Source: Flavobacteriales bacterium (GTDB taxonomy: Bacteria > Bacteroidota > Bacteroidia > Flavobacteriales_F > PHOS-HE28). Taken from it: DNA of 64,000 nt. Numbering within the stretch: position 1 is the first letter of the stretch; each line of letters starts with the position of its first letter. Below the pieces are notes generated by a model, which saw only the letters and a list, made by a program, of their open reading frames with translations, did no database searches and was not told the DNA's origin. The translations under genes were made by a program, and so were the position numbers. Positions 1 through 64,000 of the stretch are shown here, piece after piece. The DNA is taken from NCBI GenBank assembly GCA_016710965.1, contig JADJTW010000011.1, forward strand, positions 27,040 to 91,039, written 5' to 3'.

Positions 1-1183
1 GGATCATCAGTTCGGCTTCCTGCATAATGGCATCGCCCAACCGGAGGTGCGTGGCATGCACTTCATCCGCCGGGCCTGTGCCGGGCAACGCGATGGATAC
101 GCAGCAGGGCAGCGCGCCCACATCCGTTCTTGCGCGGCCCTTTGCGCCCTGTGCATCGATGGCCACGAGGGTGATGCTGATCTCATCGCTTACCGGGTGG
201 TCGAAGCTGAAGTAGCCATGCGTGTCGGTGGTGCAGCGCAAGCCAAGTTCGATCAACTCCACCTCCACGTGGCTTGCGGCCTTCCCATCGGCCCATGTGA
301 CACGACCGGTGAGCGGGGCCTTGTCGTTGTACGGGCATGCTTCATGGCGCTGCGCTTCGCCGAAGGCGGGCACAACTACTTCGCGTGCGCTGAACCCCAC
401 GAAGCTGATGATCAATGTGCCACCCGCGCTGCTGATGGATCTCGGTAGCGTGACCAGGTACTCGCCTTCTTGGTCGGTAACAGCCTGTAATTCGGTGCCG
501 CGCACCCGCACATTGGCGAAGGGGATGGGCGATCCGGCATGATCGATCACGCGGCCGGTGATGGTGTCGCGCGGTTCCACGACGAAGAGCCCATGCGGTG
601 CGGCGAAGAAATCGATCGGGCCGCCGGTGATCACTTGTACCTCTTCGATCGCGCTGATGGGCGGTGGAGCGCTATGGGGCTCCACCGCCACCCTTCCTCC
701 TCGGATCTCCACCTCGCCCGTCTCGTGCAGATCGATCTCCGTTGCGATCGTATCGCCGGTGATGGCCATGTTGCCGCGCTCCGAATCCTCCGAGGCGTGG
801 TCCTTCAACGGCGCCACCATCATCTGTCCCACTTGCAGGACATCGGCGGGTTGCGCCACGGCCATCTTGCCCAGCGTGGGGGTGCAGTTCTGCGCATCGG
901 CTCCGGGTGCGCCGAAGGCCATGGCCGCGCCCAAGGCAGCGGCAGGCATCAGGCGCGCGCTGCGTTCCTCCAGCGCGATCACCCTATCCAACTGTCCTTG
1001 GGTGAAGCGCGCGCACTTGGGCATGGCGTCGGCGCGGAAGAGGTCGATGAGCTGCCGGTCGCTGGCTTGCGTGAGGTCCATGACCGTGTGCTGGCACTTG
1101 TCGCAGTGTCGACCGGTGCCTGCGGGCGTCATCGCATTCCAATTCTCGTGGCAGGGGGTGGGTACCGAAATGCTGATGCGCAT
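1..1183 (-). CDS. Zinc-ribbon (HCxxC) plus carboxypeptidase-regulatory-like domain protein; the 3' end runs off the window edge
   Basis: Manual minus-strand translation from the ATG at 1183..1181 gives MRISISVPTPCHENWNAMTPAGTGRHCDKCQHTV..., then two CarbopepD_reg-like segments (TGRVIDHAGSPIPFANVRVRGTELQAVTDQEGEYLVTL; LTGRVTWADGKAASHVEVELIELGLRCTTDTHGYFSF). No stop codon occurs before position 1. It is absent from the ORF track because it runs off the edge. Confidence 0.55.
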   Translation of the reverse strand, partial: MRISISVPTPCHENWNAMTPAGTGRHCDKCQHTVMDLTQASDRQLIDLFRADAMPKCARFTQGQLDRVIALEERSARLMPAAALGAAMAFGAPGADAQNCTPTLGKMAVAQPADVLQVGQMMVAPLKDHASEDSERGNMAITGDTIATEIDLHETGEVEIRGGRVAVEPHSAPPPISAIEEVQVITGGPIDFFAAPHGLFVVEPRDTITGRVIDHAGSPIPFANVRVRGTELQAVTDQEGEYLVTLPRSISSAGGTLIISFVGFSAREVVVPAFGEAQRHEACPYNDKAPLTGRVTWADGKAASHVEVELIELGLRCTTDTHGYFSFDHPVSDEISITLVAIDAQGAKGRARTDVGALPCCVSIALPGTGPADEVHATHLRLGDAIMQEAELMI

Positions 1184-1309
1184 GGTGGAAGGGCTTTGGT
1201 GTACGATGCGGCAACGCCGCCGATCGCATGATCGGTACCCGCGAGGCGTGATCGGGTTCAGGAACGGCGCTTCAAAGGCCGATCTTCGCACCCCCGCTCA
1301 CCAGAGCAC

Positions 1310-2473
1310 ATGAAGAAGGTCGCCATCCTCGGATCCACCGGTTCCATCGGCACGCAAGCGCTGCAGGTGGTGCGCGAACAGTCCGGCCATTTCCAGGTGG
1401 AGCTGCTCACCTGCGGCAACAAGGTGGAGCTGCTGATCGAACAAGCGCTCGAATTCAAGCCGAACGCCGTGGTGATCGGCGATGCCGCCCAATTGTCCCA
1501 GGTGAAGGATGCGCTCTTCCCGCACGGGATCAAAGCGTATGCGGGCGCCGAGGCCCTGGAGCAGGCGGTGCAGATGGAGGACATCGAAATCGTTCTCACG
1601 GCCCTTGTGGGCTATGCAGGCTTGCGTCCGACGTTGGCGGCAATCGAAGCCGGCAAGGCGATCGCACTGGCGAACAAGGAGACGCTCGTTGTAGCCGGTG
1701 AATTGGTCACGACGGCTGCGCGTGCCAAAGGCGTCAACATCTATCCGGTGGACAGCGAGCACAGCGCCATCTTCCAGTGCATGGCAGGCGAGTGGCACAA
1801 CCCGATCGAGAAGATCGTGCTCACAGCAAGCGGTGGTCCCTTCCGTGGGAAGTCGCGCGCCGAGCTCGCGAGTGTCACGAAGGCGCAGGCCCTCAAGCAC
1901 CCCAACTGGGACATGGGCGCCAAGGTGACCATCGACAGCGCCAGCCTGATGAACAAAGGGCTCGAAGCGATCGAAGCGAAGTGGCTCTTCAACCTGAAGC
2001 GCGATCAGATCGAGATCGTCGTGCATCCGCAGAGCCTCATCCACAGCATTGTTCAGTTCGCTGATGGAAGCATGAAGGCGCAGATGGGACTGCCCGACAT
2101 GAAGCTGCCGATCCAGTACGCGCTGGCCTATCCGGAGCGCCTTCCAACGAACTGGCCGCGCTTCGACTTCGCGAACTACAATGCGCTGACGTTCGAACAG
2201 CCCGATCTCGACACTTTCCGCAACCTTGCGCTCGCGCTTGAAGCTATGGACAAGGGAGGCAACGCTCCCTGCGTGCTCAACGCGGCCAATGAAGTGGCCG
2301 TGGAAATGTTCCTTCGCGATGCGATCGGCTTCCTGGAGATGAGCGAGCTGGTGGAGTACTGCCTGGCGAGCGCCCCTTACATCAACAACCCAACACTCGC
2401 CGACCTCGAAGCCAGCGACGCCGACGCACGGCGACTGGCACGTGAACGCGTTCCTTCCGCATGGAGATCCTGA
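1310..2473 (+). CDS. dxr: 1-deoxy-D-xylulose 5-phosphate reductoisomerase
   Basis: 387-aa ORF. N-terminal GSTGSIG NADPH-binding motif, Dxr-like sequence over its full length, and the conserved dxr-rseP gene order. Confidence 0.9.
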   Translation: MKKVAILGSTGSIGTQALQVVREQSGHFQVELLTCGNKVELLIEQALEFKPNAVVIGDAAQLSQVKDALFPHGIKAYAGAEALEQAVQMEDIEIVLTALVGYAGLRPTLAAIEAGKAIALANKETLVVAGELVTTAARAKGVNIYPVDSEHSAIFQCMAGEWHNPIEKIVLTASGGPFRGKSRAELASVTKAQALKHPNWDMGAKVTIDSASLMNKGLEAIEAKWLFNLKRDQIEIVVHPQSLIHSIVQFADGSMKAQMGLPDMKLPIQYALAYPERLPTNWPRFDFANYNALTFEQPDLDTFRNLALALEAMDKGGNAPCVLNAANEVAVEMFLRDAIGFLEMSELVEYCLASAPYINNPTLADLEASDADARRLARERVPSAWRS

Positions 2474-3795
2474 TCAAAGGAGCACAGCTCATCCTCAGCC
2501 TCAGCATCCTGGTGGTGCTGCACGAACTGGGGCACTTCATTCCCGCGCGCTGGTTCAAGACGCGCGTGGAGAAGTTCTACCTCTTCTTCGATCCCTGGTT
2601 CTCGCTCTTCAAGAAGAAGATCGGCGATACCGAGTACGGCATCGGCTGGCTGCCGCTCGGTGGCTACGTGAAGATCAGCGGCATGGTGGACGAGAGCATG
2701 GACAAGAGCCAGATGGCCAAGCCCGCCGAGCCGTGGGAGTTCCGCAGCAAGCCCGCCTGGCAGCGCCTGATCATCATGGTGGGCGGCGTCACCGTGAACC
2801 TGATCCTGGGCATGGCCATCTACATCGGCATCCTGTGGGTGTGGGGCAAGGAGTACGTACCACTTGCCGAGGCGAAGTATGGCCTGCACCCGAGCGAGGT
2901 GATGATCGCCCAAGGCTTCGAGGAAGGCGACCGCATCACGGCGATCGATGGAACTAAGCCGAGAAGCGTAGAGGACCTGAACAAGGAGATCACCAAGGCG
3001 ATCCTGGAGAAAGGCGCGGCCACCTTGAGCGTCCAACGTGAAGACGAAGCCCTGGAGATCGCCTTGAAGCCGGGGATCGACGATGAACTGACCAAAGGCG
3101 GAAAGCAGGCGCACTTCTCGCCCCGCGTGCCCTTCGTTGCTGACAGCATCGTTGCCGGAGGCAGCGCAGCGAAAAGCACCCTGGCCAAGGGCGACAGCAT
3201 CGTGGCGGTGAACGGCCGCAGCGCCGCGTACTTCGGCGATTTCGTAAACGCGATGGCGGCCAACAAAGGTGGATGGGTGCTCATTGATGCCGTGCGCAAC
3301 GGCGCGCGCTCATCCCACCTGGTGCGCGTGGATGGGAACGGCCGCGTGGGCATCGGCAACCGCAAGGGCTCGGCGTGGTTCAACTTGGGGAAGGAGGAAT
3401 ACTCCTTCAAGCAGAGCATACCAGCAGGCATCGCCAACGGATGGGAGACGCTGGGCATGTACGTCAGTTCGCTCAAGCTGCTCTTCTCGCCCAGCGGGGC
3501 CGGCCAGATCGGTGGCTTCGGCGCCATCGGCGGCCTCTTCAGCCCTACGTGGGACTGGCAGGTCTTCTGGAACATGACCGCCTTCCTCAGCATCATCCTG
3601 GCCTTCATGAACATCCTTCCCATTCCCGCCCTTGATGGCGGGCACGTGGTCTTCCTGCTCTACGAGATCATCACCCGCCGCGCCCCCAATCAGCGTGTGC
3701 TGGAAGTGGCTCAGATGGTGGGCATGGTGCTGCTCTTCGGCCTCATCCTCTTCGCCAACGGCAACGACATCTTCAAGGCCATTTTCAGCCATTAG
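2461..3795 (+). CDS. rseP: RIP site-2 zinc metalloprotease RseP
   Basis: HELGHF (HExxH) motif in the first TM segment, a PDZ-like middle region and a C-terminal NILPIPALDGGH (LDG) motif. Overlaps the dxr stop codon. Confidence 0.9.
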   Translation: MEILIKGAQLILSLSILVVLHELGHFIPARWFKTRVEKFYLFFDPWFSLFKKKIGDTEYGIGWLPLGGYVKISGMVDESMDKSQMAKPAEPWEFRSKPAWQRLIIMVGGVTVNLILGMAIYIGILWVWGKEYVPLAEAKYGLHPSEVMIAQGFEEGDRITAIDGTKPRSVEDLNKEITKAILEKGAATLSVQREDEALEIALKPGIDDELTKGGKQAHFSPRVPFVADSIVAGGSAAKSTLAKGDSIVAVNGRSAAYFGDFVNAMAANKGGWVLIDAVRNGARSSHLVRVDGNGRVGIGNRKGSAWFNLGKEEYSFKQSIPAGIANGWETLGMYVSSLKLLFSPSGAGQIGGFGAIGGLFSPTWDWQVFWNMTAFLSIILAFMNILPIPALDGGHVVFLLYEIITRRAPNQRVLEVAQMVGMVLLFGLILFANGNDIFKAIFSH

Positions 3796-3861
3796 GCCGT
3801 TAGGGATCGCGCCGCACCGCAAGGCATCAACCTTCGGCGGCTTCCATGCGTACCACGGGCC

Positions 3862-4221
3862 ATGCCCCACGTATTACTGGTAGAAGATGACGCCCTGGTG
3901 CGCAAGCTGTTGGAGAAACGCCTGCTGGGCGCAGGATGGCGGGTAACCGCCTTGCGTGACGGCCGGTTGCTCCTGCCGCACCTCATCGGTCAGCGCTTCG
4001 ATCTGGTCCTCATCGACCTTGGCCTGCCGCATGCCGATGGCCTGAGCCTGATCGAGGAGATGCGCGCGAATGGTTTCGACACCCCGGTGCTTGTGCTTAC
4101 CGCTTACGACATGCCGCACCTGCATGCCACCGTGCGCGGCACCGGCGCCAACGACCTGGTGCAAAAGCCCTACGACCAGGAGGAACTGATCGAGCGCATG
4201 CAGCGCCTCATTGCGGCCTAG
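3862..4221 (+). CDS. Single-domain response regulator (CheY-like receiver)
   Basis: 119 aa. LLVEDD acidic pocket and LVLIDLGLPHADG phospho-acceptor region; no output domain. Confidence 0.7.
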   Translation: MPHVLLVEDDALVRKLLEKRLLGAGWRVTALRDGRLLLPHLIGQRFDLVLIDLGLPHADGLSLIEEMRANGFDTPVLVLTAYDMPHLHATVRGTGANDLVQKPYDQEELIERMQRLIAA

Positions 4222-4262
4222 TACTCGACGGGCCACCTCTTCCTTCCTTCTATTTTCGGGGC

Positions 4263-5594
4263 ATGAAGCACGCCCTGAACCTGTTCGCGTCGGCATTGAT
4301 GATCCTGCTCGTCGGGCAGCTGCCGGCCCAGATCAACATCCAGGAACGCCTCGAGCGCAAGGCCAAGGAGCGCCTCGAGCGCAAAGTGGACCACACCATC
4401 GACAAGGGCTTCGATAAGACGGAGGAAGAAGTGGACAAGGAAGCGCGCGAAGCCACCAAGGGAAAAGGGAAGAAGGACAAGGACAAAGAAGCCGAAGCGG
4501 GCGGTGCTGCGGAAGGTGGGGCTGCCGGGGAAGGCAAGACCGATGGTGCCGCCGCCGGTGATGCCGCACCACGCACACTGAAAGCCTACAGCAAATTCGA
4601 TTTCGTGCCCGGCGAGCAGGTGGTGGCCGTGGAGGATTTCATGCAGGACGCCATCGGGGATTTCCCCGCGAAGTGGAACACCAACAGCGCCGGCGAAGTC
4701 GTGATGATCGACGGCAAGGAGGGGCGTTGGTTCAAGCTGAACGGCACCGGCCTCTTCTATCCGGAGTTCCTCGGCGTCATCCCGGACAACACCACGGTGG
4801 AATTCGACCTGGCCGTGCTGGGCGAATACAGCTACTACTGCAGATGCCTGGAGATGCACTTCAAGCACGATGCGGAGAACCTCTTCCGCCATGAGCCCCG
4901 CTCACTGGTTTCGGTCAACATCCATCCGCAGACCGCCGGAGGATCTGAGGGCAGTACGGCCATCGCGGTACACGCCGCCGATGGTGGCCCTTTGCTCAGC
5001 AACGATCGCGGCCAATCGCAGTTCGTTCACAAGGGCGTGGCGCCCTTCGTGCATGTTGCGCTCTGGCGCCAGAAGAACCGCCTGCGGCTCTACCTCAACG
5101 AAGAGAAGGTGTGGGACATCCCCCGCGCCTTCCAGAACGACGTCAACTACCGGCTGGTCTTCGAGACCGGCAGTTGCGATGAGAGCATTCCCTACATGGC
5201 CAACCTGCGCGTGGCCGTCGGCGCGCCCGACACGCGCAACAAGCTCATCACCGAAGGCCGCCTGGTTACGCGCGGCATCCTCTTCGACAGCGGCAGCGAC
5301 CGCATCAAGCCCGAGAGCTACGGCACGCTGAAGGACATCGCCACGGTGCTCACCGAGAACGCCGCCGTGCGCGTGCGCATCATCGGCCACACCGATAGCG
5401 ATGGTGAAGACGCGGCAAACATGGACCTGAGCAAGCGCCGCGCGGCAGCCGTGCGCGAGGCACTGAACAAGGAGTTCGCCATCGATGCCGCGCGCATGGA
5501 GACGGACGGCAAGGGCGAGGCCTCACCCGCAGGGCCCAACGACACGCCGCAAGGCAAGGCGAACAACAGAAGGGTGGAGTTCGTGAAGTTGTGA
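4263..5594 (+). CDS. OmpA-family protein with K/E-rich coiled-coil region
   Basis: Signal peptide, ERLERKAKERLERK repeats and a C-terminal OmpA-like domain (IIGHTDSDGEDAANMDLSKRRAAAV...NRRVEF). Confidence 0.8.
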   Translation: MKHALNLFASALMILLVGQLPAQINIQERLERKAKERLERKVDHTIDKGFDKTEEEVDKEAREATKGKGKKDKDKEAEAGGAAEGGAAGEGKTDGAAAGDAAPRTLKAYSKFDFVPGEQVVAVEDFMQDAIGDFPAKWNTNSAGEVVMIDGKEGRWFKLNGTGLFYPEFLGVIPDNTTVEFDLAVLGEYSYYCRCLEMHFKHDAENLFRHEPRSLVSVNIHPQTAGGSEGSTAIAVHAADGGPLLSNDRGQSQFVHKGVAPFVHVALWRQKNRLRLYLNEEKVWDIPRAFQNDVNYRLVFETGSCDESIPYMANLRVAVGAPDTRNKLITEGRLVTRGILFDSGSDRIKPESYGTLKDIATVLTENAAVRVRIIGHTDSDGEDAANMDLSKRRAAAVREALNKEFAIDAARMETDGKGEASPAGPNDTPQGKANNRRVEFVKL

Positions 5595-5609
5595 AGGCTG
5601 CGGCAGCGC

Positions 5610-5635
5610 CTTTCCGAGGCGGTTACCGAGGAAAG
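5610..5635. terminator. Possible bidirectional hairpin between convergent genes
   Basis: CTTTCC...GGAAAG stem with an inner CGGT/ACCG element. No clear U-tract. Confidence 0.2.
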
Positions 5636-5697
5636 AGCAGCTATTGCAACAGGAATTTAGGCGCGAGCAGCGCCGATCACCCTGTCTCGATCACGGA

Positions 5698-5960
5698 TCA
5701 CTCCACCACCATGTTCCCGCTGTACGTGCGCTTGCCGTTACTGAGGGTGACCATGTAGAAGCCGGGGCTCACGTCCCAAACATCCAGGCGTGGGCGTTCC
5801 TCATCCATGAGCAATTGCTGCTCGCTTACCATACGGCCGGTGCCATCGTAGATGCGCAATTGCAATTGCGCATCGTTTGCCAGCGCGCTGGGCACTTTGA
5901 GACGGAAGTTGCCGTTGTTGGGGTTGGCGTAGATCTCCAGGCTCGTATTCTCCAGCATGA
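5698..5960. repeat. Copy 1 of a near-identical direct repeat (3' end of paralog A)
   Basis: About 170 bp at roughly 95% identity with 7595-7770; beyond that the match decays to about 75%. Confidence 0.8.
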
Positions 5961-7387
5961 TGGATTGGGGCGTGCCAGTGAGCATGTCGTGCTTGGCCAG
6001 GAAGATGTCCATCCAGCCGTGGCTGTCGTAAGTCTCACTACCTATGGTGATGGAATATGGTACGGGTGTCACATCTGGAGGAAACGGACCGCTGACGAGG
6101 ACACTTCCATTGTCATAGGCAATACTGGAACCACTACCCATGCCTGCGTGTATCAGTTCCACTATATCCCCATCACTATCGCTGAGCGCGGAGAATGCGT
6201 CCAGGCCGGTATTCGCAGTATAGGTATTGCCTCCCAGTGCGATCTGGCCCTGCAAACTGCCGGTGAGCAACACCGCACCGGTCGGAGAGACATCGATGGC
6301 ATTGAAATCAAACGTATTCGTCCCTGAGTATTCACGGATGAACTCCATTGTGCCATCTGGACCGTATTTCGCCAGGAAGCCTCCGCCGTAGATGGTTGGC
6401 GCAATAAGTGTATCGATCTCGAAAGCAGCCGTATCGACATAAGTTCCGGCGGAATAGATGTTGCCACTTCCATCCAGGTCCATGCCGTATCGTCCAGCCC
6501 ATCCGTCGGGGAACCCATCGAGCTTCACCCATTCGGCTACGCCTGTCGCCGGATCGATGCTGGCGATGAGCTGGCCATGGCCCTGCCTGCCGAGGATCTG
6601 GATCGTATCGATCGCCGTCGTATCGTTCTCAGCGGTTATGAAAACATCTCCGTGGGCGAAGATCCGGTCGTTGAAGTAGCGCAGCACGTACGGCCGCACC
6701 CACTTGTTGATCCCATTGAACCCGGTGAAGGGCTTCACCCAGACCTCCTCGCCATCCGCATCGTATTTGCCCAGGAAGCAGCCGGTCTCCATGGGGGTGC
6801 CGCCCGCCACCGTGGTGCCGTTGTTATCCGTCGTCATGACCACCACCAGATCGCCGTTGCCATCTACCGTAATGGCCGTTGCGACCACGGCCGATGTCCC
6901 AGCGAAGCTCGTTGCGATGTTATGCGCCCAAAGGCAATGGCCATCAAGGTCCCATTTTGAGAGAAAAGCTGCGGACCATGGCGTGGACAACATGCATGTA
7001 TCCATCAACAAGAAAAAGTCGTAGTTGCCAATTACATAGAGATGCCCGGCATTGCTGTCCAATACCAGTGATTGGATGGCTGAGCGGTCGTAGCCCTCGA
7101 ATTGCCTCACCCATACCAGGTCGCCGTTCCCGGAGTACTTGGCCAGGAATTCGTCCCTGCTGCCCGGAAGCGTATCGCCTTCAGAAGTAGCAGCTATCGA
7201 AATCCGTTGGGCCGGCTGAACCAGCATACCAGCCGAACATGTAAACGGAATGTTCGGTATCCACGGCGCCGATATAGCCGCCATCCAAGCCCGGCCCTCC
7301 GATCTGCGTTGACCATTGCCAGGTTTGCGAGAAGCATGGTTGCAGTGAAAACACTCCCGTTAGGAGCAGTGCGGTCCTCATGGTCAT
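5698..7387 (-). CDS. SBBP beta-propeller-repeat surface protein with T9SS C-terminal sorting domain (paralog A); one frameshift near 7185
   Basis: N-terminal signal peptide in ORF 7181..7387 (MTMRTALLLTGVFSLQPCFSQ). Repeats such as FLAKYSGNGDLVWVRQF. C-terminal T9SS domain (NPNNGNFRLKVP...YMVTLSNGKRTYSGNMVVE). The N-terminal and main ORFs are in different frames and overlap at 7181-7284. Confidence 0.65.
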
Positions 7388-7500
7388 TGTCTCAGGAGTT
7401 TGCGGCTGTATCGCTGGCCAGTGGCATGCACGATCAGGGTGTACTCCGCCGGTGCGAATTCAGATAGGTCGAGGATGGTGCTCGTGGCGTTCATCGCGCG
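7384..7500 (-). pseudogene. Orphan remnant of a T9SS C-terminal domain
   Basis: ORF 7384..7581 ends ...STILDLSEFAPAEYTLIVHATGQRYSRKLLRQ. This resembles the last strands of a T9SS sorting domain, with no upstream gene body in frame. Confidence 0.3.
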
Positions 7501-7532
7501 TGAGATGAGCAATTCTCCGGTTTTAAACTCGC

Positions 7533-7561
7533 GCAGGGTCTCTCGTCTTCGAGGACCCTGC
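7533..7561 (-). terminator. Hairpin GCAGGGTC-N13-GACCCTGC downstream of paralog B
   Basis: Perfect 8-bp inverted repeat. It is followed on the minus strand by gcgagtttaaaacc, a weak U-rich stretch. Confidence 0.3.
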
Positions 7562-7594
7562 TCCCAACAGCGAAGGCGCAACCCATGCCCGAAG

Positions 7595-7860
7595 CTACTC
7601 CACCACCATGTTCCCGCTGTATATGCGCTTGCCGTTGCTCAACGTTACCATGTAGAAGCCGGGGCTCACGTCCCAAACATCCAGGCGTGGGCGTTCCTCA
7701 TCCATGAGCAACTGCTGCTCGCTTACCATACGGCCGGTGCCATCGTAGATGCGCAATTGCAATTGCGCTTCATTGGCCACGCGCTGGGTACCCTCAGGCG
7801 GAAACTGCCCTGATTGGGGTTGGCGTAGATCTCTAGGCCTGTGTTCTCCAACTGCATGGC
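7595..7860. repeat. Copy 2 of a near-identical direct repeat (3' end of paralog B)
   Basis: Direct comparison with 5698-5960. A stretch of about 110 bp has only one mismatch. Confidence 0.8.
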
Positions 7861-9276
7861 AGGGGGTACACCGGTGATCGATCCGTACTTGGCGAGTACG
7901 ATGTCCTCCCAACCATGGGTTGTGTAGCCTTCACTGCCGAATGTCGTGGTGCCCCAGGGGAAAAATTGTGAAAATCCACTACAGACTACTGCATTGTCCC
8001 CACTAACCTGCCGTTGCCCGGCCGTGCCCAGGGGGCTGGGCAAACGCCAGTGGATTGCCTAAAGAATCAAGCGAGGCAAGGAAGAGGTCACCATACTGAG
8101 ATGCGGAAAAGTGTTTCCGCCAAGTTCTATTTGCTCATTGAGTAAGCCTGTAACAAGCAGATTGCCGCTGGCTAGGACATCTATCCCTTGAAAGAAGAAT
8201 GAGCCGGTACCGTCGAACTCACGGACCCATGCTGGCGAACCATCAGATGTGTACTTGATCAACATACCATTCAAATCGTTATCTGGTGATTGAAGAGTAT
8301 CGTATGCCACGACGGCATTCTGATAGTAGCCACACGCTATATGGATGCTTCCGTCCTGGGCGACATCCATTTGAGCGGGATTTCCCCTTGCGCCCGGGTA
8401 TCCATCCAATCGAATCCACTCCGCAATCCCACTAGCGGTGTCGAGACTTGCTAGAATGAATCCATCCCCTATTCGGCCAATCACGCTTATCGTGTCCACG
8501 GTTGTGGTATCGCCCGATTGTTGGATATGGGCAAGTCCGTGCCCAACAATGCGAGCCCCATTCAGCCTCAGCGTACTAATGCCGACGCGCTTCTGATTTC
8601 CTTGATAGGAACAGAACGGCTTGGCCCAGATCAATTCACCGCTTGCAGACAACTTGACCAAGAAGGACCCATTGGGAATTGATTCGTTCTCCACCACTGT
8701 AGTTTCGTATTCATCGGTGGACAACGAAACAAAGATGCTCCCACCGGGCAGCTTGGCCATCGTAATGCCGTATACCCTGCTCGACTCGAAGGCTAGGCTT
8801 GTGGCAATGTTCCTCACCCACAGGCATCGCCCGTCCAAAGTCCACCTGGAAATCGCCACTGCAGCGGAGGGTGATGCAACCGAACAGGGTGTCCAAATAA
8901 CAGGCTGCGATATAGTTCGCGAGAACAATAGCGACGAGCCGGCACTGTCGAGAACAACAGCGCTGAGATTGACATTGCTGGTTGGACTGTTCAAGCTTCG
9001 AGCCCAAAGGAGGGCTCCGTTCGCATCGGTTTTTGCTATGAAACTGTCATCGCTGCCCAATAGCGTGTCTGTGCCGAAGTAGCAATCGGAGTAGGTCATG
9101 GATGTCCATGGTCTGGCATAGTCGCCGAACCAATAGATGGCACCTTGTGCATCGATCGCTCCAATGTGCGCATTGTCAATTCCAGGACCGCCTACATGCT
9201 GTGACCAAAGCCATTCTTGGGCGACTAGCCGAGCAACAAGAAAGAGGCATGGAAGAGTGAGGAATGCACGCATGGC
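7595..9276 (-). pseudogene. SBBP beta-propeller-repeat T9SS cargo protein (paralog B), split over three reading frames with an internal deletion
   Basis: ORF 8059..9354 (signal peptide MRAFLTLPCLFLVARLVAQ plus SBBP repeats), ORF 7723..8043 and ORF 7595..7912 are consecutive pieces in different frames. About 60 aa are missing relative to paralog A between GGNTF and SEGYTTHGW. Confidence 0.55.
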
Positions 9277-9287
9277 CTTAGTGTTTG

Positions 9288-11707
9288 ACAACGATTTTCG
9301 AATGCAGCAGATGCTCGTTGGAACTAACGCGGAGCGTGTACGTCCCCGCAGCAACGGTTCGAAGGTCCAACGCGAACTGCGGGCCCCCGAACGATTTGCT
9401 CAAGACCCGATTGCCGCGGCTATCGAGCAACTCGACACCGATCGACCCTGTTTCAACCCAGGCCCCTGCTTCTATTGGGATGTCGAAGTGATCGCCAGGT
9501 TGGTTTGATACGGATGCTCGGAGGACTCGCTGTTGTATGCACGCCGAGTTCGATCTCCTTGTCCTGTTCCACGAAGGACGTCGGGGGGCCTTGGACGAAG
9601 GACACCGATGTACTCCGCAAATTCACGCTCGCGATGTCCTCGCACGTGAAGACGACCGGTGCGGTATGCGCATGGACTTCGCAGCCTGTGAGGGCGCGGA
9701 ATTCCTGCCCCCAATGCACAGCGTAGCGGGCCTTCATATCGGAGCGGCCGCCCACAACTTCGTTCTCGAAGGACAGGCTTGCCAGTGCTTCGAAATTCTG
9801 CGTCTCGTTCGACCAGACAACAGCGTACTCCACAACCTGGTCCACCTGGCTGACCAGTGATTGCAGCGCGTGGGTGGCTCCTGGCAGAAAAGGATAGAAG
9901 GCATTGTCTTCTCCCACGTAGCCCTTCTTCATCCATGCCGTAGCATAAGCGCCGAATTTGATGTCCCAGATGATTTTGTCCAGCACCTCCCCGGGCACGT
10001 TAGGGTTCAATGGATTGCCTGGCGCCGGATCATACGCCCTTATCTCGAATTCTCCGTTGTCATCGGTGTAGCCCGAATGCGTGTACATTGTCGGACTCGG
10101 ATTCGGGAGAAAGGGGTTATCCACACCAACCCATCCGACGGCGTGAACCGCCGCGCCTGCAATCGGGTTTCCACCTTGATCAACCAGCCTTCCTGTAAGC
10201 GTTCCATAGTAGGCCTGGCCCCACACGTCAGTGTACACCGTTGAGTTCGATGGATGCCCGTACGGATTGTAGTACGCGTCGTTCATATCCACCGTGGGCG
10301 AGACCGGACCGTATTGCACGGATGGCGCTGGCGGGTTAGTCACCCACGAGACGAAGGTCTCCGCCGCCTGCTTGCGCAATGCCTCGTAGCCCGTGATACC
10401 GTTGACGAGGTCCATCGGTCCGGGATCGCCCGATTTGTGGATCCCATAGTACCGTTCGAGTAGTCCTGCGGTGAGTTCGGATCATTCGGTATCGGCGGCC
10501 ATGGCGGCGGATCGGCGTACCAGTGGATGTTCTGGAAGACCCACCACCCATAGCCGGCACAGCGCGAGCCAAGGACGAGCGGGAATGTGGCGCGCAGGAA
10601 ATCATCCTGGTCCTGCTCGCTTCCGAGCAGGTACGGATACGCATAGCTTGGATAGCCATTGGGATTGTCCTGTCCTTGGAAACCGGTCTCAGTGATGATG
10701 TACGGCTTGCGGATGAAACGGTCGTATTCGTACAGCATATCGGCGTAGCGCTTTGTGGCCTTGTCCAAGAAGGTGGAGGGGTCATCGTCATGCTCGAACC
10801 GATCGTGAAGCAGATAGAGATGCATGGTCGCAAAGTCGACCTCGAGCAGCAACGGATCCCAACCTTCGCGCCAGAGGTCGTCCATGAACACACCCCCGAT
10901 GGTGGTAAGATGGCCGGGATCCACCTGTTTCAGCCTCTGGTTCCAAGCGTGCGCTATCTCACAGATCTGCGCCCTTGTGTGTTTCGGCAGGACCTCTGGC
11001 CTTCCATCGGTAAAAGTCGGCTCACCGTAGAATTCGTACGCGAGCAGGTTCGTCACATCCTGTGCCTCAATGAAGGTGGCAATGGCCTCGATGTAGTCGA
11101 GGTGATCCTGGATCTCGGGCCAATCGGCGTTCAGGTCGAGCGCATGAACATCGCCGCCTATCTCGAACAAAACCTTCATGCCCACTGTATTCGCCAGACT
11201 GCATACTTGGAGCACCGTGTTCATTTGGAATTCGAACACCAGGTTCGCTTGCGGATCGTACGGCGGGTCCAGGTTGAGGAACAATTCGTCCTGTCCCGAT
11301 GGAAAGGCCTTGATCGACAGCAGATGCCCGTCGCCGGCCTTCTTCGTCACCCGGCTCAGGTATCGGATGGTATTGAATCCCATGGCTTTCATCTCGTGGA
11401 GGTCTTGCACGATGCTGGCCGGACCAGCCGCGATGCTGGGATAGGCGCACTGTCCGGTGGCGCCGAAGAAGGACGAGCGGCCGTAGCCGCAAGGTGCCAG
11501 CTCGGCAGCGCTGGGGTCGAGGGACGGTGGAGCATTGGAAGGATAGAAGAAATCGATGAAGTAGTTCATCACCATCGGGAAGAACGGTGCTCCGTTCTCA
11601 TCGATGAACTGATCTCCTTGAAGCCGGATATAGCCGGGTTGCGCCATCGCAGTGCCTACGGCAAGGCACACGAGGAAGACAAGTGCTCGTGCCATGGCGC
11701 TGCTCAC
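9288..11707 (-). CDS. GH5-family glycoside hydrolase with CarbopepD_reg-like module and T9SS C-terminal domain; at least two frameshifts
   Basis: ORF 10340..11707 has a signal peptide, GFNTIRY, YGEP and YIITETG (GH5 catalytic motifs). ORF 9453..10415, in a different frame, contains LTGRLVDQGGNPIAGAAVHAVG...YTDDNGEFEI. A T9SS C-terminal domain (PGDHFDIPIEAGAWVETGSIGVELLDSRGNRVL...GTYTLRVSSNEHLLHSKIVVKH) was found by manual translation of 9288..9485 in a third frame. Confidence 0.65.
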
Positions 11708-13243
11708 TTCTTGGCGGCTATGGTTTCCTCCAACCGTGCGATGCGCTCTTCCAGTTGCAGGATGTACAGCGCCTGCTCCTCCACCACCTGCAGCATGCGC
11801 ACCTGCAGGTCGCCCACTTCCACCCCGCCCTTGGCCGCCACTTCGGCGGCGCTGGGTATGCCGGGCAAGTGGTAGTGCTCATTCAGGTATTCGCGCAACT
11901 CGTCCAAGGAGCGCAGCGCGTAATCGTTGGCGAAGACGAAGTCCGGGAAATCCTCGGCGGTCACCAGCACATCGCGGGTAACGATGCCGCCTTCGACGTA
12001 GAGCTTGTACAAGCTGCTCGTGCCGAACTCGGCGTTGCCGATCCCCACTCGGCCGATGTCATCGACCCGCAGGCGCACCGCATCGGAAACATCGTCCCAG
12101 AGGAAGAAGTCCTGCCCGCCATCGGCGTCGAAATCGCAGCCGAGCCCCCAGCGTTGCGCGCCCGCAGCGGCGAAGCGGATCTCGCTGTGCGCATTGCCCG
12201 CTGCGGTGTTCACCAGGCTCATGCCACCGCGTTCATCGGCGTGGTGTACTTCGAATCGGTTCGTCGGATCGGATGAGCCGATGGCTACACGGCCTGCGGA
12301 TGTTATCCGCATGCGTTCCTGGTTGTATGTCTTCAATACCAACGGTTGCTCATTGATGCTCCCGAGGAATCCCGAAGTTGCTGATATAGTTGCCGCAGCG
12401 TGTCCACGGCAGTGCTCCGTGGTCAGGACATCCTTCGGGTATCGTCGGAATATCGCCGTCGACAAAGCGCTTCAAGTTGCCCAAGCTGTCGATGTAGAGC
12501 ATGGCTGGTGTGTTGGCGGAGAGGCCGGGGAACTTCATGACGCCGTCGGCCGGATAGCCGGAACCGTTCGATGCCATCGCTCTTGAACACCACGTCCTGC
12601 GCATCGCTGGTGCCCAGGTATTGGGCGTCGGGGTCGGTGTTGGCATTGCCGCCCATCTGCCAATCGCTGCGCTCGGGCTGGGTAAGGGTGATGCGCTCGC
12701 TGCCGACCCTGCATTGGTTGGCATCGGTAACGCTTACCGCGTAGGGCAAGGCGCCGAGCGCGCTGCGGTCCTGGGTGTACACCTCATCGCCCCAGTCGTA
12801 GCTGTAGGGCGGCACGCCGCCTTCCATCGTTACATCGATGCTGCCGTTGTAGCACTCGTAGCAGCTGATGTTGTAGCCGCTCAGGTACCGGTAGGGCGTT
12901 GCGCTTACTTGAAGGGCCACAGGCTCCACCAAGGTGATCTGCGCCTGCACCTCAACGAAGTCGGCATCCTTCACGCTGATGATGTAGAGCCCGGCGGCCA
13001 GACCGGTCTGGTCCTCGGCGTTCGATCCATTGGACCACTGGATGATGTACGGCGCAGTGCCACCCGTGATCGTGGCATCGATGGCGCCGTCCTGCGCGCC
13101 GAAGCAGGTGATGTGGTAGCCGTTATGGTCCGGCGCGTCCAGCGTGACTTGGAGGGTTTGCGCGGAGAGCGCACTAGCGCATAGCGCGAACGTCAGCAGC
13201 GAGATGGATCTTGCGGGGGGGGCAGAAAACGCTGTGTGCTCAT
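11704..13243 (-). CDS. SprB-repeat cell-surface protein with a tail-fibre / peptidase-S74-like C-terminal chaperone domain; split over three or more frames
   Basis: The ATG at 13243 is followed by an 8-C tract. With 9 C the reading frame gives MSTQRFLPPPARSISLLTFALCASALSAQ, then SprB repeats (YHITCFGAQDGAIDATITGGTAPYIIQWSNGS; ISCYECYNGSIDVTMEGGVPPYSYDWG). ORF 11704..12465 ends ...HLPGIPSAAEVAAKGGVEVGDL...LQLEERIARLEE, which is S74-like. Confidence 0.55.
13215..13222. repeat. Poly-G homopolymer (8 G on the + strand; poly-C in the minus-strand coding sequence)
   Basis: ttgcGGGGGGGGcag. It lies 21 nt downstream of the ATG of the SprB-like gene. A tract length of 9 would restore the frame. Confidence 0.9.
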
Positions 13244-13307
13244 GGCCTTGGGTTCAGTAGTTCGCTTTCGACAGGTCGAAGGTGCGCATGCCTCTGGGCT
13301 ATTCGCA

Positions 13308-13325
13308 ATACCTGTTTCCAGGTAT
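13308..13325 (-). promoter_or_regulatory. Palindrome site 1: ATACCTG-TTTC-CAGGTAT (GAAA centre on the minus strand)
   Basis: Perfect 7-bp arms. Sits about 65-80 bp upstream of the minus-strand SprB-like gene start. Confidence 0.4.
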
Positions 13326-13335
13326 TTTTCGAGTG

Positions 13336-13359
13336 TAATGATGTCATTAAGCATCATTA
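13336..13359. promoter_or_regulatory. Inverted repeat TAATGATG-N8-CATCATTA
   Basis: Perfect 8-bp arms in an AT-rich stretch between palindrome sites 1 and 2, inside a divergent promoter region. Confidence 0.35.
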
Positions 13360-13369
13360 GCAGCAGCAT

Positions 13370-13387
13370 CTACCTGGAAACAGGTGG
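13370..13387 (+). promoter_or_regulatory. Palindrome site 2: CTACCTG-GAAA-CAGGTGG
   Basis: One mismatch in the arms. Sits about 80 bp upstream of the plus-strand FAD oxidoreductase gene. Confidence 0.4.
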
Positions 13388-13467
13388 AGGAGCATATCGG
13401 TCGTGAGGCGAGCGGGTCTGGGTAACCAGCATTCCCTGTAGCATGGAACTCACCCCATCTTCGCCTC

Positions 13468-14517
13468 GTGCCTTTCACCCACGACGTCATCATCATCGGC
13501 CAGGGGCTTGCGGGCACCTTGCTCAGCGAGACGTTTGCCGATAGGGGCCTGCGCGTGATGGTCTTCGATGCGCCGCGTGCCAGGCGCTCGAGCGCGGTGG
13601 CTACGGGCATCATCAACCCCATCGTATTGCGGCGCACGGTGCCCACCTGGCGCGGCTCGGAGATGCTGGCCATAGCCGGTGCGTACTACCGTGAGTTGGA
13701 ATTGGACTACGACGCCAGCTTCTGGCGCCCCATGCCGCTGGTGGAGCTTTTCCCCACGGCGCAGGAGGCCGGGCTATGGCACGCGCGGATGAAGGAAGAG
13801 GAGCTGGCGCGCATGATCGCGCTCGGCAGCGGCGATGATCCGGCGGTGGCACAACTTCCTCAACCCTACGGTTGCGGCATGGTGAAGCGCTGCGCGTGGC
13901 TCGACATCCCTGCGTTGTTGCTTGCCCACCGCGAGCGATGGATGCGCTCGGGGGCTTTGGAAGAGCGCGCAGTGGAGCAGAGCGATGTGCGCGCCATCGA
14001 TGGTGGTGTTGAGCTCGCTGATCGTACAGCCCCTGTGCTGGTCTGGTGCGCCGGGCCCTTCCATAGCGTGAAAGGACTGGTGCCCGTTCGCGGCGAGGGA
14101 CTCACCGTACGACTTCCCGGCCTCGCGCTGCGCTCGATCGTGCATCGTGGGCTCTTCCTGCTGCCGATCGGTGACGAGGTGTATCGCGCTGGCGCCACCT
14201 TCAACTGGGACGATGTGTGGAGCGGGCGCACGGAGAAAGCGCGCCATCAGTTGCTGGACAAGCTCTCGCGCATCTGGAGCGGTGAAGTGGAAGTGCTGGA
14301 CCATTGGGCAGGCGTGCGCCCTGCCGCCGTGGACCGTCGTCCGATCCTCGGCCGGATCGATGCGCATCAAGCGGTATTCACCGGTCTGGGCTCGCGCGGT
14401 GGTTTGTTGGCACCATGGTGCGCCGCGCACCTGGCCGATCATCTCCTCACGGGCACTCCCTTGGACCCCGAAGTGGACCTCAAGCGGTTCACCGAACAGC
14501 CTCCGCCTTCTCTTTGA
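13468..14517 (+). CDS. FAD-dependent oxidoreductase (DAO / MnmC-C-terminal-like)
   Basis: N-terminal VIIIGQGLAG dinucleotide-binding motif; 349 aa. Confidence 0.65.
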   Translation: MPFTHDVIIIGQGLAGTLLSETFADRGLRVMVFDAPRARRSSAVATGIINPIVLRRTVPTWRGSEMLAIAGAYYRELELDYDASFWRPMPLVELFPTAQEAGLWHARMKEEELARMIALGSGDDPAVAQLPQPYGCGMVKRCAWLDIPALLLAHRERWMRSGALEERAVEQSDVRAIDGGVELADRTAPVLVWCAGPFHSVKGLVPVRGEGLTVRLPGLALRSIVHRGLFLLPIGDEVYRAGATFNWDDVWSGRTEKARHQLLDKLSRIWSGEVEVLDHWAGVRPAAVDRRPILGRIDAHQAVFTGLGSRGGLLAPWCAAHLADHLLTGTPLDPEVDLKRFTEQPPPSL

Positions 14518-14749
14518 TGCTCGCCACGAAGCCGTCGCAGAACTCGCGCAAAGCGGCCCAGTCGGTGTACTCGTAGTCCCTGGAGGCATCCGTCTCACGT
14601 CCTTCCTTCTTCGCTATCATGCGCATGATGAAGCGCTTGAAGAAGTCGTTCTGAAGATATTTGAGGGCACCGGTCACCAGTTCGATCCGGCGAGGTGTCC
14701 GCGCGCATCCGTTGTCGAAGGAAGGGGCGCATTCCTTGGCCTCATTCAT
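14489..14749 (-). CDS. Small hypothetical protein
   Basis: The ORF starts at MNEAKECAP...; no recognisable domain. Confidence 0.25.
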   Translation of the reverse strand: MNEAKECAPSFDNGCARTPRRIELVTGALKYLQNDFFKRFIMRMIAKKEGRETDASRDYEYTDWAALREFCDGFVASIKEKAEAVR

Positions 14750-14773
14750 GATCGTTGTCAACCCCAAGCCCCG

Positions 14774-17700
14774 ATGAATACGAGCTTTGCGCACCGCCTT
14801 CGTCGCGCCGCTCCGACCATGCTGAAACCAGCCCTCCGCACCGCCCTTGTCCTATCCGTCGCCGCTGCCGTCCTCTTCGGTTGCCGCACCACGCACGAAA
14901 GCGTACGCAGTGTACAGCGTGCGGATCCACGCTGGTCGGCCATCGACTCCCTGGCGAACCTCGGGCAATACGCTACGGCGTTGGAGCGCACCGATTCGCT
15001 CCTGGCCGAGGCTGAGCGCAGCGGTGATTGGCGCACCGAGTTCAAGGCGTGGATACGCCGTGCCGAGTTCCGCGACTATGCCGGTGTGGAGGATGTTCTG
15101 ACGCTCAAGGAGCTGGGCGATCGAGCGCGCATCGCGCCGGTGCCACTAGCCCAGCTATTGCACAGTGTCCGCGCCGAGGGATGGTGGACCAAGTACAGCA
15201 ACGAACGATGGATCATCCTCGAACGCACGGAACTGGCGACTGTTAGCGACGACGACCCCGAGACGTGGACCCAGCGACGGTACATGGAAGAAGTGATCGG
15301 GGCGTTCTCGGCCTCGGTGCGACCGATGGACACGCTTGCGCGGATCCCTGTCGGCGAGCTCGGGATACTGCTTGAAGGCGATAGTGGAGCGCACTACCTG
15401 CGGCCCACGCTCTTCGATCTGCTCGCGCACAGGGCCATTGCTGTTTTCCGCAACAGCGAAACTCGACTGGCTGAGCCCGCCTGGCGCTTCACGCTGGACG
15501 ACCCGCACTACTTCACGCTCTTCGAGCCCTTCGCTATGCGGCCCTTGCGCCACCGGGACAGTACAGCATGGGAGTTCCAGGCTTTGCGCCTCTATCAAGA
15601 GATGGAGCGTATCCATTTGGTGGATGATACCATCGCCGCGTACGTGGACCTGGTGACGGACCGCCTGGCATACGTGCATGAGCACTGCGCGCTGCCCAAC
15701 AAGGATTCGTTGCATCTGGCGGCATTGGAACAGCTGCGCACGCGCCTTCCCGAGGATGTGTGCTGGAGCGAGACCACCGTGGAGATCGCTCGCTGGCACG
15801 CCCGCGCCGCCGGGCGCTACGACCGACTGAATGGCGATGCGTGGAAGTGGGAGCGCAAGCGGGCGGTGGAACTATGCGACTCGGCGATCGCACGTTGGCC
15901 GAAGTCCTTCGGCGCGCGCAATGCACGGGCCTTGAGAGAGCGATTGAAGCAAGCCGAGATGAATGTGCAGTGCGAGCAGGCCGTGCCCTCGCGTAAGGAC
16001 TTCCTCATTTCTCTGGAGTACCGCAATGCTCCGCATGTATGGCTGCGTGTGGTGAAGGACCCGGCGAAGGAGGGCGAACGCCAGTATGGACAAGAACATG
16101 CGGTGCGCCTGGCCGCCATGAAGCCAGAGCTTGCTTGGGACATCGCCCTTCCGGACGACGGCGACCTGAACAGCCATCGCGTGGAGTTGCCCGTTGCAGG
16201 ACTGCCTTACGGCAAGTACGTGGTCCTTGCCAGCACGAGCGCCGCCTTCAATGCGATCGAGTACCCGATGGTGTGGTGCAACTTGCAAGTGACGGACATG
16301 TCCGTTGTTCGTCGCGAAAGCGGGACCAACCTCGAACTCCTGGTGCTTGATCGGACGAGCGGCCTTCCCTTGCCCGGCGTGATGGCCACGCTCTTCGTCG
16401 AAGACTTTTCCAGCGGTGAGAGGCGCAAGGAGAAGCTGGCGCATTGGTCACCGATGCAGAAGGACGCGTGCGCTCTCCCCGTACGATGCGCAATGGGCGC
16501 GCTGAGTGGCTGCTCGAGAACAACGACGACCGGTACACTTCCCAGAACCTGTACATCTATCCGCGATTCGAAGGCGAGTCCGTGGACCTCCGGACCTTCC
16601 TGTTCACGGACCGCGCCATTTACCGGCCCGGGCAGGAGATGCATGTGAAGGGGATCGTGACCACGAGGAGGGGGAAGAACGCAGAGATCGTCACCGGCTA
16701 TCGCGCTCGGGTGTTCTTCCATGATGTGAACGGCGACGTGATCGACTCGCTGATCGCCACAACCGATGCGTATGGCGCATTCCACGGGACCTTCACCACA
16801 CCGGTCGGCAGGCTCACGGGCCTCATGCACCTCCACGAAGAGCACGGCGACAAGTGGATCCGTGTCGAAGAGTACAAGCGGCCCACCTTCGAGGCACGAT
16901 TCGAACCCATATCTGCCACGCCCACGCTCGGCGATGAAGCCATGGTGGTCGGAACGGCCTTGAGCTACGCCGGAGCGCCGCTCGATGGCGCCAGCGTGCG
17001 CTACACGGTAAGGCGCAGCGCGCGCATGCCGTGGTGGTGCGGCTGGCAGTGGCGGGGCCTCGGTTGGTGGCGGCAGACCGAAGTCGCCAGCGGCGAAGCG
17101 ACCTGCGACGCACAGGGGCGGTTCATCGTGCGCTTCAAGGCCGAGGCCTCGCGCGCCTTCCCGCGCGCGGCAGACCCTTCGTTCGCCTTCGATGTAGAAG
17201 CATGGGTGACCGACATCAACGGAGAGACGCAGAGCGCCAGCACCTCCTTCGTCGTGGGCTACCGCAGCATCGAGCCCCTGCTCGGTGTCGAAGACGCCGT
17301 CGATCGCAGTATGGCCGATAGCCTGCTGGCGCGCATCGACAACCTCAATGGACAGCGCGTCGATATCCCTTTCGATCTACGCATCACACGACTGCTTCGG
17401 CCAGAAGGGCGTGTCAAGCGTACGCGCCTGTGGGAGCGCCCCGATCAACAGGTGCTGACCGACGAGGAATTCGCACAGCGCTTCCCCGATGACGAACGCA
17501 CCGACATGGATGATCCCGTGAATTGGGCCCGTGGTGCAGTGGTACTGGATCAACATGGACTTTCGCCGGAAGGCAAGCAGGTTGCGCTTGCGGGCGTCCG
17601 TGATTGGGAAGTGGGCACTTACATCGCCGAGTTGGATGTGGTCGACCCTGGCGGACAGCCCGTGAGGGTGTCAAGGACCTTCACGTTGTTCGACCCGGAT

Positions 17701-20700
17701 ATCCAGCACACGGGATTCGAGAACGAAGCATTCCATGTGGAGGTGCTCAATGCGCAGTGCGAGCCGGGCGAGAAGGCTGTGCTGCTATTGAGCAGCGCGC
17801 TGCCCGCCTGCCGTGTGCTCATGGAGGTGGAACGCGATGGCGCCATCGTTGTCAGTCGCCCCTTCACCTTGCGCAATGGCCAGCAGCGTGTGGAGCTGCC
17901 GGTGCTCGAAGGAGATCGCGGCGGCTTCGCCGTGCATTTCGTGTGCGTGGAACGAGGACGGGATCATAACAGCACGCAATGGATCGATGTGCCGTGGAGC
18001 AACAAGGAGCTCAAGGTGGAATGGATGAGCTTCCGCGACAAGCTGCTGCCCGGCGCTAGGGAGGAATGGAGGTTGCGTATCACCGGACCGAAGAAGGAGA
18101 AGGTGACGGCGCAGTTGCTGGCCGCGATGTATGATGCATCGCTCGATGTCTTCGAAACGCCGGATTGGTCCATGCCGATCCATGGCTCCAACAACGCCCT
18201 GCACGCATGGGCGCACAGCGAGCCATTCGGTATCGGCGGCGGATACCACAACTACGTGCAACGCTATGCCATTGCCGATAGCGCTCGCCGATATCCGCTC
18301 CTGGTCGGCGAGCTTCCACAGCGACGCATGAGGAGGCGGTTCCGTACGACAGCCGCACCCCCCACCGATGGTCGCATGGACATGGCCGGAGATGCGGCCG
18401 AGATGGAAGCGACGAGGTCGTTCAGCCTGGCTGCAGGGCTGACCGATGGGTCCCTTCAGGAAGAAGATGAAGCGGACAAGAACGGAGGTGAGCGCACCGA
18501 AGCCGCCACGCAAGCGACCTCTCCAGGTAGCGCCTCTTTGCGCACCGACTTCCGCGAAACGGCTTTCTTCTTCCCCGACCTGCTCACCGATCGCGATGGC
18601 GAGGTGGTGCTCCGTTTCACTATGCCCGATGCGCTCACGCGTTGGAACTTCATGGGCTTTGCGCACACCAAGGAGCTGCAGCTGGCGCACATCGCGCGCA
18701 GCACCATCACCCAGAAACCGTTGATGGTGATCCCCAACCTGCCACGCTTCTTGCGCCAAGGCGATCGTATCACGCTCACGGCAAAGATCAACAAGGTTGA
18801 AGAAGGTGCTGCCAGCGGCACGGCGCGCCTTGAGCTCTTCGACCCGCGGACCAATGCCGCTATCACCTCCCGCTTCATCGCCGCCCGCACCGAACGGGCA
18901 TTCACCGCTGCGCCCGGGAGCAGCGCCAATGTCAGCTGGGCGCTGCAAGTGCCTGAGGGCGTCGATGCTGTTGCCGTGCGTATCACGGCATCCGGCATCG
19001 GCTTCAGCGATGGCGAAGAGCGCGTGCTGCCGATCCTCACGGACAAGGTGCTCGTCACGGAGAGCGTCCCCATGGCAATCACCAAGGCCGGCACCAAGAC
19101 ATTCGAGCTGCCGAACCTGCTTAACGCCGCAGACAGTCCTACGATCGAGCATCGTTCACTGACGCTGGAGTACACGCCCAACCCGGCATGGTATGCTGTG
19201 CAAGCCCTGCCGTACATGATGGAGTTCCCGCACGAATGCGCCGAGCAGGTCTTCAGCCGGTACTACGCGAACCGCCTCGCAACGCATATCGTTCGGCAGC
19301 GCCCCGCAGTGAAGAGGGTGTTCGAGGCGTGGAGCAAGGGCGCACCGGGCAACGAAGGCGCCTTCCTGAGCGCGCTGGAGAAGAACCCCGAGCTGCGCAG
19401 CGTATTGCTGGAGGAAACACCGTGGGTGATGAATGCGAAGGACGAGAGCGAACGCAAGCGCCGCATCGCGCTCTTCTTCGACCTGCACCGCATGGCCAAC
19501 GAAGAAGCCATGAGCTTGAAGAAGCTGGGCGACATGCAACGGCCCAACGGTGCATGGCCATGGTGGAGCGGCATGCAACCATCACGATACATCACCCAGC
19601 ACATCGTGGCGGGCTTCGGGCACCTCCAGAAGCTGGGCGCGCTCGACGATGATCCCGACACCGATGCACGACGCATGGTGAAGAGCGCCGTTGAGTGGCT
19701 GGACAAGCAAGCCGATGAGGACTACCGGCGCATGCTGCGCGACTTCAAGGGCGATAGCATCCCGCACCCGTCAGCGGAGGACATACACTACCTGTACGCG
19801 CGCACCTGCTTCCCGCAATATCCCTTCGATCGCAGGCGCGATGGGCTTGCGGAGTTCATCATCACACGGGCCGAGCGCTATTGGCTGCACTACGGCTTGC
19901 AGGAACAGGCTATGATCGCCATCGCGCTGCACAGGCTCGGCAACCAGGACGTGCCCGCGCTCATCATGGAATCGCTTTCGCAACGGGCAACCCTGAGCGA
20001 AGAGCTCGGCATGTACTGGAAGGGCTTCCACGTCGGCTACTACTGGTACGAGTTCCCAACGGAGACGCACGCGCTCATGATCGAAGCCTTCGACTTGGTG
20101 ACCAAAGACAAGCAGAAGGTGAACGCCTTGCGCCAATACCTGTTGAAGCTGAAGCAGACCACGGATTGGCGAACGACCAAAGCCACTGCTGATGCCTGCT
20201 ATGCACTACTGCTCACTGGCGACGATTGGCTGGAGGCCCGGAACGCCCCGGCGATCAGCGTGGGCGGCGAGCGGGTGAGGCCGCAGGCGCAGGAAGCGGG
20301 AACGGGTTATTTCACGAAGGCCTGGCAGGGCAACGAGGTGAAGCCGGCGATGGGCAGGGTTTCGGTGACCAGCACGGACGACGCCTTGCAATGGGGCGCC
20401 TTGCACTGGCAGTACTTCGAGCGCATGGACAAAGTGATGCCGCATGAGAGCCCCTTCAGCCTGCGCAGGCAAGTGATGCTGAACGAGCGGACGGACGCTG
20501 GTGCGCGACTGATCCCGCTCGATAGTGCGCGTGCATTGAAGGCCGGGGACAAGCTCACCGTGCGCGTTGAACTGCGCACGGATCGCTACCTGGATTACGT
20601 GCATCTCAAGGACTTGCGTGCAGCGGGCCTCGAACCTGTGGCCACTATCAGCGGTTACCAATGGAAGGGCGGCCTCGGCTACTACCAAAGCATCCGCGAC

Positions 20701-20877
20701 GCGGCCATGAATTTCTTCTTCGACCGCATCCCGCCGGGCACCTACGTGTTCGAGTACGACCTGAAGGCCACGCATACCGGCGTGTTCAGCAATGGCATCA
20801 CCAGCGCGCAATGCATGTACGCCCCGGAATTCTCCTCTCATAGCGCTGGGCTTGTGATCACCATCGGGCAACCGTAG
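14774..20877 (+). CDS. Alpha-2-macroglobulin family lipoprotein with thioester motif; frameshift near 16440
   Basis: Lipobox LSVAAAVLFGC. The A2M body shows MG-domain-like repeats and a thioester motif HECAEQ. ORFs 14147..16648 and 16444..20877 are consecutive pieces in frames offset by one base (...RRKEKLA / ALVTDAEGRV). Confidence 0.8.
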
Positions 20878-20921
20878 CCAGCGCGGAACCGGGCTTCCCA
20901 TTCCTGCGTAGGAGGCCCGCC

Positions 20922-23333
20922 ATGATCCGTGCGTGTTGCTCCCTGATGCTCGTTGGCTCCTGCGTCGGCGCAATAGCGCAGCGCACGCCGGTGTTCCAAG
21001 TGCATCATTACATGCCTGAGCATGGCCTGAGCAACCGGCACATTACGGCACTGGTGCAGGACAACATCGGCTTTGTCTGGGCTGGCAGCGTAAGCGGCCT
21101 GGATCGTTTGGATGGTCACGGCGTGCGGAACTGGAGCGTGAGCGATGGCCTCAGCGGTGGGCGTGTGGACGTTCTGCGCCGCGATGGCGATGGCCTCCTC
21201 TGGGCGATCTCCACGGACATCGCCAACGATATCAAGACCATCGATGTGATGGATCCAAGGGCTGGCGTGCTCCAGCCCTTCGTGGAGCGGTTCGCTATGC
21301 TCCCATTCGACCCGAGCCAGTTGGTCCGCATCGGCCCGCAGCGTGCCGATGGCGCCATTGTGCTTGGCGCGTCCTCGCCTGCGCGATGCATCGTGTACCA
21401 CCGTGCGGGGACCTTCAAGGTCATGCCCCTCGACGGCCAGCGATTCGAACCATTGGGCGACGATGCGAATGACAAGATCATCGGGCATATCATCGCTCTT
21501 GATGGCTCACAACGGATCGTCCGGCTTGATGCTGCAGGGAAGGAGGAGGTGCTTCAGCGGATCGAACGCGGTACCAGCGTGGAATTGCTCGTCAGCGGCC
21601 GCACTGCAAAGGGAGCGCTCTATTGGCTCCGAAGCCCTGACGGCAGCAAGCGCTGCTACGATACCTATTCCGAACTGGTACTGGACCTGGGCGCACGCGG
21701 TGCGCATGCCTCGGTCGGCGACCCGGAGTACCGGCCCGTGAACGTTACCGCGCTAACGCGCCGATCGATGCGCATGGTGGATTCGCGCATCATGAACGAG
21801 AACGGCGAACTGCTCTTCGATCTGAAGGACGGTCATCCGGAAGTGGGCAACAGCATCAAGGATTGCATGGTTGACAACAGTGGCGACCCATGGGTGGCTA
21901 CCGAATTCGGCCTCTTCCACATTGAACCGCGCGGCGATGCCTTCGAGCGGTTGCTCTGGACACCCAACATACCTGAGGGCTATGGCGTGCTTTGCCGCGG
22001 AATGGCATGGCATGACGGCCGACTTTTCCTGAGCACCGAATGGGACGGAGCACGAGTGCTCTCGCGCATGGGCGACAGCGTAGTCGTGGAACGCAGATTG
22101 GACCCCAAGCACCTCTTCGCCACCTATGTGGATGCGGATGGCACCTGGTGGCGTGGTGGGCCACATGTCGTGTACTGCGAGATGCCCGATGGACGCACGC
22201 GCCGATACGATGTGCCCGACAAGGTCTGGAGCATTCTTGGCGCCGTGAACGGCGGTATGCTTCTGGGCGGGCTTGAAGGATTGCACTGGCTGGAGCCCGG
22301 CAGCGGTCGCGTTGAGCGATGGGCCGATCCGGGGCATCCGGAATTGGGAAGAGCGCATGTGCTGCAATTGGAGCAGCGTGAGAACGGGGACCTCATGGCC
22401 ACCACATCCAAGGGTCTGTACCGGTTGAGCGCCGATGGCCATGTGTTGGAACGCTGGTGGTCTCGCGCGGAGCATCCCATGAAACTGCCCTACGATGACC
22501 TGCATCATTGCTACATCGACGCTGAGGGGATCTTCTGGCTCAGCACGCGCGGTGCAGGGCTTGTGCGCTTCGACCCCTCGAACGGACAGGAACAGCAATA
22601 CACCACGCGCAACGGCTTCCCCAACAACATGGTGTATGCCGCCTATGAGGATACCGCACAGCAACTATGGCTGCCGACCGATGGCGGTATCGTACGCTTC
22701 GACAAGCGCACCCGGCAGAGCGCGGTCTTCACAAGCGCCGATGGCATCACGCACGATGAGTTCAACCGATTGGCGCATGCTCGAGGAGACGACGGTCGGC
22801 TGTATTTCGGCGGCATGAACGGCATCACGGCATTCGACCCCGCCGACTTCGACCGCGAGCGGGACGAGGTGCAACCACCGCTGGTGCTTACCAGCTTCCT
22901 ACGATACTCGGCAGAGGATGGCGGCATGGTGGATCGCTCTGCGGAGGTCGCGCGTGGCGGTGCAATCGTGCTCGATGAGCAGGATCGCTCCATGCAGATC
23001 TCGTTCGCACTGCTCTCGTTCGAGGGCGCGGGCCGTATCCTTTACGCCTGGCGCCTTGCTGGGGTGGAGGATGAATGGAACTATCAGAAGGACCCCTTCG
23101 TGCGTTTGGATCGCCTGCCTTACGGAGACCATGTACTGGAAGTGAAGGCTCGCGATGCCCAAGGGCGTTGGTGCGAGCACGAGCTCCATCTGCCGATCAC
23201 AGTGCGCATGCCCTGGGAGGCCAGCCGCTCACTGTGGGTAGGCGTTGGCGCGTTCGGCGCCCTCTTCCTGCTCACGCCATGGCTCTTGCGCCGTCGTAAG
23301 CGCCCACCGCAGGTGCGCGTGGCGGTGGCTTGA
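20922..23333 (+). CDS. Two-component-regulator propeller (Reg_prop) plus Y_Y_Y sensor protein with a C-terminal TM helix and no kinase or output domain
   Basis: GLSNRHITALVQDNIGFVWAGS-type repeats; C-terminal LWVGVGAFGALFLLTPWLLRRRKR followed directly by the stop codon. Confidence 0.7.
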   Translation: MIRACCSLMLVGSCVGAIAQRTPVFQVHHYMPEHGLSNRHITALVQDNIGFVWAGSVSGLDRLDGHGVRNWSVSDGLSGGRVDVLRRDGDGLLWAISTDIANDIKTIDVMDPRAGVLQPFVERFAMLPFDPSQLVRIGPQRADGAIVLGASSPARCIVYHRAGTFKVMPLDGQRFEPLGDDANDKIIGHIIALDGSQRIVRLDAAGKEEVLQRIERGTSVELLVSGRTAKGALYWLRSPDGSKRCYDTYSELVLDLGARGAHASVGDPEYRPVNVTALTRRSMRMVDSRIMNENGELLFDLKDGHPEVGNSIKDCMVDNSGDPWVATEFGLFHIEPRGDAFERLLWTPNIPEGYGVLCRGMAWHDGRLFLSTEWDGARVLSRMGDSVVVERRLDPKHLFATYVDADGTWWRGGPHVVYCEMPDGRTRRYDVPDKVWSILGAVNGGMLLGGLEGLHWLEPGSGRVERWADPGHPELGRAHVLQLEQRENGDLMATTSKGLYRLSADGHVLERWWSRAEHPMKLPYDDLHHCYIDAEGIFWLSTRGAGLVRFDPSNGQEQQYTTRNGFPNNMVYAAYEDTAQQLWLPTDGGIVRFDKRTRQSAVFTSADGITHDEFNRLAHARGDDGRLYFGGMNGITAFDPADFDRERDEVQPPLVLTSFLRYSAEDGGMVDRSAEVARGGAIVLDEQDRSMQISFALLSFEGAGRILYAWRLAGVEDEWNYQKDPFVRLDRLPYGDHVLEVKARDAQGRWCEHELHLPITVRMPWEASRSLWVGVGAFGALFLLTPWLLRRRKRPPQVRVAVA

Positions 23334-23354
23334 CCGCCCCGTTACATTCGCGCC

Positions 23355-23879
23355 ATGCGCACCATCCTTCTCCTCTCCGGCATGATCACCCTCCTTGCCT
23401 GCGGCGACGGTAAGCAGGAGGCGGCACAAGCCCTGGCCGCTGCCGACACCACCATATCCACCTCGCTCTCCGTGGACCTGAACCCGCAGGATATGCCGCT
23501 CTTCGTGGAGCTTGGCAGCGCCGCTCTGCTCGGGATTGAAGCCCCAACGGTGAAGTGGAATGAGGAAATGGGCCGCATGGAAGTGGATGGAGGCCAGCAC
23601 TTCGGCATCGTCATTACCGAAGAGCCCGGAGATCTGCCGCGCTTGAAGGCCGACCTGGAACGCGACATGCTGCAGAAGCATACCGTGATCGAGGAAGCGC
23701 CGGACAAACTGGTGTACCGCTCGCAATTCCCGGATGACGAGTTGGTGTTCATCCACTTCTACCGAGTGGTGCTGGCGGGCGACCGCAGCTTCACCGTGCA
23801 GGATAGCGAGAAGGGGCGCTTCAACGAGGAGGATGTAGCACGCATGGCTAAGGCTGTGCGCGCGCAACGCCCGGCCTGA
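23355..23879 (+). CDS. Lipoprotein, hypothetical
   Basis: LLACGDG lipobox; no recognised domain. Confidence 0.45.
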   Translation: MRTILLLSGMITLLACGDGKQEAAQALAAADTTISTSLSVDLNPQDMPLFVELGSAALLGIEAPTVKWNEEMGRMEVDGGQHFGIVITEEPGDLPRLKADLERDMLQKHTVIEEAPDKLVYRSQFPDDELVFIHFYRVVLAGDRSFTVQDSEKGRFNEEDVARMAKAVRAQRPA

Positions 23880-24478
23880 TGCGCCTTGTCCTCATGGTGC
23901 TGCTTGGCACCGCTCCCTTGCTCGCATCGGCCCAGACCGACCTGTGGGCCGACAGCTTACAGGCGTATTGGGACCGCATCAATACCGAATACCGAGACCC
24001 CGACCACACCCCACTGCTTCCGGAGGACCGTGCGCATTTCACCGAATTGGAGCGTTACCGGCCCGATGAGCGCTTCAGGGTCACGGCCACGTTCAAGAAG
24101 AGGTCCGGGAAACCATTCGGTATGCCTACGACCACTGAACGCAGGCCCCAGTACGAGGCGGTTGGCATACTGCACTTCGCCCTCTTGGGCCACAAGGAGC
24201 GGCTGACCGTGTATCGCAACATCGAACTGAGCAAACGCCCGGAATACGCCAACTACCTCTTCATCCCCTTTACCGACCCGACCAACGGAGAAGCAACCTA
24301 CGGCGGCGGCCGATACCTCGAATTGGCAGGACCTCTCGGGAAGCAGGTCGAGATCGACTTCAACAGGGCCTACAACCCATACTGCGCCTACGGAGGCAAG
24401 TTTTCCTGTCCCATTCCACCGCCGGGGAACCACCTTCAGGTGCCGGTGGAGGCAGGGGTTAAGGCCTTCGCCCACTAG
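23879..24478 (+). CDS. DUF1684 domain protein
   Basis: YGGGRYLEL...IDFNRAYNPYCAYG...SCPIPPPGNHL signature. Confidence 0.7.
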   Translation: MRLVLMVLLGTAPLLASAQTDLWADSLQAYWDRINTEYRDPDHTPLLPEDRAHFTELERYRPDERFRVTATFKKRSGKPFGMPTTTERRPQYEAVGILHFALLGHKERLTVYRNIELSKRPEYANYLFIPFTDPTNGEATYGGGRYLELAGPLGKQVEIDFNRAYNPYCAYGGKFSCPIPPPGNHLQVPVEAGVKAFAH

Positions 24479-24543
24479 CAGCGGCCTGCAACCCCTTGCG
24501 CGAGGGACCGTACACACGGCCCCGCTGGGGACCGGTGGCCCGC

Positions 24544-25371
24544 ATGAAAAGCTATCTTCGGCGGCCGAAGCGCCTCAAAGCCATGCGACTGCACCACCTC
24601 CTTCCCGCCCTCGCTCTTGCAGCGAATTCCTTCGCCGGCACCATCGTGCTCGAAGGCCATTACCAGGGCAAGAACCTCTTCATCCAGAACCCTTTCTCCG
24701 AAGCCGGTGTAGGCTTCTGCGTGTTCGAGGTCACGGTGAACGACCAGATCGCTACCGACGAGATCAATTCCAGCGCATTCGAATTGGACCTCGGCAACTT
24801 CGGCCTGAAGGTGGGCGATGCTGTTGTGGTGAAGGTGCGCCACAAGGACGGTTGCACCCCGGTGATCCTGAATCCCGAAGTGCTGAAGCCCAAGAGCACC
24901 TTCGACATCGTGAAGCAGGAGGTGAGCAGCGATGGCACCTACCGCTGGACCACGGCCAATGAGACCGGCGAACTGCCCTTCATCGTGGAGCAGAAGCGTT
25001 GGAACAAATGGGTGAAGGTCGGCGAAGTGATGGGTGTGGGCCGCCCCGGCGAGCACAAGTACGAGTTCAAGGTTACGCCGCACTACGGCGAGAACTACTT
25101 CCGCGTGAAGCAGACCGACCTCACGCGCAAAGCGCGTTTCAGCGAAGCGGTGACCTTCACCGACCCGAGCGTGCAACCCGTTACCTGGGGCCCGGTGAAA
25201 CCCAAGGAGGAGATCGTGTTCTCGGCCAATACGCTATACGAGATCTACGATCAGTACGGCAACATCGTCAAACGCGGCTACGCGAACAAGATCGACATCA
25301 CCACCTTGAAGAAGGACCTCTACTACCTGAACTACGACAACAAGATGGGGGAGACCTTCCTCAAGCGTTGA
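24544..25371 (+). CDS. Secreted hypothetical protein
   Basis: Signal peptide MRLHHLLPALALAANSFAG; no recognised domain. Confidence 0.45.
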   Translation: MKSYLRRPKRLKAMRLHHLLPALALAANSFAGTIVLEGHYQGKNLFIQNPFSEAGVGFCVFEVTVNDQIATDEINSSAFELDLGNFGLKVGDAVVVKVRHKDGCTPVILNPEVLKPKSTFDIVKQEVSSDGTYRWTTANETGELPFIVEQKRWNKWVKVGEVMGVGRPGEHKYEFKVTPHYGENYFRVKQTDLTRKARFSEAVTFTDPSVQPVTWGPVKPKEEIVFSANTLYEIYDQYGNIVKRGYANKIDITTLKKDLYYLNYDNKMGETFLKR

Positions 25372-25382
25372 TCGACGTAAAG

Positions 25383-25407
25383 CGAACGGCATGAAGCCCT
25401 CCCCTGC
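25383..25407 (+). terminator. Rho-independent terminator-like hairpin
   Basis: GAAGCCCTCC-cctgc-GGAGGGCTTC, a perfect 10-bp stem, followed by ttcgttc. Confidence 0.5.
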
Positions 25408-25445
25408 GGAGGGCTTCTTCGTTCAAGGCGGAGTATCCTTGTGGC

Positions 25446-25859
25446 ATGGAACATCTCCTCCGCATCGAGCATATCGGCATCGCGGTGAAGGACCTCGCGG
25501 TAGCAGAGGCCATCTACGCCAGGCTCCTGGGCACCACGAGCTACAAGCGCGAAGCCGTGGAGAGCGAAGGGGTGATCACCAGCTTCTTCCGGTGCGGGCC
25601 CAATAAGATCGAATTGCTGGAGAGCACGATGTCCGACGGGCCCATCGCCAAAGCGATCGAGAAGCGTGGCGAGGGGATCCATCATATCGCCTTCGAGGTG
25701 GCGGACATCCGAGCGGAGATGGCGCGTCTGAAGGCTGAAGGGTTCGTGTTGTTGAATGAAGAGCCCAAGCGCGGAGCCGACAACAAGCTGGTCTGCTTCG
25801 TGCATCCCAAGAGCGTCAATGGAGTGCTCGTGGAGCTTTGCCAGGAGGTGCCCGCGTGA
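25446..25859 (+). CDS. mce: Methylmalonyl-CoA epimerase (VOC / glyoxalase fold)
   Basis: 137 aa; IEHIGIAVKDL...GIHHIAFEVADI...LVELCQ pattern typical of the epimerase. Confidence 0.8.
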   Translation: MEHLLRIEHIGIAVKDLAVAEAIYARLLGTTSYKREAVESEGVITSFFRCGPNKIELLESTMSDGPIAKAIEKRGEGIHHIAFEVADIRAEMARLKAEGFVLLNEEPKRGADNKLVCFVHPKSVNGVLVELCQEVPA

Positions 25860-27521
25860 TCAGCGCGGCACGGACAATTCCGCATCAAGCCGCGTCACGG
25901 AGAAGCCATCGCCCTCGCTGGCTTTCACCACCAGCGTATCGCCCCGCTCCGGGGCGACCAAGTGATAGTTGTAGTGCCAGTCCATGATGGCGGGAGCGTC
26001 CGGCACGCCGTTCATGCGCCATCGATGCACCAGGCGCTCGGTGGTTCCGTGGATCAGGTACAGCGCTACCATGGCATCCTTCGAGGATCCTGGCGTTCGT
26101 TCCGAGCGCTCGAGACCGATGGTGGCCAGCATGATCCTGTCGATCGCATCGTCGGGCACCGGGATCGAGCACTTCGGACCAGATGCCCGTGTAGTGCCTA
26201 CGACCTCCCATCCTTGCGGAGCATAGCGCGGCAGTTCATCCCAGCCGCCCACCTTCAGTGCATGCCTGGGGTCGGTGCAGAACAGGATGTGCTTGTACTT
26301 GGGCCAGTCGACTTGACCGGGCACGAGGATGAAGTTGTGGTACTGCCAGCTCTGGAACACATTCAATGCACAGAGCGCCAGGACCGGGAGAACCGCAGCA
26401 CGCAAGAACCAGCGCCGCCATGAAAGGGCAGCCGCGATCGGCACGGCCAGCACCGGCAGTATATCGAGGTAGGTTCGCTGACCGAAGTTGTCTCCATAGG
26501 CCCAATTCCACCAGGAGGAGGTCACGTACACGAAGGCAATGATGAACGCCGCAGTGGCAACTGCTGCTGAGCGGTGACGCCACCAGAGCACGAGCATGCC
26601 GGGCCATGCAAGCAGCAGCAGAGGCCAGTAGAAGAACAGCCCATTGCGCGGACTGAAGAAGCTCTTGAGCACTTCAGGCCTCGACCAGTGGAAGCCTTCA
26701 CCTGGGTAAGGCTCCACCACGAACTGACCGCATTGGTACCACCACAAGAAGTTCTGCACACTAATGGTGGCTACAAAGGCGACTGCTCCCGCAAACAACG
26801 CCCGCGACCGCAATACAGAACGCAAAGCGATTCGGTCGACGGTCAAGTTCATCGCTGCAACAGGAAGAGCCAGGACCACCAAAGCGTTCACGGGCCGGAT
26901 CAACGCTGCGAGCCCGAGGAGCGCCGCACACACCATGAGGCGGCCCTGCGATGGTGCAATGATCAAGCGCTGTGCGTTGCGGAACAAAACGGCCACCGCC
27001 GCGAAGCCGTACACATGCGACATGGCCGGGTGCGTTACGACTTGTGCGAGGAGGCCGGTGCCAAGCACGCAGATCGCCAGCACCAGGGCAACCGTGCCAT
27101 CCTTGAATCCAGCGATGAGCAGCACGCGCCGCAGCGCGAACAGCCCGATGGCCAGCCACGAGAGGGCCGCCAGGCCCACGGCCGCCTGATAGTGCAACGA
27201 GTAGCCATCCTCGGGCTTGCCGGGGTTGAAGAACGAATATGCATGCGCTGCCAGTACGAAGGGGGCCATCATCACCGCTGCTCCGCTGAAATGCCGGATC
27301 ACCGGCTTTGGATGGGCATCGTCCGCAACGGTGAGGTGCTCATGCCCGGCGGGGAACAGGAAGAGCCGCACGTACTCAAAGTAGCCTTTGCCATCGCAGT
27401 TGATCGCCTCGTGCCAGTCGTTGCCGGGCACACCGATGTAGCGGTACTTCACTGATGCGCTCGCCGCAAGAAGCACCAGCACGATGATGGTGAACCTCGA
27501 CCAGCGGGCATTGGAGGCCAT
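25860..27521 (-). CDS. Polytopic membrane protein, putative GT-C-type glycosyltransferase (paralog 1)
   Basis: At least 10 predicted TM helices, a conserved D-x-K-G-Y in the first periplasmic loop, and a C-terminal soluble domain. Paralogous to 28319..30112. Confidence 0.45.
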   Translation of the reverse strand: MASNARWSRFTIIVLVLLAASASVKYRYIGVPGNDWHEAINCDGKGYFEYVRLFLFPAGHEHLTVADDAHPKPVIRHFSGAAVMMAPFVLAAHAYSFFNPGKPEDGYSLHYQAAVGLAALSWLAIGLFALRRVLLIAGFKDGTVALVLAICVLGTGLLAQVVTHPAMSHVYGFAAVAVLFRNAQRLIIAPSQGRLMVCAALLGLAALIRPVNALVVLALPVAAMNLTVDRIALRSVLRSRALFAGAVAFVATISVQNFLWWYQCGQFVVEPYPGEGFHWSRPEVLKSFFSPRNGLFFYWPLLLLAWPGMLVLWWRHRSAAVATAAFIIAFVYVTSSWWNWAYGDNFGQRTYLDILPVLAVPIAAALSWRRWFLRAAVLPVLALCALNVFQSWQYHNFILVPGQVDWPKYKHILFCTDPRHALKVGGWDELPRYAPQGWEVVGTTRASGPKCSIPVPDDAIDRIMLATIGLERSERTPGSSKDAMVALYLIHGTTERLVHRWRMNGVPDAPAIMDWHYNYHLVAPERGDTLVVKASEGDGFSVTRLDAELSVPR

Positions 27522-27536
27522 GCGCTCAAGTTAGGC

Positions 27537-28193
27537 TCAGAGCAGGTCCAGTCTTCTGCATAGGGCAACGATATCCTCATGCGCTAGTTCGAGATGCTCT
27601 GCGTGCAAACCGGCCGATCGCGCACCGATCACATGCTGCATGCTGTCATCGATGAACAGGGTGCGTGCCGGATCGGCGGCGTGCTGCATCAGCACATGAT
27701 GGAAAGCCTCGGGATCGGGCTTGCGCAGGCCGATCTCGCAGCTATAGTATGCACCGTGGAACAAGCCCTTGAAGTGTGCGATGCCATTGGTGCGCGCCAC
27801 TATCGCCTCGAATGCAGGGACGTGTATGGCGTTGGTGTTGCTGAAGAGCAGCACGCGGAAGCGTTGCTTCAACCGACGCACGAGATCGATGCGCTCCTGC
27901 GGTATGGTGCCGAGCATGGCGTTCCAGCAATGGTCCAACTGCGCATCGGTGATCGGGGCGCACAGGAGTTCGCGTATGCGGTGGCGGAACTGCGCAGGCG
28001 ACAATGCACCGGTCTCGAAGGCGTCGAACACATGGTCCTGCTTCGCCTTGCTGTAGAGCGCATCGAAATCGGAGAATCCCAGGTAGCTGAAGGCTCGTGC
28101 AGAAGCGTGGTAGTCCACGTCGATGAGCACTCCGCCGAGGTCGAGCAGGAGGGTATCGATGCGCGGATCCACGGGCGGCGAATGTACCTGCGT
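27537..28193 (-). CDS. HAD-superfamily hydrolase (subfamily IA-like); probable GTG start
   Basis: LLLDLGGVLIDVD (motif I), LFSNTN (motif II), FIDDS (motif IV). The ORF-track N-terminal extension overlaps the tRNA on the opposite strand, so an internal GTG (VDPRIDTLLLD) is the preferred start. Confidence 0.65.
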   Translation of the reverse strand, partial: TQVHSPPVDPRIDTLLLDLGGVLIDVDYHASARAFSYLGFSDFDALYSKAKQDHVFDAFETGALSPAQFRHRIRELLCAPITDAQLDHCWNAMLGTIPQERIDLVRRLKQRFRVLLFSNTNAIHVPAFEAIVARTNGIAHFKGLFHGAYYSCEIGLRKPDPEAFHHVLMQHAADPARTLFIDDSMQHVIGARSAGLHAEHLELAHEDIVALCRRLDLL

Positions 28194-28243
28194 CGGTTGG
28201 TCGTGGCCTCTACATTTGCGGCCTTCGCAACGCGATGCTGCGA

Positions 28244-28316
28244 GGGCCTGTAGCTCAGCGGTCAGAGCAGGGGACTCATAATCCCTTGGTCGCAGGTTCA
28301 AATCCTGCCAGGCCCA
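28244..28316 (+). tRNA. tRNA with anticodon CAT; cloverleaf most similar to tRNA-Ile2 (lysidine, ileX-type); not an initiator
   Basis: GGGCCTG-TA-GCTC-AGCGGTCA-GAGC-A-GGGGA-CTCATAA-TCCCT-TGGTC-GCAGG-TTCAAAT-CCTGC-CAGGCCC-A. The G1:C72 pair and A31:U39 exclude an initiator. The anticodon and T arms closely resemble E. coli ileX. No encoded CCA. Confidence 0.85.
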
Positions 28317-28318
28317 CT

Positions 28319-30112
28319 TCAGTAAGGTCTCACTGCGTTCACGCGCATGAAGACATCGTCGATGAGCACTTCTGCGCTGTGCTCGCTGTTCCAGAAGTAG
28401 AAGCTCAGTCGATCGCCCACTTCCAACGGCGGCACCGGTATGCGGTATTCCACTTGCTCCCAGCGGCCGACGACCGGAGGCATGGGGTTGATGCGAAAGG
28501 GCTCATAGTACGCATGGGACCCATCACGACGGACCACATCGGTTACGGCCAGCAATGAGCTCGAACGTCCCGCACTTCGCTCCAGCCGCTGGAAGCCGAC
28601 CTCGAGATACAGCGCTCGGCCGATGGGTAGCGCGCCAGCTTCGGTGTTGAAACCGAGCCCGAACTCCACACTGTCCACGAAAACGGCGGCATGCGCGCCG
28701 CTGAACGCTTCGGGCACGCGATGGATCGCTCCGCCGCTCCAGTGCGTGCAGGTGTGCTCGAAGTCGCAGCTCTCCTCCAGCACGGATTCCATGCCGTTGG
28801 GATTGTACGGCGGAGCCTGATAGTTGCCGGCCAAGGCGCCCCGATAGCGTTCGTCCAAACGCAGGAAGGTGTACATGTACTTCGCCCGGTCCATGCTCTC
28901 GTGATGGAGGATGAAGGCGTGGTATTGCCACATCTGGAAGAGCAGCAGCGCGCAGCAAAGCAGGATGAACGCCCGGGCAGCCTTCCATAGAGAAGGACGC
29001 GCACTCTCCAGAAGCAATGCGATGGGGACTGCCAGCACCGGGTAGTGGTCTACGAACACGCGCGCGCCGAATCCGCTGCCGTAGTACCAGATCCACCACG
29101 CGCTTATGATGTAGACATTGGCTGCCCACCACAGTAGCATCCACCAGGCGCGGGAGCGCTCCTTCAGGATGAATTGCCATGTTCCCAACAATGCGAACAA
29201 CAAGACCGGTGTCCAGAGGAATAGCCCGCGCCGGAACCCGAAGAGCACCTTGAACACCTCGGGCCGGGTCCAATGGAAGCCCTCGCCCTCGTAGCCATAG
29301 GCCAGCCAATGGCCTACTTGCGCATGCCAGAGCAAGGGCTGGATGAACGCTATGCCGATGCCCAGGAGCAGGGCGGCGAACAGTGTTGCGTGGTGCTGCA
29401 TCACGCGCATGAGCATGGGTACGAATGACGGACCCGCCACTACGGGTGCTGCAAGTACCACCAGCCCGTTCACTGGTCGCACGAGCACGATGAGCGCAAG
29501 ACATGCCGCAGCCGAGAGGACCCATCGAGGGCCCATCGCCGTTGAGAGCTTCTGCACGGTCAGAAGGAAGAGCGCCATCAAGCAGAAGGAATGAACATGC
29601 GACCAGCCCGGCTGCAAGGCCGCATATTGCATGAGCTGCGTGCCGAAGCCGATGGCCACCAGGCTCCACGCCACCACCGCCTCGCGGAGACCGAGGCCGA
29701 GCAATAGCCTTCGCAATGCGAGCAGCCCGATCAGGAGGTAGGCCCAGGCCCCCACGCTGATCGCGCGCATCTCATGAACGCTGAGCCCGTTGCGTGGAGC
29801 AGTAGGGTCAGCGAGCGCAAAAGCGTGACCGATGCCGAACCACGGGGCCATCATCAGTGCCGTGCCGCAGAAGTACTTGTTCAGCGTGCCTGTGGGCGTT
29901 CGGCGCACGTACTCCCATTGATAGGGCTCGCTGCCCAGGTCATGTCTGATGAAAGTCGCCTGGAGGTACCCATAGTACCCCTTCACATCGCTGCGCACGA
30001 TGCTGTCCGCCATTTCTGCATGCGAGTCCTTCCACAAGCCCGTGACCGAGATGGCCACGGTGACAGCGGTCACCAATAGCACGATGAGAAGGGAAGGCGA
30101 AGGGAAACGCAC
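28319..30112 (-). CDS. Polytopic membrane protein, putative GT-C-type glycosyltransferase (paralog 2)
   Basis: 597 aa; same architecture and motifs as 25860..27521 (SDVKGYYGY loop; GEGFHW(T/S)RPEV). Confidence 0.45.
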   Translation of the reverse strand: MRFPSPSLLIVLLVTAVTVAISVTGLWKDSHAEMADSIVRSDVKGYYGYLQATFIRHDLGSEPYQWEYVRRTPTGTLNKYFCGTALMMAPWFGIGHAFALADPTAPRNGLSVHEMRAISVGAWAYLLIGLLALRRLLLGLGLREAVVAWSLVAIGFGTQLMQYAALQPGWSHVHSFCLMALFLLTVQKLSTAMGPRWVLSAAACLALIVLVRPVNGLVVLAAPVVAGPSFVPMLMRVMQHHATLFAALLLGIGIAFIQPLLWHAQVGHWLAYGYEGEGFHWTRPEVFKVLFGFRRGLFLWTPVLLFALLGTWQFILKERSRAWWMLLWWAANVYIISAWWIWYYGSGFGARVFVDHYPVLAVPIALLLESARPSLWKAARAFILLCCALLLFQMWQYHAFILHHESMDRAKYMYTFLRLDERYRGALAGNYQAPPYNPNGMESVLEESCDFEHTCTHWSGGAIHRVPEAFSGAHAAVFVDSVEFGLGFNTEAGALPIGRALYLEVGFQRLERSAGRSSSLLAVTDVVRRDGSHAYYEPFRINPMPPVVGRWEQVEYRIPVPPLEVGDRLSFYFWNSEHSAEVLIDDVFMRVNAVRPY

Positions 30113-30158
30113 GGTGGGGCGGTGAAGATCGACAACAGGCTACTTTCGTCGCCATCGC

Positions 30159-31175
30159 ATGAAGAAGGTCATCGTCACAGGCGGAGCAGGGTTCATCGGT
30201 TCGCATACCGTGGTGGAACTGAACGCTGCTGGCTATGTGCCCGTGATCATCGACGACCTGCGCAACAGTGAGGAGCGGGTGCTCGAAGGGCTCGAGGCGA
30301 TCCTTGGTTCGCGGCCGCGATTCCACAGGGTCGACTGCACGGATGCCGCTGCGTTGGGCAAGGCCATCGCCGGTGAGGGTGCTGTGCATGGTGTCATCCA
30401 TTTCGCGGCGGACAAGGCCGTGGGGGAAAGCGTCGAGCACCCGGCGAAGTATTACCGGAATAACATCGGATCGCTCGCCGTGATGCTGGAGGCCATGATC
30501 GATCGCCGCATCGGCCAGCTCGTGTTCTCTTCCAGTTGCACTGTTTACGGCCAACCAGCGGCATTGCCGGTGGCGGAGACCGCCTCCGATCGCGATGCTT
30601 CCTCGCCCTATGGATATACGAAGGTGGTGTGCGAGCAATTGGTGCGTGACCAATGCCAGGCAGCCCCGTCGCTGAAAGCGGTGATGCTGCGTTATTTCAA
30701 CCCGATCGGCGCCCACCCCAGCGGTCGCATTGGCGAATTGCCGCGTGGCGTGCCCAGCAATCTGGTACCCTTCGTTGCGCAGACGGCAGCCGGACTTCGT
30801 GCGCAGCTGCTGATCAATGGGGATGACTACGCCACCCCCGACGGCACATGCATCCGCGACTACATCCATGTGATGGACCTGGCGCGAGCGCACGTGCGCG
30901 CATTGCAGTGGATGGATGGACGTGCTGGCTCAACATGCGAAGTCTTCAACCTGGGCACAGGCCGCGGCAATTCGGTGATGGAGGTGGTCAAGGGCTTCGA
31001 GGACGTCAATGGTGTGAAAGTGCCCTATGCGATCGGCCCGCGCCGTGCAGGTGATGTGGAGGTGGTATATGCCGATACACGCAAGAGCCACGATGTGCTG
31101 GGCTGGTCATGCCACCACGACCTGCGCGATGCCTTGCGTGACGCGTGGAACTGGCAGCGCTCGCTGAAGCCATGA
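30159..31175 (+). CDS. galE: UDP-glucose 4-epimerase
   Basis: GGAGFIGSH Rossmann motif, YGYTK (YxxxK) motif, full-length GalE similarity. Confidence 0.9.
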   Translation: MKKVIVTGGAGFIGSHTVVELNAAGYVPVIIDDLRNSEERVLEGLEAILGSRPRFHRVDCTDAAALGKAIAGEGAVHGVIHFAADKAVGESVEHPAKYYRNNIGSLAVMLEAMIDRRIGQLVFSSSCTVYGQPAALPVAETASDRDASSPYGYTKVVCEQLVRDQCQAAPSLKAVMLRYFNPIGAHPSGRIGELPRGVPSNLVPFVAQTAAGLRAQLLINGDDYATPDGTCIRDYIHVMDLARAHVRALQWMDGRAGSTCEVFNLGTGRGNSVMEVVKGFEDVNGVKVPYAIGPRRAGDVEVVYADTRKSHDVLGWSCHHDLRDALRDAWNWQRSLKP

Positions 31176-32500
31176 TCCGCCGGCTCGCTACGGTGGTGCT
31201 TGCGCTGGCCCTGCTTGGCCAAGGAGCGGAGGCGGTCGCACAGGACCAGGAGGCTGCTCGCTTCGAATTGCAATGGTTCCAGGACGCCAGGCTGGGGATC
31301 TTCATCCACTGGGGCATCTACAGCGTGAAGGGCGTGGACGAAAGCTGGAGCTTCTATAACAAGAAGATCGGCTACGGGGAGTACATGAAGCAGATCGAGG
31401 GCTTCTCTGCGAAGAACTACGATCCTGCCGCCTGGGCCGAGCTGATCAAGAAGAGCGGAGCGCGCTACGCGGTGATCACTACCAAGCATCACGACGGCCT
31501 GGCGCTCTATGATACCAAGTTCAACGAACGGAGCGTTGTCCGATCGTCACCGGCGAAGCGTGATGTCATCGCGCCCCTCTTCGTTGAGTTGCGTGAACGC
31601 GGTATCCGCTGTGGAGCGTACTACTCATTGATCGATTGGAGCGACGAGGATTATCCGGCCTTCGTACAAGGCGATGGGCGATATACGCTGAGCGAGAATC
31701 CTGCTGGTTGGCAGCGCTTCCGGGATTTCTACCAAGGCCAGATCAGCGAGATCGCCGCGCAGCTGAAGCCCGACCTCTGGTGGTTCGATGGCGATTGGGA
31801 GCACAGCGCCGAGGAGTGGGAGGCGATGAAAGTGCGTCAGATGATCCTGAAGGTGAACCCCCGCGCGATCATCAACGGCAGGCTCGCAGGCTTCGGTGAT
31901 TACGCCACGCCCGAGCAGAACATCCCGATCGAGACGCCGACCGCCCCCGCGTGGGAGTTGTGCATGACGCTGGGCGAGCAATGGGGCTGGCAGCCGCAGG
32001 ACACCAACTACAAGAGCACCCACGACCTCATCCACATCTTCGCCGATGTCATCGGCCATGGCGGCAACCTGCTGCTAGGCATCGGGCCGAAGGAGGACGG
32101 CACCTTCACGCCGGGACAGGTCGCACGCCTCGAAGACCTGGGCCATTGGACCAGCAAGCACGCCGAAGCGATCTACGGCACACGCGCCGGGCTTCCCAGC
32201 GGGCACTTCTTCGGGCCTACCACGCTGAGCAAGGACAGCACCACGCTCTACCTCTTCCTGCCGCAACCCGCAGGTGGAAGTATGGAGATCAAGGGGCTGG
32301 ACAACAAGATACTGTCGGTGGAAGTCGTCGGCCGATCCATGCCGCTCGCGCATCGTGTCGTAGGCAAGATCAGCTGGAGCAAGGTGCCGGGATTGGCCTT
32401 CATTGATGTGCCGATGGAAGCGACCGATCCGTGGATGACCGTGCTGAAGGTGAAGCTGGACGGGAAGGTGAAATTGTATCGCGGGCAAGGTGGGTTCTGA
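31172..32500 (+). CDS. Alpha-L-fucosidase, GH29
   Basis: Signal peptide; TTKHHDGLALYDT motif; GH29 sequence over its full length. Confidence 0.85.
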   Translation: MIRRLATVVLALALLGQGAEAVAQDQEAARFELQWFQDARLGIFIHWGIYSVKGVDESWSFYNKKIGYGEYMKQIEGFSAKNYDPAAWAELIKKSGARYAVITTKHHDGLALYDTKFNERSVVRSSPAKRDVIAPLFVELRERGIRCGAYYSLIDWSDEDYPAFVQGDGRYTLSENPAGWQRFRDFYQGQISEIAAQLKPDLWWFDGDWEHSAEEWEAMKVRQMILKVNPRAIINGRLAGFGDYATPEQNIPIETPTAPAWELCMTLGEQWGWQPQDTNYKSTHDLIHIFADVIGHGGNLLLGIGPKEDGTFTPGQVARLEDLGHWTSKHAEAIYGTRAGLPSGHFFGPTTLSKDSTTLYLFLPQPAGGSMEIKGLDNKILSVEVVGRSMPLAHRVVGKISWSKVPGLAFIDVPMEATDPWMTVLKVKLDGKVKLYRGQGGF

Positions 32501-32550
32501 GGTTCCACCCCAGAGGCAGAGAGCAGGCGGGCCGCTGTGAGGAACAGTAT

Positions 32551-34404
32551 TCACCGCACCACGATCTCATCGCAGAACAACCAGCACTGGCCCTTGCTGC
32601 CGTGCCATGCGGGCAGGTCGCCAAGATTGCGGGCGGTGATGCGTATGTAGCGGGCTTGCATGCCTGGCTCTACAGCACAGGAAAGTCCAAAGGGATAGGG
32701 CGCCCCTTTTTGTTGTTGCTGTGGTATATGTGTCTTGTCGAACCGCGACCATTGCTGCAGGTCAACAGAAGTCTCGATCAGCACGTTGGCTGGCAGGAAG
32801 ATCCAACTCTGTTGATCGCACAGAAAGGAAAGTTCGACTTTGTTTATTCGGCTCATCCGTCCCAGATCTATCGTCGCCACCATGTCCTTGCCATACCAGC
32901 CCTGCCAGCCGAACTGATAGTTGGTGCTTGCGCGGAAGCCATCCACCAGTGCATCCGGTCGGCCGGCGGTGTAACGGGGATCCGGCGGCTCCACGAAGCT
33001 GATGGTCTTGCCAACAGCGAGGTGATTCTCTGCGCCGTATTTCAAGTGACCACTGAACTCCTCGTAGTAGTCGTCCGGAGAGAGACGGGTCTCATGCAAC
33101 AGCACATGCCCACGCTTCTTCGCCCGAGAAACGAAAGTCTCCAGAAGCTCCACGTAGTAAAGCTTCGCGCGCCACTGCCCTTTCTTGTCTTTCTCAAAGA
33201 GCCCGTTCGGTGCATGCGGCATCGCCCGCGCGATCTCCAGCTCGGCGTACATGATCGATAGGCGTGCGGCCTCCACGCGCTGCTGGTAGATCGGGTCCTC
33301 GTCCATCACCGCCGCCTCGGCACTGTTGAAGAGCATCTTGTACTTCGCCAGGTTCGCCGGGCTGAGGTAGCCGTCCCGGTGCGCCTGAGGATGCTCATAC
33401 AGCGTTAGTGGCTTCCCGCTCTTGTCGAGTTCCGCTTCCAACAGGCGCGTGTACTTTTCGATGTACACGCCCGCCTCGCCGTAGCAGCTGTCCATGAATT
33501 GCCAACGCAGCGAGTCGATGTCGAGATCAGGGTTCCACAGGAGCTTGGCCAGCAGGTAGCAGCGGAACTCCGGCATCTCGCCACCGGGCGATGAGAGGCC
33601 CTGCTCGAAAACCATCGGCACGCCGGCATCGCGGAAGAGCTGCAGGTTGGGTTGCAGCACCTTCCAGTTCGGGAAAGGCGCTAGCAGGTGCGAGAAGTTG
33701 ATGACGTAGTCCCACACGATGATGTTGTGGGTGAGCTCGCTCCACTCACGCAGGTCCGCCGTGAACGAGCCGGGCTGATCGCGCGTGGCGATGGGACTGC
33801 TGCGGTCCTCCTCGATGCTGCAGAGCATGATGTTCACGTTGCGGTGTGGCTTGGTCACCTTCGGCGCGGTGCGGCTGTACTGGTAGGCCAGCGTGCTGAT
33901 CACCTTTTCGGGGAAGCTGTCGGCCACGGCGTTGGCGAAGCGGATGATGCTGCCGCTGGGCGAACCCTCGATGCTGTCGGTGAGGTGGCATTGCGTGCAT
34001 TGGCAGTGGTTGAAGTTGTCCATCTGGCTCACGCTCCAGTATTCCGCGTAAGGCTTCCGCTGAATCATCGCGCGCAAGCTGTCAACCGTGATGCGCAGGA
34101 CCGCAGGATTGCTCAGGCAGAGCTGATCGGGCACGCGCACACCGTTGCGCTCCGCGAAGTAGTCCGGGTGTGCATCGAACTGCGTAGGCGGCACGAAGCG
34201 GTGCATGGTGTGTACCCACAGGCCCCATTCAGGGTCCTCGGAGTCTCGGGTCTTGATGACCTGCCGGATGCGATGCTCGGCGGCGTAGGCGCTGTCCGTG
34301 GCAGGGCCATAGAAGACCATGCGGAAGGAGAAGGAGGAAGTGTCTTGAGCAAGCAGTGACAGCCACGACACGAGGACGGACAGGGCGCTGGCGAATGAAC
34401 GCAT
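32551..34404 (-). CDS. DUF4838-domain protein (glycoside-hydrolase-like) with C-terminal discoidin-like domain
   Basis: Signal peptide; 617 aa; the C-terminal 150 aa are F5/8-type-C-like. Confidence 0.5.
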   Translation of the reverse strand: MRSFASALSVLVSWLSLLAQDTSSFSFRMVFYGPATDSAYAAEHRIRQVIKTRDSEDPEWGLWVHTMHRFVPPTQFDAHPDYFAERNGVRVPDQLCLSNPAVLRITVDSLRAMIQRKPYAEYWSVSQMDNFNHCQCTQCHLTDSIEGSPSGSIIRFANAVADSFPEKVISTLAYQYSRTAPKVTKPHRNVNIMLCSIEEDRSSPIATRDQPGSFTADLREWSELTHNIIVWDYVINFSHLLAPFPNWKVLQPNLQLFRDAGVPMVFEQGLSSPGGEMPEFRCYLLAKLLWNPDLDIDSLRWQFMDSCYGEAGVYIEKYTRLLEAELDKSGKPLTLYEHPQAHRDGYLSPANLAKYKMLFNSAEAAVMDEDPIYQQRVEAARLSIMYAELEIARAMPHAPNGLFEKDKKGQWRAKLYYVELLETFVSRAKKRGHVLLHETRLSPDDYYEEFSGHLKYGAENHLAVGKTISFVEPPDPRYTAGRPDALVDGFRASTNYQFGWQGWYGKDMVATIDLGRMSRINKVELSFLCDQQSWIFLPANVLIETSVDLQQWSRFDKTHIPQQQQKGAPYPFGLSCAVEPGMQARYIRITARNLGDLPAWHGSKGQCWLFCDEIVVR

Positions 34405-34449
34405 GTTTCAATCTGCCATCTCCACCAATGGTTCGCCGCCCTCAAGCAT

Positions 34450-34743
34450 CTACAGGGCCTCAGGAAGACGTTCGGCGAAGGCTTGTTTCAGGTGAGCGGT
34501 GCTCGTGTTGCCCATACGCAACCAGATGATGCCCGGTGGCGGCCCAAGTCGCTTCACGATGTTGACCAGATCAACATCCTTCGTGATGATGACGTCAGCA
34601 ACTCCCTTGGCCTTCGAGAACAAGGTCTCGTCGTACATCGTCGCGTTGCCGATGTCACGTATGGAAAAGCACTTGACGTTGAATTCAGACCTGATCCAAT
34701 TGGCCAGTACCGGAGAGAGCTGAGCGTCGAGCCAGATGGTCAC
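34450..34743 (-). CDS. DUF5615 PIN-like putative toxin
   Basis: 97 aa. Lower GC (about 55%) than surroundings. Overlaps the DUF433 gene by 4 nt. Confidence 0.5.
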   Translation of the reverse strand: MTIWLDAQLSPVLANWIRSEFNVKCFSIRDIGNATMYDETLFSKAKGVADVIITKDVDLVNIVKRLGPPPGIIWLRMGNTSTAHLKQAFAERLPEAL

Positions 34744-34964
34744 GCTGCCAGGATCGGATAGTCCAACCGGCCGCTGGCGAATTTCAACGCGGCTTCAACG
34801 TCAGCGACTTCAAGGTCTGGCAACTCTTCCTCGACCTGCTGGGCGCTTAGACCCGTAGCGAGCAGATCGAGGATGTCGGTGACACGGATGCGTAGACCTC
34901 GGATGCACGGCCGACCACCGCACATGCGCGGGTCAACGGTGATGCGTTCGGTCAGGTAGGTCAT
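34740..34964 (-). CDS. DUF433 putative antitoxin
   Basis: 74 aa; ...DPRMCGGRPCIRGLRIRV... signature. Confidence 0.55.
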   Translation of the reverse strand: MTYLTERITVDPRMCGGRPCIRGLRIRVTDILDLLATGLSAQQVEEELPDLEVADVEAALKFASGRLDYPILAA

Positions 34965-35083
34965 GGTGGCAGCTTGTGATGACCAAAAGTAAGAGGATCG
35001 CTGGGCGCCTGTGACTATCGAGTCTCAGGGTACCGAGGCGGTGACCCGGAGAGAAAATCGACCTAGCCCAGATCATGAATCGC

Positions 35084-36562
35084 TCAAACGATCTTATCAG
35101 GACGACGACGTATGCGAATGACTTTGATGCCGCCGGGCCCGGAAAGGTCTTGCTTGGTCAGGTGGATGACCACACGGCATTTCGTGACCGTGGTCATGGG
35201 CTTGTTCGTATTGCCGATTATGATCGGCCGACCAATGAGTTTGTCCGATCTGCAGCCAAGGTCGATATCACCAACACTTGTGCTGTCTACGAAGATGTAG
35301 TTGTATTGGTCGTCGCGGCGACGGGTGTCAGTGGCTTCCACCTCCGATTCTGCGACAACTTTCCCGCCTTCAGCGAACACGGGATTTCGATGGGTCTTGG
35401 ACCATCCATCAACATGCTCATCATAGATGGCCTCCCCGTTCACCTTCAACCATGCCCCCACTTCCTTCAACCGCACGTAGGCCGTTGAGTCGAGTTGCCC
35501 ATCCGGTCCCGGTGCCACGTTCAGCAGAAGACTTCCCCCGCGCGAGACCACTTGCACCAGCGTGCGGATGATCTCGTCCGTGCTCTTGTACTGCTCGTTC
35601 GGCACCCAGCTCCAGCTCGTGCCCATGGGCATGCAGGTCTCCCACGGCACGCCGAGGTCGGCATCGGGTACGTGGCCTTCTGGTGTGATGTAGTTCTCGA
35701 ACTCACCCCCCACGGTCCGATCCACAACGAGCAAGCCGGGCTGCTTAGCACGCGCCATCGTCGCGATGCGCTTCATATCGATGTCCTGTTCGATGGTGAT
35801 CGCCTTCTGCCAACTTACGCTGGTGTCGATGCTGCTGAAGGGGCGTACCCAGCCGCCGTCGAGCCAGAGGATGTCCACAGGGCCATATCCGGTCATCAGC
35901 TCTTCGATCTGCGCATAGGTGTGGTCCTTAAACTCCTGCCAACGCTCGGGATGCTTTGCGGGCAGGTAGTTCACGCTGCGGTCCTTCGGCGGGAAGTAGG
36001 ACCACCAGTAGTCGGGGCTGTGCCAGTCGGGCTTGCTGAAGTAGGCTCCTGTCCACAGTCCCTCGTTGCGGAAAGCGGTGAAGATTTCCTTGGTCACGTT
36101 GGCACGCGGGCTTGTGCGGAAGGGCGTGTGCGGCGAGGTGATCCGGTAGTCCGTGGTCTTGGTGTCGAACATGCAGAAGCCGTCGTGGTGCTTGGTGGTG
36201 AAGACCATGTACTTCATGCCGGCGTCCTTCGCGGCCTTGGCCCACTTGTCCGGGTCGAACTTCACCGGATCGAACGTGCGCTGCAGGTTCTCATAGTTGC
36301 GCACGTACTCGGCATAGGTCTTCCCGTGCGACGAGTCGCGGCGGCACCAGTCCTCATCCTCCGGACAGATGCTCCAGCTCTCCACCACGCCCCATTGGCT
36401 GTACGGCCCCCAGTGCATCAGCAGGCCGAACTTGAGGTCCTGCCATTGTGCGAGCTTGTTCTGCACGACTGGATCCACCGGCGCCATGTACGGAGCTTGC
36501 GCAAGGCCATTGATCGAGGCCGATAGAACAAAGAGCCCGGTGAATGCGACCCCGTAGTTCAT
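35084..36562 (-). CDS. Alpha-L-fucosidase, GH29 (second copy)
   Basis: FTTKHHDGFCMFDT; signal peptide MNYGVAFTGLFVLSA. Start trimmed from the ORF-track extension. Confidence 0.85.
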   Translation of the reverse strand: MNYGVAFTGLFVLSASINGLAQAPYMAPVDPVVQNKLAQWQDLKFGLLMHWGPYSQWGVVESWSICPEDEDWCRRDSSHGKTYAEYVRNYENLQRTFDPVKFDPDKWAKAAKDAGMKYMVFTTKHHDGFCMFDTKTTDYRITSPHTPFRTSPRANVTKEIFTAFRNEGLWTGAYFSKPDWHSPDYWWSYFPPKDRSVNYLPAKHPERWQEFKDHTYAQIEELMTGYGPVDILWLDGGWVRPFSSIDTSVSWQKAITIEQDIDMKRIATMARAKQPGLLVVDRTVGGEFENYITPEGHVPDADLGVPWETCMPMGTSWSWVPNEQYKSTDEIIRTLVQVVSRGGSLLLNVAPGPDGQLDSTAYVRLKEVGAWLKVNGEAIYDEHVDGWSKTHRNPVFAEGGKVVAESEVEATDTRRRDDQYNYIFVDSTSVGDIDLGCRSDKLIGRPIIIGNTNKPMTTVTKCRVVIHLTKQDLSGPGGIKVIRIRRRPDKIV

Positions 36563-38094
36563 GGCACCATGATCCTCACCATGCACGCCTGCCCGATGGT
36601 GCTTAACCGCACGATCAGCAACCCGGGAGGAAGACCGGTCCTGGGGATCCGAGCATGCCCTGCGGTCCATGAGGTCCGTTCACTCAAGAGCGCCCTTCCC
36701 GCAGCATCGAACAACTGCACGCTTCCCGGACCCGAGGCATCCGGCCAGAGGAACTCCAACCCCGCGGCCGTCAATGTCGCATAGGCGGGCTGATGCGCCA
36801 GTGCCTCGGGAACTCCCACGTGCTCGGGTGTACGACAGAAGGAATAGGTGTCCACCAATGAAGCGGTTGTGCTCATGCTGTCGGTGCGCCAGCCACTGAA
36901 GGTGATGCATATATCATCGCCATCATCTTCCACCCGCACTTCTCCGAACTGCCCGTTCCAGTAGTTGGGATTCGGATGCACGCCTCCTTGGTTGAAGTTG
37001 CCTCCCTTGTACGAGCCTGTGCGCGAGAGGGCGGCCGCTTGGAAGATGGGATAGTGGTAGCGCAAGTCGTGCCCACTGCTGAAGTCCGCGTTTGCGCCAT
37101 CGTCTATCGCCAGCATGTGCGCATCGCCGCTGAGGATGAACAGGTCCTTCACCTGTTGATCGAAGAGGAAGTCATTGATGGCGGTTCGCTCATCAGGCTG
37201 ACAGGCCCAGTTCTCCGGATACCCCACGCTGTTCCATGTAAGCGGCGAAACCCACGCGGCAACGAGCCCGTGATCGCGGGCATACAGGAACTCGCCCAGC
37301 AGCCAGGTGAACTGCCCGATATCCATCATAGCCTCGGAACCTTTGGAGCTCCGCAGGTCGCTCAGGATGAAATGCACGCGGCCGATGGTGAACGACTGAT
37401 GCACGCTGGTGGCGTGGTGCAGTGGATAGTGAGGTACGTACTCGCGATAGGCACGCGCAGCGCTGGCCTTGCCTATAGAGCTGCCATCGGAGCCGTTGCC
37501 GCAGAAGTCGTGGTCGTCCCACACATACGCGATGGGCACCTTGTGAAGGAACTCTCGGATCGACGATGTGCCCAGCACGTCTTCCCTGTACGGGGCTCGG
37601 TGCTGCTCCACGTCAATGGAGTTGGGGTCACGGTAATGCAAGTCGCCCGTGCTGAGGAAGAGGAGCGGATGCGTTTGGTGCATGGCCTCCCACACCGGGT
37701 GCGTGCTCGTTCCGTTGCACGACCCGACCACGAACGAGAAGTTGCACGGTCCCTCGTGCGGGGTGCGGAAGCGGCCGACATGCGCAGCAGCCGTATCCAG
37801 GATGCCGTTCACCTCGAACCGGTAGAGGTAGGCTTGGTGCGGCTGCAAACCGTCCAACTCGAACGCAACCACGCGGTCATCGGAGCTGTCGGCTGTTGCG
37901 AAGGAGGAATATGACAGCCCATCGAGGCAAGGCCATGCGCAGTAGGCCAAGCGTATGGGATCGGTGCCGGAGCTCATGCGCGCCTTGACCGTTATCGAAG
38001 AAGGTGTGAGCGCCCCGCTCCAGAATAACAGCGTGCTGTCCTGTGCCTGCGCCACGGTGGCGCATGCGAGCAAGGGTATGAGCAGCGGCCACAT
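36559..38094 (-). CDS. PhoD-like metallophosphatase with T9SS C-terminal domain
   Basis: GDLHYRD and VWDDHDF metallophosphoesterase motifs; C-terminal ...GLLIVRLSTIGQACMVRIMVP sorting domain. Confidence 0.65.
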   Translation of the reverse strand: MWPLLIPLLACATVAQAQDSTLLFWSGALTPSSITVKARMSSGTDPIRLAYCAWPCLDGLSYSSFATADSSDDRVVAFELDGLQPHQAYLYRFEVNGILDTAAAHVGRFRTPHEGPCNFSFVVGSCNGTSTHPVWEAMHQTHPLLFLSTGDLHYRDPNSIDVEQHRAPYREDVLGTSSIREFLHKVPIAYVWDDHDFCGNGSDGSSIGKASAARAYREYVPHYPLHHATSVHQSFTIGRVHFILSDLRSSKGSEAMMDIGQFTWLLGEFLYARDHGLVAAWVSPLTWNSVGYPENWACQPDERTAINDFLFDQQVKDLFILSGDAHMLAIDDGANADFSSGHDLRYHYPIFQAAALSRTGSYKGGNFNQGGVHPNPNYWNGQFGEVRVEDDGDDICITFSGWRTDSMSTTASLVDTYSFCRTPEHVGVPEALAHQPAYATLTAAGLEFLWPDASGPGSVQLFDAAGRALLSERTSWTAGHARIPRTGLPPGLLIVRLSTIGQACMVRIMVP

Positions 38095-38106
38095 GGCCGG
38101 CTAAGG

Positions 38107-38739
38107 TCAGGGTTGGGCGCTGACGAACAGCAGGCCCCACGGTACGAACATCACCAGCGCCACGCTGACCGAACCTACGAGGAAGCCGCTGTACACCTGT
38201 GCGGGAGTATGGTCGCTCACGAGCAGCCGTGAGGTGCCCAAGGCTCCGGATACCAGCACCGCTATCATAAGCGGGACGGCGAATGCCAGGCTGTGCGATT
38301 GCGCCACGGAGAATACGGCGCCCACCATTCCGCCCGCACCCACCATGTGCGCACTGATCTTCCAGCGCAGGGTGATGAGCGTTGTGACCAAGAGCGCGAA
38401 ACCGGCAGCGACCATGAGCGCGATGAGTTGTGGATGGAGCCGGGTCTTCGCGAGGAGGAACCAGGTCATGCCGTAGTACACCAGTGTCATGCAGTACGGT
38501 GCGATGCGCTCTCGACGGTCGGGCATGCGCAGACCGCTCACCATGCCTGAGCGTACCAGCAGCAGTACGCTGGTGATGGGGAAGGCCACGGTCATGAGCG
38601 CCACCATTGCCAGGAGCACCGTGCGCGAAGGGATCTCCATGTAGAAGTACGGGTCGGCCCAAAGCACGAAGGCCAGCGTGTACACCGGCATGAACAACGG
38701 ATGCAGGAGGATCGAAAGGAGCTGGGCGATGGCGAGCAT
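38107..38739 (-). CDS. PAP2-family membrane phosphatase
   Basis: Six TM helices; SAH and SRLLVSDH (SRxxxxxHxxxD) motifs. Confidence 0.6.
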   Translation of the reverse strand: MLAIAQLLSILLHPLFMPVYTLAFVLWADPYFYMEIPSRTVLLAMVALMTVAFPITSVLLLVRSGMVSGLRMPDRRERIAPYCMTLVYYGMTWFLLAKTRLHPQLIALMVAAGFALLVTTLITLRWKISAHMVGAGGMVGAVFSVAQSHSLAFAVPLMIAVLVSGALGTSRLLVSDHTPAQVYSGFLVGSVSVALVMFVPWGLLFVSAQP

Positions 38740-40208
38740 CAGAGTTCCTTGCGCAGTCGTGCGACGGGCAGGCTCAGTTGCTCGCGGTACTTGGCCACGG
38801 TGCGCCGCGCGATGTTGTAGCCCTTGCTCTTGAGCAGCGCGGTCAGTTCATCATCGGTCAGGGGCTTGTGCTTGTCCTCGGCCTCAATGGCGTCCTTCAG
38901 GATCTTCTTCACTTCCCGTGTGCTCACCTCCTCGCCGGCCTCGTTGGTAAGGCTTTCGCTGAAGAAGAACTTGAGCAGGATGGTGCCGTAGTTCGTCTGC
39001 ACGTACTTGCTGTTGGCCACCCGGCTGATGGTGCTGATGTCCAGGTGCACCTTCTCGGCGATGTCCTTCAGGATCATCGGCTTCAACTTGGTCTCGTCGC
39101 CGGTGAGGAAGAACTCGCGCTGGTGCTCCATGATGGCTTCCATGGTCACCAGCAGCGTATGCTGCCGTTGCTTGATGGCATCGATGAACCACTTGGCGCC
39201 GTCGAGCTTCTGCTTGATGAACATGATGGCCTCCTTGGCCGCCTTGTCCTTCTTGTTGCGCGCGTACTCCTGCATCATCTCGCGGTAGGCGCGGCTGATG
39301 CGCAGCTCGGGGGCATTGCGGCCGTTGAGCGTCAGCTCAAGCTGGCCGTCGATCGCCATCACGCTGAAATCGGGCACGATCTCCTGCACGGTCTTGTCCG
39401 TCTCGCGCATGGTGTTACCCGGCTTGGGGTTCAGGTGCGTGATCAGTTCGATCGCCCCTTTCAGTGCATCCTCGTCGATCTCCAAGCGTTCAAGGATCTT
39501 GTCATAGTGCTTCTTGGAGAAGGCCTCGAAGTGCTTGGCCACGATCTCTTGGGCCACCCGCTGATCGAGGCTGTGGGGCATGCGGTTGATCTGCAGCAGC
39601 AGGCACTCGCGCAGGTCGCGCGCTCCGGTGCCTGCGGGATCCAAGGCGTGTACCTCGCCCAAGGCTTCCTCCAGCTCCTCCTTGGTGGCTGATATGTTCT
39701 GGGTGAAGGCCAGGTCGTTCACGATGGCATCCAGGTCCCGACGCAGGTATCCGTCCTCATCGAGGTTGCCGATCAGGTGTTGGGCCAGGAGCTCGGTGCG
39801 TTCGGTGCAATCGCGCAGCGAGAGCTGGGCCGTGAGCGCATCCTGGAAGGAGGTGCCGCCCGCAAGGGGCACTTGACGTTCCTCATCGTCGGCGCTCCGG
39901 TTGTTCACGCTCAGCTTGTAGTCGGGCGTATCGTCATCGCCGAAGTAATCGCTCAGGTCCAGGTCGTCGCGCTCGTTCTCCTCATTGGCGTCGCTATCCA
40001 TCTCGCTGCTTTCCTCAATGGCCTGCTCCTCGGTGGGCGCCTCCTCCTCATTGCTGTCCTCGCCCTCCTCCAATGCAGGGTTGTCGGCGATCTCCTGCTT
40101 GATGCGCTCCTCCATGTCCAAGGTGGGCAGCTGCAGCATCTTCATCAGCTGGATCTGCTGCGGACTGAGCTTCTGGGAGAGCTTCTGGTAAAGGCCTTGT
40201 TTCAACAT
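38739..40208 (-). CDS. rpoN: RNA polymerase sigma-54 factor
   Basis: Acidic region plus C-terminal RpoN box ARRTVAKYRE. Confidence 0.9.
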   Translation of the reverse strand: MLKQGLYQKLSQKLSPQQIQLMKMLQLPTLDMEERIKQEIADNPALEEGEDSNEEEAPTEEQAIEESSEMDSDANEENERDDLDLSDYFGDDDTPDYKLSVNNRSADDEERQVPLAGGTSFQDALTAQLSLRDCTERTELLAQHLIGNLDEDGYLRRDLDAIVNDLAFTQNISATKEELEEALGEVHALDPAGTGARDLRECLLLQINRMPHSLDQRVAQEIVAKHFEAFSKKHYDKILERLEIDEDALKGAIELITHLNPKPGNTMRETDKTVQEIVPDFSVMAIDGQLELTLNGRNAPELRISRAYREMMQEYARNKKDKAAKEAIMFIKQKLDGAKWFIDAIKQRQHTLLVTMEAIMEHQREFFLTGDETKLKPMILKDIAEKVHLDISTISRVANSKYVQTNYGTILLKFFFSESLTNEAGEEVSTREVKKILKDAIEAEDKHKPLTDDELTALLKSKGYNIARRTVAKYREQLSLPVARLRKEL

Positions 40209-40325
40209 CGCGGGGCGAAATTACCAGCAACTCAACGCTTCTTCCCCTTCAAGTTGTTCCTGATGCGGCACGAGCGCACCGCCTTCGGTGCTTTCGCACG
40301 CGGGTGTTGGGGGGACTTGCCGGAT

Positions 40326-43300
40326 TCAGGGGCGCACCACCACGCGTTCCATCACCACTTCGCCATCCGTCTCGATGCGCACGGTGCAGACACCGCCGGA
40401 TATTCCTTCGAATGAGATATGCCGCTGCTCATCCTGGATGTACCGCGTGCGATAGGGGATGAGCTGGCCCAGCGCATCGTAAACATCAACACGTGCGTTG
40501 GCGGGCGCCTCGATCCACAGCGAACCATCGGTGGGGTTGGGATAGCACCTTGCCCGTGCATGCTTCCACACGGTGCTTACAACGCGACTGTGCTCGGCGG
40601 TGCCATCATTGTCCACCATGAAAAGCCGGTAGTAGTTGGTGCCCTTCACCGGTGCGCGGTCGAGGAAGGCGTAAGAGGTCGTAGTGAAGGATTGTCCCTG
40701 TGCGGGCAATGTGCCGATCCGGGTCCAGTTCATGGCATCGGCACTGCGCTCAACCTCGAAGCGTTCGCTGTTGATCTCCGATCCCGTGGTCCACTGGACA
40801 CTGATTCCTTCGTTCTGGGCAAGGGCGCCGAGGTCCATCAGCTCAACAGGCAGGCTGCTATTGCCGAAGATCTGCACGTTGTCCATGTAGAAGAAATTGC
40901 CGTAGGCGTTGATCGCCACGAAGCGGACCTGGACCGTCTGCCCGTTGTAGGCAGCGATGCTGATGGTGTTCGTTTGCCACTGCGAGCAATTCGTTGGCGC
41001 CCAGGCAGCGGTGGTTGCAGCCGTGGTAGCCAGTGCTGTTCCAGCTGCGTAGTAGAGCTGGGTCCAGCTGGCGCCGCAGTCGTTGCTGATGTCCACGCGG
41101 AAGGCATCATAGTAACCAGGACCGTAGGGTGCGAAGGCGCGATCGAAGCGAAGCGTTGAAGCGGTGAAGCCGGAGAGGTTGATGCGCGGCGTAACAAGGC
41201 GATCCTCCTGTCCAACGCCGTTGTAATTGTAATGGTCCATGCTCCACACGCGCGAGCTGCCGCAGTTGATGCCGTTGGTGATCACGGGCGCGGTCCAGGT
41301 GGTAAGACCATCGGGGTTTTCGAGCCGCCAGCCTGTTGGCGCAGGCACGGTGTTCACCGTGAGCCCTTCGGTGAATGGCGCTACCACAGGCGTGGTGTTG
41401 TTCACCGTCACGCTGCTCGTCGCTTGGTCGTTGCCTGCGAAGGAATCGCCAGCGAGCAATGTGCTCACGGTGACGGTGTGCGCGCCCGTGGTGCCGATCA
41501 CCAGCGGTGTCGCGAACGTGAAGTTGGAGCTTGCCCCGGCCGCGAGCGTGCCGGTGTACGTCTCGGCCACCCATGCGCCGGCATCGAGGCGGTACCGCAC
41601 CGGGAAGTTGCTCTGCGCGGCCGAGCCGAAGTTGCGAACCGTGGCTGTCACCAGCGTGCTGCCACCCGTGCAGTCGATGGTAGCCGAGCCCGCAGGCACC
41701 AGCACCATGGAGACTCCCACGTTGTTAGGTGCGGGAGTGTCGTACGCTTCGACCTGATCGGTGCGGCTTGCAGCGCTGCCCTGGCTGGTGCTTACGCCGA
41801 GCCCACGCCGAGCGAAGGCGTTCCACAAAGTGGTTTGATGCACCCCGCCATACAGCGCAGCATCGGCGTTCAGGATCGCGTTGCGCGCATCCACGAAGCC
41901 GGGGTTGCAGGGGGTGAGCTTCATGCCCTCGATCACCAATCGCATGGCGATGTTGTTGCCGCCGGTGCCCGTGTAGAAGTTGGGATCGAAGCCGTGGGCG
42001 TTGATCAGCTCCCAGCTCATCTCCCACAGGATGGTACACCACACGAAGCCGATGCCGTGCGGCACTGCGATGGTGGCTGTATTGTTGGTTGCACCGTAGG
42101 TGTAGGCGTTCTGCGCGAAGGAGGTGCTATACGGCGCAGGGCGAATTCCGGTGCCGGTGACAGCTTGCCCGATGACGTAGGTGCCGACTCCCCTGCGGTC
42201 AGTGCCCTGATCGCCGGGCTCGATCGTCATCATCAATCCGATCCAGTCGCTCCAGCCTTCACCCATCTGCTCGGCATTGGCCAGACAGTTCGTGTTGGCC
42301 GGGCCCCCCACTAGGCGATTGCTTATGCCGTGGCCGTATTCGTGCGCGATGATGCAGTTGTCCAGGTCGCCATCGCGGTTGGGTGTGGTGTAGTTCCACA
42401 CGTACATCTGCATGCGCGGCGAGGTGCCTTCTGCTGGTGTGGCGAAGTTGGCATTGTTGGTGCCGCCGCCGTCCTGTGCATCGGCGAACACGAAGTCGTT
42501 GCCTGTGCCGCCACGGCCGTAGTTGTTCTGCTGGAAGTTGCCGCTGGGGTCATCGAAGCCGTACTGGTACCACACATCGTGGATGATGTTGTTCCAGTAG
42601 TAAAGGTTGGTGATGGCGGCGTTCTGGTAGGTGGCCGGTGCGTTCGCCAGATTGATGGCGTAATCGAAGTCGAGCGTAGCGCTGACTGGTGATGCACCGG
42701 TGCCGTTGTTGTTGTTCGCGTCCTCCTGTGCCCAGCAGTTGTTGCCGCGGGTGGTGGTGTACTCCGGTCCGGCAGCGCCGTTGGTGTCATTCCAACCGTA
42801 GAGGGAGGCGATGCCGCCGTTGGTCCAGGGCGCATTGCGGAGCGCTCGTGCGCCGTGGTTCGGACTTTCCACGGGCATCGGATACACGTTGAGGTCGTTG
42901 GGTGCCGCTGGCATGGGCATCTCCTCCGGCGCGGCATGCGTATGCGCGGCGCAGGCTTCCTCATCGAAGTTGCACTGGCTTACCCAATCGTTACGCCCCA
43001 GCTCATCGCCGGTCATCGCATCGATGCGCACGTTCCACCAATGCGACCCATCGGGCGTGTAGTGGTTCACGTTCCACGCCAGCCGCAGGGCCTCGCCGAC
43101 GCCCACCCAGTACAATTTCACTTCGATGGGGTGATCCCCGAAGGCACTGCCGTCGAATCGCACAAGGCGTCCTTGGTCTTCGCTTCCGATCGGTGAGGGC
43201 AGCGAACTGCCGGGCATGGTCAGTGCGAGCGCCGCGCCCAGCGCCTGTTGTGCGCTTAGGCCAGGAGATGCGTTCAGCGCGCGCCGTGCCAGTTGCATCT

Positions 43301-43604
43301 CCGCCGCCTGGTTGAAGGCGATCAAGCCGCCGTTCGCTCCGAAGTGGAGAGCGACATCGCCATTCCACACTTCGATGCCCTGCCAGCGCTGGCGAAACAC
43401 CACGTGCCGCAAACCGCCGCTCGTGTAATCGTCCTTCACAGCAAGGTCCAGGATGTCCGCTTCATTGAAGCCTGCCCGGGTCAATTCCTGTCGGGCAACG
43501 GTGTGGGCATCGATGCCGCGGTTGGCCACCGTGCCGCTTTGGGCATACAAGCCACCCAGGCAAATTCCGAAAGCGACAGCGGAAGGGAGTATCCGTAGGA
43601 GCAT
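40326..43604 (-). CDS. M36 (fungalysin) metallopeptidase with T9SS C-terminal domain
   Basis: IAHEYGHGISNRLVGGPANTNCLANAEQMGEGWSD (M36 HExxH region); signal peptide at MLLRILPSAVAF; C-terminal sorting domain. Confidence 0.85.
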   Translation of the reverse strand: MLLRILPSAVAFGICLGGLYAQSGTVANRGIDAHTVARQELTRAGFNEADILDLAVKDDYTSGGLRHVVFRQRWQGIEVWNGDVALHFGANGGLIAFNQAAEMQLARRALNASPGLSAQQALGAALALTMPGSSLPSPIGSEDQGRLVRFDGSAFGDHPIEVKLYWVGVGEALRLAWNVNHYTPDGSHWWNVRIDAMTGDELGRNDWVSQCNFDEEACAAHTHAAPEEMPMPAAPNDLNVYPMPVESPNHGARALRNAPWTNGGIASLYGWNDTNGAAGPEYTTTRGNNCWAQEDANNNNGTGASPVSATLDFDYAINLANAPATYQNAAITNLYYWNNIIHDVWYQYGFDDPSGNFQQNNYGRGGTGNDFVFADAQDGGGTNNANFATPAEGTSPRMQMYVWNYTTPNRDGDLDNCIIAHEYGHGISNRLVGGPANTNCLANAEQMGEGWSDWIGLMMTIEPGDQGTDRRGVGTYVIGQAVTGTGIRPAPYSTSFAQNAYTYGATNNTATIAVPHGIGFVWCTILWEMSWELINAHGFDPNFYTGTGGNNIAMRLVIEGMKLTPCNPGFVDARNAILNADAALYGGVHQTTLWNAFARRGLGVSTSQGSAASRTDQVEAYDTPAPNNVGVSMVLVPAGSATIDCTGGSTLVTATVRNFGSAAQSNFPVRYRLDAGAWVAETYTGTLAAGASSNFTFATPLVIGTTGAHTVTVSTLLAGDSFAGNDQATSSVTVNNTTPVVAPFTEGLTVNTVPAPTGWRLENPDGLTTWTAPVITNGINCGSSRVWSMDHYNYNGVGQEDRLVTPRINLSGFTASTLRFDRAFAPYGPGYYDAFRVDISNDCGASWTQLYYAAGTALATTAATTAAWAPTNCSQWQTNTISIAAYNGQTVQVRFVAINAYGNFFYMDNVQIFGNSSLPVELMDLGALAQNEGISVQWTTGSEINSERFEVERSADAMNWTRIGTLPAQGQSFTTTSYAFLDRAPVKGTNYYRLFMVDNDGTAEHSRVVSTVWKHARARCYPNPTDGSLWIEAPANARVDVYDALGQLIPYRTRYIQDEQRHISFEGISGGVCTVRIETDGEVVMERVVVRP

Positions 43605-43720
43605 GAACCGCGAAAGGACGGCCGAAAGTACCTCGTTCCGGCTCCGAAAACAACTGGGACGACCGACGGTGGACGCCTGTCGCTCAAGGGCTTGAGCACG
43701 CCCACGGATGGTTATGGCCC

Positions 43721-44083
43721 TCAAGAGCGGCCCCTCGCCGCCTCCACCATCGCCTTGGTCACCTTCGGCGCGTTGCCGATGAAGATCTCCTTGCCGATGA
43801 TCGTCACAGGGCGCTTCAGGAAGGTGTATTCCTGTAGGATGTACTTACGGTAGTCCTTCTCGATCAGCGTCATCTTGCCCAGGCCGAGCGCGCGGTACTT
43901 CAGCGCGATGCGGCTGAAGAGCGCTTCGTAGCTCCCAGCGAGCCGCTTCATGTCGTCGAGTTCCTTCGCCGTGATGGGATCGCCCTTGATCTCGCGTAGC
44001 GTGAAGCTATTGAGGTTCGGGATCTCCTTCAGGATGCGCTCGCACGTGGTGCATGTGCCGAGGTAGTAGATGATGCGGGACAT
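43721..44083 (-). CDS. ArsC/Spx-family thioredoxin-fold protein
   Basis: 120 aa; CTTC redox motif near the N-terminus. Confidence 0.65.
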   Translation of the reverse strand: MSRIIYYLGTCTTCERILKEIPNLNSFTLREIKGDPITAKELDDMKRLAGSYEALFSRIALKYRALGLGKMTLIEKDYRKYILQEYTFLKRPVTIIGKEIFIGNAPKVTKAMVEAARGRS

Positions 44084-44087
44084 GATC

Positions 44088-45545
44088 TCAGAACTCCGCG
44101 CTCTTCGGTGTTCTTGGGAAGGGGATCACATCGCGGATGTTCGACATTCCGGTGACGAACAACACGAAGCGCTCCAGACCAAGCCCGAAGCCCGCATGCG
44201 GCACCGTGCCGAACTTCCGCGTGTCGAGGTACCACCAGAGTTCTTCGGCGGGCACGTTCATGTCCTTCATGCGCGCTTCCAATACATCGAGGCGTTCCTC
44301 GCGCTGGCTGCCACCGATGATCTCGCCGATGCCGGGGAAGAGCACATCCATCGCGGCAACGGTCTTGCCCTTCTCGCTGTAACCGAAATCGCCGGGCGCG
44401 TTGGTGCGCATATAGAAGGCCTTGATCTGCGCGGGATAGCCCGTAACGATCACCGGCTTCTTGAAATGCTTTTCCACCAAGTAGCGCTCGTGCTCGCTCT
44501 GCAGATCGATTCCCCATTCCACTGGGAACTGGAACTGCTTCTTCTGGTAGGGCTTGCTCCGCAGAAGGATGTTTATCGCATCGTCATAGGTGATGCGCTC
44601 GAAAGGGTTCTCCAGCACGAACTTCAAGCGATCGATGAGGCCCATTTCGCTGCGCTGCGCCTGTGGCTTGGTCGCTTCCTCTTCCTTCAAGCGCGCATCG
44701 AGGAACTGCAGATCATCCATGCTGTTCTTCAGCACGCGGGCGATCAAGTGCTTGCACAAACCTTCTGCGAGGTCCATGTCGCCCTTCAGGTCCATGAAGG
44801 CGGCCTCGGGCTCGATCATCCAGAACTCGGCGAGGTGGCGCGCGGTGTTGCTGTTCTCGGCGCGGAAGGTGGGGCCGAAGGTGTAGACCTTGCCTAACGC
44901 GAGTGCCGCCAACTCTGCTTGCAATTGTCCGCTTACTGTGAGGCGGGATTCTCGTCCGAAGAAGTCCTCCTTGAAGTCCACGCTGCCATCCTCCGTGAGC
45001 GGAGGGTTCTTGGCATCGAGGACGCTCACGCGGAACATTTCGCCCGCACCCTCTGCATCGCTCGCGGTGATGATCGGTGCGTGGAAGTAGTTGTAGCCCT
45101 GTTGGTCGAAATACTCGTGTATGCCGAAGCTCACTTGGTGGCGGATCCGGAAGATGGCGCTGTAGGTGTTGGTGCGGAAGCGCAGGTGCGCGTTCTCGCG
45201 CAGGAATTCCAACGAGTGCTTCTTGGGCTGTATCGGGTAGGCCGCAGCATCGCTGTCGCCGAGGATTTCAATGGCGGCCACCTTCATCTCCACATGCTGG
45301 CCGCTGCCCTGGGAGGGAACGAGCTCGCCGGTACACCTCACCGCAGCGCTCGTGGTGAAGCGCGCGCGAATCTCCGGCCCGACCTTCTCCTGATCGACCA
45401 CGCACTGCAGATTGCGGATCGTGCTTCCGTCGTTGAGGGCGATGAAACGGTCGTTGCGGAAGGTGCGCACCCAACCCGCCACGGTAGTGGCGGTGCCGGG
45501 GGGGATTTCGCTGTCCAGCGCTGATTTGATCGAGGTGGGTTCCAT
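44088..45545 (-). CDS. asnS: Asparagine--tRNA ligase
   Basis: FGPTFRAENSNTARHLAEFWMIEPE class-II motif 2, GSQREERLDVL, and a C-terminal IPFPRTP; aligns along its length with E. coli AsnS. Confidence 0.9.
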   Translation of the reverse strand: MEPTSIKSALDSEIPPGTATTVAGWVRTFRNDRFIALNDGSTIRNLQCVVDQEKVGPEIRARFTTSAAVRCTGELVPSQGSGQHVEMKVAAIEILGDSDAAAYPIQPKKHSLEFLRENAHLRFRTNTYSAIFRIRHQVSFGIHEYFDQQGYNYFHAPIITASDAEGAGEMFRVSVLDAKNPPLTEDGSVDFKEDFFGRESRLTVSGQLQAELAALALGKVYTFGPTFRAENSNTARHLAEFWMIEPEAAFMDLKGDMDLAEGLCKHLIARVLKNSMDDLQFLDARLKEEEATKPQAQRSEMGLIDRLKFVLENPFERITYDDAINILLRSKPYQKKQFQFPVEWGIDLQSEHERYLVEKHFKKPVIVTGYPAQIKAFYMRTNAPGDFGYSEKGKTVAAMDVLFPGIGEIIGGSQREERLDVLEARMKDMNVPAEELWWYLDTRKFGTVPHAGFGLGLERFVLFVTGMSNIRDVIPFPRTPKSAEF

Positions 45546-45764
45546 GGCTGAGGCGGGCAAAGATGAACACGGCGCTGTCGATGACGGCGAAGCCAAGGGC
45601 CCCGATGGCGTGCCGAACGACATTGAGCCCCTGCCGCCCTCGGTCGATGGCAGGCCCGGCTTGGTCTAATAGACATCGGCCCGGCGCACATCTCCCTTAT
45701 AGTTGCCGATGTGTTCACCACACCCATCCATCAAGTGCAGCGCCGCACGTTCGGCGTGCGTACC

Positions 45765-46509
45765 ATGCCAGCGAGCATCCTGATCGTCGAGGACGAGAAC
45801 ATCGTGCGCAAGGACATCGAGCAGACCGTGCGGACCCTCGGCTACACCGTGGTGGGCTCGGCCAATACGGGAAACGAAGCCGTTGAGCTGGCCAGTGAAC
45901 TGCGCCCCGACCTGGTCCTGATGGACATCATGCTCAAAGGCGAGATGAGCGGGATCGAAGCAGCCATGCTGATCCGCGATCGCGTAGGCAAGCCGGTGAT
46001 CTTCCTTACCGCCTATGCCGATGACGACACCGTGAGCCGCGCGCATCGCCGAGCCCTATGGTTACATCCTCAAGCCCTTCAAGGCTGTTGATATGCACAC
46101 CACCATCGAAATGGCGCTGTACAAGCACGCCCACGATGTGGACCTGATCAAGGAGCGCGACCAATTGTACCAGCTGGCCACCAAGGGCACTGCCGACCCG
46201 ATCTTCCTCAAGAACAGCGGCAAGCTCATCCGCCTGAAGCTGGAGGAGATCTACTACATCGCCGCCCTCAAGGATTACATGGGCATTCACGTGCATGATA
46301 AGCGGTACATCATCCACGGCACGCTCAAGAACATCGAATCCCGCCTGCCCGCCCACGATTTCATGCGCGTGCATCGCAGCTTCATTGTCCGCTTGGATCG
46401 CATTGCCGCTGTCGATCCTCCACAGATCATCCTGGAGAACGACAAGGGCTCCATCCCCATCGGCGAATCCTATCAGAGCAAGTTGCTCGAGCGCCTCAAT
46501 CCGCGGTAG
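45765..46509 (+). CDS. LytTR-family response regulator; frameshift near 46038-46044
   Basis: The receiver domain (ORF 45711..46091) and the LytTR domain (ORF 46093..46509) are in different frames. Removing one g from cgcgcGcat restores ...SRAIAEPYGYILKPFKAVD.... Confidence 0.75.
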
Positions 46510-46543
46510 GCGGGCAAACACCTCCTGCGCATACCTTCAGGGC

Positions 46544-46969
46544 GTGGGAACCACCGGCCTCTTCGAGCACGACGCACCCTACGTGAACATCGTAGCCGAC
46601 CCTGCGCGAGGCATCATCGTTGTCCGCTGGAAGAACTACGCGCCAAGCGGCACCTACCGCGCCACGCTCAACATGGCGGTGGACCTCATCGATCAGCATG
46701 GGCTGAAGTACTTCCTCACGGATCAACGGCGCCGGGGCGCCATCCTGCACGACGACGAGGTGTGGCTGGCCACCGACTGGTCGCCGCGCATGGCCCGCAC
46801 CGGCCTGCAGCGCGCAGCCATCGTGCAAAGCGCCGACTTCTTCAATCAAAGCGTGATCGACCGGGTGGTCCGAACGGTGCTCCCGGTGATCCCCTTCCCG
46901 ATCAAGTATTTCGCAACGCTCGAAGAGGCCGAAGAATGGCTTCAAAGCCCGAGCGAGGCCACCCGCTGA
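46544..46969 (+). CDS. Hypothetical protein, possible GTG start
   Basis: Coherent amino-acid sequence from VGTTGLFEHDAPY... to the stop; no assignable domain. Confidence 0.3.
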   Translation: MGTTGLFEHDAPYVNIVADPARGIIVVRWKNYAPSGTYRATLNMAVDLIDQHGLKYFLTDQRRRGAILHDDEVWLATDWSPRMARTGLQRAAIVQSADFFNQSVIDRVVRTVLPVIPFPIKYFATLEEAEEWLQSPSEATR

Positions 46970-46987
46970 CCACGGCCTGCTGCCACT

Positions 46988-47015
46988 GGAAACATTTTTC
47001 AGGTAAAACGTTTCC
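46988..47015. promoter_or_regulatory. Putative TetR operator palindrome
   Basis: GGAAACATTTT-tcaggt-AAAACGTTTCC, 60 bp upstream of the TetR gene. Confidence 0.45.
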
Positions 47016-47074
47016 GGTGTATCCCGCTGCATTACGTTTGCGCCCCCCAAGCGGAAACGCAGGGGAGTCGAACG

Positions 47075-47746
47075 ATGGCCAACGAGAAGATCACTGCAGC
47101 CGACCAGGCCGGAGCGGAGCCAGGCGACGAGCGCTTGCATCGGATCCTTGATGAATCCGCCAGGATCTTCTGGAAGCTAGGCATCAAGAGCGTGACCATG
47201 GACGATGTGGCCACCAGGCTGGGCATCTCCAAGAAGACCTTGTACCAGCATGTGACCGACAAGAACGATCTCGTCGACCGTGTGTTGAAGCACTTGAGCT
47301 TCTGCTACAAGTGCGATATCGATGCGGTGCGCGCTCGCGATAAGCAGAATGCCATCGACGAGCTCTATGCCATCACCACCACGGTGGCGGGCCAGCTGCA
47401 AGGCATCCATCCAAGCATCCACTTCGATCTGGAGAAGTACCACCCCGAGGCATTCCGCAACATGCTGGCCAATAAGCGGCGCGAGATCTTCGAGTGCAAC
47501 ACCCAGAACATGGCGCGCGGCATCAAGGAGGGCTTGTACCGCGAGGACCTCAACATCCCCATGATCGCAACGATCTACATCGCTCGTTTCGACATGGTCT
47601 TCGATGGCGCCCTGTTCCCGCCGGACCGTTTCAGCATGGCCGATCTGCACTGGGAGATCTTCCGCTACCACGTGCGCGGCATCGCCAGCAAGAAAGGGCT
47701 CGACTACCTGGAAAAGAAGATGACCAAAGAACGCGTACACGCATGA
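47075..47746 (+). CDS. TetR/AcrR-family transcriptional regulator
   Basis: N-terminal HTH (DDVATRLGISKKTLYQHV); 223 aa. Confidence 0.8.
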   Translation: MANEKITAADQAGAEPGDERLHRILDESARIFWKLGIKSVTMDDVATRLGISKKTLYQHVTDKNDLVDRVLKHLSFCYKCDIDAVRARDKQNAIDELYAITTTVAGQLQGIHPSIHFDLEKYHPEAFRNMLANKRREIFECNTQNMARGIKEGLYREDLNIPMIATIYIARFDMVFDGALFPPDRFSMADLHWEIFRYHVRGIASKKGLDYLEKKMTKERVHA

Positions 47747-49077
47747 GGAGCATAGCAAGCATACTGGGAGCAATAGCCGCGCTCATGCTCGGCGCCCAGG
47801 GTCCCGTGAGCATCAGCCTGCAGCAGGCGTTGGAAATGGCCGCACAGCAGAGCTACAGCGTGCGCGCCAGCGTACTGGAGACCGAGAAGGCCCGGCACCG
47901 TGTCAAGGAGATAACCGCCATCGGCTTGCCGCAGGTGAACGGCGAGGCCAGCATGAGCGATTTCATCGACGTGCCCACGAGCCTCGTGCCCAACTTCTTC
48001 ACGCCGCCGGGACCGGGCGTACCCGAGTACTTCGCCGCCAGCTTCGCCGTGCCGTGGAACGTCACCGGCGGCATCACCGTCACGCAATTGCTCTTCGACG
48101 GTAGCTACATCGTAGGCCTGCAAGCCACGCGCGGGCTGGAGGAGCAAAGCCGCCTTGACCTCGAGAAGGCCCGCGCCGATGCGCGCAATCAGGCGGCCAA
48201 GGCCTACTACGGCGTGCTGGCCGCAGAGGAGGGCGTTAGGCTGGTGAACGAGGGCATCCCCTTATTGGAGAAGAGCCTGCGCGAAGTGGAGGCCATGAAG
48301 GAGGCAGGCTTCCTGGAACAGACCGATGCGGACCGCATCAGCATACAACTGGAGCAGGCTCGCGCGCAGAAGCGGAGCTTCGAGCAGCAGGCCAGCGTTG
48401 CCCGCATGTTGCTGGCCCTCGCCCTGGGCGTGCCGCAAGGAACACCCATCACGCTCACCGACAAGCTCGAGGTGCTGCTCAACGATCCCATGGAGACCGC
48501 CTTGAGCGAGCAAGGCTTCGATGCCGGCTCGCACGTGGAGATCGCTTCGGCCAAGACGCTCTTGCGCCTGCAGGAGCTGAACGTGCGCAACGAGAAGATG
48601 AAGAATGCTCCGTCGCTCGGCGGCTACTTCCTTCACCAGCAGGTATGGAACGGCCCCGAGTTCGATCCCGGCGGCACCTATCGCTTCTATCCCACAACGC
48701 AGTGGGGCCTCAAGCTCAGCGTCCCCATCTTCGGCAGTGGCAGCCGTTACCACAAGGTGAAGCAGGCGCAGGCCGCCATGGACCAGGTGGAACTGAACCG
48801 CACCGCCACCGAGCAGCGCCTGCTGGCGCAGAGCGAACAAGCACGTACGGCTGCGCGCACCGCCTTCGATAACCTGCGCACCGCAGAGCGCAACATGGTG
48901 CTCGCCCGCAACATCTTCGACCGCACCACCACCAAGTTCGCCAGCGGCACCGCCGCCAGCTTCGAGCTCACGCAGGAGCAGGGCAACTACCTCCTGGCAC
49001 AGCAGACCTACGTGCAGAACCTGGTGCAACTGCTCATGGCCCGCGCCGATCTGCGCAAAGCCCTCGACCTCTACTGA
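47743..49077 (+). CDS. TolC-family outer-membrane efflux protein
   Basis: Signal peptide MRSIASILGAIAALMLGAQ; two OEP repeats; ATGA overlap with the TetR stop codon. Confidence 0.75.
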   Translation: MRSIASILGAIAALMLGAQGPVSISLQQALEMAAQQSYSVRASVLETEKARHRVKEITAIGLPQVNGEASMSDFIDVPTSLVPNFFTPPGPGVPEYFAASFAVPWNVTGGITVTQLLFDGSYIVGLQATRGLEEQSRLDLEKARADARNQAAKAYYGVLAAEEGVRLVNEGIPLLEKSLREVEAMKEAGFLEQTDADRISIQLEQARAQKRSFEQQASVARMLLALALGVPQGTPITLTDKLEVLLNDPMETALSEQGFDAGSHVEIASAKTLLRLQELNVRNEKMKNAPSLGGYFLHQQVWNGPEFDPGGTYRFYPTTQWGLKLSVPIFGSGSRYHKVKQAQAAMDQVELNRTATEQRLLAQSEQARTAARTAFDNLRTAERNMVLARNIFDRTTTKFASGTAASFELTQEQGNYLLAQQTYVQNLVQLLMARADLRKALDLY

Positions 49078-49096
49078 ACACCACTTACCGGAACAC

Positions 49097-50254
49097 GTGA
49101 TGAAGAACACGATCATATCGATCACCGCTACTGCACTGCTTGCTGCGTGCGGAGCCAGCGCACCCACCGACGACCTCGGGAAGAAGCGCGTTCAACTGGA
49201 CAGCCTGAAGACCCTCTATAAGGAGATCGGCGAGCAGATCAAGGCCGCCGACACCTGGATCGCCGAGCACGACACCACCGTGAAGAAGAACCTGCCCAGC
49301 GTGACTACGCTCGTCCTGCAGCCTTCCACCTTCGAGCATTTCGTTGAGGTGCATGGCAACGTGAAGGCCGATAAGAGCGCCGACCTCTTCACCATGGGCG
49401 GTCGTGTGCGCCGGATACTTGTGGGCGAGGGAGATCAAGTGAGCAAGGGGCAGTTGCTGGTGGAATTGGATAATGACGCCATCGCTCGCCAGTTGGATGC
49501 AGCCGAAGCCGGTGCGAGGCTCGCCAAGGATGTGTTCGAGAGGCAGTCCGCCTTGTGGCAGCAGAAGATCGGCAGCGAGATGCAATACCTGCAGGCCAAG
49601 GCGCAGCACGACCAGGCCGAAGCCAGCGTGGCTGCCGTGCGCGAGCAGTGGCGGTTGAGCAACGTCACCGCTCCCTTCTCCGGAGTCATCGATGATATCA
49701 TGGTCACCGTGGGCGACATGACCAGCCCCATGGCACCGGTAGCTCGCGTAGTGGACCCCACCGGTGCCAGCCTGGAGGCCGATGTGCCCGAGAGCTACCT
49801 GCAACGCGTGAAGAAGGACGACCCTGTCCTCGTGGTCTTCCCCAGTACCGGCGATTCCCTGCGCGCCAGGCTGGGCAACGTGAGCCGCTACATCAACCCG
49901 GCCAACCGCACCTTCAGGGTAAGCGTGCGCATGCCTGACGGCGGGAACATGGTGCGCCCCAATCTGCTCAGCGTGATCCATGTGCGAGACCTCGTGATGG
50001 ACAGCGCGCTGGTGGTGCCCAGCCGTACGATCCAAGAGGATGTCAACGGCAACAACTACGTCTTCATCCTGGAGGACAAGGACGGAAAGCACCGCACGCG
50101 CAAGGTGATGGTGAAGCGCATGGCCGACTACAAGCAGAACACCATGATCGGCGTGGTGGAAGGCGCTGCTGCGCAATTGTTCGGCACCACCATCGTGGAC
50201 CAAGGCGCCAAGAGCGTGGGCGACGGGCAGGAAGTGAAGTTGACGAACCTCTGA
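49097..50254 (+). CDS. Efflux RND transporter periplasmic adaptor (HlyD/MFP) lipoprotein
   Basis: Lipobox LLAACGAS; coiled-coil hairpin and beta-barrel adaptor segments. Confidence 0.8.
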   Translation: MMKNTIISITATALLAACGASAPTDDLGKKRVQLDSLKTLYKEIGEQIKAADTWIAEHDTTVKKNLPSVTTLVLQPSTFEHFVEVHGNVKADKSADLFTMGGRVRRILVGEGDQVSKGQLLVELDNDAIARQLDAAEAGARLAKDVFERQSALWQQKIGSEMQYLQAKAQHDQAEASVAAVREQWRLSNVTAPFSGVIDDIMVTVGDMTSPMAPVARVVDPTGASLEADVPESYLQRVKKDDPVLVVFPSTGDSLRARLGNVSRYINPANRTFRVSVRMPDGGNMVRPNLLSVIHVRDLVMDSALVVPSRTIQEDVNGNNYVFILEDKDGKHRTRKVMVKRMADYKQNTMIGVVEGAAAQLFGTTIVDQGAKSVGDGQEVKLTNL

Positions 50255-50362
50255 GTTCGTTCACCACAGAGACACAGAGGCACAGAGAGATCCAAATGCA
50301 GAAGCACGACCACCTGATGACGCTACGACAACAAGTCACGTTCTCCGTGTCTCCGTGCCTCT

Positions 50363-53300
50363 GTGGTTAAACGCATTCGAGCAATGGACCACAGCAACAT
50401 CGAGAACGAAGCCTACGGCGAAGGCCACGGCCGCCAGTTCGCCATCACCAGCTGGGCGGTGAAGAACCGCACCACCGTCATGGTGATCACCGCGCTCATC
50501 TTCATCTACGGCATCTACTCCTACGATGCCATGCCGAAGGAGAGCTTCCCCGAGGTGGTCACGCCCGAGATCTACGTGGCAACGGCCTACAACAGCAGCT
50601 CGGTGGTCGATATCGAGAAGCTCATCACCAAGCCGCTCGAGAAGGAGATCAACACCATCACCGGTGTCGATGAGATCAACTCCACCTCGGTGCCCAACTT
50701 CAGCACCATCCAGGTCAAGTTCACCTACGACATCAGCCCAACGGAAGCGCTGCGCAAGGTGAAGGACGCCGTGGACAAGGCACAGGGCGATGTCGATTTC
50801 CCCAAGGACCTGCCCGCCGAGCCCAACATCTTCGAGATGAACTTCTCCGAGATGATGCCGGTGATGAACATCAACCTCAGCGGCGATTACAGCATCGACC
50901 AGCTGCACCACTATGGCAAGATCCTCGAGGACCGCATCGAGGCGTTGCCCGAGATCAACAAGGTCGATATCCGCGGCGTGCCCGAGAAGGAGGTGAAGGT
51001 GAACGTGGACCTCCACCAGCTCGAAGCCCTGCAATTGAACTTCGGCGATGTGGCCATGGCGCTGCAGACCGAGAACCTCACCATGAGCGGCGGCGAAGTG
51101 CTCACCGACGGCCAGCGCCGTGCGGTGCGCGTGATCGGCGAGTTCACCGACATGGAGACCATCCGCGACATCGTCATCAAGAACGAGAAGCTGCAGGAAG
51201 TGCGCCTGCGCGATGTGGCCACCGTGGAGTTCGACTTCAAGGAAGCCGACAGCTACGCCCGCGAGTCCGGCAACCCCGTCGTCATGGTCGATGTGATCAA
51301 GCGCGCCGGTGAGAACCTGATCATCGCCAGCGACAAGATCAACACCATCCTCACCGAAGCCCGCGGCACGGTGATCCCCGAGGACGTCACCATCACCATC
51401 ACCAACGACCAGAGCGACGACACCCGCGTGCAGGTGGATGAGCTCTTCAACCACATCATCTTCGGCGTCATCCTCGTCGTAGGAACGCTCCTCTTCTTCC
51501 TCGGCCTGCGCAATGCGCTCTTCGTGGGTCTCGCCATCCCCATGAGCATGTTCATCTCATTCATCATCCTCAATGCGTTCGGGGTCACGCTCAACATCAT
51601 GGTGCTCTTCTCCTTGATCCTTGCCCTCGGCCGCTTGGTCGATGACGGCATCGTCATCGTGGAGAACATCTACCGCCACATGAGCAACGGCGAAAAGCCG
51701 ATGGACGCGACCCGCAAAGCAGTAGGAGAGGTCACCATGCCCATCGTGGCCGCCACCACCGCCACCGTCATGGTCTTCGTGCCGCTGCTCTTCTGGCCCG
51801 GCCTCATGGGCCAGTTCATGAAGTGGATGCCCATCACCTTCATGGTATCCCTCAGCGCATCCCTCTTCGTCGCCCTCGTCGTGAACCCCGCCCTCAGCAC
51901 GCAGTTCATGAAGATCGAGCGCGACAACCCCGACAAGAAGAAGGTCTTCCGGCTCGTGGGCATCCTGGCCGTGGTGGGCACGCTCATCGCCGTCTTGGGC
52001 GCCAGTGCGCACAGCGGCTTTGTCACTGGCCTCGGCACCTTCACCGTCTTCTGCGGCATCCTCGGTCTCCTCAACCTCTGGGTGGGAGCGCCCGGCACCC
52101 GCTGGTTCCAGGACACCTTCCTGCCGCGTCTCGAAGCGCAATACGAGCGCTTCCTCCGCTATGCCCTTGATCGCCACCACCCCCGCACCTTCTTCTTCGG
52201 CACCATCGGCCTGCTCCTCTTCGCCTTCGTGCTCCTGGGCATCTTCCCGCCCAAAGTGGAATTCTTCCCCATCAACGAACCCAAGTACGTCAACGTCTTC
52301 ATCGAAGCACCCATCGGCACCGACATCGAGAAGACCAACGAGATCACCCGTCTGCTGGAGAAGCAGGTGGACGACATCGTGAACGTCGATCCATACATGG
52401 AGGAAGTGGAGGTGAAGAAGCCGGACGGTACCGTGGTGAAGGAGCGCCGCAACTGGCTCATCAACTCCGTCATCAGCCAGGTGGGCAACGGCACCAGCGA
52501 TCCCGCGCAAGGCGTCAGCCTGGCCAACACGCCCAACAAGGGCCGCATCCAGCTCAGCTTCGTCAAGTACGCGCAGCGCCGCGGCATGAAGACCAACGAC
52601 GTCCTCCTCAAGCTCCAGAAAGAACTCGCCGGCTATCCCGGCATCATCGTCACCGTCGATAAGGACGCCGCAGGCCCGCCCACCGGCAAGCCCATCAACA
52701 TCGAGATCAGCGGCGACGAGATCGAACCCCTCCTCGCCGAGGCCGATCGCCTCAAGGCCTTCATGGAAAGCAAGAACGTGCCGGGGGTCGAAGCACTGCG
52801 CATCGACATCGACCGCGCCAAGCCCGAGATGCCCATCATCATCGATCGCGCCAAGGCCCGCCGCCTCAACGTGAGCACTTACGCCGTGGCCGATGCCATC
52901 CGCACAGCCCTCTTCGGCAAGGAGGTCAGCACCTATCGCATCGAGGGCGATGACGATGACTACAAGATCCAGGTGCGCCTCAAGGACGAGCAGCGCTATG
53001 ATATCGGCACCATCATGGACATGAAGATCACCTTCCGCGACATGCTCACCGGCCAGATCCGCCAGGTGCCCATCAGCGCCGTGGCCAGGGACGAGCGCAG
53101 CAGCACCTTCAGCGCCATCAAGCGCCAGGACCTCAAGCGCGTCGTCACCGTCAGCAGCAACGTCATCAGCGGCTACAACAGCAACGAGGTCATCGCCGAA
53201 ATGAAGGACGCCCTCACCGGCTACGACAAGGACGAGCGCTTCGGCATGGCCTTCACCGGCCAGCAGGAGGAGCAGATGAAGGAGATGAGCTTCCTCGGCA

Positions 53301-53968
53301 GCGCCTTCCTCATCGCACTCTTCATCGTCTTCCTCATCATCGTCTGGCAGTTCAACAGCATCAGCTATCCGCTGGTCATCCTCAGCACCGTCCTCTTCAG
53401 CACCATCGGCGTCTTCCTCGGCCTCGTGGTCTTCCGCATGGACTTCATCATCCTCATGACCATGCTCGGCATCATCTCGCTCATCGGCGTCGTCGTCAAC
53501 AACGCCATCGTGCTCATGGACTTCGCACGCCTCCTCTTCGATCGCCAGCGCGAGAAACTGGGCTTGCCGGAGGAAGCCGTCCTGCCCGTCGCCAACTCCC
53601 GCGACGCCCTCATCATCGCCGGCAAGACCCGCCTCCGCCCGGTCCTCCTCACCGCCGTCACCGCCGTCCTCGGCCTCCTCCCCCTCGCCGTAGGCTTCAA
53701 CCTCAACTTCGGCACCCTCTTCACCGAGCTCAACCCCCACATCCACATCGGCGGCGACAACGTCATCTTCTGGGGGCCCCTCTCATGGGCCGTCATCTAC
53801 GGCCTCACCTTCGCCACATTCCTCACCCTCATCATGGTCCCCGTCATGCTCCTCATCATCGCCAAGATCAAGCACCGCCGGGCGTGGAAGAAACAGATGC
53901 GCATGGCGCCGGTTATTTCAGCCGAGCCCATCCGCAACACCGGCGGAGCCGATCCGGCGTTGGCGTAG
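50363..53968 (+). CDS. RND efflux pump permease (AcrB/CzcA family)
   Basis: 1201 aa, 12 TM helices, AcrB-like N-terminus FAITSWAVKNRTTVMVI. Confidence 0.9.
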   Translation: MVKRIRAMDHSNIENEAYGEGHGRQFAITSWAVKNRTTVMVITALIFIYGIYSYDAMPKESFPEVVTPEIYVATAYNSSSVVDIEKLITKPLEKEINTITGVDEINSTSVPNFSTIQVKFTYDISPTEALRKVKDAVDKAQGDVDFPKDLPAEPNIFEMNFSEMMPVMNINLSGDYSIDQLHHYGKILEDRIEALPEINKVDIRGVPEKEVKVNVDLHQLEALQLNFGDVAMALQTENLTMSGGEVLTDGQRRAVRVIGEFTDMETIRDIVIKNEKLQEVRLRDVATVEFDFKEADSYARESGNPVVMVDVIKRAGENLIIASDKINTILTEARGTVIPEDVTITITNDQSDDTRVQVDELFNHIIFGVILVVGTLLFFLGLRNALFVGLAIPMSMFISFIILNAFGVTLNIMVLFSLILALGRLVDDGIVIVENIYRHMSNGEKPMDATRKAVGEVTMPIVAATTATVMVFVPLLFWPGLMGQFMKWMPITFMVSLSASLFVALVVNPALSTQFMKIERDNPDKKKVFRLVGILAVVGTLIAVLGASAHSGFVTGLGTFTVFCGILGLLNLWVGAPGTRWFQDTFLPRLEAQYERFLRYALDRHHPRTFFFGTIGLLLFAFVLLGIFPPKVEFFPINEPKYVNVFIEAPIGTDIEKTNEITRLLEKQVDDIVNVDPYMEEVEVKKPDGTVVKERRNWLINSVISQVGNGTSDPAQGVSLANTPNKGRIQLSFVKYAQRRGMKTNDVLLKLQKELAGYPGIIVTVDKDAAGPPTGKPINIEISGDEIEPLLAEADRLKAFMESKNVPGVEALRIDIDRAKPEMPIIIDRAKARRLNVSTYAVADAIRTALFGKEVSTYRIEGDDDDYKIQVRLKDEQRYDIGTIMDMKITFRDMLTGQIRQVPISAVARDERSSTFSAIKRQDLKRVVTVSSNVISGYNSNEVIAEMKDALTGYDKDERFGMAFTGQQEEQMKEMSFLGSAFLIALFIVFLIIVWQFNSISYPLVILSTVLFSTIGVFLGLVVFRMDFIILMTMLGIISLIGVVVNNAIVLMDFARLLFDRQREKLGLPEEAVLPVANSRDALIIAGKTRLRPVLLTAVTAVLGLLPLAVGFNLNFGTLFTELNPHIHIGGDNVIFWGPLSWAVIYGLTFATFLTLIMVPVMLLIIAKIKHRRAWKKQMRMAPVISAEPIRNTGGADPALA

Positions 53969-53983
53969 CACCGCCTGGGTAAG

Positions 53984-54020
53984 AGAAAGCGGCCGTCGGG
54001 ACTCCCGGTGGCCGCTTTCT
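53984..54020 (+). terminator. Rho-independent terminator after the RND operon
   Basis: AGAAAGCGGCC-N16-GGCCGCTTTCT, a perfect 11-bp stem. Confidence 0.55.
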
Positions 54021-54106
54021 CAGTCGCTTCTTGCTGGAGGGTCGATCATGCTTGCTTGCTGTGTGGTTTGCTTGCTCATCTCCATCTCCCCCCCGCTCAA
54101 AGCTCA

Positions 54107-54141
54107 CAACCACTAGCTCGCAGCTTGTAGCTCGCAGCTAG
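54107..54141. promoter_or_regulatory. Tandem repeat inside a palindrome: CACTAGCTCGCAGCT-tgt-AGCTCGCAGCTAGTG
   Basis: Direct repeat of AGCTCGCAGCT flanked by inverted CACTAGCT/AGCTAGTG, 35 bp upstream of the receptor gene. Confidence 0.3.
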
Positions 54142-54175
54142 TGGCCCCTGCCTCCTTCCCCGGTAAGTTCGCCTC

Positions 54176-56476
54176 ATGCTTCGTCGCACCCTCGCGCTCG
54201 CCTTCATCCTTCAGGCTTGGGCGTGTACCGTGCATGCGCAAACCGCAACCCTCAGCGGCACCGTCCGCGATGCCGCATCCCTCGCTCCTTTGCACCAGGC
54301 CACCGTACAGGTCTTCCTCACCGACACCAGCTACGGCACCACCACCGATGCCCAGGGGCACTTCCGTTTCCTGGCACTGCCCATCGGCCTTCATCGCGTG
54401 CGTGCCAGCTACCTCGGCTACCAAAGCACCGAGATCCCCGAGGTATGGGTCCGCCTCGGAAAGGAGGAGCATCTCGAAATGCTGCTCACCGTGCAACCCG
54501 TCCAACTGGCCGCCGCAGAGGTCGTCACCACCGTCAGGCGCATCGCAGCCATCAGCTCGCACACCCTCACCGTCGAGCAAAGCCTGCGCTATCCCGCCAC
54601 CTTCTACGATCCCACACGCGTCGCGCTCACCCAGGCCGGCAGCGCTTCCATCAACGACCAGTCCAACCACTTCAGCGTCCGCGCCAACAGCCCCTCGTGC
54701 AACGCATGGCTGCTCGAAGGCGCCGAGATCGTCACGCCCAACCACCTCACCAACGGAGGAACATCCAGCGATCAGCCCACCCTCACCGGCGGCACCACCA
54801 TCCTCAGCGCACAAATGCTCGGCACATCACGCCTGCTCATGGGCGGCATGAACGCCGCCTACGGCAACGCGCTCGGCGGCATCCTCGATCTCAACCTCCG
54901 CCCCGGCATGAACCAACGAAGGGGCTATACCGCACAGGCCAGCCTGCTCGGCCTCGACTTCAGCACCGAAGGACCCTTCCGCACCGGCGGGCAGGCGAGC
55001 TACCTCATCAACTACCGCTACAGCACCGTCGGCCTGCTCGGCGCCATGGGCGTCGATCTCGGCGATGAGGCCATCACTTTCCAGGACCTCTCCTTCAATA
55101 TTGCAGTGCCATTGGGTGCTCGCGGCTACCTCGGCATCTTCGGCATGGGCGGCAACAGCAGCAACCGCTTCGCGGCGAAGGACAGCGCCGATCAAGAGTT
55201 CGACAAGGACAGCCGCAACATCGACTACGAAGCCAGCATGGGTGCTGCGGGCATCACCTTCCGCAAGCCCATCGGCGCACGCACCATCTGGCGCACCACC
55301 GTCATCTACAGCGCCAACCTGCAACAGCGTCACGAAGAAGGCCAGGCGTTCCACCAGGACTTCTCGTACTACATCGACGAGCGCGCCAGCCTCGATGAGC
55401 AGAAGCTCAGCGCCGTCAGCAACATCGCGGGCAGGATCGGCACGCGCACCGATTTCAATGTCGGGGCCAGTGCCATGCAGCGCATCGTCAGCAAGAACAT
55501 CATCCTGGTCGAAGAGGTCGATGCCGTGCTGCTCAGGCCCTACCTGCATACCGCCACATCGCTCTCATCCCACTGGCGGCTCGATCTCGGCGCCGCATGG
55601 TCGCACTACTCCCCCAACGGGTCCAATGAGATCGAACCCCGCGCAACACTGCGTTGGACCGCCAACCGCGGAACCTCCGTCGCCGTCAGCGCAGGCCAGC
55701 GCGCCCAATTGCCCTTGGTGCAATCCTTCACCGTCAGCGCCCTCGCCCCCTACGCCGATAACTCCGGCATCGGTCTCATGCGCATGCAGGAAGTAGTGCT
55801 CGCCGTGGATCATCCCATCAATGAGTTCCTCACCGTGCATGCCGAAGCGTACATGCAGCAACGCGACCAGGTGCCGGTCGCGCTCTCAAGCGGATCCACC
55901 ACCGCATCCGCAGGCAGCCTCAGCCTCGTGAACGCATGGGATCAGCAGTTCTTCGCCCTGCTTTACGCCATCGGCACCGCACGCACCACCGGCGCCGAGA
56001 TCAGCCTCTCGCGTTCCATGGCGCGCGGCTTCTACTATATGGTCAACACCACCGTGCTCAACTCCGACTACACCGATGCCGGCGCCCGCGCCCATCCGAG
56101 CCGCTGGAACACCACGTACATGGGCAACGCCTTGTTCGGCTGCGAGCGCGGCAAGCAGCTCCACGAAGGATCGCGCACCTGGGGCTTCAACTTGCGCATC
56201 GGGGCGCAGGGCGGCTTGCGCTACACGCCCTTCACCCTGGTCAATGGCGCCTTCCAGCCCTACGCCGCGCAGAATGCCGCCGCCTATCGTGTGGATGTGC
56301 GCATCTACCGCAAGCGCGAACGCAAGCAGCGCACAGGCATGTGGTCCCTCGACCTGCTCAACGCCACCAACGCGCAGAACGAAGCCTTCCGATACTACGA
56401 TGAACGCAAGGGCGAAGTCGTCGTGAAGTACCAGCTCGGCATCATCCCCAACATCGGTTACCGCATCGAATTCTGA
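54176..56476 (+). CDS. TonB-dependent receptor with N-terminal CarbopepD_reg-like domain
   Basis: Signal peptide; TLSGTVRDAASLAPLHQATVQVFL...; plug-like region; C-terminal ...YRIEF aromatic terminus. Confidence 0.75.
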   Translation: MLRRTLALAFILQAWACTVHAQTATLSGTVRDAASLAPLHQATVQVFLTDTSYGTTTDAQGHFRFLALPIGLHRVRASYLGYQSTEIPEVWVRLGKEEHLEMLLTVQPVQLAAAEVVTTVRRIAAISSHTLTVEQSLRYPATFYDPTRVALTQAGSASINDQSNHFSVRANSPSCNAWLLEGAEIVTPNHLTNGGTSSDQPTLTGGTTILSAQMLGTSRLLMGGMNAAYGNALGGILDLNLRPGMNQRRGYTAQASLLGLDFSTEGPFRTGGQASYLINYRYSTVGLLGAMGVDLGDEAITFQDLSFNIAVPLGARGYLGIFGMGGNSSNRFAAKDSADQEFDKDSRNIDYEASMGAAGITFRKPIGARTIWRTTVIYSANLQQRHEEGQAFHQDFSYYIDERASLDEQKLSAVSNIAGRIGTRTDFNVGASAMQRIVSKNIILVEEVDAVLLRPYLHTATSLSSHWRLDLGAAWSHYSPNGSNEIEPRATLRWTANRGTSVAVSAGQRAQLPLVQSFTVSALAPYADNSGIGLMRMQEVVLAVDHPINEFLTVHAEAYMQQRDQVPVALSSGSTTASAGSLSLVNAWDQQFFALLYAIGTARTTGAEISLSRSMARGFYYMVNTTVLNSDYTDAGARAHPSRWNTTYMGNALFGCERGKQLHEGSRTWGFNLRIGAQGGLRYTPFTLVNGAFQPYAAQNAAAYRVDVRIYRKRERKQRTGMWSLDLLNATNAQNEAFRYYDERKGEVVVKYQLGIIPNIGYRIEF

Positions 56477-56485
56477 ATCCTCCCC

Positions 56486-56860
56486 ATGAAGAAGATCATC
56501 CACCTCCTCCTTGCGCTCTCCTTCCTCGCCTTCGCCTACCTCAACCTCAACGATCCCGATGCGCCGATCTGGGTGCTCGGCTACGGCGCTGCCGCCCTGC
56601 TCTTCGCGCTCGCGGTCTTCGGCCGCGCCGATCGACGCATCAGCGGCTGGTATGCCGTGGCCATGGCCGTTTGGATGCTCACCCTATCGCGCGGCATGAT
56701 CGATTGGTTCAGGATGGGCATGCCTTCCATCACAGGCACCATGCAAGCCCACGAGCCGCACATCGAAGTGGTGCGCGAGTTCCTCGGTCTGCTCATTGCC
56801 GTGCTCGCTTTGGTGTGGCTCACCATCACCACCCCCCGCGAGTCGCGCATGGGCCGTTAG
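56486..56860 (+). CDS. Small 4-TM membrane protein, TMEM220-like
   Basis: 124 aa; LAFAYLNLNDPDAPIWVLGY start typical of the family. Confidence 0.45.
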   Translation: MKKIIHLLLALSFLAFAYLNLNDPDAPIWVLGYGAAALLFALAVFGRADRRISGWYAVAMAVWMLTLSRGMIDWFRMGMPSITGTMQAHEPHIEVVREFLGLLIAVLALVWLTITTPRESRMGR

Positions 56861-56880
56861 CCCGGTTCGCTGCGCATCGA

Positions 56881-56898
56881 CTACCTGGAAACAGGTAG
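56881..56898 (+). promoter_or_regulatory. Palindrome site 3: CTACCTG-GAAA-CAGGTAG
   Basis: Perfect 7-bp arms; 20 bp after the stop of the TMEM220-like gene. Confidence 0.4.
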
Positions 56899-57024
56899 AT
56901 GGACCGACGCGCGAACAACCGCCGCGCCGGTGACATACGGGCCCTGGCGCTTGCAAACCCGCTGCTGGCAAGGCAATCAGCGCATCCGGGGCGCTTGATC
57001 CACGCCTTTCGGATTTTCGTCGAA

Positions 57025-57042
57025 ATACCTGGAAACAGGTAT
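57025..57042 (+). promoter_or_regulatory. Palindrome site 4: ATACCTG-GAAA-CAGGTAT
   Basis: Perfect 7-bp arms; ends 12 bp before the ATG at 57055. Confidence 0.4.
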
Positions 57043-57054
57043 TGCGGAAGTGGT

Positions 57055-57741
57055 ATGGCCACGCGCTACTTCGTCGTGCAAAACATCTGGACCATGCCAA
57101 CACATCGCGTCATTGCCCAACGGGGTCTCCGCGTGAGACCCGCACCGAACACCAACAACACCCCGCTTGGTGCCCTGCCGCTCAACACCGAAGTGTACGT
57201 ACTGAGCGGTCCCACCAACGGCTGGTGCGAGGTGCGCGCCGCCTTGATCGATGGTGTACTGCAAGGCTGGGCCTCGGCCGAATACCTGGAGCCTATCGCC
57301 ACCGCCGCCCCCGAGCCCGAACCCGCATGGCTGACAACGGCGCGGGGAGAGATCGGCGTGCGGGAGTACCCCGGCGCAGATCACAATCCACGCATCCTGG
57401 AATACCATGATCACACGGGCCTGAATGCGAGCACCGATGAAGTGGCGTGGTGCTCTGCCTTCGCCAACTGGGTAATGGACCAGAACGGCATCGATGGCAC
57501 CAATAGCGCTGCTGCACGCAGCTGGGCCGGTTGGGGCCAGGCCATCGCCGAGCCGCGTCTTGGTTGCATCGTGGTCTTCAAGCGCTACGACCCCAACAAC
57601 CCCAACGCCGGGCACGTGGCGTTCTACAACACGCGTCGTGGCAATCGCATCGAAGTGCTCGGTGGCAACCAGGGCAATCAAGTGCGCCTCAATTCCTATC
57701 CCGCCGAAGACCTCATCGGCTACCGCTGGCCCAACATCTAG
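57055..57741 (+). CDS. SH3b plus NlpC/P60-CHAP-like (TIGR02594-type) putative cell-wall hydrolase
   Basis: N-terminal SH3b-like TEVYVLSGPTNGWCEVRAA; catalytic-type Cys (EVAWCSAFANW) and His (GHVAFY) spaced as in the TIGR02594 family. Confidence 0.5.
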   Translation: MATRYFVVQNIWTMPTHRVIAQRGLRVRPAPNTNNTPLGALPLNTEVYVLSGPTNGWCEVRAALIDGVLQGWASAEYLEPIATAAPEPEPAWLTTARGEIGVREYPGADHNPRILEYHDHTGLNASTDEVAWCSAFANWVMDQNGIDGTNSAAARSWAGWGQAIAEPRLGCIVVFKRYDPNNPNAGHVAFYNTRRGNRIEVLGGNQGNQVRLNSYPAEDLIGYRWPNI

Positions 57742-57745
57742 CACC

Positions 57746-58663
57746 ATGGCTGCACAAGCAAAGGATTACTTCACGCGCAAAGCGCTGCAAGGCTTCGGCA
57801 TGGCCTCATTGGCCGTAACGCTCATAGCCAACTTCATCAATGTCGTGTACGAGAAGGTGAGCGGCACCGGGCCCAGCGATGGAGTGATGGCCATCGTGGG
57901 CATCTCGCTCTCGGTAGCGGTTGTGGCCTTCTTCAGCGAGCGCGAAGAAGGGTTGAGCAAAGGCCAGCGCGCCTTCATCATGATGCTCAACGCCATCGTG
58001 CTCTTCAACGCCAATGCCGGCGTTAACGCGTTCCTCTATGACAAGCTCGGTCGCGAGGAGGGCGGCGCCAGCACGTCGGTCATCCTTCACCAAGGCCCTG
58101 CGCGCGCGAACTTCCTCGATGCGCTCAAGGGGATCATCGTTCCGCGCACGCCGTGGTTCAGCCAGGACCTGCCCGAGCTGAACGGATACCGCAACGAACT
58201 GGAGCGCACGAAGGAGGAAGTGGCCACGCTGGTGGTGCTCGACACCATCCATGCGCGCATCGATACGCTGGCGGAGGCCCAAGCGCGCAACCTGCGGACC
58301 ATCGCAGCGCGCGATAGCGAGCTGGTGGCCGTGCGCAAGGAGTACCAGCGCACCCTGGTCACCAGCCTTGAGCACGCCGCAACCTATGAGCAACGCCTTG
58401 CTGAATTGCAGCGCGCCGTGCGCGAGAACCCGGCCCTGGCCATGGAAGGGATCGCCGACCTGCGCAACGAGGTGGCCGCACGAAGCGATTCGGGCACCGC
58501 CGTGCAGCAGCAGATGCGCGTGCGGTTCGAAGAACAGAATGCGCTGCAGGTGCAACAGCAGCAACAGGCCATGGAGCAGGAGCAGCAGCAACAGCAATTG
58601 CAGCAACAGGTGCTGCTGCAACAGCAACAGTTGAACAAGGTCCGCCAACGCCTCTTCCGTTGA
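57746..58663 (+). CDS. Membrane protein with N-terminal TM helices and a C-terminal Q-rich coiled coil
   Basis: Three hydrophobic helices, then ...QVQQQQQAMEQEQQQQQLQQQVLLQQQQL. Confidence 0.45.
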   Translation: MAAQAKDYFTRKALQGFGMASLAVTLIANFINVVYEKVSGTGPSDGVMAIVGISLSVAVVAFFSEREEGLSKGQRAFIMMLNAIVLFNANAGVNAFLYDKLGREEGGASTSVILHQGPARANFLDALKGIIVPRTPWFSQDLPELNGYRNELERTKEEVATLVVLDTIHARIDTLAEAQARNLRTIAARDSELVAVRKEYQRTLVTSLEHAATYEQRLAELQRAVRENPALAMEGIADLRNEVAARSDSGTAVQQQMRVRFEEQNALQVQQQQQAMEQEQQQQQLQQQVLLQQQQLNKVRQRLFR

Positions 58664-58697
58664 TCGCGAGCACAGGCATGAACGAACACCCTGCCCC

Positions 58698-60014
58698 ATG
58701 AACCCTACGCAAGCCGCATTCGAGAATCCCTACCTGGACACCATCATTTCCCTTGTGCTGGTATACGCACTGCTCAGCATCCTGGTGAGCATCATCGTTG
58801 AGGGGTGGAACCGCCAGCTGAAAGCCCGTGGCGTCTTCCTGCAACGCATGGTCTTCAAGCTGCTGGATGATCCGGTGAACAAGAACTACGGCTATCGCAT
58901 CTACCAGCACCCAATCATCAGCAAGATGCGCAAGGACGGCAACGGGTACCCGCACTACATACCCGCCGAGGGTTTCGCCAATGCCCTGATCGATTCGCTG
59001 GCCGAGCAGGCGTATACCACCAGCTACAGGGCCTTCCTGGGCGACTCGGACGTGAACGACCGTTACAGCACCAATTCGCTCAGCGCTGCCGAGCGCGCGC
59101 AGCTGGTGTTCAAGAAGGTGGTGGCGCCGACCACGACCGGGAGCAGCGGCAAGGAGCTCGCCCCCGGCGATCGCCTTGTCGCCGGAGTGAGGGCCATGGC
59201 CGATAGCGAGCTCAAGAGCCTGCTGGCCAACTTCATCGAGCGCAACATGAAGTCCTTCAAAGCCGATGCGAACAGTCCCGAAGCGTTGCGGCTCGACATC
59301 GACAAGCTCAAGGGCGAGATCGGCCATTGGTTCGACGACTACATGGACCGCTGCAGCGGACAGTTCAAGGAGCAGCAGCGCCGGAAGCTGTGGATCGCGG
59401 GCTTCCTGGTGGCCATCACGCTCAACGTCGATTCGCTGCACTTGACCAAGGTGTTCCTGCTCGATAGCGACCTGCGCGAAAGCATGGTGGCCGAAGCAGA
59501 GCGCGTGGCCGATGGATACGAGGCCGAGAAGCAGCGCTTGGGCAGGGACACCCTCAGCACCGAAGAGCTGATGAGCGTTGCGCAGAACGCCATGGATTCG
59601 GCGCAGCGGAAAGCCGTCCTGGAGCAGCGCGAGAAGCAACTGGAGCAACTCACGCAGGTGGATAGCGTTTTCGACGCGCAGGCTGAACAGGTGCTGGCCC
59701 ATGTGCGCAGCTGGCAACTGCCCTTGGGCTGGAACCGCACCGAAGCGCCGTGGAGCTGGTTCCCCGCTTTAGGCGGCGAGCGGCTCAAGGAGATACCCAA
59801 GGAGTTCAAGCCATCGCAACGCGCGCTGCTTGATCATTTCCGCAAGCGCAACAAGGGGAGTTTCGGCAACTTCATCAAATGGATGGCAGGCATCCTCATC
59901 TCCAGCTGGTCGCTCAGCCTGGGCGCCCCCTTCTGGTTCGAGGCGCTCAGCAAGCTCATCAACATCCGTCGCAGCGGTCCCAAGCCCAAGACCTTGCAAG
60001 AACGAAACGCCTGA
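58698..60014 (+). CDS. Hypothetical membrane protein (TM helices at the N-terminus, centre and C-terminus, with coiled-coil stretches)
   Basis: 438 aa; no recognised domain. Confidence 0.45.
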   Translation: MNPTQAAFENPYLDTIISLVLVYALLSILVSIIVEGWNRQLKARGVFLQRMVFKLLDDPVNKNYGYRIYQHPIISKMRKDGNGYPHYIPAEGFANALIDSLAEQAYTTSYRAFLGDSDVNDRYSTNSLSAAERAQLVFKKVVAPTTTGSSGKELAPGDRLVAGVRAMADSELKSLLANFIERNMKSFKADANSPEALRLDIDKLKGEIGHWFDDYMDRCSGQFKEQQRRKLWIAGFLVAITLNVDSLHLTKVFLLDSDLRESMVAEAERVADGYEAEKQRLGRDTLSTEELMSVAQNAMDSAQRKAVLEQREKQLEQLTQVDSVFDAQAEQVLAHVRSWQLPLGWNRTEAPWSWFPALGGERLKEIPKEFKPSQRALLDHFRKRNKGSFGNFIKWMAGILISSWSLSLGAPFWFEALSKLINIRRSGPKPKTLQERNA

Positions 60015-60020
60015 GCCGCC

Positions 60021-61259
60021 ATGCCACGCATCACCAACATACACAGCCACATCTTCACCGGCCGTTGCGCGCCGGACTACTTCTTCCGCATGGCGCTCCC
60101 CTCATGGGCCGACCGATGGGCCGATGAGATCAAGGCTTTCCTGGAGAAGCGCTGGATGCGCCGGCTGATCAAGTTCTTCGCCAGTCGCCGTGGCAACAGC
60201 CAGCTGCTGCGCTATCTGCAATTCATCGAGGTGGGCACGCAAAGCACCCAGGAGGAGGTGTTCACGAGCATGCAGCGCGCCTATGCCGCCTTGGGCGCCG
60301 ACACGCGCTTCGTGGCCCTCACCCTCAACATGGACCACATGGACACGCAGCCCAGCGGCCATGCGCGCATCGATGACCAACTGGCCGAAGCGGAACGGGT
60401 GCGCAGTCATTTCCCCGATGCGTTATTCCCCTTCCTGGGAGTGGACCCGCGGCACAAGCAGGGCGCTGATCTGCTGGGGTGGGCACGGGAGAAGATCGAC
60501 CGCAGGGCCTTCTTCGGCATCAAGCTCTATCCCAGCATCGGGTTCTTCCCCTTCGATCCCGCGCTGGACCAGCTCTACGATTGGGCCGAGCAGGAACAGG
60601 TGCCGGTGATGACGCACTGCACGCGCAGCGGAACCTACTACACAGGCAGCATGTCCAACGTGCTGCCCAACATGCGCCCGCCCACATTGAACCCGGCCGC
60701 AGCGAAGCAAATGGACAGCATCTACAAGCGCATCGGCCGCTTCCGCGAGAGCGACTTCACGTGGAAGGACAGCAAGTACGGCTGCAACATCTTCCTGCAT
60801 CCGGAGAACTATGAGCCGGTGCTGCACAAGTACCCCGACCTGAAGCTCTGCTTCGCCCACTTCGGTGGCGACGATGAGATGCTGCCCGCCAAATTCAAAC
60901 AGCCGTTGCGCGAAAAGGGCATCGACGCCACCAATTGGCACGATGAGATCAAACGCATCATGGGCTTGCTCGACGATAGCGGGCGCCCGATGTACGAGAA
61001 CGTCTACGCGGACATCTCCTACACCCTTTCCAATAAGGATGTGTATCCCTTGTTGAACACGCTCATGCGCACCCCGCTCGCCGGACGGATCCTCTTCGGC
61101 ACGGACTTCTTCATGACCGTGCGCGAGAAGAGCGAGGCCGAACTGCTCCAGCAATGCACCACCAATCTGGAGAACGGCCACTTCCAACGCATGGCCGCCG
61201 CCAACACCACCGACTACCTGCGCTCGCGCATCTATGACCCAGAGGTGCCCTTCGCCTAG
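60021..61259 (+). CDS. Amidohydrolase-2-family metal-dependent hydrolase (TIM barrel)
   Basis: N-terminal NIHSHIF, MTHCTRSG, CFAHFGG and C-terminal ILFGTDFF motifs. Confidence 0.5.
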   Translation: MPRITNIHSHIFTGRCAPDYFFRMALPSWADRWADEIKAFLEKRWMRRLIKFFASRRGNSQLLRYLQFIEVGTQSTQEEVFTSMQRAYAALGADTRFVALTLNMDHMDTQPSGHARIDDQLAEAERVRSHFPDALFPFLGVDPRHKQGADLLGWAREKIDRRAFFGIKLYPSIGFFPFDPALDQLYDWAEQEQVPVMTHCTRSGTYYTGSMSNVLPNMRPPTLNPAAAKQMDSIYKRIGRFRESDFTWKDSKYGCNIFLHPENYEPVLHKYPDLKLCFAHFGGDDEMLPAKFKQPLREKGIDATNWHDEIKRIMGLLDDSGRPMYENVYADISYTLSNKDVYPLLNTLMRTPLAGRILFGTDFFMTVREKSEAELLQQCTTNLENGHFQRMAAANTTDYLRSRIYDPEVPFA

Positions 61260-61275
61260 CACGACCATCGCACGC

Positions 61276-61710
61276 ATGCCCACCACACTCACGCCAGCGC
61301 AAGTGCGCGACACCTTCAAGCAAGGTCTTGATGCCGCCAAGCTCGACCCCAAGGTGCAAGCCTTCTGGGGCGCCGATCCGCAGTACTACCTGCCCGATAG
61401 GAAGGAGATCGAGCTCTTCCTGCTCCACAACATCAACTTCCAGCCGGGCGGCTTGGGCACCGGTTTCGATTGCGATGATTTCGCCTACGCCGTGAAAGGC
61501 CTTATCGGCATCTGGAACCTCAACCGCGCAGGCATGCAGACCAGCTGGTGCGTGGGGGTCATCTTCGGAAGGTTCAGCTGGATGCCCGGCGAGCACGCCG
61601 CCAATTGGTACATCGACAAGAAGGGCATCATCCATCTCTTCGAACCGCAGGACCACAGCTTCCACACATTGCAGGAATGCCTTGGCGATGTGAAGCTGGT
61701 GCTGCTTTAA
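61276..61710 (+). CDS. Hypothetical protein
   Basis: 145 aa; no recognised domain. Confidence 0.35.
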   Translation: MPTTLTPAQVRDTFKQGLDAAKLDPKVQAFWGADPQYYLPDRKEIELFLLHNINFQPGGLGTGFDCDDFAYAVKGLIGIWNLNRAGMQTSWCVGVIFGRFSWMPGEHAANWYIDKKGIIHLFEPQDHSFHTLQECLGDVKLVLL

Positions 61711-61714
61711 CACC

Positions 61715-63865
61715 ATGACCATGCTTGAGAGGCTCCTTCTCTTCACTGTTTTCTATCTCCCGCTCATCACGCTCAGCGCTCAATCAGAGGCATACTACGC
61801 AGGGCGCTTGGTGGACGAGCGTGAGAACATGGCCGACCGCGTCATCGAATTCGAGTTCGATGGCGAAATGCTCACTGTGCCAACGGCCGATGTACTGGAC
61901 CACCTGGTTGCCGGCAATGACATAGAGACCCTGCCCGCGCTCGACGCCATGCGCGCCCGTGATGGCCATGACGTCGACTCCACGGAGCGGCTATCAGATG
62001 ACGCGCGCCGGTCGATCATGATCCAGTTGAAGCGAGCGGTCGATTCGGTACGCCTCTCAAGTGAGGGACAAGGATCAGCGCTGGAGGGGAATGCTGCTGA
62101 AGGAACCGAAAGCATGCTGCCCGGCAACAAAGAAGCCGCCATACTCGACGCCGTCGCACAGGTCATCGTGGACCGCGTGAAGGAAGAACTGGCGCTGGCC
62201 TACTTCGACAAGATGGCCGTGAAGATGGACGATGTGCATGTGCTCCACCATGCATGCCACGACCCGATGGCCCCGCAAGGGATGTGTACCCTCACCGAAT
62301 TGATGCCCGCCACCCAGCTCATCTTCAAGGAGAGCCGCGACCACATCTCTTCGCACGTTGGCGCCACGCTCAAGGCGGCATTCGTGGATGACCTGGAGAA
62401 GTTCACTTCGCACTTCTCCGAGGCCTACGGCACGGCATTGTCGAAGGCTGAAGCATCGACCTGCAAGGCGCTGCTGACCAATGAGGACTACGCTGTGCTC
62501 ATGGCGGCACGGCTGGTGAACGGGATCGCGCGGCGCCACGGGTGGATGGACATTCTGGAGGAACTTTCACGCACCGAAGTGGAAGCCATTGCATGGAAGA
62601 AGCGCGGCGCGGCCATCGACCTGGCGATCCGCCTGCTCGAGAGCATGCAGGATGCCGGCTCAGCCGATTTCATTGAGCTCCGGATCGGCGAATGGAGCGG
62701 GGATCGACTGAACGCGTACATGGGCTTGCTTCTGTTGAACCCGAACGTGAAGTCCGACCTGCACGCGCTCGGCATCGATCATGTTGTGCGTAACAAATAC
62801 GAGATGATCCGCGGCGTACTTCGCACAGCCGATGCATTGAGGAAGACGGCGGAAGAGCTGAAGGATTTCATCGACCCCAAGGTCAGCGAAGACAAGGGTT
62901 CGCATTTCGCGCGCTATGCTGGACTCGTGGTCGAGTTCATTTCCGATGGCAATGCAGCAGTCCGACAGCTGGCTACGGAGTGGGCTGCTGGCGCTGCGGA
63001 CCCCGACCGCCTGTTGCCGGCGAACTTCGATGCGTACGTTGAAGCTGCTATCGGCCTGCATGAGGCGGTCGTGAACAAGGACTATGGGAAGGCCAGCCTG
63101 CAAGTGCTGCGAACGCTGAACGCTGCCTTGCCAGCGGACAGCATCCTGGACCATGACCTGGTAAAGCTGGTCACGCTCGCCGCCGACATCGCCGAAGCGG
63201 GCAATGGGGAGGTGAAGGGGATCTTCGAGGCGGCGATCATGCCCGTGGGCAGCTTCCGGGTGAAGCAAAGCACCAGCTTCAGTGCCACGCTCAATGCGTA
63301 CCCCGGGATCTTCTTCGGAGCGGAAACCCTGCAAGGCAGCAATGGCACCAAGGGCTTTGGTGGCGTGGCCGGGCCCATCGGCGTGGCCCTGTCCTGGAGC
63401 AAGGGCAATGAACGGACCTTGCGCGCCAGCAACACCCTCATGCTGGGCATCATCGACATCGGCGCCTTGCTCACCTATCGTTTCGACACGGAGGACAGCG
63501 TGAGCGCCAACTCCCAAGTGGCATTCTCCACCGTGCTCGCCCCAGGCCTCTTCGCGCTTCACGGCTTCAAGGGCAGTCCGATCTCCTGCGGGTTCGGGGT
63601 GCAGTACGCCCCACGGCTGCGTGGTGTAGCCACGGACGCGATCGATCTGGCGCCTGCCGACGCGTTGCGTATTGGAGCCGCCATCGCAGTGGACATCCCC
63701 TTGTTCCCGCTGTCGCTCAGGCGCAGGCCGGTGAAGCCGTTGGCCGATGACGTGCGCGCCACAGAGGCCGAGCTGAAGGAGTTGAGCGGCCAAGGCGGGA
63801 ATACTGCATGCGTGGAGCGGCGGTTGAAGCGCAGGAAGGGTCGTCTCTATCGCGCGCTCCGCTGA
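61715..63865 (+). CDS. Large secreted hypothetical protein
   Basis: Signal peptide MTMLERLLLFTVFYLPLITLSAQS; 716 aa. Confidence 0.45.
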   Translation: MTMLERLLLFTVFYLPLITLSAQSEAYYAGRLVDERENMADRVIEFEFDGEMLTVPTADVLDHLVAGNDIETLPALDAMRARDGHDVDSTERLSDDARRSIMIQLKRAVDSVRLSSEGQGSALEGNAAEGTESMLPGNKEAAILDAVAQVIVDRVKEELALAYFDKMAVKMDDVHVLHHACHDPMAPQGMCTLTELMPATQLIFKESRDHISSHVGATLKAAFVDDLEKFTSHFSEAYGTALSKAEASTCKALLTNEDYAVLMAARLVNGIARRHGWMDILEELSRTEVEAIAWKKRGAAIDLAIRLLESMQDAGSADFIELRIGEWSGDRLNAYMGLLLLNPNVKSDLHALGIDHVVRNKYEMIRGVLRTADALRKTAEELKDFIDPKVSEDKGSHFARYAGLVVEFISDGNAAVRQLATEWAAGAADPDRLLPANFDAYVEAAIGLHEAVVNKDYGKASLQVLRTLNAALPADSILDHDLVKLVTLAADIAEAGNGEVKGIFEAAIMPVGSFRVKQSTSFSATLNAYPGIFFGAETLQGSNGTKGFGGVAGPIGVALSWSKGNERTLRASNTLMLGIIDIGALLTYRFDTEDSVSANSQVAFSTVLAPGLFALHGFKGSPISCGFGVQYAPRLRGVATDAIDLAPADALRIGAAIAVDIPLFPLSLRRRPVKPLADDVRATEAELKELSGQGGNTACVERRLKRRKGRLYRALR

Positions 63866-63870
63866 TCGGA

Positions 63871-64000
63871 TCACCCCTTCACCCCGCCTTTCAAGTAGTC
63901 ATCGTGGAAGTACTTCCGCAGGAAGGCCTCACCATTGCCGCTCAGGAATCCATCGAGCAACTGCTCCCTGGTCTGGCCGTACAGATGCGCATTGTATAGC
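63871..64000 (-). CDS. C-terminal end of an unidentified protein (5' end outside the window)
   Basis: Manual translation gives ...LYNAHLYGQTREQLLDGFLSGNGEAFLRKYFHDDYLKGGVKG, with a stop at 63871-63873. Confidence 0.3.
   Translation of the reverse strand, partial: LYNAHLYGQTREQLLDGFLSGNGEAFLRKYFHDDYLKGGVKG

What the first reader, a model, noticed from the sequence alone, without database searches (positions are those of the whole stretch)
5698..9276. Tandem SBBP/T9SS paralogs share a recently homogenised ~170-bp 3' segment; an orphan C-terminal-domain remnant lies between them
5698-5870 and 7595-7770 are about 95% identical at the DNA level, with about 110 bp nearly perfect, and the match decays to about 75% beyond. 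Paralog B also lacks about 60 codons and is split over three frames. A fragment at 7384-7500 encodes what looks like the tail of a different T9SS C-terminal domain. The cause is either gene conversion or unequal recombination that grafted copy A's sorting domain onto copy B, or a repeat-induced misassembly.
Basis: seen in the sequence. Interest (0 to 1): 0.5.

Follow-up and report, generated by a model that had tools for sequence, protein, structure and literature searches.

The report
Gene conversion between tandem secretion-signal tails
Two old, neighbouring copies of a secreted beta-propeller-like gene have had the last ~170 bases (their secretion tag) overwritten with each other's sequence by gene conversion, which is an ordinary mechanism but turns out to be the rule for this gene family in many other genomes.

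Summary
The repeat is real. Window 5700-5871 and 7597-7768 (minus-strand genes A and B, offset 1897 nt) match at 164 of 172 nt, with a 122-nt core carrying one mismatch. Identity stops at the stop codons.

Once four single-base indels are repaired, A (562 aa) and B (559 aa) are collinear and 46% identical. B therefore does not lack 60 codons.

Synonymous sites show this is DNA homogenisation, not protein selection. Identical codons at identical residues are 36% in the body and 90% in the last 57 codons (p=6e-13). A related-strain contig shows at least one exchange happened after the strains split, and that the exchanges were patchy.

The pattern is family-wide. In 80 metagenome loci, tandem paralogs with 30-40% body identity have tails about 90% identical in DNA, against 55% for pairs from different loci. 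This makes misassembly unlikely.

The "orphan CTD (T9SS C-terminal sorting domain) remnant" fails Pfam and TIGRFAM but scores E=1.4e-3 with a broader CTD profile. Other loci have clear counterparts, where the duplicated unit is the tail of the upstream T9SS gene plus the family gene.

This is an ordinary mechanism and a new member of a known kind.

The parts
5698..7387 (-). Gene A: T9SS cargo, SBBP-like beta-propeller family. 562 aa after one base is removed. The start is ATG 7387 or, more likely, ATG 7381.
   Evidence: ORFs 7387..7181 and 7284..5698. tblastn of homologues switches frame at about 7180. Repaired translation. NCBI annotates only 509 aa, MBK8498626.1.
7183..7183 (-). Extra T that frameshifts gene A. 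Minus strand reads TACTTC-T-GAAGGC.
   Evidence: The related-strain orthologue L086 reads TGCTACTTCGAAGGC and is intact in one frame.
5713..5934 (-). T9SS type A C-terminal sorting domain (CTD) of A
   Evidence: PF18962 at E=4.1e-9 over residues 451-524 of the 528-aa ORF. TIGR04183 at 1.9e-9.
5700..5871 (-). Homogenised tract, copy A. It covers the last 57 codons and ends at the stop codon.
   Evidence: 164 of 172 nt identical to 7597-7768. Identical codons at 46 of 51 identical residues, against 70 of 197 in the body, p=6e-13.
7597..7768 (-). Homogenised tract, copy B
   Evidence: The offset from copy A is exactly 1897 nt.
5725..5749 (-). Divergent patch inside the tract. It holds 7 of the 8 mismatches, and the B counterpart is 7622-7646. 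Here B matches the related-strain A orthologue and A does not.
5851..5874 (.). Perfect 24-nt palindrome GATGCGCAATTGCAATTGCGCATC at the 5' edge of the tract. The B copy at 7748-7771 is palindromic over the central 22 of 24 nt.
   Evidence: Inverted repeat I1. DNA hairpin of -10.9 kcal/mol, z=-2.9. The tract boundary lies within 3 nt of it.
7595..9273 (-). Gene B: a divergent tandem paralog, 559 aa after three single-base repairs. As assembled it is truncated at TAG 8061-8059.
   Evidence: NCBI annotates only the first 404 aa, IPL52_07380.
8107..8110 (-). B frameshift 1: a T4 run with one base missing
8031..8035 (-). B frameshift 2: a C5 run with one base extra
7779..7780 (-). B frameshift 3: a missing C (GCG-TGG in B, GCGCTGG in A), 11 nt upstream of the tract
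7396..7521 (-). Probable orphan CTD tail (the C-terminal half of a different T9SS CTD). It sits in an open frame spanning 7384-7594. Its stop TGA at 7386-7384 overlaps or abuts A's start.
   Evidence: Custom CTD profile: 16.5 bits, E=1.4e-3, profile positions 33-76 of 79. Smith-Waterman to U's tail: z=4.9, none of 500 shuffles as good. No Pfam or TIGRFAM hit.
9278..11707 (-). Gene U: the upstream T9SS cargo gene, split into three ORFs. Its CTD tail is at 9278-9430, and its stop lies 4 nt before B's ATG.
   Evidence: Tail hits PF18962 at 1.3e-5 and TIGR04183 at 1.6e-5. Frames shown.
7322..13406 (.). Block absent from the related-strain contig L086. It contains A's signal peptide, the remnant, B, U, and tail-fibre-like and SprB-repeat genes. 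GC is lower here.
   Evidence: blastn of L086 against the window, junction sequences, GC 0.545-0.586 against about 0.62.

Best explanation
A and B are old tandem paralogs of a T9SS-secreted, SBBP-like beta-propeller family. Their bodies have diverged to about 40% amino-acid identity. The last ~57 codons, which form the C-terminal part of the T9SS sorting domain (CTD), have been overwritten by non-reciprocal homologous recombination (gene conversion) between the two copies.

Shown:
- The CTD is the most conserved part of the family.
- In the family's tandem pairs, homogenised tracts are confined to the last 180-300 nt and end at or within a few bases of the stop codon, and sequences downstream of the stops are unrelated.
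- The exchange has happened more than once and in patches.
- The same concerted evolution of the tail is seen in tandem arrays of this family in many other genomes.

Inferred:
- The CTD is probably the only segment with enough DNA identity for recombination to start. Conversion then keeps it identical while the bodies drift.
- The array itself arose by duplication of a unit consisting of the 3' tail of the preceding T9SS gene plus the family gene. This would explain the CTD-like remnant immediately before A's start codon.

Not decided: whether the frameshifts in A, B and U are real.
For: 1. Synonymous sites. Identical codons at identical residues are 70/197 in the body against 46/51 in the last 57 codons, Fisher p=6e-13.

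2. Incongruent relationships. In the body, A is 42-48% identical to P0002-P0012 and B is about 38-40% identical to all of them and to A. Tail DNA is 95% identical between A and B, but 82.5% for A vs P0004 and 77% for A vs P0005.

3. Related-strain orthologue L086. In the core 120 nt, 8 sites read A=B but differ in L086. In the 3' patch, B matches L086 and A differs at 4 of 12 nt. So there were at least two patchy events, and at least one came after the strain split.

4. Family-wide pattern. 29 of 85 loci carry tandem copies. For pairs with body identity 0.30-0.40, tail DNA identity averages 0.90 within a locus (n=7) and 0.55 between loci (n=3092, 95th percentile 0.69). Tract lengths vary from 180 to 300 nt and are mosaic. 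L038 has 302 nt identical with sharp edges and a 37%-identical body.

5. No nucleotide-level constraint across genomes. Between-locus synonymous codon identity in the tail is 0.41, about the same as in bodies.

6. Duplication unit. In L062 and L022 the spacers are 72-78% identical in DNA to the region just upstream of the first paralog. The L047 spacer holds a partial CTD (PF18962 at 3.9e-5) similar to the upstream gene's CTD tail. In the window, the U-stop/B-start and remnant-stop/A-start junctions have the same layout.
Against: - No reads are available, so the junction between B's 3' end and the remnant rests on a single MAG contig.
- Over-polishing of paralogous sequence in a long-read assembly could exaggerate identity in the core.
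- The direction of transfer is unresolved.
- The remnant fails the curated CTD models and shows no DNA similarity to U's tail. Its origin from U specifically is therefore not shown.
- Some of the metagenome loci come from related populations and are not fully independent.
- Within-genome codon bias could raise codon identity a little. The same-gene body control argues against this as the main cause.
Confidence: 0.85

Rival explanations
1. Assembly or polishing artefact. The near-identical core comes from a repeat-induced misjoin, or from short reads of one copy being used to correct the other.
For: The source is a MAG. Six single-base frameshifts cluster in the 6 kb that hold U, B and A, while genes elsewhere in the window look intact. 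That could mean locally poor consensus. One B frameshift lies 11 nt from the tract edge.
Against: B's tail keeps its own variants: a 7-difference patch, its own stop codon and its own downstream sequence. A's 3' junction is reproduced in an independent contig. At a baseline of about 80% identity, reads would not mis-map between the copies. The same tail-only identity occurs in many unrelated assemblies.
Confidence: 0.05
2. No recombination. The tails are alike only because the CTD is under very strong purifying selection, on the protein or on the RNA/DNA.
For: The CTD is the most conserved part of the family, also between genomes. The A vs P0004 tail is 82.5% identical in DNA against 54.5% in the body.
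Against: Synonymous sites are identical in the core. Between-locus pairs at the same body divergence show only 0.55 tail DNA identity and 0.41 synonymous codon identity. Four consecutive conserved residues inside the tract differ at every codon, so silent sites are free to vary there. A and B share 8 silent states that the strain orthologue lacks.
Confidence: 0.03
3. One illegitimate or unequal event inserted A's terminal CTD segment into B and pushed B's original CTD tail downstream, where it survives as the remnant.
For: The remnant covers roughly the same part of the CTD (profile positions 33-76) as the homogenised tract. It lies about 60 nt after B's stop.
Against: B's CTD is family-type along its whole length, including the part upstream of the tract, so nothing was inserted. 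The remnant resembles a different CTD type and ends exactly at A's start, as U's CTD ends at B's start. In L047, L062 and L022 the spacer CTD pieces are copies of the gene upstream of the first paralog.
Confidence: 0.07

Closest known systems
Segmental gene conversion / concerted evolution of tandem bacterial paralogs (textbook cases such as the duplicated tuf genes; recalled from general knowledge, not tested here)
   Same: Non-reciprocal homogenisation of a DNA segment between paralogs in one genome, with mosaic tracts and silent sites homogenised.
   Different: Here the conversion is confined to the short secretion-signal segment at the extreme 3' end, while the rest of the genes have diverged to about 40% protein identity.
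KLIKK proteases of Tannerella forsythia (PMC4404884)
   Same: Clustered T9SS cargo genes whose C-terminal domains are nearly identical while the functional domains differ (abstract read).
   Different: The KLIKK genes encode proteases of different classes. The paper does not discuss recombination (the word has 0 occurrences). Here the bodies are homologous paralogs, and DNA-level conversion is demonstrated.
Domain rearrangement and gene conversion in Porphyromonas gingivalis surface proteins (PMC5266723)
   Same: T9SS cargo genes reshaped by homologous recombination or gene conversion within and between strains.
   Different: That work concerns adhesin-domain modules and allelic exchange, not homogenisation of the CTD itself between tandem paralogs.

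Membership tests
T9SS type A cargo (Por_Secre_tail CTD, PF18962 / TIGR04183) | C-terminal ~75-residue sorting domain matching the curated models above threshold | tested here: met
   A scores 37 bits on PF18962 (cut-off 27) and 37.4 bits on TIGR04183 (cut-off 23). The B tail scores 29.2 bits on PF18962.
T9SS type A cargo (Por_Secre_tail CTD, PF18962 / TIGR04183) | N-terminal Sec signal peptide | tested here: inconclusive
   Both genes start with hydrophobic leaders: MTMRTALLLTGVFSLQPCFSQ in A and MRAFLTLPCLFLVARLVAQ in B. No signal-peptide predictor was run. In A the leader is out of frame with the body as assembled.
T9SS type A cargo (Por_Secre_tail CTD, PF18962 / TIGR04183) | Actual secretion by a T9SS in this organism | not testable with these tools
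   Only indirect evidence: other CTD proteins are present in the window, for example the M36 protease at 40326-43724.
SBBP beta-propeller repeat proteins (PF06739) | SBBP repeats above the Pfam gathering score | tested here: not met
   A scores 14.7 bits, E=0.03, against a cut-off of 20.5. B has no hit. Many homologues carry precomputed PF06739 hits, so 'SBBP-like' is reasonable but membership is not shown for A or B themselves.
Gene conversion between paralogs | Tract identity well above flanking identity, including at synonymous sites | tested here: met
Gene conversion between paralogs | Phylogenetic incongruence: paralogs group by genome in the tract but by gene type outside it | tested here: met
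   Body and tail identities and the three-way alignment with the L086 orthologue. Only one related strain was available, and it lacks B at this locus.
Gene conversion between paralogs | Both copies physically present and contiguous in the genome (not an assembly artefact) | not testable with these tools
   No reads are available. The indirect support is recurrence in independent assemblies and the A junction in L086.
Orphan T9SS CTD fragment (the 7384-7594 remnant) | Significant match to a curated CTD model | tested here: not met
   No PF18962 or TIGR04183 hit at E<=10.
Orphan T9SS CTD fragment (the 7384-7594 remnant) | Significant match to a CTD profile in register with the domain's C-terminus | tested here: met
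   Profile of 198 CTD tails, unfiltered search: 16.5 bits, E=1.4e-3 against 3767 ORF tails, profile positions 33-76 of 79, ending at the ORF's C-terminus. This is a home-made profile dominated by one family, so the result is moderate evidence only.

The most novel reading that the evidence does not exclude
The shared tail may not be just a by-product of recombination. Tandem arrays of this family might work as cassettes of variable beta-propeller heads on a constant secretion and anchoring module. Selection would then keep the CTD identical within a genome, for example so that one T9SS recognition, cleavage and attachment step serves all copies. The constant 3' end, and perhaps the palindrome at its edge, would also serve as a recombination handle for swapping or duplicating heads.
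Probability: 0.12. Interest if true: 0.6.

Novelty: new member of a known kind. Interest (0 to 1): 0.33.

Why it matters
On its own this is a routine case of gene conversion between neighbouring paralogs in a MAG. Three things have some wider use.

- In this widespread, uncharacterised T9SS cargo family, the sorting domain evolves in concert within a genome while the passenger domains diverge. CTD trees for these genes therefore reflect genome of residence, not gene history. CTD-based orthology calls or typing will be misled.
- The arrays seem to grow by duplicating a unit that starts inside the CTD of the preceding cargo gene, leaving orphan CTD fragments that annotators may miscall.
- The frameshift cluster marks this 6-kb block as either decaying accessory DNA or a locally unreliable stretch of the assembly. 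Anyone using these gene models should know this.

Tried and rejected
- Looked for the source contig by exact protein look-up of RseP, P0001 and the 528-aa ORF. None was on record.
- Scanned genome contigs with protein A. This found one distant relative only, with no orthologous locus.
- The first metagenome scan with protein A found nothing. The second, using the family alignment, gave the 80 loci used here.
- Searched the large protein database with the remnant peptide. There were no candidates.
- Searched the same database with repaired B. No B orthologue exists there other than its own truncated annotation, so B's frameshifts could not be checked.
- DNA alignment of the remnant to U's tail scored no better than shuffles.
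- The loci of P0004 and P0005 are not syntenic with the window and carry a single copy.
- Considered programmed frameshifting or phase variation. The runs involved are only 4-5 nt, and two of the four A/B indels are not in runs at all, so I rejected this as unlikely.
- Considered a nucleotide-level functional element in the tail. Between-genome silent sites are not conserved, so I rejected this.
- The sigma-70 promoter and terminator scan of 5400-9600 found nothing above chance. It is not informative for Bacteroidota promoters in any case.
Full report
**What is at the locus**

Both genes lie on the minus strand.

- Gene A runs 7387..5698. As assembled it falls into two ORFs: a signal-peptide ORF at 7387..7181 and a 528-aa ORF at 7284..5698.
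- Gene B runs 9273..7595. Homologues from the protein database map onto B with three frame switches.
- Removing one T at 7183 gives an A of 562 aa.
- In B, adding a T to the T4 run at 8107-8110, removing a C from the C5 run at 8031-8035 and restoring a C between 7780 and 7779 gives a B of 559 aa.
- The two repaired proteins align end to end at 46% identity with only small gaps.
- So B does not lack about 60 codons. It uses two frames, not three.
- The source is an NCBI MAG of a Flavobacteriales bacterium. Its annotation carries only truncated versions of both genes: MBK8498626.1 at 509 aa and IPL52_07380 at 404 aa.

**The repeat**

- The repeat finder reports 5700-5882 vs 7597-7779 at 94%.
- Base by base, 5700-5871 and 7597-7768 differ at 8 of 172 positions, with a constant offset of 1897 nt.
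- The core, 5750-5871 / 7647-7768, is 122 nt with one mismatch.
- Seven of the eight mismatches sit in a 25-nt patch at 5725-5749.
- Identity ends at the stop codons (TGA in A, TAG in B), and the downstream sequences are unrelated.
- Upstream of the tract, identity falls to 0.6-0.87 per 30-nt bin. Further upstream it becomes undetectable at the DNA level.
- The 5' edge of the tract coincides with a perfect 24-nt palindrome, GATGCGCAATTGCAATTGCGCATC.
- Both tails are T9SS type A C-terminal sorting domains, or CTDs.

**Conversion or selection?**

The CTD is the most conserved part of this family, even between genomes, so protein-level selection had to be excluded. Three results do that.

- Codon identity. 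Among residues identical in A and B, the codon is also identical in 70 of 197 cases in the body but in 46 of 51 in the last 57 codons (Fisher p=6e-13).
- Silent sites are free to vary. Inside the tract, four consecutive conserved residues (V-T-L-S) differ at every codon, while the 40 codons before them differ at one silent site.
- Incongruent relationships. In the body, A is closer to homologues from other organisms (42-48%) than to B (about 40%), and B is equidistant from all of them. In the tail, A and B are 95% identical in DNA, while A vs P0004 is 82.5% and A vs P0005 is 77%.

**A related strain**

A Logan contig, L086 (SRR34398911), carries an A orthologue. Its flanks are about 92% identical to the window.

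- The L086 orthologue is intact in one frame and lacks the extra T at 7183.
- In a three-way alignment of the tails, A and B share eight silent states in the 120-nt core that the L086 orthologue does not have. At least one exchange therefore came after the strain split.
- In the 3' patch the situation reverses. B reads GTAACGTTGAGC, L086 reads GTAACCTTGAGC, and A reads GTCACCCTCAGT.
- The pattern therefore needs at least two patchy events, and the direction of transfer cannot be fixed.

**The pattern is family-wide**

- A metagenome scan with the family alignment returned 80 loci.
- 29 of the 85 loci held at that point (L001-L085) carry two or more same-strand tandem copies.
- For tandem pairs with body identity 0.30-0.40, the last 57 codons average 0.90 DNA identity and 0.82 synonymous codon identity (n=7). 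The 3092 between-locus pairs at the same divergence average 0.55 and 0.41, with a 95th percentile of 0.69 for DNA identity.
- Within the same pairs, the bodies show only about 0.46-0.54 codon identity.
- Tract lengths vary from about 180 to 300 nt measured from the stop codon, and the tracts are mosaic.
- In L038 the two copies share 302 identical bases with sharp edges, although their bodies are 37% identical.
- This recurrence in unrelated assemblies, together with the L086 confirmation of A's 3' junction, makes misassembly an unlikely cause. It also shows there is no cross-genome nucleotide constraint on the tail.

**The remnant**

The frame open across 7594..7384 ends in ...ILDLSEFAPAEYTLIVHATGQRYSRKLLRQ*.

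Evidence against it being a CTD tail:
- No hit to PF18962 or TIGR04183, even at E<=10.
- No relative in the large protein database.
- No DNA similarity to U's tail.

Evidence for:
- It aligns in register with U's CTD tail (z=4.9, none of 500 shuffles as good).
- A profile built from 198 CTD tails of the fetched loci, with the remnant excluded, scores it 16.5 bits, E=1.4e-3 against 3767 ORF tails. The match covers profile positions 33-76 of 79, which is window 7396-7521.
- Its stop overlaps or abuts A's start codon, just as U's stop lies 4 nt before B's start.
- Other loci show the same architecture clearly.
  - In L047 the spacer between two paralogs holds a partial CTD (PF18962 at 3.9e-5, positions 41-74). 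It resembles the CTD tail of the gene upstream of the first paralog and ends right at the next paralog's start.
  - In L062 and L022 the spacers are 72-78% identical in DNA to the region just upstream of the first paralog and encode full CTDs.

The most economical reading is that these arrays grow by duplicating a unit made of the 3' part of the preceding T9SS gene plus the family gene. The window's remnant would be the decayed edge of such a unit. I put this at about 0.65.

**Frameshifts**

- Six single-base frame changes lie in U (two), B (three) and A (one), all within 6 kb.
- About twenty other ORFs were checked by Pfam, chosen because their reading frames overlap neighbours on the same strand. 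Where a family matched, the match was near full-length or consistent with a separate gene, and I saw no domain split across adjacent ORFs. The exception is PhoD, which matched only part of the profile.
- This same block, 7322-13406, is absent from L086, where the A orthologue sits next to the DAO gene. It also has lower GC.
- Either this is decaying accessory DNA or it is a locally poor stretch of consensus. Without reads I cannot decide, and I rate the two as about even.

**Comparison with what is known**

- Gene conversion between tandem paralogs is textbook.
- The nearest T9SS precedent is the set of KLIKK protease clusters of Tannerella forsythia, which have nearly identical CTDs on different catalytic domains (PMC4404884).
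- Gene conversion and domain shuffling of P. gingivalis T9SS cargo is also described (PMC5266723).
- Full-text searches found no paper describing concerted evolution of CTDs among tandem paralogs. The library is incomplete, so this does not prove that none exists.

**Verdict**

- Several details of the finding are wrong: the 60 missing codons, the three frames, and only B being broken.
- The remnant is plausible but weak.
- The mechanism is ordinary. The family-wide tail homogenisation and the duplication unit are modest additions.

Noticed in passing
window 7322-13406: This 6.1-kb block is missing from the related-strain contig L086, where the A orthologue lies directly next to the DAO gene behind a different 154-nt leader and signal peptide. 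The block holds A's signal peptide, the remnant, B, U, a tail-fibre-like gene and an SprB-repeat gene. It also has lower GC (0.545-0.586 against about 0.62) and contains all six frameshifts found.
   Followed up: partly
window 5698-7321 vs L086 1472-3091: The A gene is a mosaic relative to its strain orthologue. About 800 nt are 96-100% identical with dS near 0, about 200 nt are only 76-78% identical, and the flanking genes are about 92% identical. This suggests recombination between strains or paralogs within the body of A as well.
   Followed up: partly
window 5851-5874 and 7748-7771: A perfect 24-nt palindrome encoding D-A-Q-L-Q-L-R-I sits exactly at the 5' edge of the converted tract. The core CAATTGCAATTG is also present in the distant orthologue P0004 (loci L004 and L005), but in only 4 of 99 family genes. 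Whether it promotes recombination is unknown.
   Followed up: partly
window 9278-11707 (minus strand): The upstream T9SS cargo gene U is split into three ORFs (11707..10340, 10415..9453, 9430..9278). The N-terminal 455 aa has no Pfam or NCBIfam hit. The middle part has a weak, below-threshold CarboxypepD_reg-like match. The sequence around the start of its CTD reads in several frames.
   Followed up: partly
L001 9689-9805 and 11783-11899: In GCA_020635725.1 the single family gene (P0005) is bracketed by a 117-nt direct repeat at 91% identity. The first copy is the 3' end of the upstream DUF7668 gene. The second encodes an orphan 45-aa copy of that tail after the family gene. This again looks like a duplication unit made of an upstream tail plus the family gene.
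   Followed up: partly
L001 12048-12113 and 13544-13609: Two adjacent T9SS genes that do not belong to the family share a 66-nt 3' tail at 89% identity, starting at the stop codon. Both end ...EKLASERLIVQP. Tail homogenisation may therefore not be limited to the SBBP-like family.
   Followed up: no
L047 4276-4437; L062 5662-6277; L022 4022-4646: Orphan CTD pieces, one partial and two full, lie in the spacers between tandem family paralogs. Each is homologous to the 3' part of the gene upstream of the first paralog.
   Followed up: yes
window 11704-13253 (minus strand): An SprB-repeat ORF (12423-13253) is followed in another frame by a 253-aa ORF with a tail-fibre-like C-terminus. This may be one more split gene in the same block.
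   Followed up: no
window 36559-38094 (minus) and 24496-25371 (plus): The C-termini of these ORFs score weakly (14-15 bits) with the home-made CTD profile. The first is a PhoD-like phosphatase. They may be further T9SS cargo proteins.
   Followed up: no
L001 9100-9335 and 14184-14223: Arrays of short GGTTGAGAG-like repeats lie upstream of the DUF7668 gene, with a small second cluster near another T9SS gene.
   Followed up: no

What the first reader, a model, noticed from the sequence alone, without database searches (positions are those of the whole stretch)
13215..13243. 8-G homopolymer 21 nt into the SprB-repeat surface-protein gene; a +1 length change restores a signal-peptide reading frame
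With 8 G, the ATG at 13243 terminates after 16 codons. With 9 G it reads MSTQRFLPPPARSISLLTFALCASALSAQ followed by SprB repeats. This is either a homopolymer sequencing error or a slipped-strand phase-variable switch on a gliding or adhesin-type surface protein.
Basis: partly seen in the sequence, partly recalled or inferred. Interest (0 to 1): 0.55.

Follow-up and report, generated by a model that had tools for sequence, protein, structure and literature searches.

The report
Probable assembly indel, not a switch
The run of eight G's really does break the start of a fibre-like surface-protein gene. But that gene carries two more frameshifts and its neighbours carry eight more, so this is most likely an assembly error (or a dead gene), not an on/off switch.

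Summary
G8 lies at 13215-13222 (C8 on the coding minus strand), 21 nt after the ATG at 13243. As assembled, that frame stops after 16 codons. One extra G gives MSTQRFLPPPARSISLLTFALCASALSAQ followed by two SprB repeats.

The switch reading fails on one point: 9 G would not restore the protein. Colinearity with ~500-aa homologues needs two further 1-nt corrections, near 12553 and 12365, and neither is at a homopolymer.

I count at least 11 frameshifts in the window. Nine lie in 5610-13456, a strain-variable segment that short-read assemblies of relatives lack. The other two hit an alpha-2-macroglobulin gene and a response regulator.

All the damage is indels. There are no nonsense codons, and the repaired protein keeps 106 of 108 homologue-invariant residues.

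The source is an NCBI Flavobacteriales MAG (locus tag IPL52_). Its accession series matches a Nanopore R9.4.1 activated-sludge MAG set. That link is inferred, not proven.

One G8 per window is no more than chance (2.6 expected). No homologue has a 5' tract.

Best reading: an unpolished long-read consensus indel (about 0.65). Rivals: a real pseudogene (about 0.22), a phase switch (about 0.06). Low interest.

The parts
13215..13222 (-). C8 (G8 on the + strand) homopolymer, codons 8-10 of the gene. It is one base short of (or two bases longer than) the length that keeps the ATG in frame with the signal peptide.
13241..13243 (-). ATG start codon. It is the only start available for the signal peptide. 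The mature-protein frame has no ATG/GTG/TTG between 13253 and 12974.
13158..13243 (-). Signal-peptide coding region (29 codons once one base is added). The A-Q cleavage motif is invariant in homologues.
11704..13243 (-). Whole disrupted gene: signal peptide, two SprB repeats, a beta-helix fibre-like region and a C-terminal coiled coil. It is ~512 aa after three frame corrections.
12540..12565 (-). Second frameshift: one extra base in ...CTATCCGGCCGAC.... No run of 4 or more.
12350..12385 (-). Third frameshift: one extra base between ...CGNYIS and SGFLGS.... No run of 4 or more.
9278..11695 (-). Next gene of the cassette: a GH5-like 'cellulase family' protein with a T9SS C-terminal domain. Homologues are ~800 aa. 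It has two frameshifts here (10523-10454 and about 9490).
7595..9273 (-). Third gene: a beta-propeller protein with a T9SS C-terminal domain, paralogue of the next gene. Three frameshifts (about 8105, 8000 and 7810).
5698..7387 (-). Fourth gene: a 562-aa beta-propeller T9SS protein. The window has one extra base at 7183 compared with the short-read relative L018, where the gene is intact. dN/dS is 0.29.
7322..13406 (.). Segment absent from relative L018 (92% nt identity in the flanks). The wider segment 5610-13456 is absent from L016 and L017. Nine of the 11 or more frameshifts in the window lie in the wider segment.

Best explanation
The G8 is most likely a one-base under-call of a longer G run, probably G9. 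It sits in a poorly polished stretch of a long-read metagenome-assembled genome. The real gene is probably intact and encodes a secreted, fibre-like protein with two SprB repeats. That gene is the first of a conserved cassette: fibre protein, then a GH5-like enzyme, then beta-propeller proteins with T9SS sorting domains.

Shown:
- The tract, the start codon and the effect of adding one base.
- Two more frameshifts in the same gene and eight more elsewhere in the window.
- Their concentration in a strain-variable segment.
- That all the damage is indels.

Inferred:
- The source assembly was made from Nanopore R9.4.1 reads.
- The variable segment had low or mixed coverage, or attracted reads from paralogous cassettes, so short-read polishing failed there.
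- The indels are therefore consensus errors rather than mutations.
For: 1. Restoring the tract is not enough. Colinearity with 13 homologues of about 500 aa needs corrections at about 12553 and about 12365 as well.
2. There are at least 11 frameshifts in 64 kb: SprB-repeat gene 3, GH5-like gene 2, T9SS paralogue 3, 562-aa T9SS gene 1, alpha-2-macroglobulin gene 1, REC-LytTR regulator 1.
3. Nine of the 11 lie in 5610-13456, which is 12% of the window (binomial P = 3e-7). Short-read assemblies of relatives lack exactly this segment. That fits low or mixed read support.
4. The damage is indel-only. No in-frame nonsense codon appears in about 2,400 repaired codons. The repaired protein matches 106 of 108 columns invariant among homologues; intact homologues score 90-100% in leave-one-out. 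The 562-aa T9SS gene has dN/dS 0.29 against L018.
5. At 7183 the window has one extra base where the short-read relative is intact.
6. The source is NCBI MAG 'Flavobacteriales bacterium', locus tag IPL52_, proteins MBK84986xx on a 122-kb contig. A nearby accession, MBK8499871, sits on a 922-kb contig. A confirmed MAG of the Danish activated-sludge Nanopore set has IPP83_/MBL0127xxx, so the two appear to belong to the same series. That set was assembled with CANU, then polished with Racon, medaka and one round of Illumina Racon run with --include-unpolished. [quoted passage not shown]
7. Homopolymer indels that fragment gene calls are the known weakness of R9.4.1 consensus sequences (PMC9262707).
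8. No protein identical to any fragment of this gene is in the 5.8-billion-protein set, although neighbouring proteins are. This fits the public record treating the gene as a pseudogene.
Against: - Only the G8 lies at a run longer than 4 nt. Six of the 11 junction windows hold no run of 4 or more. Well-polished Nanopore assemblies usually keep errors mainly at homopolymers.
- The link between this MAG and the Nanopore project rests on accession and locus-tag series and on contig size, not on a record I could read.
- No reads and no second assembly of this locus exist in any collection searched, so the true tract length is unknown.
- The intact T9SS gene in L018 only shows that the intact state is ancestral. 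It does not show that the window's extra base is an error.
Confidence: 0.65

Rival explanations
1. Real pseudogene. The whole four-gene cassette, a dispensable strain-specific insertion, has been inactivated and is decaying in this lineage. On this reading the G8 is one of several genuine frameshift mutations.
For: - Every gene of the cassette is hit: 3, 2, 3 and 1 frameshifts.
- Close relatives lack the cassette, so it is dispensable.
- GC content in 5.8-11.6 kb is 52-58%, against 61-65% in the flanks.
- Most frameshifts are not at homopolymers.
- A paralogue in another MAG carries an in-frame TAG.
- Relative L015 has only a 56-aa ORF at this locus that weakly resembles the C-terminus of the family (E 0.002).
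Against: - There are eleven disabling indels and no nonsense codon.
- Conserved residues are kept at the same rate as in functional homologues (106 of 108).
- dN/dS is 0.29 for the one gene with a close relative.
- Frameshifts also hit an alpha-2-macroglobulin gene and a response regulator outside the cassette.
- The likely sequencing platform is indel-prone.
Confidence: 0.22
2. Slipped-strand phase variation. The G tract is a real contingency locus that switches the fibre-like protein, and by polarity perhaps the cassette, on at 9 or 6 G and off at 8 G. The other frameshifts in the gene would then be assembly errors.
For: - The tract lies in the first 30 nt of a secreted or surface protein gene, and one length change restores a plausible signal peptide.
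- G/C tracts of 7-10 nt do phase-vary in other high-GC bacteria (Bordetella pertussis, PMC1891110; Mycobacterium tuberculosis, PMC10334774; both listed).
- A 5' tract gives an 8-aa truncated InlA in Listeria (PMC2831843).
Against: - As assembled, no tract length yields the full protein.
- None of eight homologous loci has a G/C tract at the 5' end, and the PPP it encodes is unique to this protein.
- It is the only run of 8 or more in 64 kb, and 2.6 are expected by chance.
- The other two runs of 7 do not disrupt genes.
- No length polymorphism can be shown, because no second copy of the locus exists in the collections.
Confidence: 0.06
3. Recoding. The gene is expressed with 8 C, through a -1 ribosomal frameshift on C_CCC_CCG or through transcriptional slippage on the C8 run. 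Either would give the same MSTQRFLPPPARS... product.
For: From the sequence only: in the ATG frame, CTG CCC CCC CCG contains an X_XXY_YYZ heptamer. A -1 slip there yields exactly the 9-G protein.
Against: - Two further frameshifts downstream have no slippery site.
- The tract is not conserved in homologues.
- I did not test for a downstream stimulatory structure.
- Recoding sites are normally conserved across orthologues (general knowledge).
Confidence: 0.02

Closest known systems
Residual indel errors in Nanopore R9.4.1 assemblies and MAGs (fragmented gene calls, IDEEL test)
   Same: A one-base deficit in a long G/C homopolymer. Many other single-base indels on the same contig split genes whose homologues are intact. 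The damage is indel-only. It clusters in a strain-variable, multi-copy cassette, where polishing is weakest.
   Different: Most of the other indels are not at homopolymers. The platform is inferred from accession series, not read from the record.
Homopolymeric-tract phase variation of surface-protein genes (Listeria inlA 5' poly(A); Bordetella pertussis and Mycobacterium tuberculosis poly-G/C tracts)
   Same: A tract in the first codons of a secreted protein gene. One length truncates the product after a few residues and another restores it.
   Different: No ON length exists in the assembled gene. There is no tract in homologues, no evidence of length polymorphism, and no excess of tracts.
SprB gliding-motility adhesin of Flavobacterium johnsoniae
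   Same: It shares the SprB repeat (PF13573).
   Different: About 512 aa with two repeats, against several thousand residues in SprB (from my own knowledge). Pfam and NCBIfam detect no T9SS sorting domain. The C-terminal half is a beta-helix fibre plus a coiled coil.
Bdellovibrio bacteriovorus fibre proteins (PDB 8ond, 8onc, 8oml) and phage tail fibres
   Same: The AF2 model of homologue P0003 (mean pLDDT 81) has these as its best PDB matches (Foldseek E 2e-6 to 1e-4). It also ends in a long coiled coil.
   Different: TM-scores are low (0.16-0.20 on the query). Sequence identity is 17-21%. The N-terminal SprB repeats and the signal peptide are not part of those fibres. I did not test trimerisation.

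Membership tests
Simple-sequence-repeat (homopolymer) phase-variable contingency gene | A mutable tract (about 7 nt or more) in the 5' coding region or promoter | tested here: met
   G8/C8 at 13215-13222, 21 nt after the ATG.
Simple-sequence-repeat (homopolymer) phase-variable contingency gene | One tract length gives an intact full-length reading frame | tested here: not met
   9 G gives 273 codons, of which about 231 are native. Two more frameshifts, at about 12553 and 12365, block the remaining ~280 residues.
Simple-sequence-repeat (homopolymer) phase-variable contingency gene | Tract length varies between reads, clones or strains | not testable with these tools
   No reads are available. 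No other assembly holds this locus. The relatives L015-L018 lack the gene.
Simple-sequence-repeat (homopolymer) phase-variable contingency gene | The tract is conserved in orthologues or paralogues, or tracts are enriched beyond chance | tested here: not met
   No G/C run of 6 or more lies near the start in eight homologous loci. One G8 was observed against 2.58 expected per window.
SprB gliding adhesin | A very large repetitive protein with a T9SS C-terminal sorting domain | tested here: not met
   About 512 aa with two PF13573 repeats. No Por_Secre_tail or type B CTD hit in Pfam or NCBIfam.
SprB repeat-containing protein family (the ~500-aa fibre-like subgroup) | PF13573 repeats plus colinear full-length similarity to family members | tested here: met
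   PF13573 E 2e-18. After three frame corrections, coverage is 95-98% and identity 50-58% to ~500-aa proteins.
Long-read consensus indel artefact | The assembly was made from error-prone long reads | tested here: inconclusive
   The locus tag IPL52_ and the MBK84986xx accession series match a confirmed MAG of the Nanopore set (IPP83_/MBL0127xxx). Contigs of 122 kb and 922 kb also fit. I had no direct record of the platform.
Long-read consensus indel artefact | Single-base indels in several unrelated genes of the same contig | tested here: met
   At least 11 frameshifts in six genes.
Long-read consensus indel artefact | No nonsense codons and no substitution decay | tested here: met
   No in-frame stops after frame repair. 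106 of 108 invariant residues are kept. dN/dS is 0.29.
Long-read consensus indel artefact | Accurate reads disagree with the assembly at the site | not testable with these tools
   No reads are available. The only proxy is the intact T9SS gene in short-read relative L018 at the position of the extra base at 7183.
Decaying pseudogene | Signs of relaxed selection (nonsense codons, loss of conserved residues, raised dN/dS) alongside the frameshifts | tested here: not met
   None seen. A very recent inactivation cannot be excluded.

The most novel reading that the evidence does not exclude
The G8 is genuine and is the OFF state of a slipped-strand switch on the first gene of a conserved cassette (fibre protein, GH5-like enzyme, T9SS beta-propeller proteins) in an uncultured high-GC Flavobacteriales bacterium. 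The other indels would then be assembly noise. To my knowledge (I did not check the literature), this would be an unusual case of homopolymer-based phase variation in Bacteroidota, where DNA inversion is the usual mechanism.
Probability: 0.05. Interest if true: 0.45.

Novelty: not a real feature. Interest (0 to 1): 0.08.

Why it matters
As it stands, the finding matters mainly as a caution. A homopolymer frameshift at the start of a surface-protein gene looks like a contingency locus, but here it is one of at least eleven single-base indels on the contig. Nine of them sit in a strain-variable, multi-copy cassette, where long-read consensus and short-read polishing are weakest. Calling phase variation from such assemblies without reads would produce false positives.

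If accurate reads showed an 8/9 G mixture with the rest of the gene intact, the case would become a modestly interesting example of tract-based switching in a T9SS-linked cassette of Bacteroidota.

Tried and rejected
**Searches for an independent copy of the locus, to compare tract length. All failed.**
- Exact-protein look-ups of the neighbouring FAD oxidoreductase and Dxr found nothing.
- A protein-pattern scan of one genome per species found only homologues of 49% identity or less.
- A DNA pattern spanning the tract (GGATCTTGC-N6-11-CAGAAAACGCTG) found four chance hits in JGI metagenome contigs.
- The best protein homologue anywhere is 58% identical.

**Contigs of close relatives (83-92% nt identity), reached through the FAD oxidoreductase cluster.** All lack the gene. 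That gave the boundaries of the variable segment but no tract comparison.

**Attempts to tie locus tag IPL52 to a publication or to the supplement of the Nanopore MAG paper.** No hit. The link remains an inference from the accession series.

**Bacteroidota -7 promoter motif (TAnnTTTG) upstream of the ATG.** None found.

**Readings considered and rejected.**
- An alternative start codon in the mature frame: none exists.
- Recoding at the C8 run: there are two more frameshifts with no slippery site, and the tract is not conserved.
- Uniform sequencing error across the window: ORFs of 1,100-1,500 codons are intact elsewhere.
- Homopolymer association of all frameshifts: only one of the 11 is at a run longer than 4 nt.

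Full report
**1. The observation**

The + strand carries GGGGGGGG at 13215-13222, so the coding minus strand has C8. An ATG lies at 13243-13241, with 21 nt between its first base and the run. As assembled, the ATG frame reads MSTQRFLPPPQDPSRC and stops.

The frame that encodes the mature protein is open from 13253. It contains no ATG, GTG or TTG until 12974, so with 8 G nothing can start translation of the signal peptide. Adding one base gives MSTQRFLPPPARSISLLTFALCASALSAQ. After it, the Pfam SprB repeat matches twice (PF13573, E 2e-18). The Ala-Gln at the predicted cleavage site is invariant in 13 homologues.

The tract itself is not statistically remarkable. It is the only run of 8 or more in the window, but dinucleotide-preserving shuffles give 2.58 such runs on average, and 83 of 100 shuffles have at least one.

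**2. The gene**

Many are about 500 aa long and are named 'SprB repeat-containing protein' in Flavobacteriales MAGs. The best identity is 58%.

The alignment shows that the window's gene matches them end to end only after three frame corrections:
- the G tract, where the window is one base short;
- a site near 12553, with one extra base in CTATCCGGCCGAC;
- a site near 12365, with one extra base between CGNYIS and SGFLGS.

Neither of the last two lies at a homopolymer. With 9 G alone the product would be 273 codons, about 231 of them native, against about 512 for the full protein.

An AlphaFold2 model of the intact homologue P0003 has mean pLDDT 81. It shows two Ig-like SprB repeats, a beta-rich fibre-like region and a long C-terminal coiled coil. 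Its best PDB matches are the C-terminal beta-helix domains of Bdellovibrio fibre proteins (E 2e-6), followed by the adhesin SiiE and phage tail fibres. Pfam and NCBIfam detect no T9SS sorting domain. So 'fibre-like secreted or surface protein with SprB repeats' is fair. 'Gliding adhesin' is not shown.

**3. The neighbourhood**

The gene is the first of a tightly packed minus-strand cassette:
- the fibre-like protein (13243 to 11704);
- a GH5-like 'cellulase family' protein with a T9SS C-terminal domain (11695 to 9278);
- a beta-propeller T9SS protein (9273 to 7595);
- a paralogous 562-aa beta-propeller T9SS protein (7387 to 5698).

The same gene order occurs in five other Bacteroidota MAG loci (L001, L002/L003, L007, L008, L009).

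In the window every gene of the cassette is frameshifted:
- The GH5-like gene has two. Its homologues are about 800 aa, and the public record holds only a 451-aa fragment, MBK8498632.1.
- The first propeller gene has three.
- The second propeller gene has one: an extra base at 7183 compared with a short-read contig of a relative, in which the gene is intact.

Outside the cassette I found two more:
- An alpha-2-macroglobulin gene, near 16436-16445. Six homologues run straight across the junction.
- A REC-LytTR response regulator, near 46035-46050. The Pfam receiver domain is complete only when the two frames are merged.

The other genes of the window look intact, including ORFs of 1,132, 1,201 and 1,477 codons.

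**4. The cassette is strain-variable**

The FAD oxidoreductase gene diverges from the fibre gene. Through its protein cluster I reached short-read contigs of relatives with 83-92% nucleotide identity.
- In L016 and L017, window position 5609 joins directly to 13457.
- In L018, the sequence is colinear with 5049-7321 and then jumps to 13407.
- L015 holds 1.4 kb of unrelated sequence between the same flanking genes.

Nine of the 11 frameshifts lie in 5610-13456, which is 12% of the window (binomial P = 3e-7). GC content falls to 52-58% in 5.8-11.6 kb, against 61-65% in the flanks.

**5. Errors or real mutations?**

Several results favour errors.
- All 11 disruptions are single-base indels (about five deficits and six extras). 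After frame repair there is no in-frame stop codon in about 2,400 codons.
- The repaired fibre protein matches 106 of 108 columns invariant among 13 homologues. Intact homologues score 90-100% in the same leave-one-out test.
- The 562-aa T9SS gene has dN/dS 0.29 against L018, in the range of its intact neighbours (0.13 and 0.31).
- The window belongs to an NCBI MAG, 'Flavobacteriales bacterium', locus tag IPL52_, proteins MBK8498622-668 on a 122-kb contig. A nearby accession sits on a 922-kb contig.
- A confirmed MAG of the Danish activated-sludge long-read study (Vibo_18-Q3-R45-57_BATAC.153) carries IPP83_ and MBL0127xxx, so it appears to belong to the same accession series.
- That study assembled Nanopore reads with CANU. 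It polished with Racon, two rounds of medaka and one round of Illumina Racon run with --include-unpolished. [quoted passage not shown]
- Homopolymer indels that fragment gene calls are the recognised weakness of R9.4.1 consensus sequences (PMC9262707).
- A strain-variable cassette that is also multi-copy in related genomes is where read support is thinnest and short-read polishing most likely to fail or mis-map.

Some results count against errors.
- Only the G8 is at a run longer than 4 nt.
- The platform is inferred, not read from the record.
- A dispensable cassette is also where real pseudogenes would be expected.
- A paralogue in another MAG has an in-frame TAG.

I put the error reading at about 0.65 and a real pseudogene at about 0.22.

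**6. Phase variation**

Four defining features were considered.
- A tract in the 5' coding region: met.
- A tract length that gives the full protein: not met in the assembled sequence.
- Length polymorphism: not testable, because no other assembly contains the locus.
- Conservation or enrichment of tracts: not met. No homologous locus has a 5' G/C tract, the PPP it encodes is unique to this protein, and one G8 is within chance.

The reading survives only if the tract is real while the other two frameshifts in the same gene are errors. I give it about 0.06.

A -1 ribosomal slip on C_CCC_CCG, or transcriptional slippage, would produce the same protein. It faces the same objections (about 0.02).

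**7. Comparison with known systems, and verdict**

In form, the finding resembles 5' homopolymer switches such as Listeria inlA (PMC2831843) or the poly-G/C tracts of Bordetella and Mycobacterium. It fails the membership test for that class. It best fits the known class of residual indels in long-read MAGs.

As a biological feature it is most likely not real. Interest is low (0.08). Mapping the source reads across 5600-13500 would settle it.

Noticed in passing
window 5698-13243 (minus strand); L001, L002/L003, L007, L008, L009: A conserved cassette: a fibre-like SprB-repeat protein, then an ~800-aa GH5-like 'cellulase family' protein with a T9SS C-terminal domain, then one or two ~550-aa beta-propeller proteins with T9SS C-terminal domains. 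The same order recurs in several Bacteroidota MAGs. In L002/L003 the GH and propeller pair is duplicated.
   Followed up: partly
window 5610-13456 and 7322-13406: A strain-variable segment between an OmpA-like gene and the FAD oxidoreductase gene. It is wholly absent in L016 and L017, and 7322-13406 is absent in L018. L015 has 1.4 kb of different genes there. GC is 52-58% in 5.8-11.6 kb, against 61-65% in the flanks.
   Followed up: yes
window 14774-20877 (+), junction about 16436-16445: An alpha-2-macroglobulin family gene (MG2, A2M and bMG10 domains) is split by a one-base deficit. Six homologues are continuous across the junction.
   Followed up: yes
window 45765-46509 (+), junction about 46035-46050: A REC-LytTR response regulator is split inside the receiver domain by one extra base in GCCGCGCGCATCGCC. 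Pfam Response_reg covers positions 1-110 of 111 only when the two frames are merged.
   Followed up: yes
window 7183: One extra base (CTTC[A]GAAG on the + strand) creates a TGA in the 562-aa T9SS beta-propeller gene. The short-read relative L018 has CTTCGAAG and an intact gene.
   Followed up: yes
window 5700-5882 and 7597-7779: A 183-nt direct repeat (94% identical) encodes the T9SS C-terminal domains of the two propeller paralogues. The first copy holds a perfect 24-nt palindrome, GATGCGCAATTGCAATTGCGCATC; the second copy differs from it at one base.
   Followed up: no
window 13310-13385 (minus strand, 67-142 nt upstream of the ATG): Nested inverted repeats: ACCTGTTTCCAGGT (13385-13372) pairs with ACCTGGAAACAGGT (13323-13310). 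They flank TAATGATG (13359-13352) and CATCATTA (13343-13336). The predicted RNA fold is -34 kcal/mol. No Bacteroidota -7 promoter motif was found upstream of the gene.
   Followed up: partly
L005 10001-11575 (JADKJM010000016.1): A paralogue of the fibre-like gene in a confirmed Nanopore-derived MAG carries an in-frame TAG (DVTV*EGVPPY). It is annotated only as a 136-aa fragment. The second copy in the same MAG (L007) is intact.
   Followed up: partly
L015 1056-1226: Next to the FAD oxidoreductase gene of a relative lies a 56-aa coiled-coil ORF. It weakly resembles the C-terminus of the fibre-like family (BLASTP E 0.002 over 32 residues). It may be a remnant of a lost cassette, or only a compositional similarity.
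   Followed up: partly
window 45498-45504 and 54088-54094: These are the only other runs of 7 (G7 and C7). The first lies in frame inside the asparaginyl-tRNA synthetase gene. The second is intergenic, upstream of a gene for a 766-aa protein with an N-terminal CarboxypepD_reg domain. Neither disrupts a gene.
   Followed up: yes

Follow-up and report, generated by a model that had tools for sequence, protein, structure and literature searches.

The window (the whole 64-kb stretch of DNA that was analysed) was found to contain four copies of a 16-bp palindrome near the promoters of two operons of surface and cell-wall genes (Table 1). The first operon is headed by a SprB-repeat gene with a frameshift at a C8 run, and the other genes of this island encode SBBP-repeat proteins and a Por_Secre_tail protein. 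The island was found to be missing in the syntenic loci L246-L248 and its GC content was lower (0.52-0.60). The second operon is headed by the CHAP gene and runs at least to position 63865, and synteny of the CHAP locus was seen in L117 and L124. No defence-system match was found for the CHAP operon by PADLOC. The CHAP gene was found to start at 57094, where the residues M(P/A/V)THR were shared by six orthologues in the alignment. All six start at the equivalent of this ATG, so the distance from site 4 to the start codon is really 52 nt; the sequence-only reading had placed the site 12 bp before the ATG at 57055, from which it is separated by 13 nt.

Table 1. Positions of the palindromic sites, the predicted promoter elements and the genes under their putative control.
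Feature	Position	Strand	Remarks
Regulated island, operon of surface and T9SS-secreted proteins	5698..13243	-	Absent from syntenic loci; lower GC
Predicted -7 box of the SprB-repeat operon, CACCTTCG	13277..13284	-	21 nt after TTG, spacing as at the CHAP promoter; inferred from sequence
Predicted -33 TTG of the SprB-repeat operon	13306..13308	-	Sequence and alignment, minus-strand reading
Site 1	13309..13324	-	Putative proximal operator at the promoter of the SprB-repeat operon (surface proteins); centre predicted near -45; flanks AAAAA...TTGCG as in site 4
Site 2, TACCTGGAAACAGGTG	13371..13386	+	Putative distal operator, about -107 from the SprB-repeat promoter; one mismatch, last base G
Site 3	56882..56897	+	Putative distal operator, about -190; 144 bp upstream of site 4
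Site 4, TACCTGG-AA-ACAGGTA	57026..57041	+	Putative proximal operator at the promoter of the CHAP/TIGR02594 operon; centre predicted near -45
Predicted -33 element of the CHAP operon, TTG	57042..57044	+	Directly abuts site 4; orthologue alignment
Predicted -7 box of the CHAP operon, CTACTTCG	57066..57073	+	21 nt after TTG; alignment, inferred from sequence
SH3 and CHAP (TIGR02594) peptidoglycan-hydrolase gene	57094..57741	+	Pfam, NCBIfam; start corrected by alignment

The 16-mer TACCTGGAAACAGGTA was found in three exact copies (sites 1, 3 and 4), in which all 16 bases were identical with the non-palindromic centre included, and in one further copy with a single mismatch (site 2). No other match with up to two mismatches was found in the 64-kb window. 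The expected count was 0.01 whereas four copies were observed, and none of 100 dinucleotide shuffles reached four. The fourfold occurrence of the palindrome noticed by the sequence-only reading was confirmed in this way, and the motif search with mismatches that it had proposed, run on the 64-kb window, placed all four matches in intergenic positions. The sites had been located correctly, although each had been drawn one base too wide on either side of the 16-mer. Arms of 7 bp had been described; the core arms common to the sites were found to contain only 6 bp (TACCTG/CAGGTA), whereas longer arms were present in site 3 (7 bp, CTACCTG/CAGGTAG), site 1 (8 bp, AATACCTG/CAGGTATT) and site 4 (11 nt at 91%). 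The 16-mer can be read as a 7-2-7 arrangement, in which the inverted heptamers TACCTGG and TACCTGT are separated by a 2-bp spacer. Comparison of the flanks showed no similarity among the four sites outside the 16-mer except for sites 1 and 4, which were both found to contain an A-run at the 5′ side followed by the presence of TTGCG at the 3′ side. At all four sites of the window, the GAAA centre was found to share its strand with the closest open reading frame downstream, as had been claimed, but this failed as a rule in the relatives, where the centre was present in both orientations with respect to the promoter (L118, L163 and L213 versus L197).

Each proximal site abuts a TTG and a -7-like box is present 21 nt later, so the centre of the palindrome would lie near -45. 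Transcription of the CHAP operon is predicted to start near 57078-57080, and that of the SprB-repeat operon near 13270-13272 on the minus strand. The boxes CTACTTCG and CACCTTCG were weak matches to the -7 box. Site 3 was found 21 nt past the stop codon of a TMEM220-like gene, and its separation from site 4 was as had been reported earlier. Site 2 was found 62 bp from site 1 and inverted relative to it, and no TTG or -7 box was found adjoining it. The same predicted promoter layout at both loci supports the earlier suggestion that they belong to one regulon.

The FAD oxidoreductase (DAO) gene had also been named as a target, an assignment that gained no support. In the relatives, the DAO gene was found directly behind its upstream neighbour without such a site, and the DAO promoters were found to read nAnCTTCG at the -7 box. 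Sites 1 and 2, as judged from the synteny, arrived with an insertion, the 7.8-kb island at whose head the SprB-repeat gene lies.

The promoters of five orthologous CHAP genes (L116, L117, L118, L120/121 and L124/125) were found to contain the conserved pattern AAAA-TACC-N8-GGTA at the same promoter position and with the same polarity, about 50 nt ahead of the shared start codon, at 55-85% protein identity. The GGTA was followed by the presence of TTG in all of these loci except for L120/121, which was found to contain TAT. The inner bases varied between the genomes and were symmetric inside each of them, and the 7-2-7 geometry was found in all of the sites of the CHAP orthologues. The GAAA centre was replaced by GGAACC, GGTACC, TGTACA or ATTTCC. 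The predicted -7 box of the orthologues was present at the same offset and read TATTTCG, TACTTCG, TTGTTTCG, TTGCTTTG or AAGATTTG. Site 3 was found to be identical in L116, and L117 was found to contain a degenerate copy of it (TTTCCGGCACCGGGTA) 137 bp upstream of the proximal site. The more distant CHAP loci L119 and L122 were found to have HisKA_3/GerE two-component genes as neighbours, and no clean TACC-N8-GGTA site was found in these two loci.

A metagenome scan with the pattern AAATACCYN6RGGTATTGYG gave at least 120 loci with at least 77 distinct promoters; since the pattern itself fixes TACC, GGTA and TTG, these numbers describe the register and the neighbourhood of the site and not the frequency of the class. 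Of the 76 distinct promoters listed with enough downstream sequence, 41 contained a TAnnTTTG-like box (at least five of the six fixed positions) at a distance of exactly 20 nt downstream of the TTG, over a flat background. A fixed register of the site to the -33 and -7 elements was thereby found in this large promoter class, and the layout is widespread in the phylum Bacteroidota as a whole. Only one of 61 other canonical promoters of the same loci contained GGTA ahead of the TTG, so the arrangement marks a distinct class rather than an extension that -33 elements have in general.

Among the genes no more than 300 bp away from a site, 8 of 104 contained the GerE domain, whereas it was present in 6 of the 321 genes farther off (p=0.008) and in 7 of the 728 genes of unrelated loci (p=1.4e-4), among the matches listed. 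GerE was also the top Pfam family among the 150 regulator-sized neighbours (six members among the matches listed), and the domain architectures of the GerE-type neighbours were confirmed. The useful matches among those listed in a scan of a genome collection with the 16-mer were L050, L089, L099, L108 and L112; the listed matches were mostly unrelated and lay in GldJ coding sequence (YLETGT), 16S rRNA, tRNA arms and terminators. The exact 16-mer was found in the divergent promoter region of an operon for a TPR-HisKA_3 kinase and a NarL-type regulator in Chitinophaga (L099) and Flavihumibacter (L112), and in Pedobacter (L108) it was found 265 bp ahead of the gene for the orthologous regulator. 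The regulators of these three genera were 68-79% identical and their best solved relative was E. coli NarL (1a04, E=6e-30), and the recognition helix of the L099 and L108 regulators was found to be LSPLTVETHRKSLLQKF. No GerE-domain protein was found to be encoded in the six-frame translation of the 64-kb window. The sole nearby DNA-binding regulator was a LytTR protein (46093-46509), a member of a family that binds direct repeats.

The four 16-mers are probably NarL-type 7-2-7 DNA sites at which a LuxR/GerE-type helix-turn-helix regulator would bind as a dimer near two promoters of surface and cell-wall genes, and the palindromic operator for a dimeric regulator that had been suggested earlier gains support. 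The most probable candidate for the regulator is a response regulator that belongs to a HisKA_3-type two-component system encoded elsewhere in the genome. In both predicted sigma-A promoters, the proximal site would join directly onto the -33 TTG and the centre of the palindrome would lie near -45, where NarL also acts as an activator at napF and yeaR of E. coli. The distal sites would lie at about -107 in the SprB-repeat operon and at about -190 in the CHAP operon. The regulator, when active, would act by activation rather than repression, its proximal dimer recruiting or stabilising RNA polymerase and the distal dimer adding cooperativity. The operon of T9SS and surface proteins and the operon of the secreted cell-wall hydrolase would be switched on in this manner. 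The three identical 16-mers are tighter than most operator sets, and recent copying or a structural constraint could account for this identity.

The geometry of the site by itself would also fit a dimer of the CRP/FNR type. It is an unlikely alternative that the sites serve a dimeric regulator from a different family, such as a Bacteroidota CRP/FNR-type paralogue. The CRP/FNR-type regulators bind 5/6-4-5/6 palindromes centred near -41.5 in class II activation and have many paralogues in Bacteroidota. The 16-mer can be read as 6-4-6 (TACCTG-N4-CAGGTA), the site adjoins the -33 element in the classic FNR/CRP placement, and the regulator is encoded outside the window. The half-site, however, was TACC(Y) as in NarL and not TGTGA or TTGAT. 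The cNMP/Crp domains were absent from the families with at least two members among the 150 regulator-sized neighbours listed, whereas GerE was the most numerous, and in three genera the identical 16-mer was found next to NarL-family regulators that are orthologous to one another.

The sequence-only reading had also offered an RNA-level element, a 7-bp stem closed by a GNRA tetraloop in the 5′ leader. In such a model each site would be transcribed and form a stem of 6-8 bp with a GAAA tetraloop, to be read by a protein or nuclease or to modulate translation or stability. A hairpin was found to fold at each of the sites (-12 to -16 kcal/mol, z-scores of -2.4 to -5.7), two-sided changes of the stem (T-A to C-G, G-C to T-A) were present in the CHAP orthologues, and some covariation was found in the class, the observed score being reached by 3 of 500 shuffles. 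A symmetric protein dimer, however, predicts identical symmetric changes, and the inner-pair cells able to pair amounted to 54% across 73 related promoters compared with 50.6% after shuffling. Sites 1 and 4 are predicted to precede the -33 and -7 elements of their promoters, so they would probably be left out of the transcripts. The GNRA loop was not kept in the orthologues, where the centre varied as given above, and the orientation of the loop relative to the gene was found to flip in L118, L163 and L213. The Rfam scan of the whole window at the gathering threshold gave only a tRNA and nothing at the sites. The leader hairpin is an improbable explanation on these grounds, and the check for an RNA family that had been suggested gave it no support.

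A dispersed repeat (REP/REPIN or MITE) or a hairpin terminator without any regulatory role is the least probable reading and was given hardly any weight. Sites 1 and 2 would then be an inverted doublet and site 3 a terminator behind the TMEM220-like gene. An inverted pair of 15 nt, perfect and with 46 nt between its halves, is indeed formed by sites 1 and 2, site 3 lies 21 nt from a stop codon, the opposite strand of sites 1 and 4 reads a hairpin followed by a T-run, and the copies are uniform inside one genome and different between genomes, but only four copies were present in 64 kb with dissimilar flanks, the interval between sites 1 and 2 was not complementary except for an unrelated inner palindrome, no U-run follows the site in the sense direction, no convergent gene was found that a minus-strand terminator could serve, and the promoter position and polarity were held across genomes in which the CHAP proteins were only 55-65% identical.

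Several known promoter elements were also compared and rejected. A sigma-54 promoter (TGGCAC-N5-TTGCW) requires a GG-to-GC spacing of 10 nt whereas TGGAAACAGGTATTGC contained 11 nt, and L118 was found to lack the GG. The TTGCG flank was not accepted as a -7 box, the tRNA promoter of the window containing TACATTTG instead, and an ECF-type -35 GGAAAC was not followed by a -10 element common to the four sites. The near-palindromic PM2 motif of B. thetaiotaomicron is a different thing with elements at -10 and -30, and none of the promoter classes SM1-6 of F. psychrophilum was found to correspond.

To our knowledge, little of the regulation in Bacteroidota has been mapped beyond the gut models, and only a few motifs have been described for the numerous LuxR/NarL-type regulators. 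The literature search gave nothing useful on TACC-N8-GGTA, BT4338 motifs or Bacteroidetes LuxR binding sites. The sites described here provide a testable operator, a predicted promoter layout and a candidate family for the regulator. The regulon would couple T9SS and surface proteins with the operon of a secreted cell-wall hydrolase. The class of TACC-N8-GGTA joined to the -33 TTG could let GerE-type regulons be read from Bacteroidota genomes and could guide the design of inducible promoters for Bacteroidota. A wider and more tentative idea, which is rather doubtful at present, is a phylum-wide modular promoter of Bacteroidota, in which a GerE/LuxR 7-2-7 site is welded to the -33 TTG with TAnnTTTG exactly 20 nt further on and one slot serves many paralogues. 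The invariant TACC/GGTA would then set the geometry of docking and the six bases inside would select the paralogue, and NarL-type response regulators, LuxR solos and hemerythrin-LuxR proteins of the CdhR kind may be its users. If this design is true, TACCTGG/TACCTGT would be one code word, shared with the TPR-HisKA_3/NarL-type system of Chitinophagaceae and Pedobacter.

CdhR (PG1237) of P. gingivalis is an orphan LuxR-family regulator that is co-expressed with the hemerythrin-like PG1236, and its DNA motif is undefined (PMC11018363). Genes for hemerythrin and for hemerythrin-GerE fusions from gut metagenomes were found to carry the class site at their own promoters, mirroring the PG1236-CdhR unit. 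CdhR is likewise a GerE-type regulator of Bacteroidota, but the window encodes no CdhR-like protein and the likeness is by analogy alone. The class II sites of FNR and CRP (TTGAT-N4-ATCAA and TGTGA-N6-TCACA, centre -41.5) resemble the present sites in that both are palindromes at the upstream promoter element in strict register; the position is compatible, whereas the half-site and the associated regulator family differ.

The closest likeness was found with the NarL/NarP sites of E. coli (TACYYMT-N2-AKRRGTA), which are likewise 16-bp pairs of inverted heptamers with a 2-bp spacer and TACC/GGTA ends. The NarL reference site TACCCCTAAAGGGGTA (TACCCCT-AA-AGGGGTA) binds a dimer of the NarL C-terminal domain, and the NarL 7-2-7 sites lie at -40 to -49 in napF and at -38 to -47 in yeaR (PMC4549865). 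Both kinds of site are placed about 38-49 bp upstream of the start at activated promoters (PMC4549865), the position being a predicted one here, extra distal sites are common in both, and the regulators beside the identical motif in other Bacteroidota belong to the NarL family. The heptamer positions 1-5 fit TACYY whereas positions 6-7 are GG/GT here and M-T in NarL. The promoters concerned, in contrast, have the -33 and -7 elements of Bacteroidota, with the site running straight into the TTG in a constant register, and the predicted regulon of surface and T9SS proteins and a cell-wall hydrolase operon is unrelated to nitrate. The regulator of such an operator would be expected nearby, often together with a HisKA_3 kinase, or to be autoregulated. 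The window contains no GerE gene, whereas in L099 and L112 the site was found in the promoter region of the two-component operon itself. The four sites are an ordinary kind of switch and not a new mechanism.

The 16-mer TACCTGGAAACAGGTA appears to be a real, regulatory motif, probably best explained as NarL-family operators of the 7-2-7 type (two inverted heptamers with a 2-bp spacer) at two predicted activator-type promoters. Four copies were observed in the window, against 0.01 expected from shuffles, and no further copies were found there at up to 2 mismatches; the centre-relaxed pattern TACCTG-N4-CAGGTA gave a single extra match, a weak one at 25182. Of the four palindromes with 7-bp arms described in the sequence-only reading, all were recovered, one with an altered last base, whereas the core arms contained only 6 bp, stretching to 7 (site 3), 8 (site 1) and 11 nt (site 4). 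No similarity was found outside the 16-mer among the four copies, except that the promoter-proximal sites 1 and 4 contained a common A-run at the 5′ side followed by the presence of TTGCG at the 3′ side.

Positions of the 16-mer copies and of other features in the window
Feature	Position	Strand	Remark
Site 1	13309-13324	-	exact copy of TACCTGGAAACAGGTA, motif scan of window
Site 2	13371-13386		final base changed to G, motif scan of window
Site 3	56882-56897	+	exact copy, motif scan of window
Site 4	57026-57041	+	exact copy, motif scan of window
Palindrome TAATGATG-N8-CATCATTA	13336-13359		perfect; midway between sites 1 and 2
SprB-repeat gene start	ATG 13243	-	frame lost at C8/G8 homopolymer 13215-13222
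Lower-GC island, 7.8 kb	5600-13450	operon on -	GC 0.52-0.60 vs 0.62; missing from relatives L246-L248
nAnCTTCG boxes	57066-57073, 13277-13284, 13456-13463		seemingly in place of phylum consensus TAnnTTTG; also in L246, L248
tRNA promoter -7 box	28211-28218		canonical Bacteroidota TACATTTG
LytTR-domain regulator gene	46093-46509

Site 4 was found upstream of the SH3+CHAP (TIGR02594) gene, followed by genes for coiled-coil, membrane, Amidohydro_2 and other proteins. Among the orthologous loci of other genomes, L116 (85% identity) contained both sites identical to those of the window, L117 (64%) contained AAAATACCCGGAACCGGGTATTGCG with a degenerate second copy 137 bp upstream, and L120/121 (65%), L124/125 (55%) and L118 (55%) contained AAAATACCTGGTACCAGGTATATGG, AAAATACCCTGTACAGGGTATTGTG and AAAATACCCATTTCCGGGTATTGCG, respectively. 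The A-run, TACC, N8, GGTA and TTG were conserved (TTG being absent in L120/121 only), and the inner eight bases varied between genomes, mostly self-complementary within each. The GAAA centre and the orientation rule proposed earlier were not retained, the centre varying among orthologues and the orientation not being constant. All 6 aligned CHAP genes were found to start with M(P/A/V)THR, and the real window start codon is therefore ATG 57094, 52 nt from site 4 instead of the earlier ~12 bp. The open frame 57055-57093 (MATRYFVVQNIWT), 5′ of this ATG, is probably not coding, because the orthologues begin at M(P/A/V)THR and the stretch contains the predicted -7 box. Upstream of its CHAP promoter (9600-9830), L118 contained several REP-like palindromes GACCC-N5-GGGTC, unrelated to the 16-mer, with an IS200/RAYT-type Y1 transposase gene ~4 kb away; a LytTR + receiver pair orthologous to the LytTR gene of the window was also present upstream of the L118 operon.

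The minus-strand gene downstream of site 1 contained SprB repeats, was interrupted at a C8 run and showed more frame changes downstream of this tract at ~12470 and ~12720; the breaks might stem from indels in the assembly, from pseudogene formation or from phase variation at the tract. Behind this leading gene follows a series encoding SBBP-repeat proteins and proteins sorted by the T9SS. The three relatives L246-L248 contained Dxr, RseP, CheY-like, sometimes OmpA, then the FAD oxidoreductase gene DAO in gapless order, and the 5.6-13.4 kb segment of the window (GC 62%), between the OmpA-like gene and DAO, is therefore a lower-GC insertion. Sites 1 and 2 lie at the promoter end of this inserted island and belong to it; DAO, named as a target in the sequence-only reading, is therefore not a conserved one. 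With 0.13 copies expected, the perfect palindrome between the two sites was observed nowhere else in the window; another factor acting on this control region may bind it.

At 21 nt after the TTG abutting sites 1 and 4, CTACTTCG and CACCTTCG were found, and at this distance the CHAP orthologues contained TATTTCG, TACTTCG, TTGTTTCG, TTGCTTTG or AAGATTTG. The nAnCTTCG box was also present in the DAO promoters of relatives; protein-gene promoters in the high-GC Flavobacteriales clade of the window seem to use it, the tRNA promoter retaining TACATTTG. A metagenome scan with AAATACCYN6RGGTATTGYG, a pattern by which the resulting set is biased, gave at least 120 loci and at least 77 distinct sites (GC 0.25-0.62, many from human gut). 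A TAnnTTTG box (at least 5 of 6 fixed positions) was found exactly 20 nt past TTG at 41 of the 76 listed sites with enough downstream sequence, the background being flat at all other offsets and in the upstream control. GGTA preceded TTG in just 1/61 other canonical promoters of the same loci, which makes the element a distinct class of promoters instead of an extension common to -33 elements. If the -7 box is placed at -12 to -5 (PMC9723704), the palindrome of this class occupies ~-51 to -36; in the window its centre would lie ~-45 from the start predicted from sequence. Sites 2 and 3, without A-run and TTG flanks, lie ~-107 and ~-190 from their respective predicted starts.

The genes downstream of the listed metagenome sites were diverse (TonB-dependent receptors, enolase, hemerythrin proteins, LutA, cytochrome c peroxidase, T9SS cargo), and no common pathway emerged among them. 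In four low-GC Bacteroidota contigs (L152, L224, L243, L234), all enolase genes had a site of the type TACCTA-N4-(T/A)AGGTA joined directly to the -33 TTG; in L234 a second promoter of this kind was present 200 bp further upstream, and a gene for a GerE solo protein 1 kb off. In L187 and L227, paired sites were found whose starts are exactly 24 bp apart, and four TACC-N8-GGTA sites within 600 bp, apparently a repeated unit, in L173 (1265-1890).

GerE, the output domain of LuxR/NarL-type regulators, was the top Pfam family among 150 regulator-sized neighbours of listed sites. GerE genes made up 8/104 within 300 bp of a site, against 6/321 farther off (p=0.008) and 7/728 in unrelated loci (p=1.4e-4). 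Moreover, of the seven GerE genes counted as 'background', five were located in loci containing the exact 16-mer of the window. In Chitinophaga (L099) and Flavihumibacter (L112) it occupied the divergent promoter region of an operon for a TPR-HisKA_3 kinase and a NarL-type regulator, and in Pedobacter (L108) it preceded the orthologous regulator at a distance of 265 bp. These regulators were 68-79% identical with one common recognition helix; their best solved relative was E. coli NarL, and no NCBIfam equivalog was found above cut-off. In Hymenobacter (L050) the 16-mer adjoined a TTG/-7 promoter of an operon whose last gene encodes a GerE protein. No gene for a GerE regulator was found within the 64-kb window, and no clean site was found in L119 and L122, the loci in which the CHAP operon has two-component genes with GerE as neighbours. 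Binding by a dimeric regulator of another family, for example of CRP/FNR type, is conceivable and rather unlikely.

A transcribed hairpin in the 5′ leader, the GNRA reading proposed earlier, is improbable. The sites fold well as hairpins, though any palindrome does, and the four inner pairs were possible in only 54% across 73 distinct listed sites, against 50.6% in shuffles. The loop varied, orientation was reversed between relatives, the proximal sites lay upstream of the predicted promoter elements, and the symmetric changes between genomes are also predicted by a co-evolving symmetric dimer. The RNA-family search suggested in the sequence-only reading, run with Rfam over the whole window, gave tRNA only. 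A dispersed REP/MITE repeat is very improbable, as only four copies without common flanks were found and motif position and polarity were kept across genera.

The near-site GerE proteins were response regulators with GerE, solo GerE proteins and a fusion of hemerythrin with GerE, the promoter of the fusion gene itself containing the site. Bacteroidales hemerythrin genes of gut metagenomes (L149, L179, L129, L146, L177, L136), some GerE-fused, are themselves preceded by a promoter with a 7-2-7 site, and the fusion-type contigs L129, L146 and L181 contained a second palindrome TACCTGATGGCAGGTA ~45 nt downstream. In this they resemble PG1236-CdhR of P. gingivalis, an NO-induced unit for which no DNA motif has yet been defined (PMC11018363). 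A further outcome, of moderate interest, is a promoter design of fixed register that recurs across Bacteroidota. The NarL reference site TACCCCTAAAGGGGTA is bound by NarL output domains as a dimer, and NarL 7-2-7 sites are present at -40 to -49 in napF and at -38 to -47 in yeaR (PMC4549865). The 16-mer has the same format and is best explained as a further case of this known operator type.

Follow-up and report, generated by a model that had tools for sequence, protein, structure and literature searches.

A rare, conserved Flavobacteriales gene cluster that combines peptidase genes with an exported protein carrying a predicted outer-membrane barrel

In a 64,000-nucleotide stretch of a Flavobacteriales contig (the window), we describe a gene cluster, g2-g8, that is real, rare and kept in few Flavobacteriales genomes. 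The operon is chromosomal and conserved, and an origin from a phage lysis cassette is not supported. It combines two modules, each of which is also found without the other: module A consists of an SH3b-CHAP peptidase (g2), a MOA-like peptidase (g6) and an exported protein (g7), and module B of a membrane protein (g4) and an Amidohydro_2 enzyme (g5), a pair also found alone. We tentatively interpret the cluster as an envelope-spanning module of peptidases and partner proteins, which could be used in conflict or in programmed damage to the envelope.

Gene order and conservation of the cluster

Six co-directional forward-strand genes, g2-g7, occupy positions 57055-63865, with successive spacings of 4, 34, 6, 16 and 4 bp. 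They are preceded by g1 (56486-56860, forward strand), which encodes a 124-aa TMEM220-like protein with four transmembrane (TM) segments (PF15071, E 4.6e-21). They are followed by g8 (63869-64000, reverse strand), an eighth conserved gene, convergent to g7, whose end at 63869 leaves 3 bp to the stop of g7; g8 runs off the window, so that its 3' end alone is present. GC3 is 0.76-0.86 in g2-g7 and 0.74-0.86 across g1-g7 in these frames, compared to GC2 of 0.37-0.51; because GC3 is far above GC2, g1-g7 are all genuine coding frames in this genome of about 62% GC.

The same gene order was found in other Flavobacteriales assemblies, with protein identities of 46-78%, and this recurrence is the basis for concluding that the clustering exceeds chance. 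Loci L001/L015 contain g2-g4-g5-g6-g7 and a convergent g8-type gene in the same order, and L007, in which g4-g8 are kept, has this order as far as its contig reaches. In L005/L006, g2-g6-g7 are kept together, and in L016, L017 and L051 the g6-g7 pair is kept. Across these loci g7 is 39-56% identical, and in each close relative the gene just before g7 is g6 (seven of seven related contexts). Close homologues are few: a search of 5.8 billion proteins yielded 8 for g7 and 6 for g6.

The tight co-directional cluster of g2-g7 recognized in the original prediction, with gaps of 4-34 bp, is thus borne out, and its order is conserved elsewhere. The proposal that it forms a seven-gene unit together with g1 holds only in part: g2 and g4-g7 are conserved together, whereas g1 is not conserved and g3 is replaced or absent. 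No homologue of g1 adjoins the operon in L001, L005 or L007 by tblastn, and we regard g1 as a neighbor, outside the conserved unit. The g3 slot holds a non-homologous 202-aa TM gene in L001 and no gene in L007. Both in the window and in L001 the cluster is surrounded by ordinary genes, for example those for T9SS cargo, a TonB-dependent receptor and an RND efflux pump.

Two palindromes reported between g1 and g2 are both present. The sequence TACCTGGAAACAGGTA occurs exactly at 56882 and 57026, and the window contains four matches in total, compared to 0.13 expected. Site 1 (TACCTG-GAAA-CAGGTA; 56882-56897, forward strand) begins 22 nt past the g1 stop and is predicted by RNA folding to form a 7-bp stem with a GAAA loop; this hairpin matched no Rfam family. 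Site 2 (57026-57041, forward strand) lies about 52 nt 5' of the likely g2 start and has an extended palindrome, AAATACCTGGAAACAGGTATTGCG, in common with a site at 13309 on the reverse strand. The sequence upstream of g2 in L001 is partly similar to site 2.

Predicted enzymes and membrane proteins

The first gene of the operon, g2 (57055-57741, forward strand), encodes an SH3b + CHAP (TIGR02594) protein that resembles peptidoglycan peptidases and has no signal peptide. Alignment with homologues suggests that its start is probably M14 (57094). The protein matches TIGR02594 with 124.5 bits (cut-off 70.55), CHAP with 34.8 bits (cut-off 26) and SH3_3 with 32.5 bits. C133, H187 and N205-Q206, as well as the WCS and GHV motifs, are invariant in an alignment with four homologues, and the catalytic Cys and His on which the hydrolase assignment depends are therefore retained. 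Pfam and NCBIfam scores support the domain calls made previously for g1 (TMEM220), g2 (SH3b + TIGR02594) and g5 (Amidohydro_2). The nearest relatives of g2 include phage proteins: it matches a tail lysozyme family (phrog_1259, E 8.9e-35), and residues 97-226 are about 50% identical to lysin domains of phage baseplate hubs.

Two genes encode membrane proteins. The 305-aa product of g3 (57746-58663, forward strand; GC3 0.81) has three predicted TM helices, near residues 18-34, 47-63 and 77-93, and a Q-rich coiled-coil C-terminus, and g4 (58698-60014, forward strand) encodes a 438-aa membrane protein of novel fold that is paired with g5. For g3, g4 and g7, searches of Pfam, NCBIfam, PHROG and PADLOC gave no family, and the comparison of g3-g7 with PHROG gave a single match, with an E value of 0.077.

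Two TIM-barrel hydrolases accompany these proteins. The 412-aa product of g5 (60021-61259, forward strand) is a metal-dependent hydrolase of the Amidohydro_2 family (PF04909, 52.9 bits compared to a gathering threshold of 26.4) with an N-terminal HxH motif (NIHSHIF) and no signal peptide; no sequence relative was found in the PDB. It is 67-78% identical to the copies in L001 and L007, whereas the proteins paired with g4 homologues in Fluviicola and Flavobacterium share 35-38% identity with it. The reverse-strand translation of g8, which ends in ...LRKYFHDDYLKGGVKG before its stop codon, matches the C-terminus of 581-583-aa genes convergent to g7 in L001/L007, and g8 is thus the end of a gene for an M19-like (membrane-dipeptidase-like) enzyme of about 580 aa. 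The g8-type protein of L007 matches PF01244 with 35.2 bits (cut-off 26).

The product of g6 (61276-61710, forward strand), previously listed as an unknown of 145 aa, is instead a free-standing papain-fold cysteine peptidase of the MOA/PSL type, with 144 aa and no signal peptide. It matches PF18021 (Agglutinin_C) with 38.5 bits, compared to a gathering threshold of 26.8, and also PF18022, and it aligns with PSL (3phz, E 1.5e-6) and MOA (2iho). In this alignment C66, H107 and E123 of g6 correspond to C215, H257 and E274 of MOA; because the motifs FDCDDFA, HA(A/Y)N and FEPQ are common to both, the Cys-His-Glu triad is kept. PF18021 has been classed as papain-like (PMC10318531). In its motifs and triad g6 resembles the C-terminal domain of MOA and the Polyporus squamosus lectin (PF18021/PF18022), with their unusual Ca/Mn-dependent papain-like fold. 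Unlike these proteins, g6 is bacterial and shares its operon with an exported partner, and it is a bare peptidase domain (residues 63-129 align) that lacks the ricin-B lectin domain.

The g7 family and its adjacent peptidases

The last gene of the operon, g7 (61715-63865, forward strand), encodes a 716-aa protein that had been called secreted, and a Sec signal peptide was indeed found. Residues 1-22 form the signal peptide, followed by Gln; it is of the signal-peptidase-I type, with no lipobox Cys, and g7 is accordingly predicted to be Sec-exported. An N-terminal hydrophobic core is present in 135 of 142 representatives of the g7 family, and nearly all have Gln directly behind the signal peptide, in line with the Bacteroidetes "Q-rule". 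The mature protein contains a novel alpha-helical domain (about 140-520), a predicted C-terminal 8-stranded OmpA-like beta-barrel (about 522-669) and a basic helical hairpin (673-715).

The best structural matches to residues 520-670 or so are small 8-stranded outer-membrane barrels, with weak scores and no sequence similarity, and the predicted strands alternate variable hydrophobic positions with conserved small or polar ones. The region resembles the class that includes the OmpA N-domain, OmpX, NspA, PagL and Ail, and this predicted barrel probably anchors g7 in the outer membrane. In contrast to these small barrels, that of g7 comes after a novel helical domain of about 500 residues, and the g7 clade adds the basic helical hairpin behind it.

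The g7 family has no Pfam, NCBIfam or PADLOC model. Its C-terminal domain is present in more than 2,000 unannotated clusters at 50% identity. A scan of 185,579 species genomes found 32 loci, all with Bacteroidota titles except three with generic MAG titles and one titled Bifidobacteriaceae.

Members of the g7 family are usually preceded by a gene for a membrane-anchored trypsin-like peptidase. A homologous trypsin-like peptidase with H...D...GDSG motifs is encoded immediately upstream in L012, L024, L026, L028, L030, L031, L033, L035 and L041-L043, and these upstream peptidases have N-terminal TM segments in most loci. The gene immediately upstream encodes a NAL1-like trypsin peptidase in L021 and a MOA-like peptidase in L015-L017. 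Altogether a trypsin-like or NAL1-like peptidase lies upstream of a g7-like gene in 12 loci beyond the g6-g7 contexts, and about a third of evaluable g7-family loci have no peptidase gene directly upstream. The trypsin-like partners carry TM segments and no other domain (no STAND, CRISPR or other sensor), and crude topology estimates conflict on the side of the membrane at which the protease would lie.

Further genes recur around these pairs. In L021 a CHAP protein similar to g2 (E 7e-16, with the catalytic Cys and His kept) is encoded together with the NAL1-like peptidase and the g7-like protein, and genes for a patatin, a YLATT 3-TM protein and two metallophosphoesterases flank this triad. 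The 4-TM module that forms part of the trypsin peptidase in L031 and L043 is matched by a gene of its own just after g7 in L005 (E 7e-22 and 1e-24). Together with the variable g3 slot and the g4-g5 pair that occurs alone, this points to a shuffling of components. Patatin was the commonest Pfam family among 97 genes flanking g7-family loci (5 genes), and PADLOC matches among the flanking genes comprised phospholipase effectors, mad genes, AriA, SoFic and ThsA. L005 adjoins an AAA ATPase and a DEAD helicase, and L007 adjoins DUF4062.

Possible functions of the cluster

The peptidase-partner reading, which we favor tentatively, supposes that g6, a small MOA-type cysteine peptidase, is made in the cytoplasm and is tightly coupled to g7, and that g7 is exported by Sec, with its barrel in the outer membrane and its novel helical domain in the periplasm. 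The peptidoglycan peptidase g2 would be part of the same g6-g7 module, the inner-membrane protein g4 and the amidohydrolase g5 would form module B, and the second TIM-barrel hydrolase, g8, would act alongside. In this model g7 may be a sensor or regulator of the peptidase, or else its latent target. When triggered, the cell-wall peptidase, the protease and the amidohydrolases would damage or remodel the producer's own envelope, as in a conflict or programmed-death type of module that follows the logic of protease-effector defense modules. We infer the trigger and this biological role, as well as a physical interaction between peptidase and partner and the direction of signaling. In favor of this reading are the linkage kept across divergent genomes, the peptidases found beside the wider g7 family, the recurrence in L021 of the CHAP-peptidase-g7 triad with another protease class, the shuffling of components, the catalytic residues retained in g2 and g6, the export signal and barrel-like fold of g7, and an accessory or conflict flavor suggested by the few close homologues and by the genes that flank the family.

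Protease-adjacent latent effectors have been described, among them a pore-forming beta-barrel that is switched on when its C-terminus is cleaved (bioRxiv 10.1101/2025.11.14.688446), as have partner genes that co-occur with trypsin (Trypco) (PMC7159879). The present loci resemble protease-effector defense modules, in which trypsin-, caspase- or subtilisin-like peptidases are combined with Pepco/Trypco, EACC1, MBL-fold or alpha/beta hydrolase partners, in that a peptidase gene lies tightly beside a non-enzymatic partner of an uncharacterized family, protease classes are swapped beside one partner family (g7), and the g7-type pair is sometimes accompanied by patatin, metallophosphoesterase or CHAP genes. 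The Pepco effector is likewise a membrane protein built as a beta-barrel, and its C-terminal tail is charged, as is predicted for g7. Unlike the partners in such modules, g7-family proteins are large (620-1,000 aa) and Sec-exported and have a predicted OmpA-like monomeric barrel; the peptidases beside them carry TM anchors or nothing, and no STAND, CRISPR or other sensor. Several observations count against the peptidase-partner reading: no PADLOC model matched the operon proteins, g6 has no sensor domain, unlike characterized protease-effector systems, and the genes around the cluster, both here and in L001, do not form a defense island. Also against it are the third or so of evaluable g7-family loci that lack an adjacent upstream peptidase gene, the conflicting topology estimates for the TM-trypsin partners, and the housekeeping neighbors of some g4 homologues, one of which lies between ftsK and RNase J in an Acidimicrobiales MAG. 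Because g6, g2, g5 and g8 lack export signals and g7 is exported, a direct protease-substrate relation would need cleavage before export or an unproven export route.

An unlikely alternative is that the cluster serves housekeeping or conditional envelope maintenance, processing peptidoglycan, other D-amino-acid peptides or gamma-glutamyl peptides. Under this hypothesis g2 would cut stem peptides, g5 and the M19-like g8 would complete the degradation of small peptides inside the cytoplasm, membrane uptake or scaffolding would fall to g4 and g3, and g7 would be an outer-membrane tether or uptake component. Consistent with this, three enzyme families with roles in peptide or amide hydrolysis are present (CHAP/TIGR02594, Amidohydro_2 and Peptidase_M19), the enzymes have no signal peptides, as would fit cytoplasmic catabolism, and a GGACT/ChaC-like gamma-glutamyl cyclotransferase is encoded two genes away in L007. 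In addition, the g4-g5 pair occurs without the rest in ordinary chromosomal contexts in Fluviicola and L049, and the flanks of the window are transport genes. However, the very sparse distribution of close g7 homologues is odd for a maintenance pathway, and the partners of the wider g7 family, trypsin-like proteases tethered to the membrane and patatins, are not enzymes of catabolism. The cluster also has no recognizable transporter, SusC/D or permease, and SH3b-CHAP domains whose nearest relatives are phage tail lysins act on intact sacculi.

Interbacterial antagonism appears improbable. According to this proposal g2 would be a secreted peptidoglycan-amidase toxin and g3 its immunity protein, with g7, g4 and the remaining proteins aiding export or self-protection. 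Reports on Stenotrophomonas list TIGR02594 proteins among its T6SS effectors, the gene right after g2 is hypervariable or absent, as is often so for immunity genes, and several hydrolase genes share one cluster. On the other hand, neither g2 nor its neighbors show a T6SS, T9SS C-terminal, PAAR, VgrG or other delivery-signal domain, g2 is directly followed by g4 in L007, with no candidate immunity gene, and g3 is a polytopic membrane protein rather than a typical periplasmic immunity protein; moreover, the conserved partners are g6 and g7, not g3.

Least probable is the suggestion of the original prediction that this is a domesticated phage lysis cassette with g3 as an i-spanin analogue, a reading that we extend to lysis or secretion units of the type 10 kind. 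Here g2 would act as endolysin, g3/g4 would serve as holin or i-spanin, and g7 would be a spanin-like outer-membrane protein. There is a likeness to phage holin-endolysin-spanin cassettes and type 10 secretion units, in that one transcription unit brings together inner-membrane, wall and outer-membrane parts: g2, a muralytic-type enzyme with no leader and with phage lysins among its relatives, the membrane proteins g3 and g4 with their extended helical stretches, and g7 with its probable outer-membrane anchor. However, no homologues of g4 or g7 were found by tblastn in 50,697 phage genomes, nor the g7 domain in IMG/VR, and this leaves the lysis-cassette reading unsupported. Only g2 has phage relatives, and these are virion baseplate or tail lysins, not cassette endolysins. 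The candidate holin or spanin gene, g3, is the sole gene not conserved and encodes 305 aa with no significant PHROG match, and no conserved small holin lies beside the lysin. As described above, the signal peptide of g7 is of the signal-peptidase-I type and leaves Gln at +1, so that g7 is not a lipoprotein as an o-spanin would be, and at 716 aa it is far larger than any spanin. Two amidohydrolases and a cysteine peptidase would be left unexplained, and the 64-kb window has a single tRNA gene, about 28 kb away.

The looser statements of that prediction, that the cluster is related to the cell envelope or is something new, are compatible with the evidence. Its view that this is not a known operon stands insofar as no described operon or PADLOC system matched. 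It missed the papain-fold peptidase g6, the fusion of two modules and the membership of g7 in a very large, protease-linked family. Returning to the peptidase-partner reading, it is possible, though doubtful at present, that the g7 family and its adjacent peptidases constitute a class of trans-envelope systems that has not been described before and is common across Bacteroidota. If so, g7-type proteins, anchored in the outer membrane and spanning the periplasm with their helical domain, would watch the envelope, for example for attack by phages or competitors. They would control membrane-tethered or soluble proteases along with CHAP enzymes, patatins, amidohydrolases and phosphoesterases, and the hydrolases under their control would carry out a cell-death or remodeling response.

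Layout and conservation of the gene cluster

An ORF list of the window, whose source is a Flavobacteriales MAG, contained seven genes in one direction on the plus strand, g1 (56486-56860), g2 (57055-57741), g3 (57746-58663, encoding a 305-aa Q-rich transmembrane (TM) protein), g4 (58698-60014, a 438-aa membrane protein), g5 (60021-61259), g6 (61276-61710, 144 aa) and g7 (61715-63865, 716 aa), reproducing both the coordinates and the tight packing in the original prediction of a seven-gene operon. The intergenic gaps from g2 to g7 are 4, 34, 6, 16 and 4 bp. All seven are genuine coding frames, because GC content at third codon positions is 0.74-0.86, compared to 0.37-0.51 at second positions, in a sequence of ~62% GC. 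The last 42 codons of a convergent gene, g8, lie inside the window (63869-64000, minus strand), and its product is of the M19-like type (PF01244, 35.2 bits for the homologue in L007). The g1 product is TMEM220-like (PF15071, E 4.6e-21), a bacterial member of a family named for its eukaryotic representatives, and its gene lies directly 3' of a gene for a TonB-dependent receptor. No match to g3, g4 or g7 was found in Pfam, NCBIfam, PHROGs or PADLOC.

Close homologues of g7 are very rare, with 8 among 5.8 billion proteins, and close homologues of g6 are equally rare, with 6 found. A different Flavobacteriales MAG (L001/L015) carries g2, a non-homologous 202-aa TM gene, g4, g5, g6, g7 and a convergent 581-aa gene, and in another locus (L007) the end of g2 is directly followed by g4, g5, g6, g7 and a convergent 583-aa gene. 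Only g2, g6 and g7 of the cluster are present in L005/L006, followed by small TM proteins, and g6 and g7 are found in L016, L017 and L051. The last of these was the single additional locus from a metagenome scan, and in it g6-g7 come after genes for a TM protein and for a secreted protein in which an HELFH motif was recognized by eye. The gene content of the compared contigs, in which g1 was never beside the cluster, defines g2, g4, g5, g6, g7 and g8 as the conserved unit, with a variable g3 slot and g6-g7 as its irreducible core. Conservation thus upholds the operon as originally delimited for g2 and g4-g7, which recur elsewhere, and not for g1 and g3. The flanks in the window and in L001 are ordinary genes. 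In L005, the region 3' of g2-g6-g7 (5904-13760) resembles a defence island, with genes for a 309-aa protein, an AAA ATPase of 912 aa and a DEAD/Helicase_C protein of very large size; the 309-aa protein has HNH-like Cys/His motifs by eye and no Pfam match.

The two palindromes noted originally ahead of g2 are real, and are two of four matches in the window to the 16-mer TACCTGGAAACAGGTA (13309-13324, minus strand; 13371-13386, 56882-56897 and 57026-57041, plus strand), compared to 0.13 expected. The element consists of a 6-7 bp stem and a GAAA loop, all four copies are in the sense orientation relative to the gene downstream, and a longer sequence, AAATACCTGGAAACAGGTATTGCG, is common to the sites at 57026 and 13309. 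No Rfam family matched it, and the exact motif was absent from all fetched loci; in L001, a sequence ahead of g2 is partly similar to it. A sigma-54 promoter was considered and rejected by eye, as TGG and TTGC stand one base too far apart. The element looks like a strand-specific regulatory element or a 5'-leader hairpin, common to the operon and to a divergent gene pair at 13.3 kb. Elsewhere in the window, the N-terminus (MLKQGLYQKLSQKLSPQQIQLMKMLQLP...) of a 489-aa ORF (38739-40208, minus strand) resembles sigma-54 (RpoN), as judged by eye.

Hydrolases of the cluster and the g4-g5 pair

The g2 product combines SH3_3 and CHAP domains and is a clear member of TIGR02594 (124.5 bits, compared to a cut-off of 70.55). 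Its residues C133, H187 and N205-Q206 are invariant in an alignment of four homologues; the catalytic Cys and His are therefore both kept, and the original prediction is not refuted on the ground, named with it, of their loss. The catalytic half matches the PHROG "baseplate hub subunit and tail lysozyme" (E 8.9e-35) and is ~50% identical to the domain as found in baseplate-hub/tail-lysozyme genes of Serratia, Salmonella and Klebsiella phages (589 phage records). The alignment suggests that the true start of g2 is M14, at 57094. The g5 product is an Amidohydro_2 protein (52.9 bits, compared to 26.4). No sequence relatives of g2 or g5 were found in the PDB.

The g6 product, previously listed as unknown, matches PF18021 (Agglutinin_C) above threshold (38.5 bits, compared to 26.8) and also matches PF18022. 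These families represent the peptidase domain at the C-terminus of the mushroom lectins MOA and PSL, a domain that has been reclassified as papain-like (PMC10318531). In an alignment to PDB chains 3phz and 2iho, residues C66, H107 and E123 of g6 fall on C215, H257 and E274 of MOA, the experimentally defined catalytic machinery of that protein (PMC8244254).

Homologues of g4 number at least 162. The homologue is immediately followed by an Amidohydro_2 gene in Fluviicola (L008, 8001-10529), Flavobacterium arsenatis (L009/L010; 8001-10253 in L009) and another Bacteroidota genome (L049, 6001-8530), as it is in the window (58698-61259). The Amidohydro_2 partners at these loci are 35-38% identical to g5, and g2, g6 and g7 are absent there. 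The g4-g5 pair is a separate two-gene module of Bacteroidota, independent of the rest of the operon. In Rhizobium leguminosarum (L011, 6709-9086), a distant, divergently oriented g4 homologue adjoins a DUF2272 (CHAP-clan) gene near an imuB/dnaE2-like cassette, a hint that the pairing of g4-type membrane proteins with papain-fold hydrolases extends beyond Bacteroidota. In an Acidimicrobiales MAG, the g4 homologue stands alone between ftsK and RNase J.

The g7 family and its peptidase neighbors

When 1.84 billion representatives were searched exhaustively with phmmer, 3,053 relatives of g7 passed E<=1e-3 and 2,020 passed E<=1e-10, the majority of them matching residues ~440-670. Sixty-seven sampled members contained no Pfam domain other than one C-terminal DUF900 and one EAD9, the latter below threshold (20.1 bits, compared to 25) and discounted as evidence. 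Members from cultured species, for example Flavobacterium pectinovorum, Lutibacter citreus, Flavivirga jejuensis, Chryseolinea sp. and Fibrella arboris, are labelled "hypothetical protein" in RefSeq. The AF2 model of g7 (pLDDT 82) consists of a signal helix, a large helical domain, 8-9 beta strands at residues 522-669 and a C-terminal helical hairpin. In structural comparison against PDB libraries, g4 and the g7 helical domain emerge as two high-confidence novel folds. In the strands, throughout the family, variable hydrophobic positions alternate with conserved Ser, Gly, Asn, Gln, Asp and Arg, a pattern to be expected if they form a small membrane barrel whose lumen is polar. An N-terminal hydrophobic core is present in 135 of 142 full-length representatives and is followed directly by a nearly invariant Gln, which fits the signal-peptidase-I "Q-rule" of Bacteroidetes, whereby a Gln follows the signal peptide. 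We conclude that g7 is exported, and it is probably anchored in the outer membrane.

Loci of the g7 family were sought with a 12-member C-terminal-domain alignment, as the 67-member alignment A2 was too diverse. Taking one genome per species, the scan yielded 32 loci, all titled Bacteroidota except for three generic MAG titles and one MAG labelled Bifidobacteriaceae. A single homologous family is encoded immediately upstream of the g7-like gene in L012 and in L024, L026, L028, L030, L031, L033, L035, L041, L042 and L043; in the loci other than L012, its members are 237-589 aa long and mostly annotated as hypothetical. In its C-terminal domain, this family carries the signature His...Asp...GDSG that marks serine peptidases of the trypsin-like type; a weak Trypsin_2 match was obtained for one member, and UniRef names one a "trypsin-like peptidase domain protein". 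The N-terminus usually has several TM segments, in at least two different multi-TM modules, and a crude script based on hydropathy and the positive-inside rule gave conflicting results on the sidedness of these proteins. In L005, the 4-TM module that L031 and L043 have fused to the protease stands as a separate gene just downstream of g7 (3801-4340, E 7e-22). A 32-column match between g4 and the TM part of these peptidases, covering the last TM helix and an amphipathic motif (hhalign probability 44%, E 2e-4; HMM E ~1e-3), is no more than suggestive. No fusion of a g7-family protein to a trypsin-like, CHAP or MOA-like domain was present among 153 representatives.

In an uncultured bacterium (L021, 938-10315), a gene for a CHAP protein like g2 is followed by one for a NAL1-like trypsin peptidase (PF25819, E 1e-33) and then by a g7-like gene; the combination of CHAP, protease and g7 in the window is therefore found again with a protease of an unrelated class. 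Two metallophosphoesterases and a YLATT 3-TM protein lie 5' of this run and a patatin lies 3' of it, and together these genes resemble a conflict-system cluster with several hydrolases. The g3 protein had no significant similarity to the YLATT protein, to the L005 4-TM module or to g4. Among 97 genes flanking 27 g7-family loci, patatin was the commonest Pfam family (5), and PADLOC matches included phospholipase effectors, mad genes, AriA, SoFic and ThsA. In Saprospiraceae (L019, L020, L022, L023, L029, L032 and L038), the gene downstream of the g7-like gene encodes a conserved secreted protein (~620 aa) that matches no Pfam family, and no peptidase is encoded upstream; M28 peptidase genes recur near g7-like genes in this clade.

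A possible peptidase-partner system of the cell envelope

The operon and the g7 family show a patchy distribution, shuffling of components and a change of protease class beside an unchanged partner, features typical of accessory conflict systems. In these three respects they resemble protease-effector modules, whose latent partner, a beta-barrel pore former in one example, becomes active once cut at a specific site (bioRxiv 10.1101/2025.11.14.688446), and the trypsin-co-occurring gene pairs described earlier (PMC7159879). Because of these features and resemblances, we tentatively favor an envelope-spanning peptidase-partner system, in which g7 would be either a regulator or a target of the peptidase and g2, g5 and g8 might act as accessory hydrolases. 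Several findings count against this system: no export signal was found on g6, g2, g5 or g8, whereas g7 is exported; no operon protein matched a known defence model in PADLOC; the genes flanking the cluster in the window and in L001 are ordinary; and the topology estimates for the TM-trypsin proteins disagree. A role in peptide or peptidoglycan turnover is a serious rival, and a locus for antagonism is less likely. The domesticated phage lysis cassette loosely proposed at first is the weakest explanation, as g4 and g7 have no homologues among the phage genomes searched, the g3 slot is not conserved, g7 is not a lipoprotein and g2 has tail lysins as its phage relatives.

Taken one by one, the enzyme domains are already known. 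In the libraries and literature that we searched, there is no description of the operon itself, of the g4 fold or of the helical domain of g7, nor of how large the unannotated g7 family is and how systematically it adjoins peptidases, in agreement with the initial view that this is not a known operon. We rate the operon as belonging with peptidase-partner modules, and see a real, if minor, chance that it is instead the first of a new class of trans-envelope systems.

A recurrent pair of a membrane protein and an amidohydrolase, g4-g5, emerges from this analysis. If the linkage between peptidases and the g7 family is functional, the logic of a protease and a latent partner, which was recently shown for defence effectors of the cytoplasm, would apply in the cell envelope as well. 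There would then be a bacterial role for the cysteine peptidase fold of the MOA type, to our knowledge studied so far only in mushroom lectins, and thousands of "hypothetical" exported proteins of Bacteroidota would gain a first functional handle in their partnership with peptidases.
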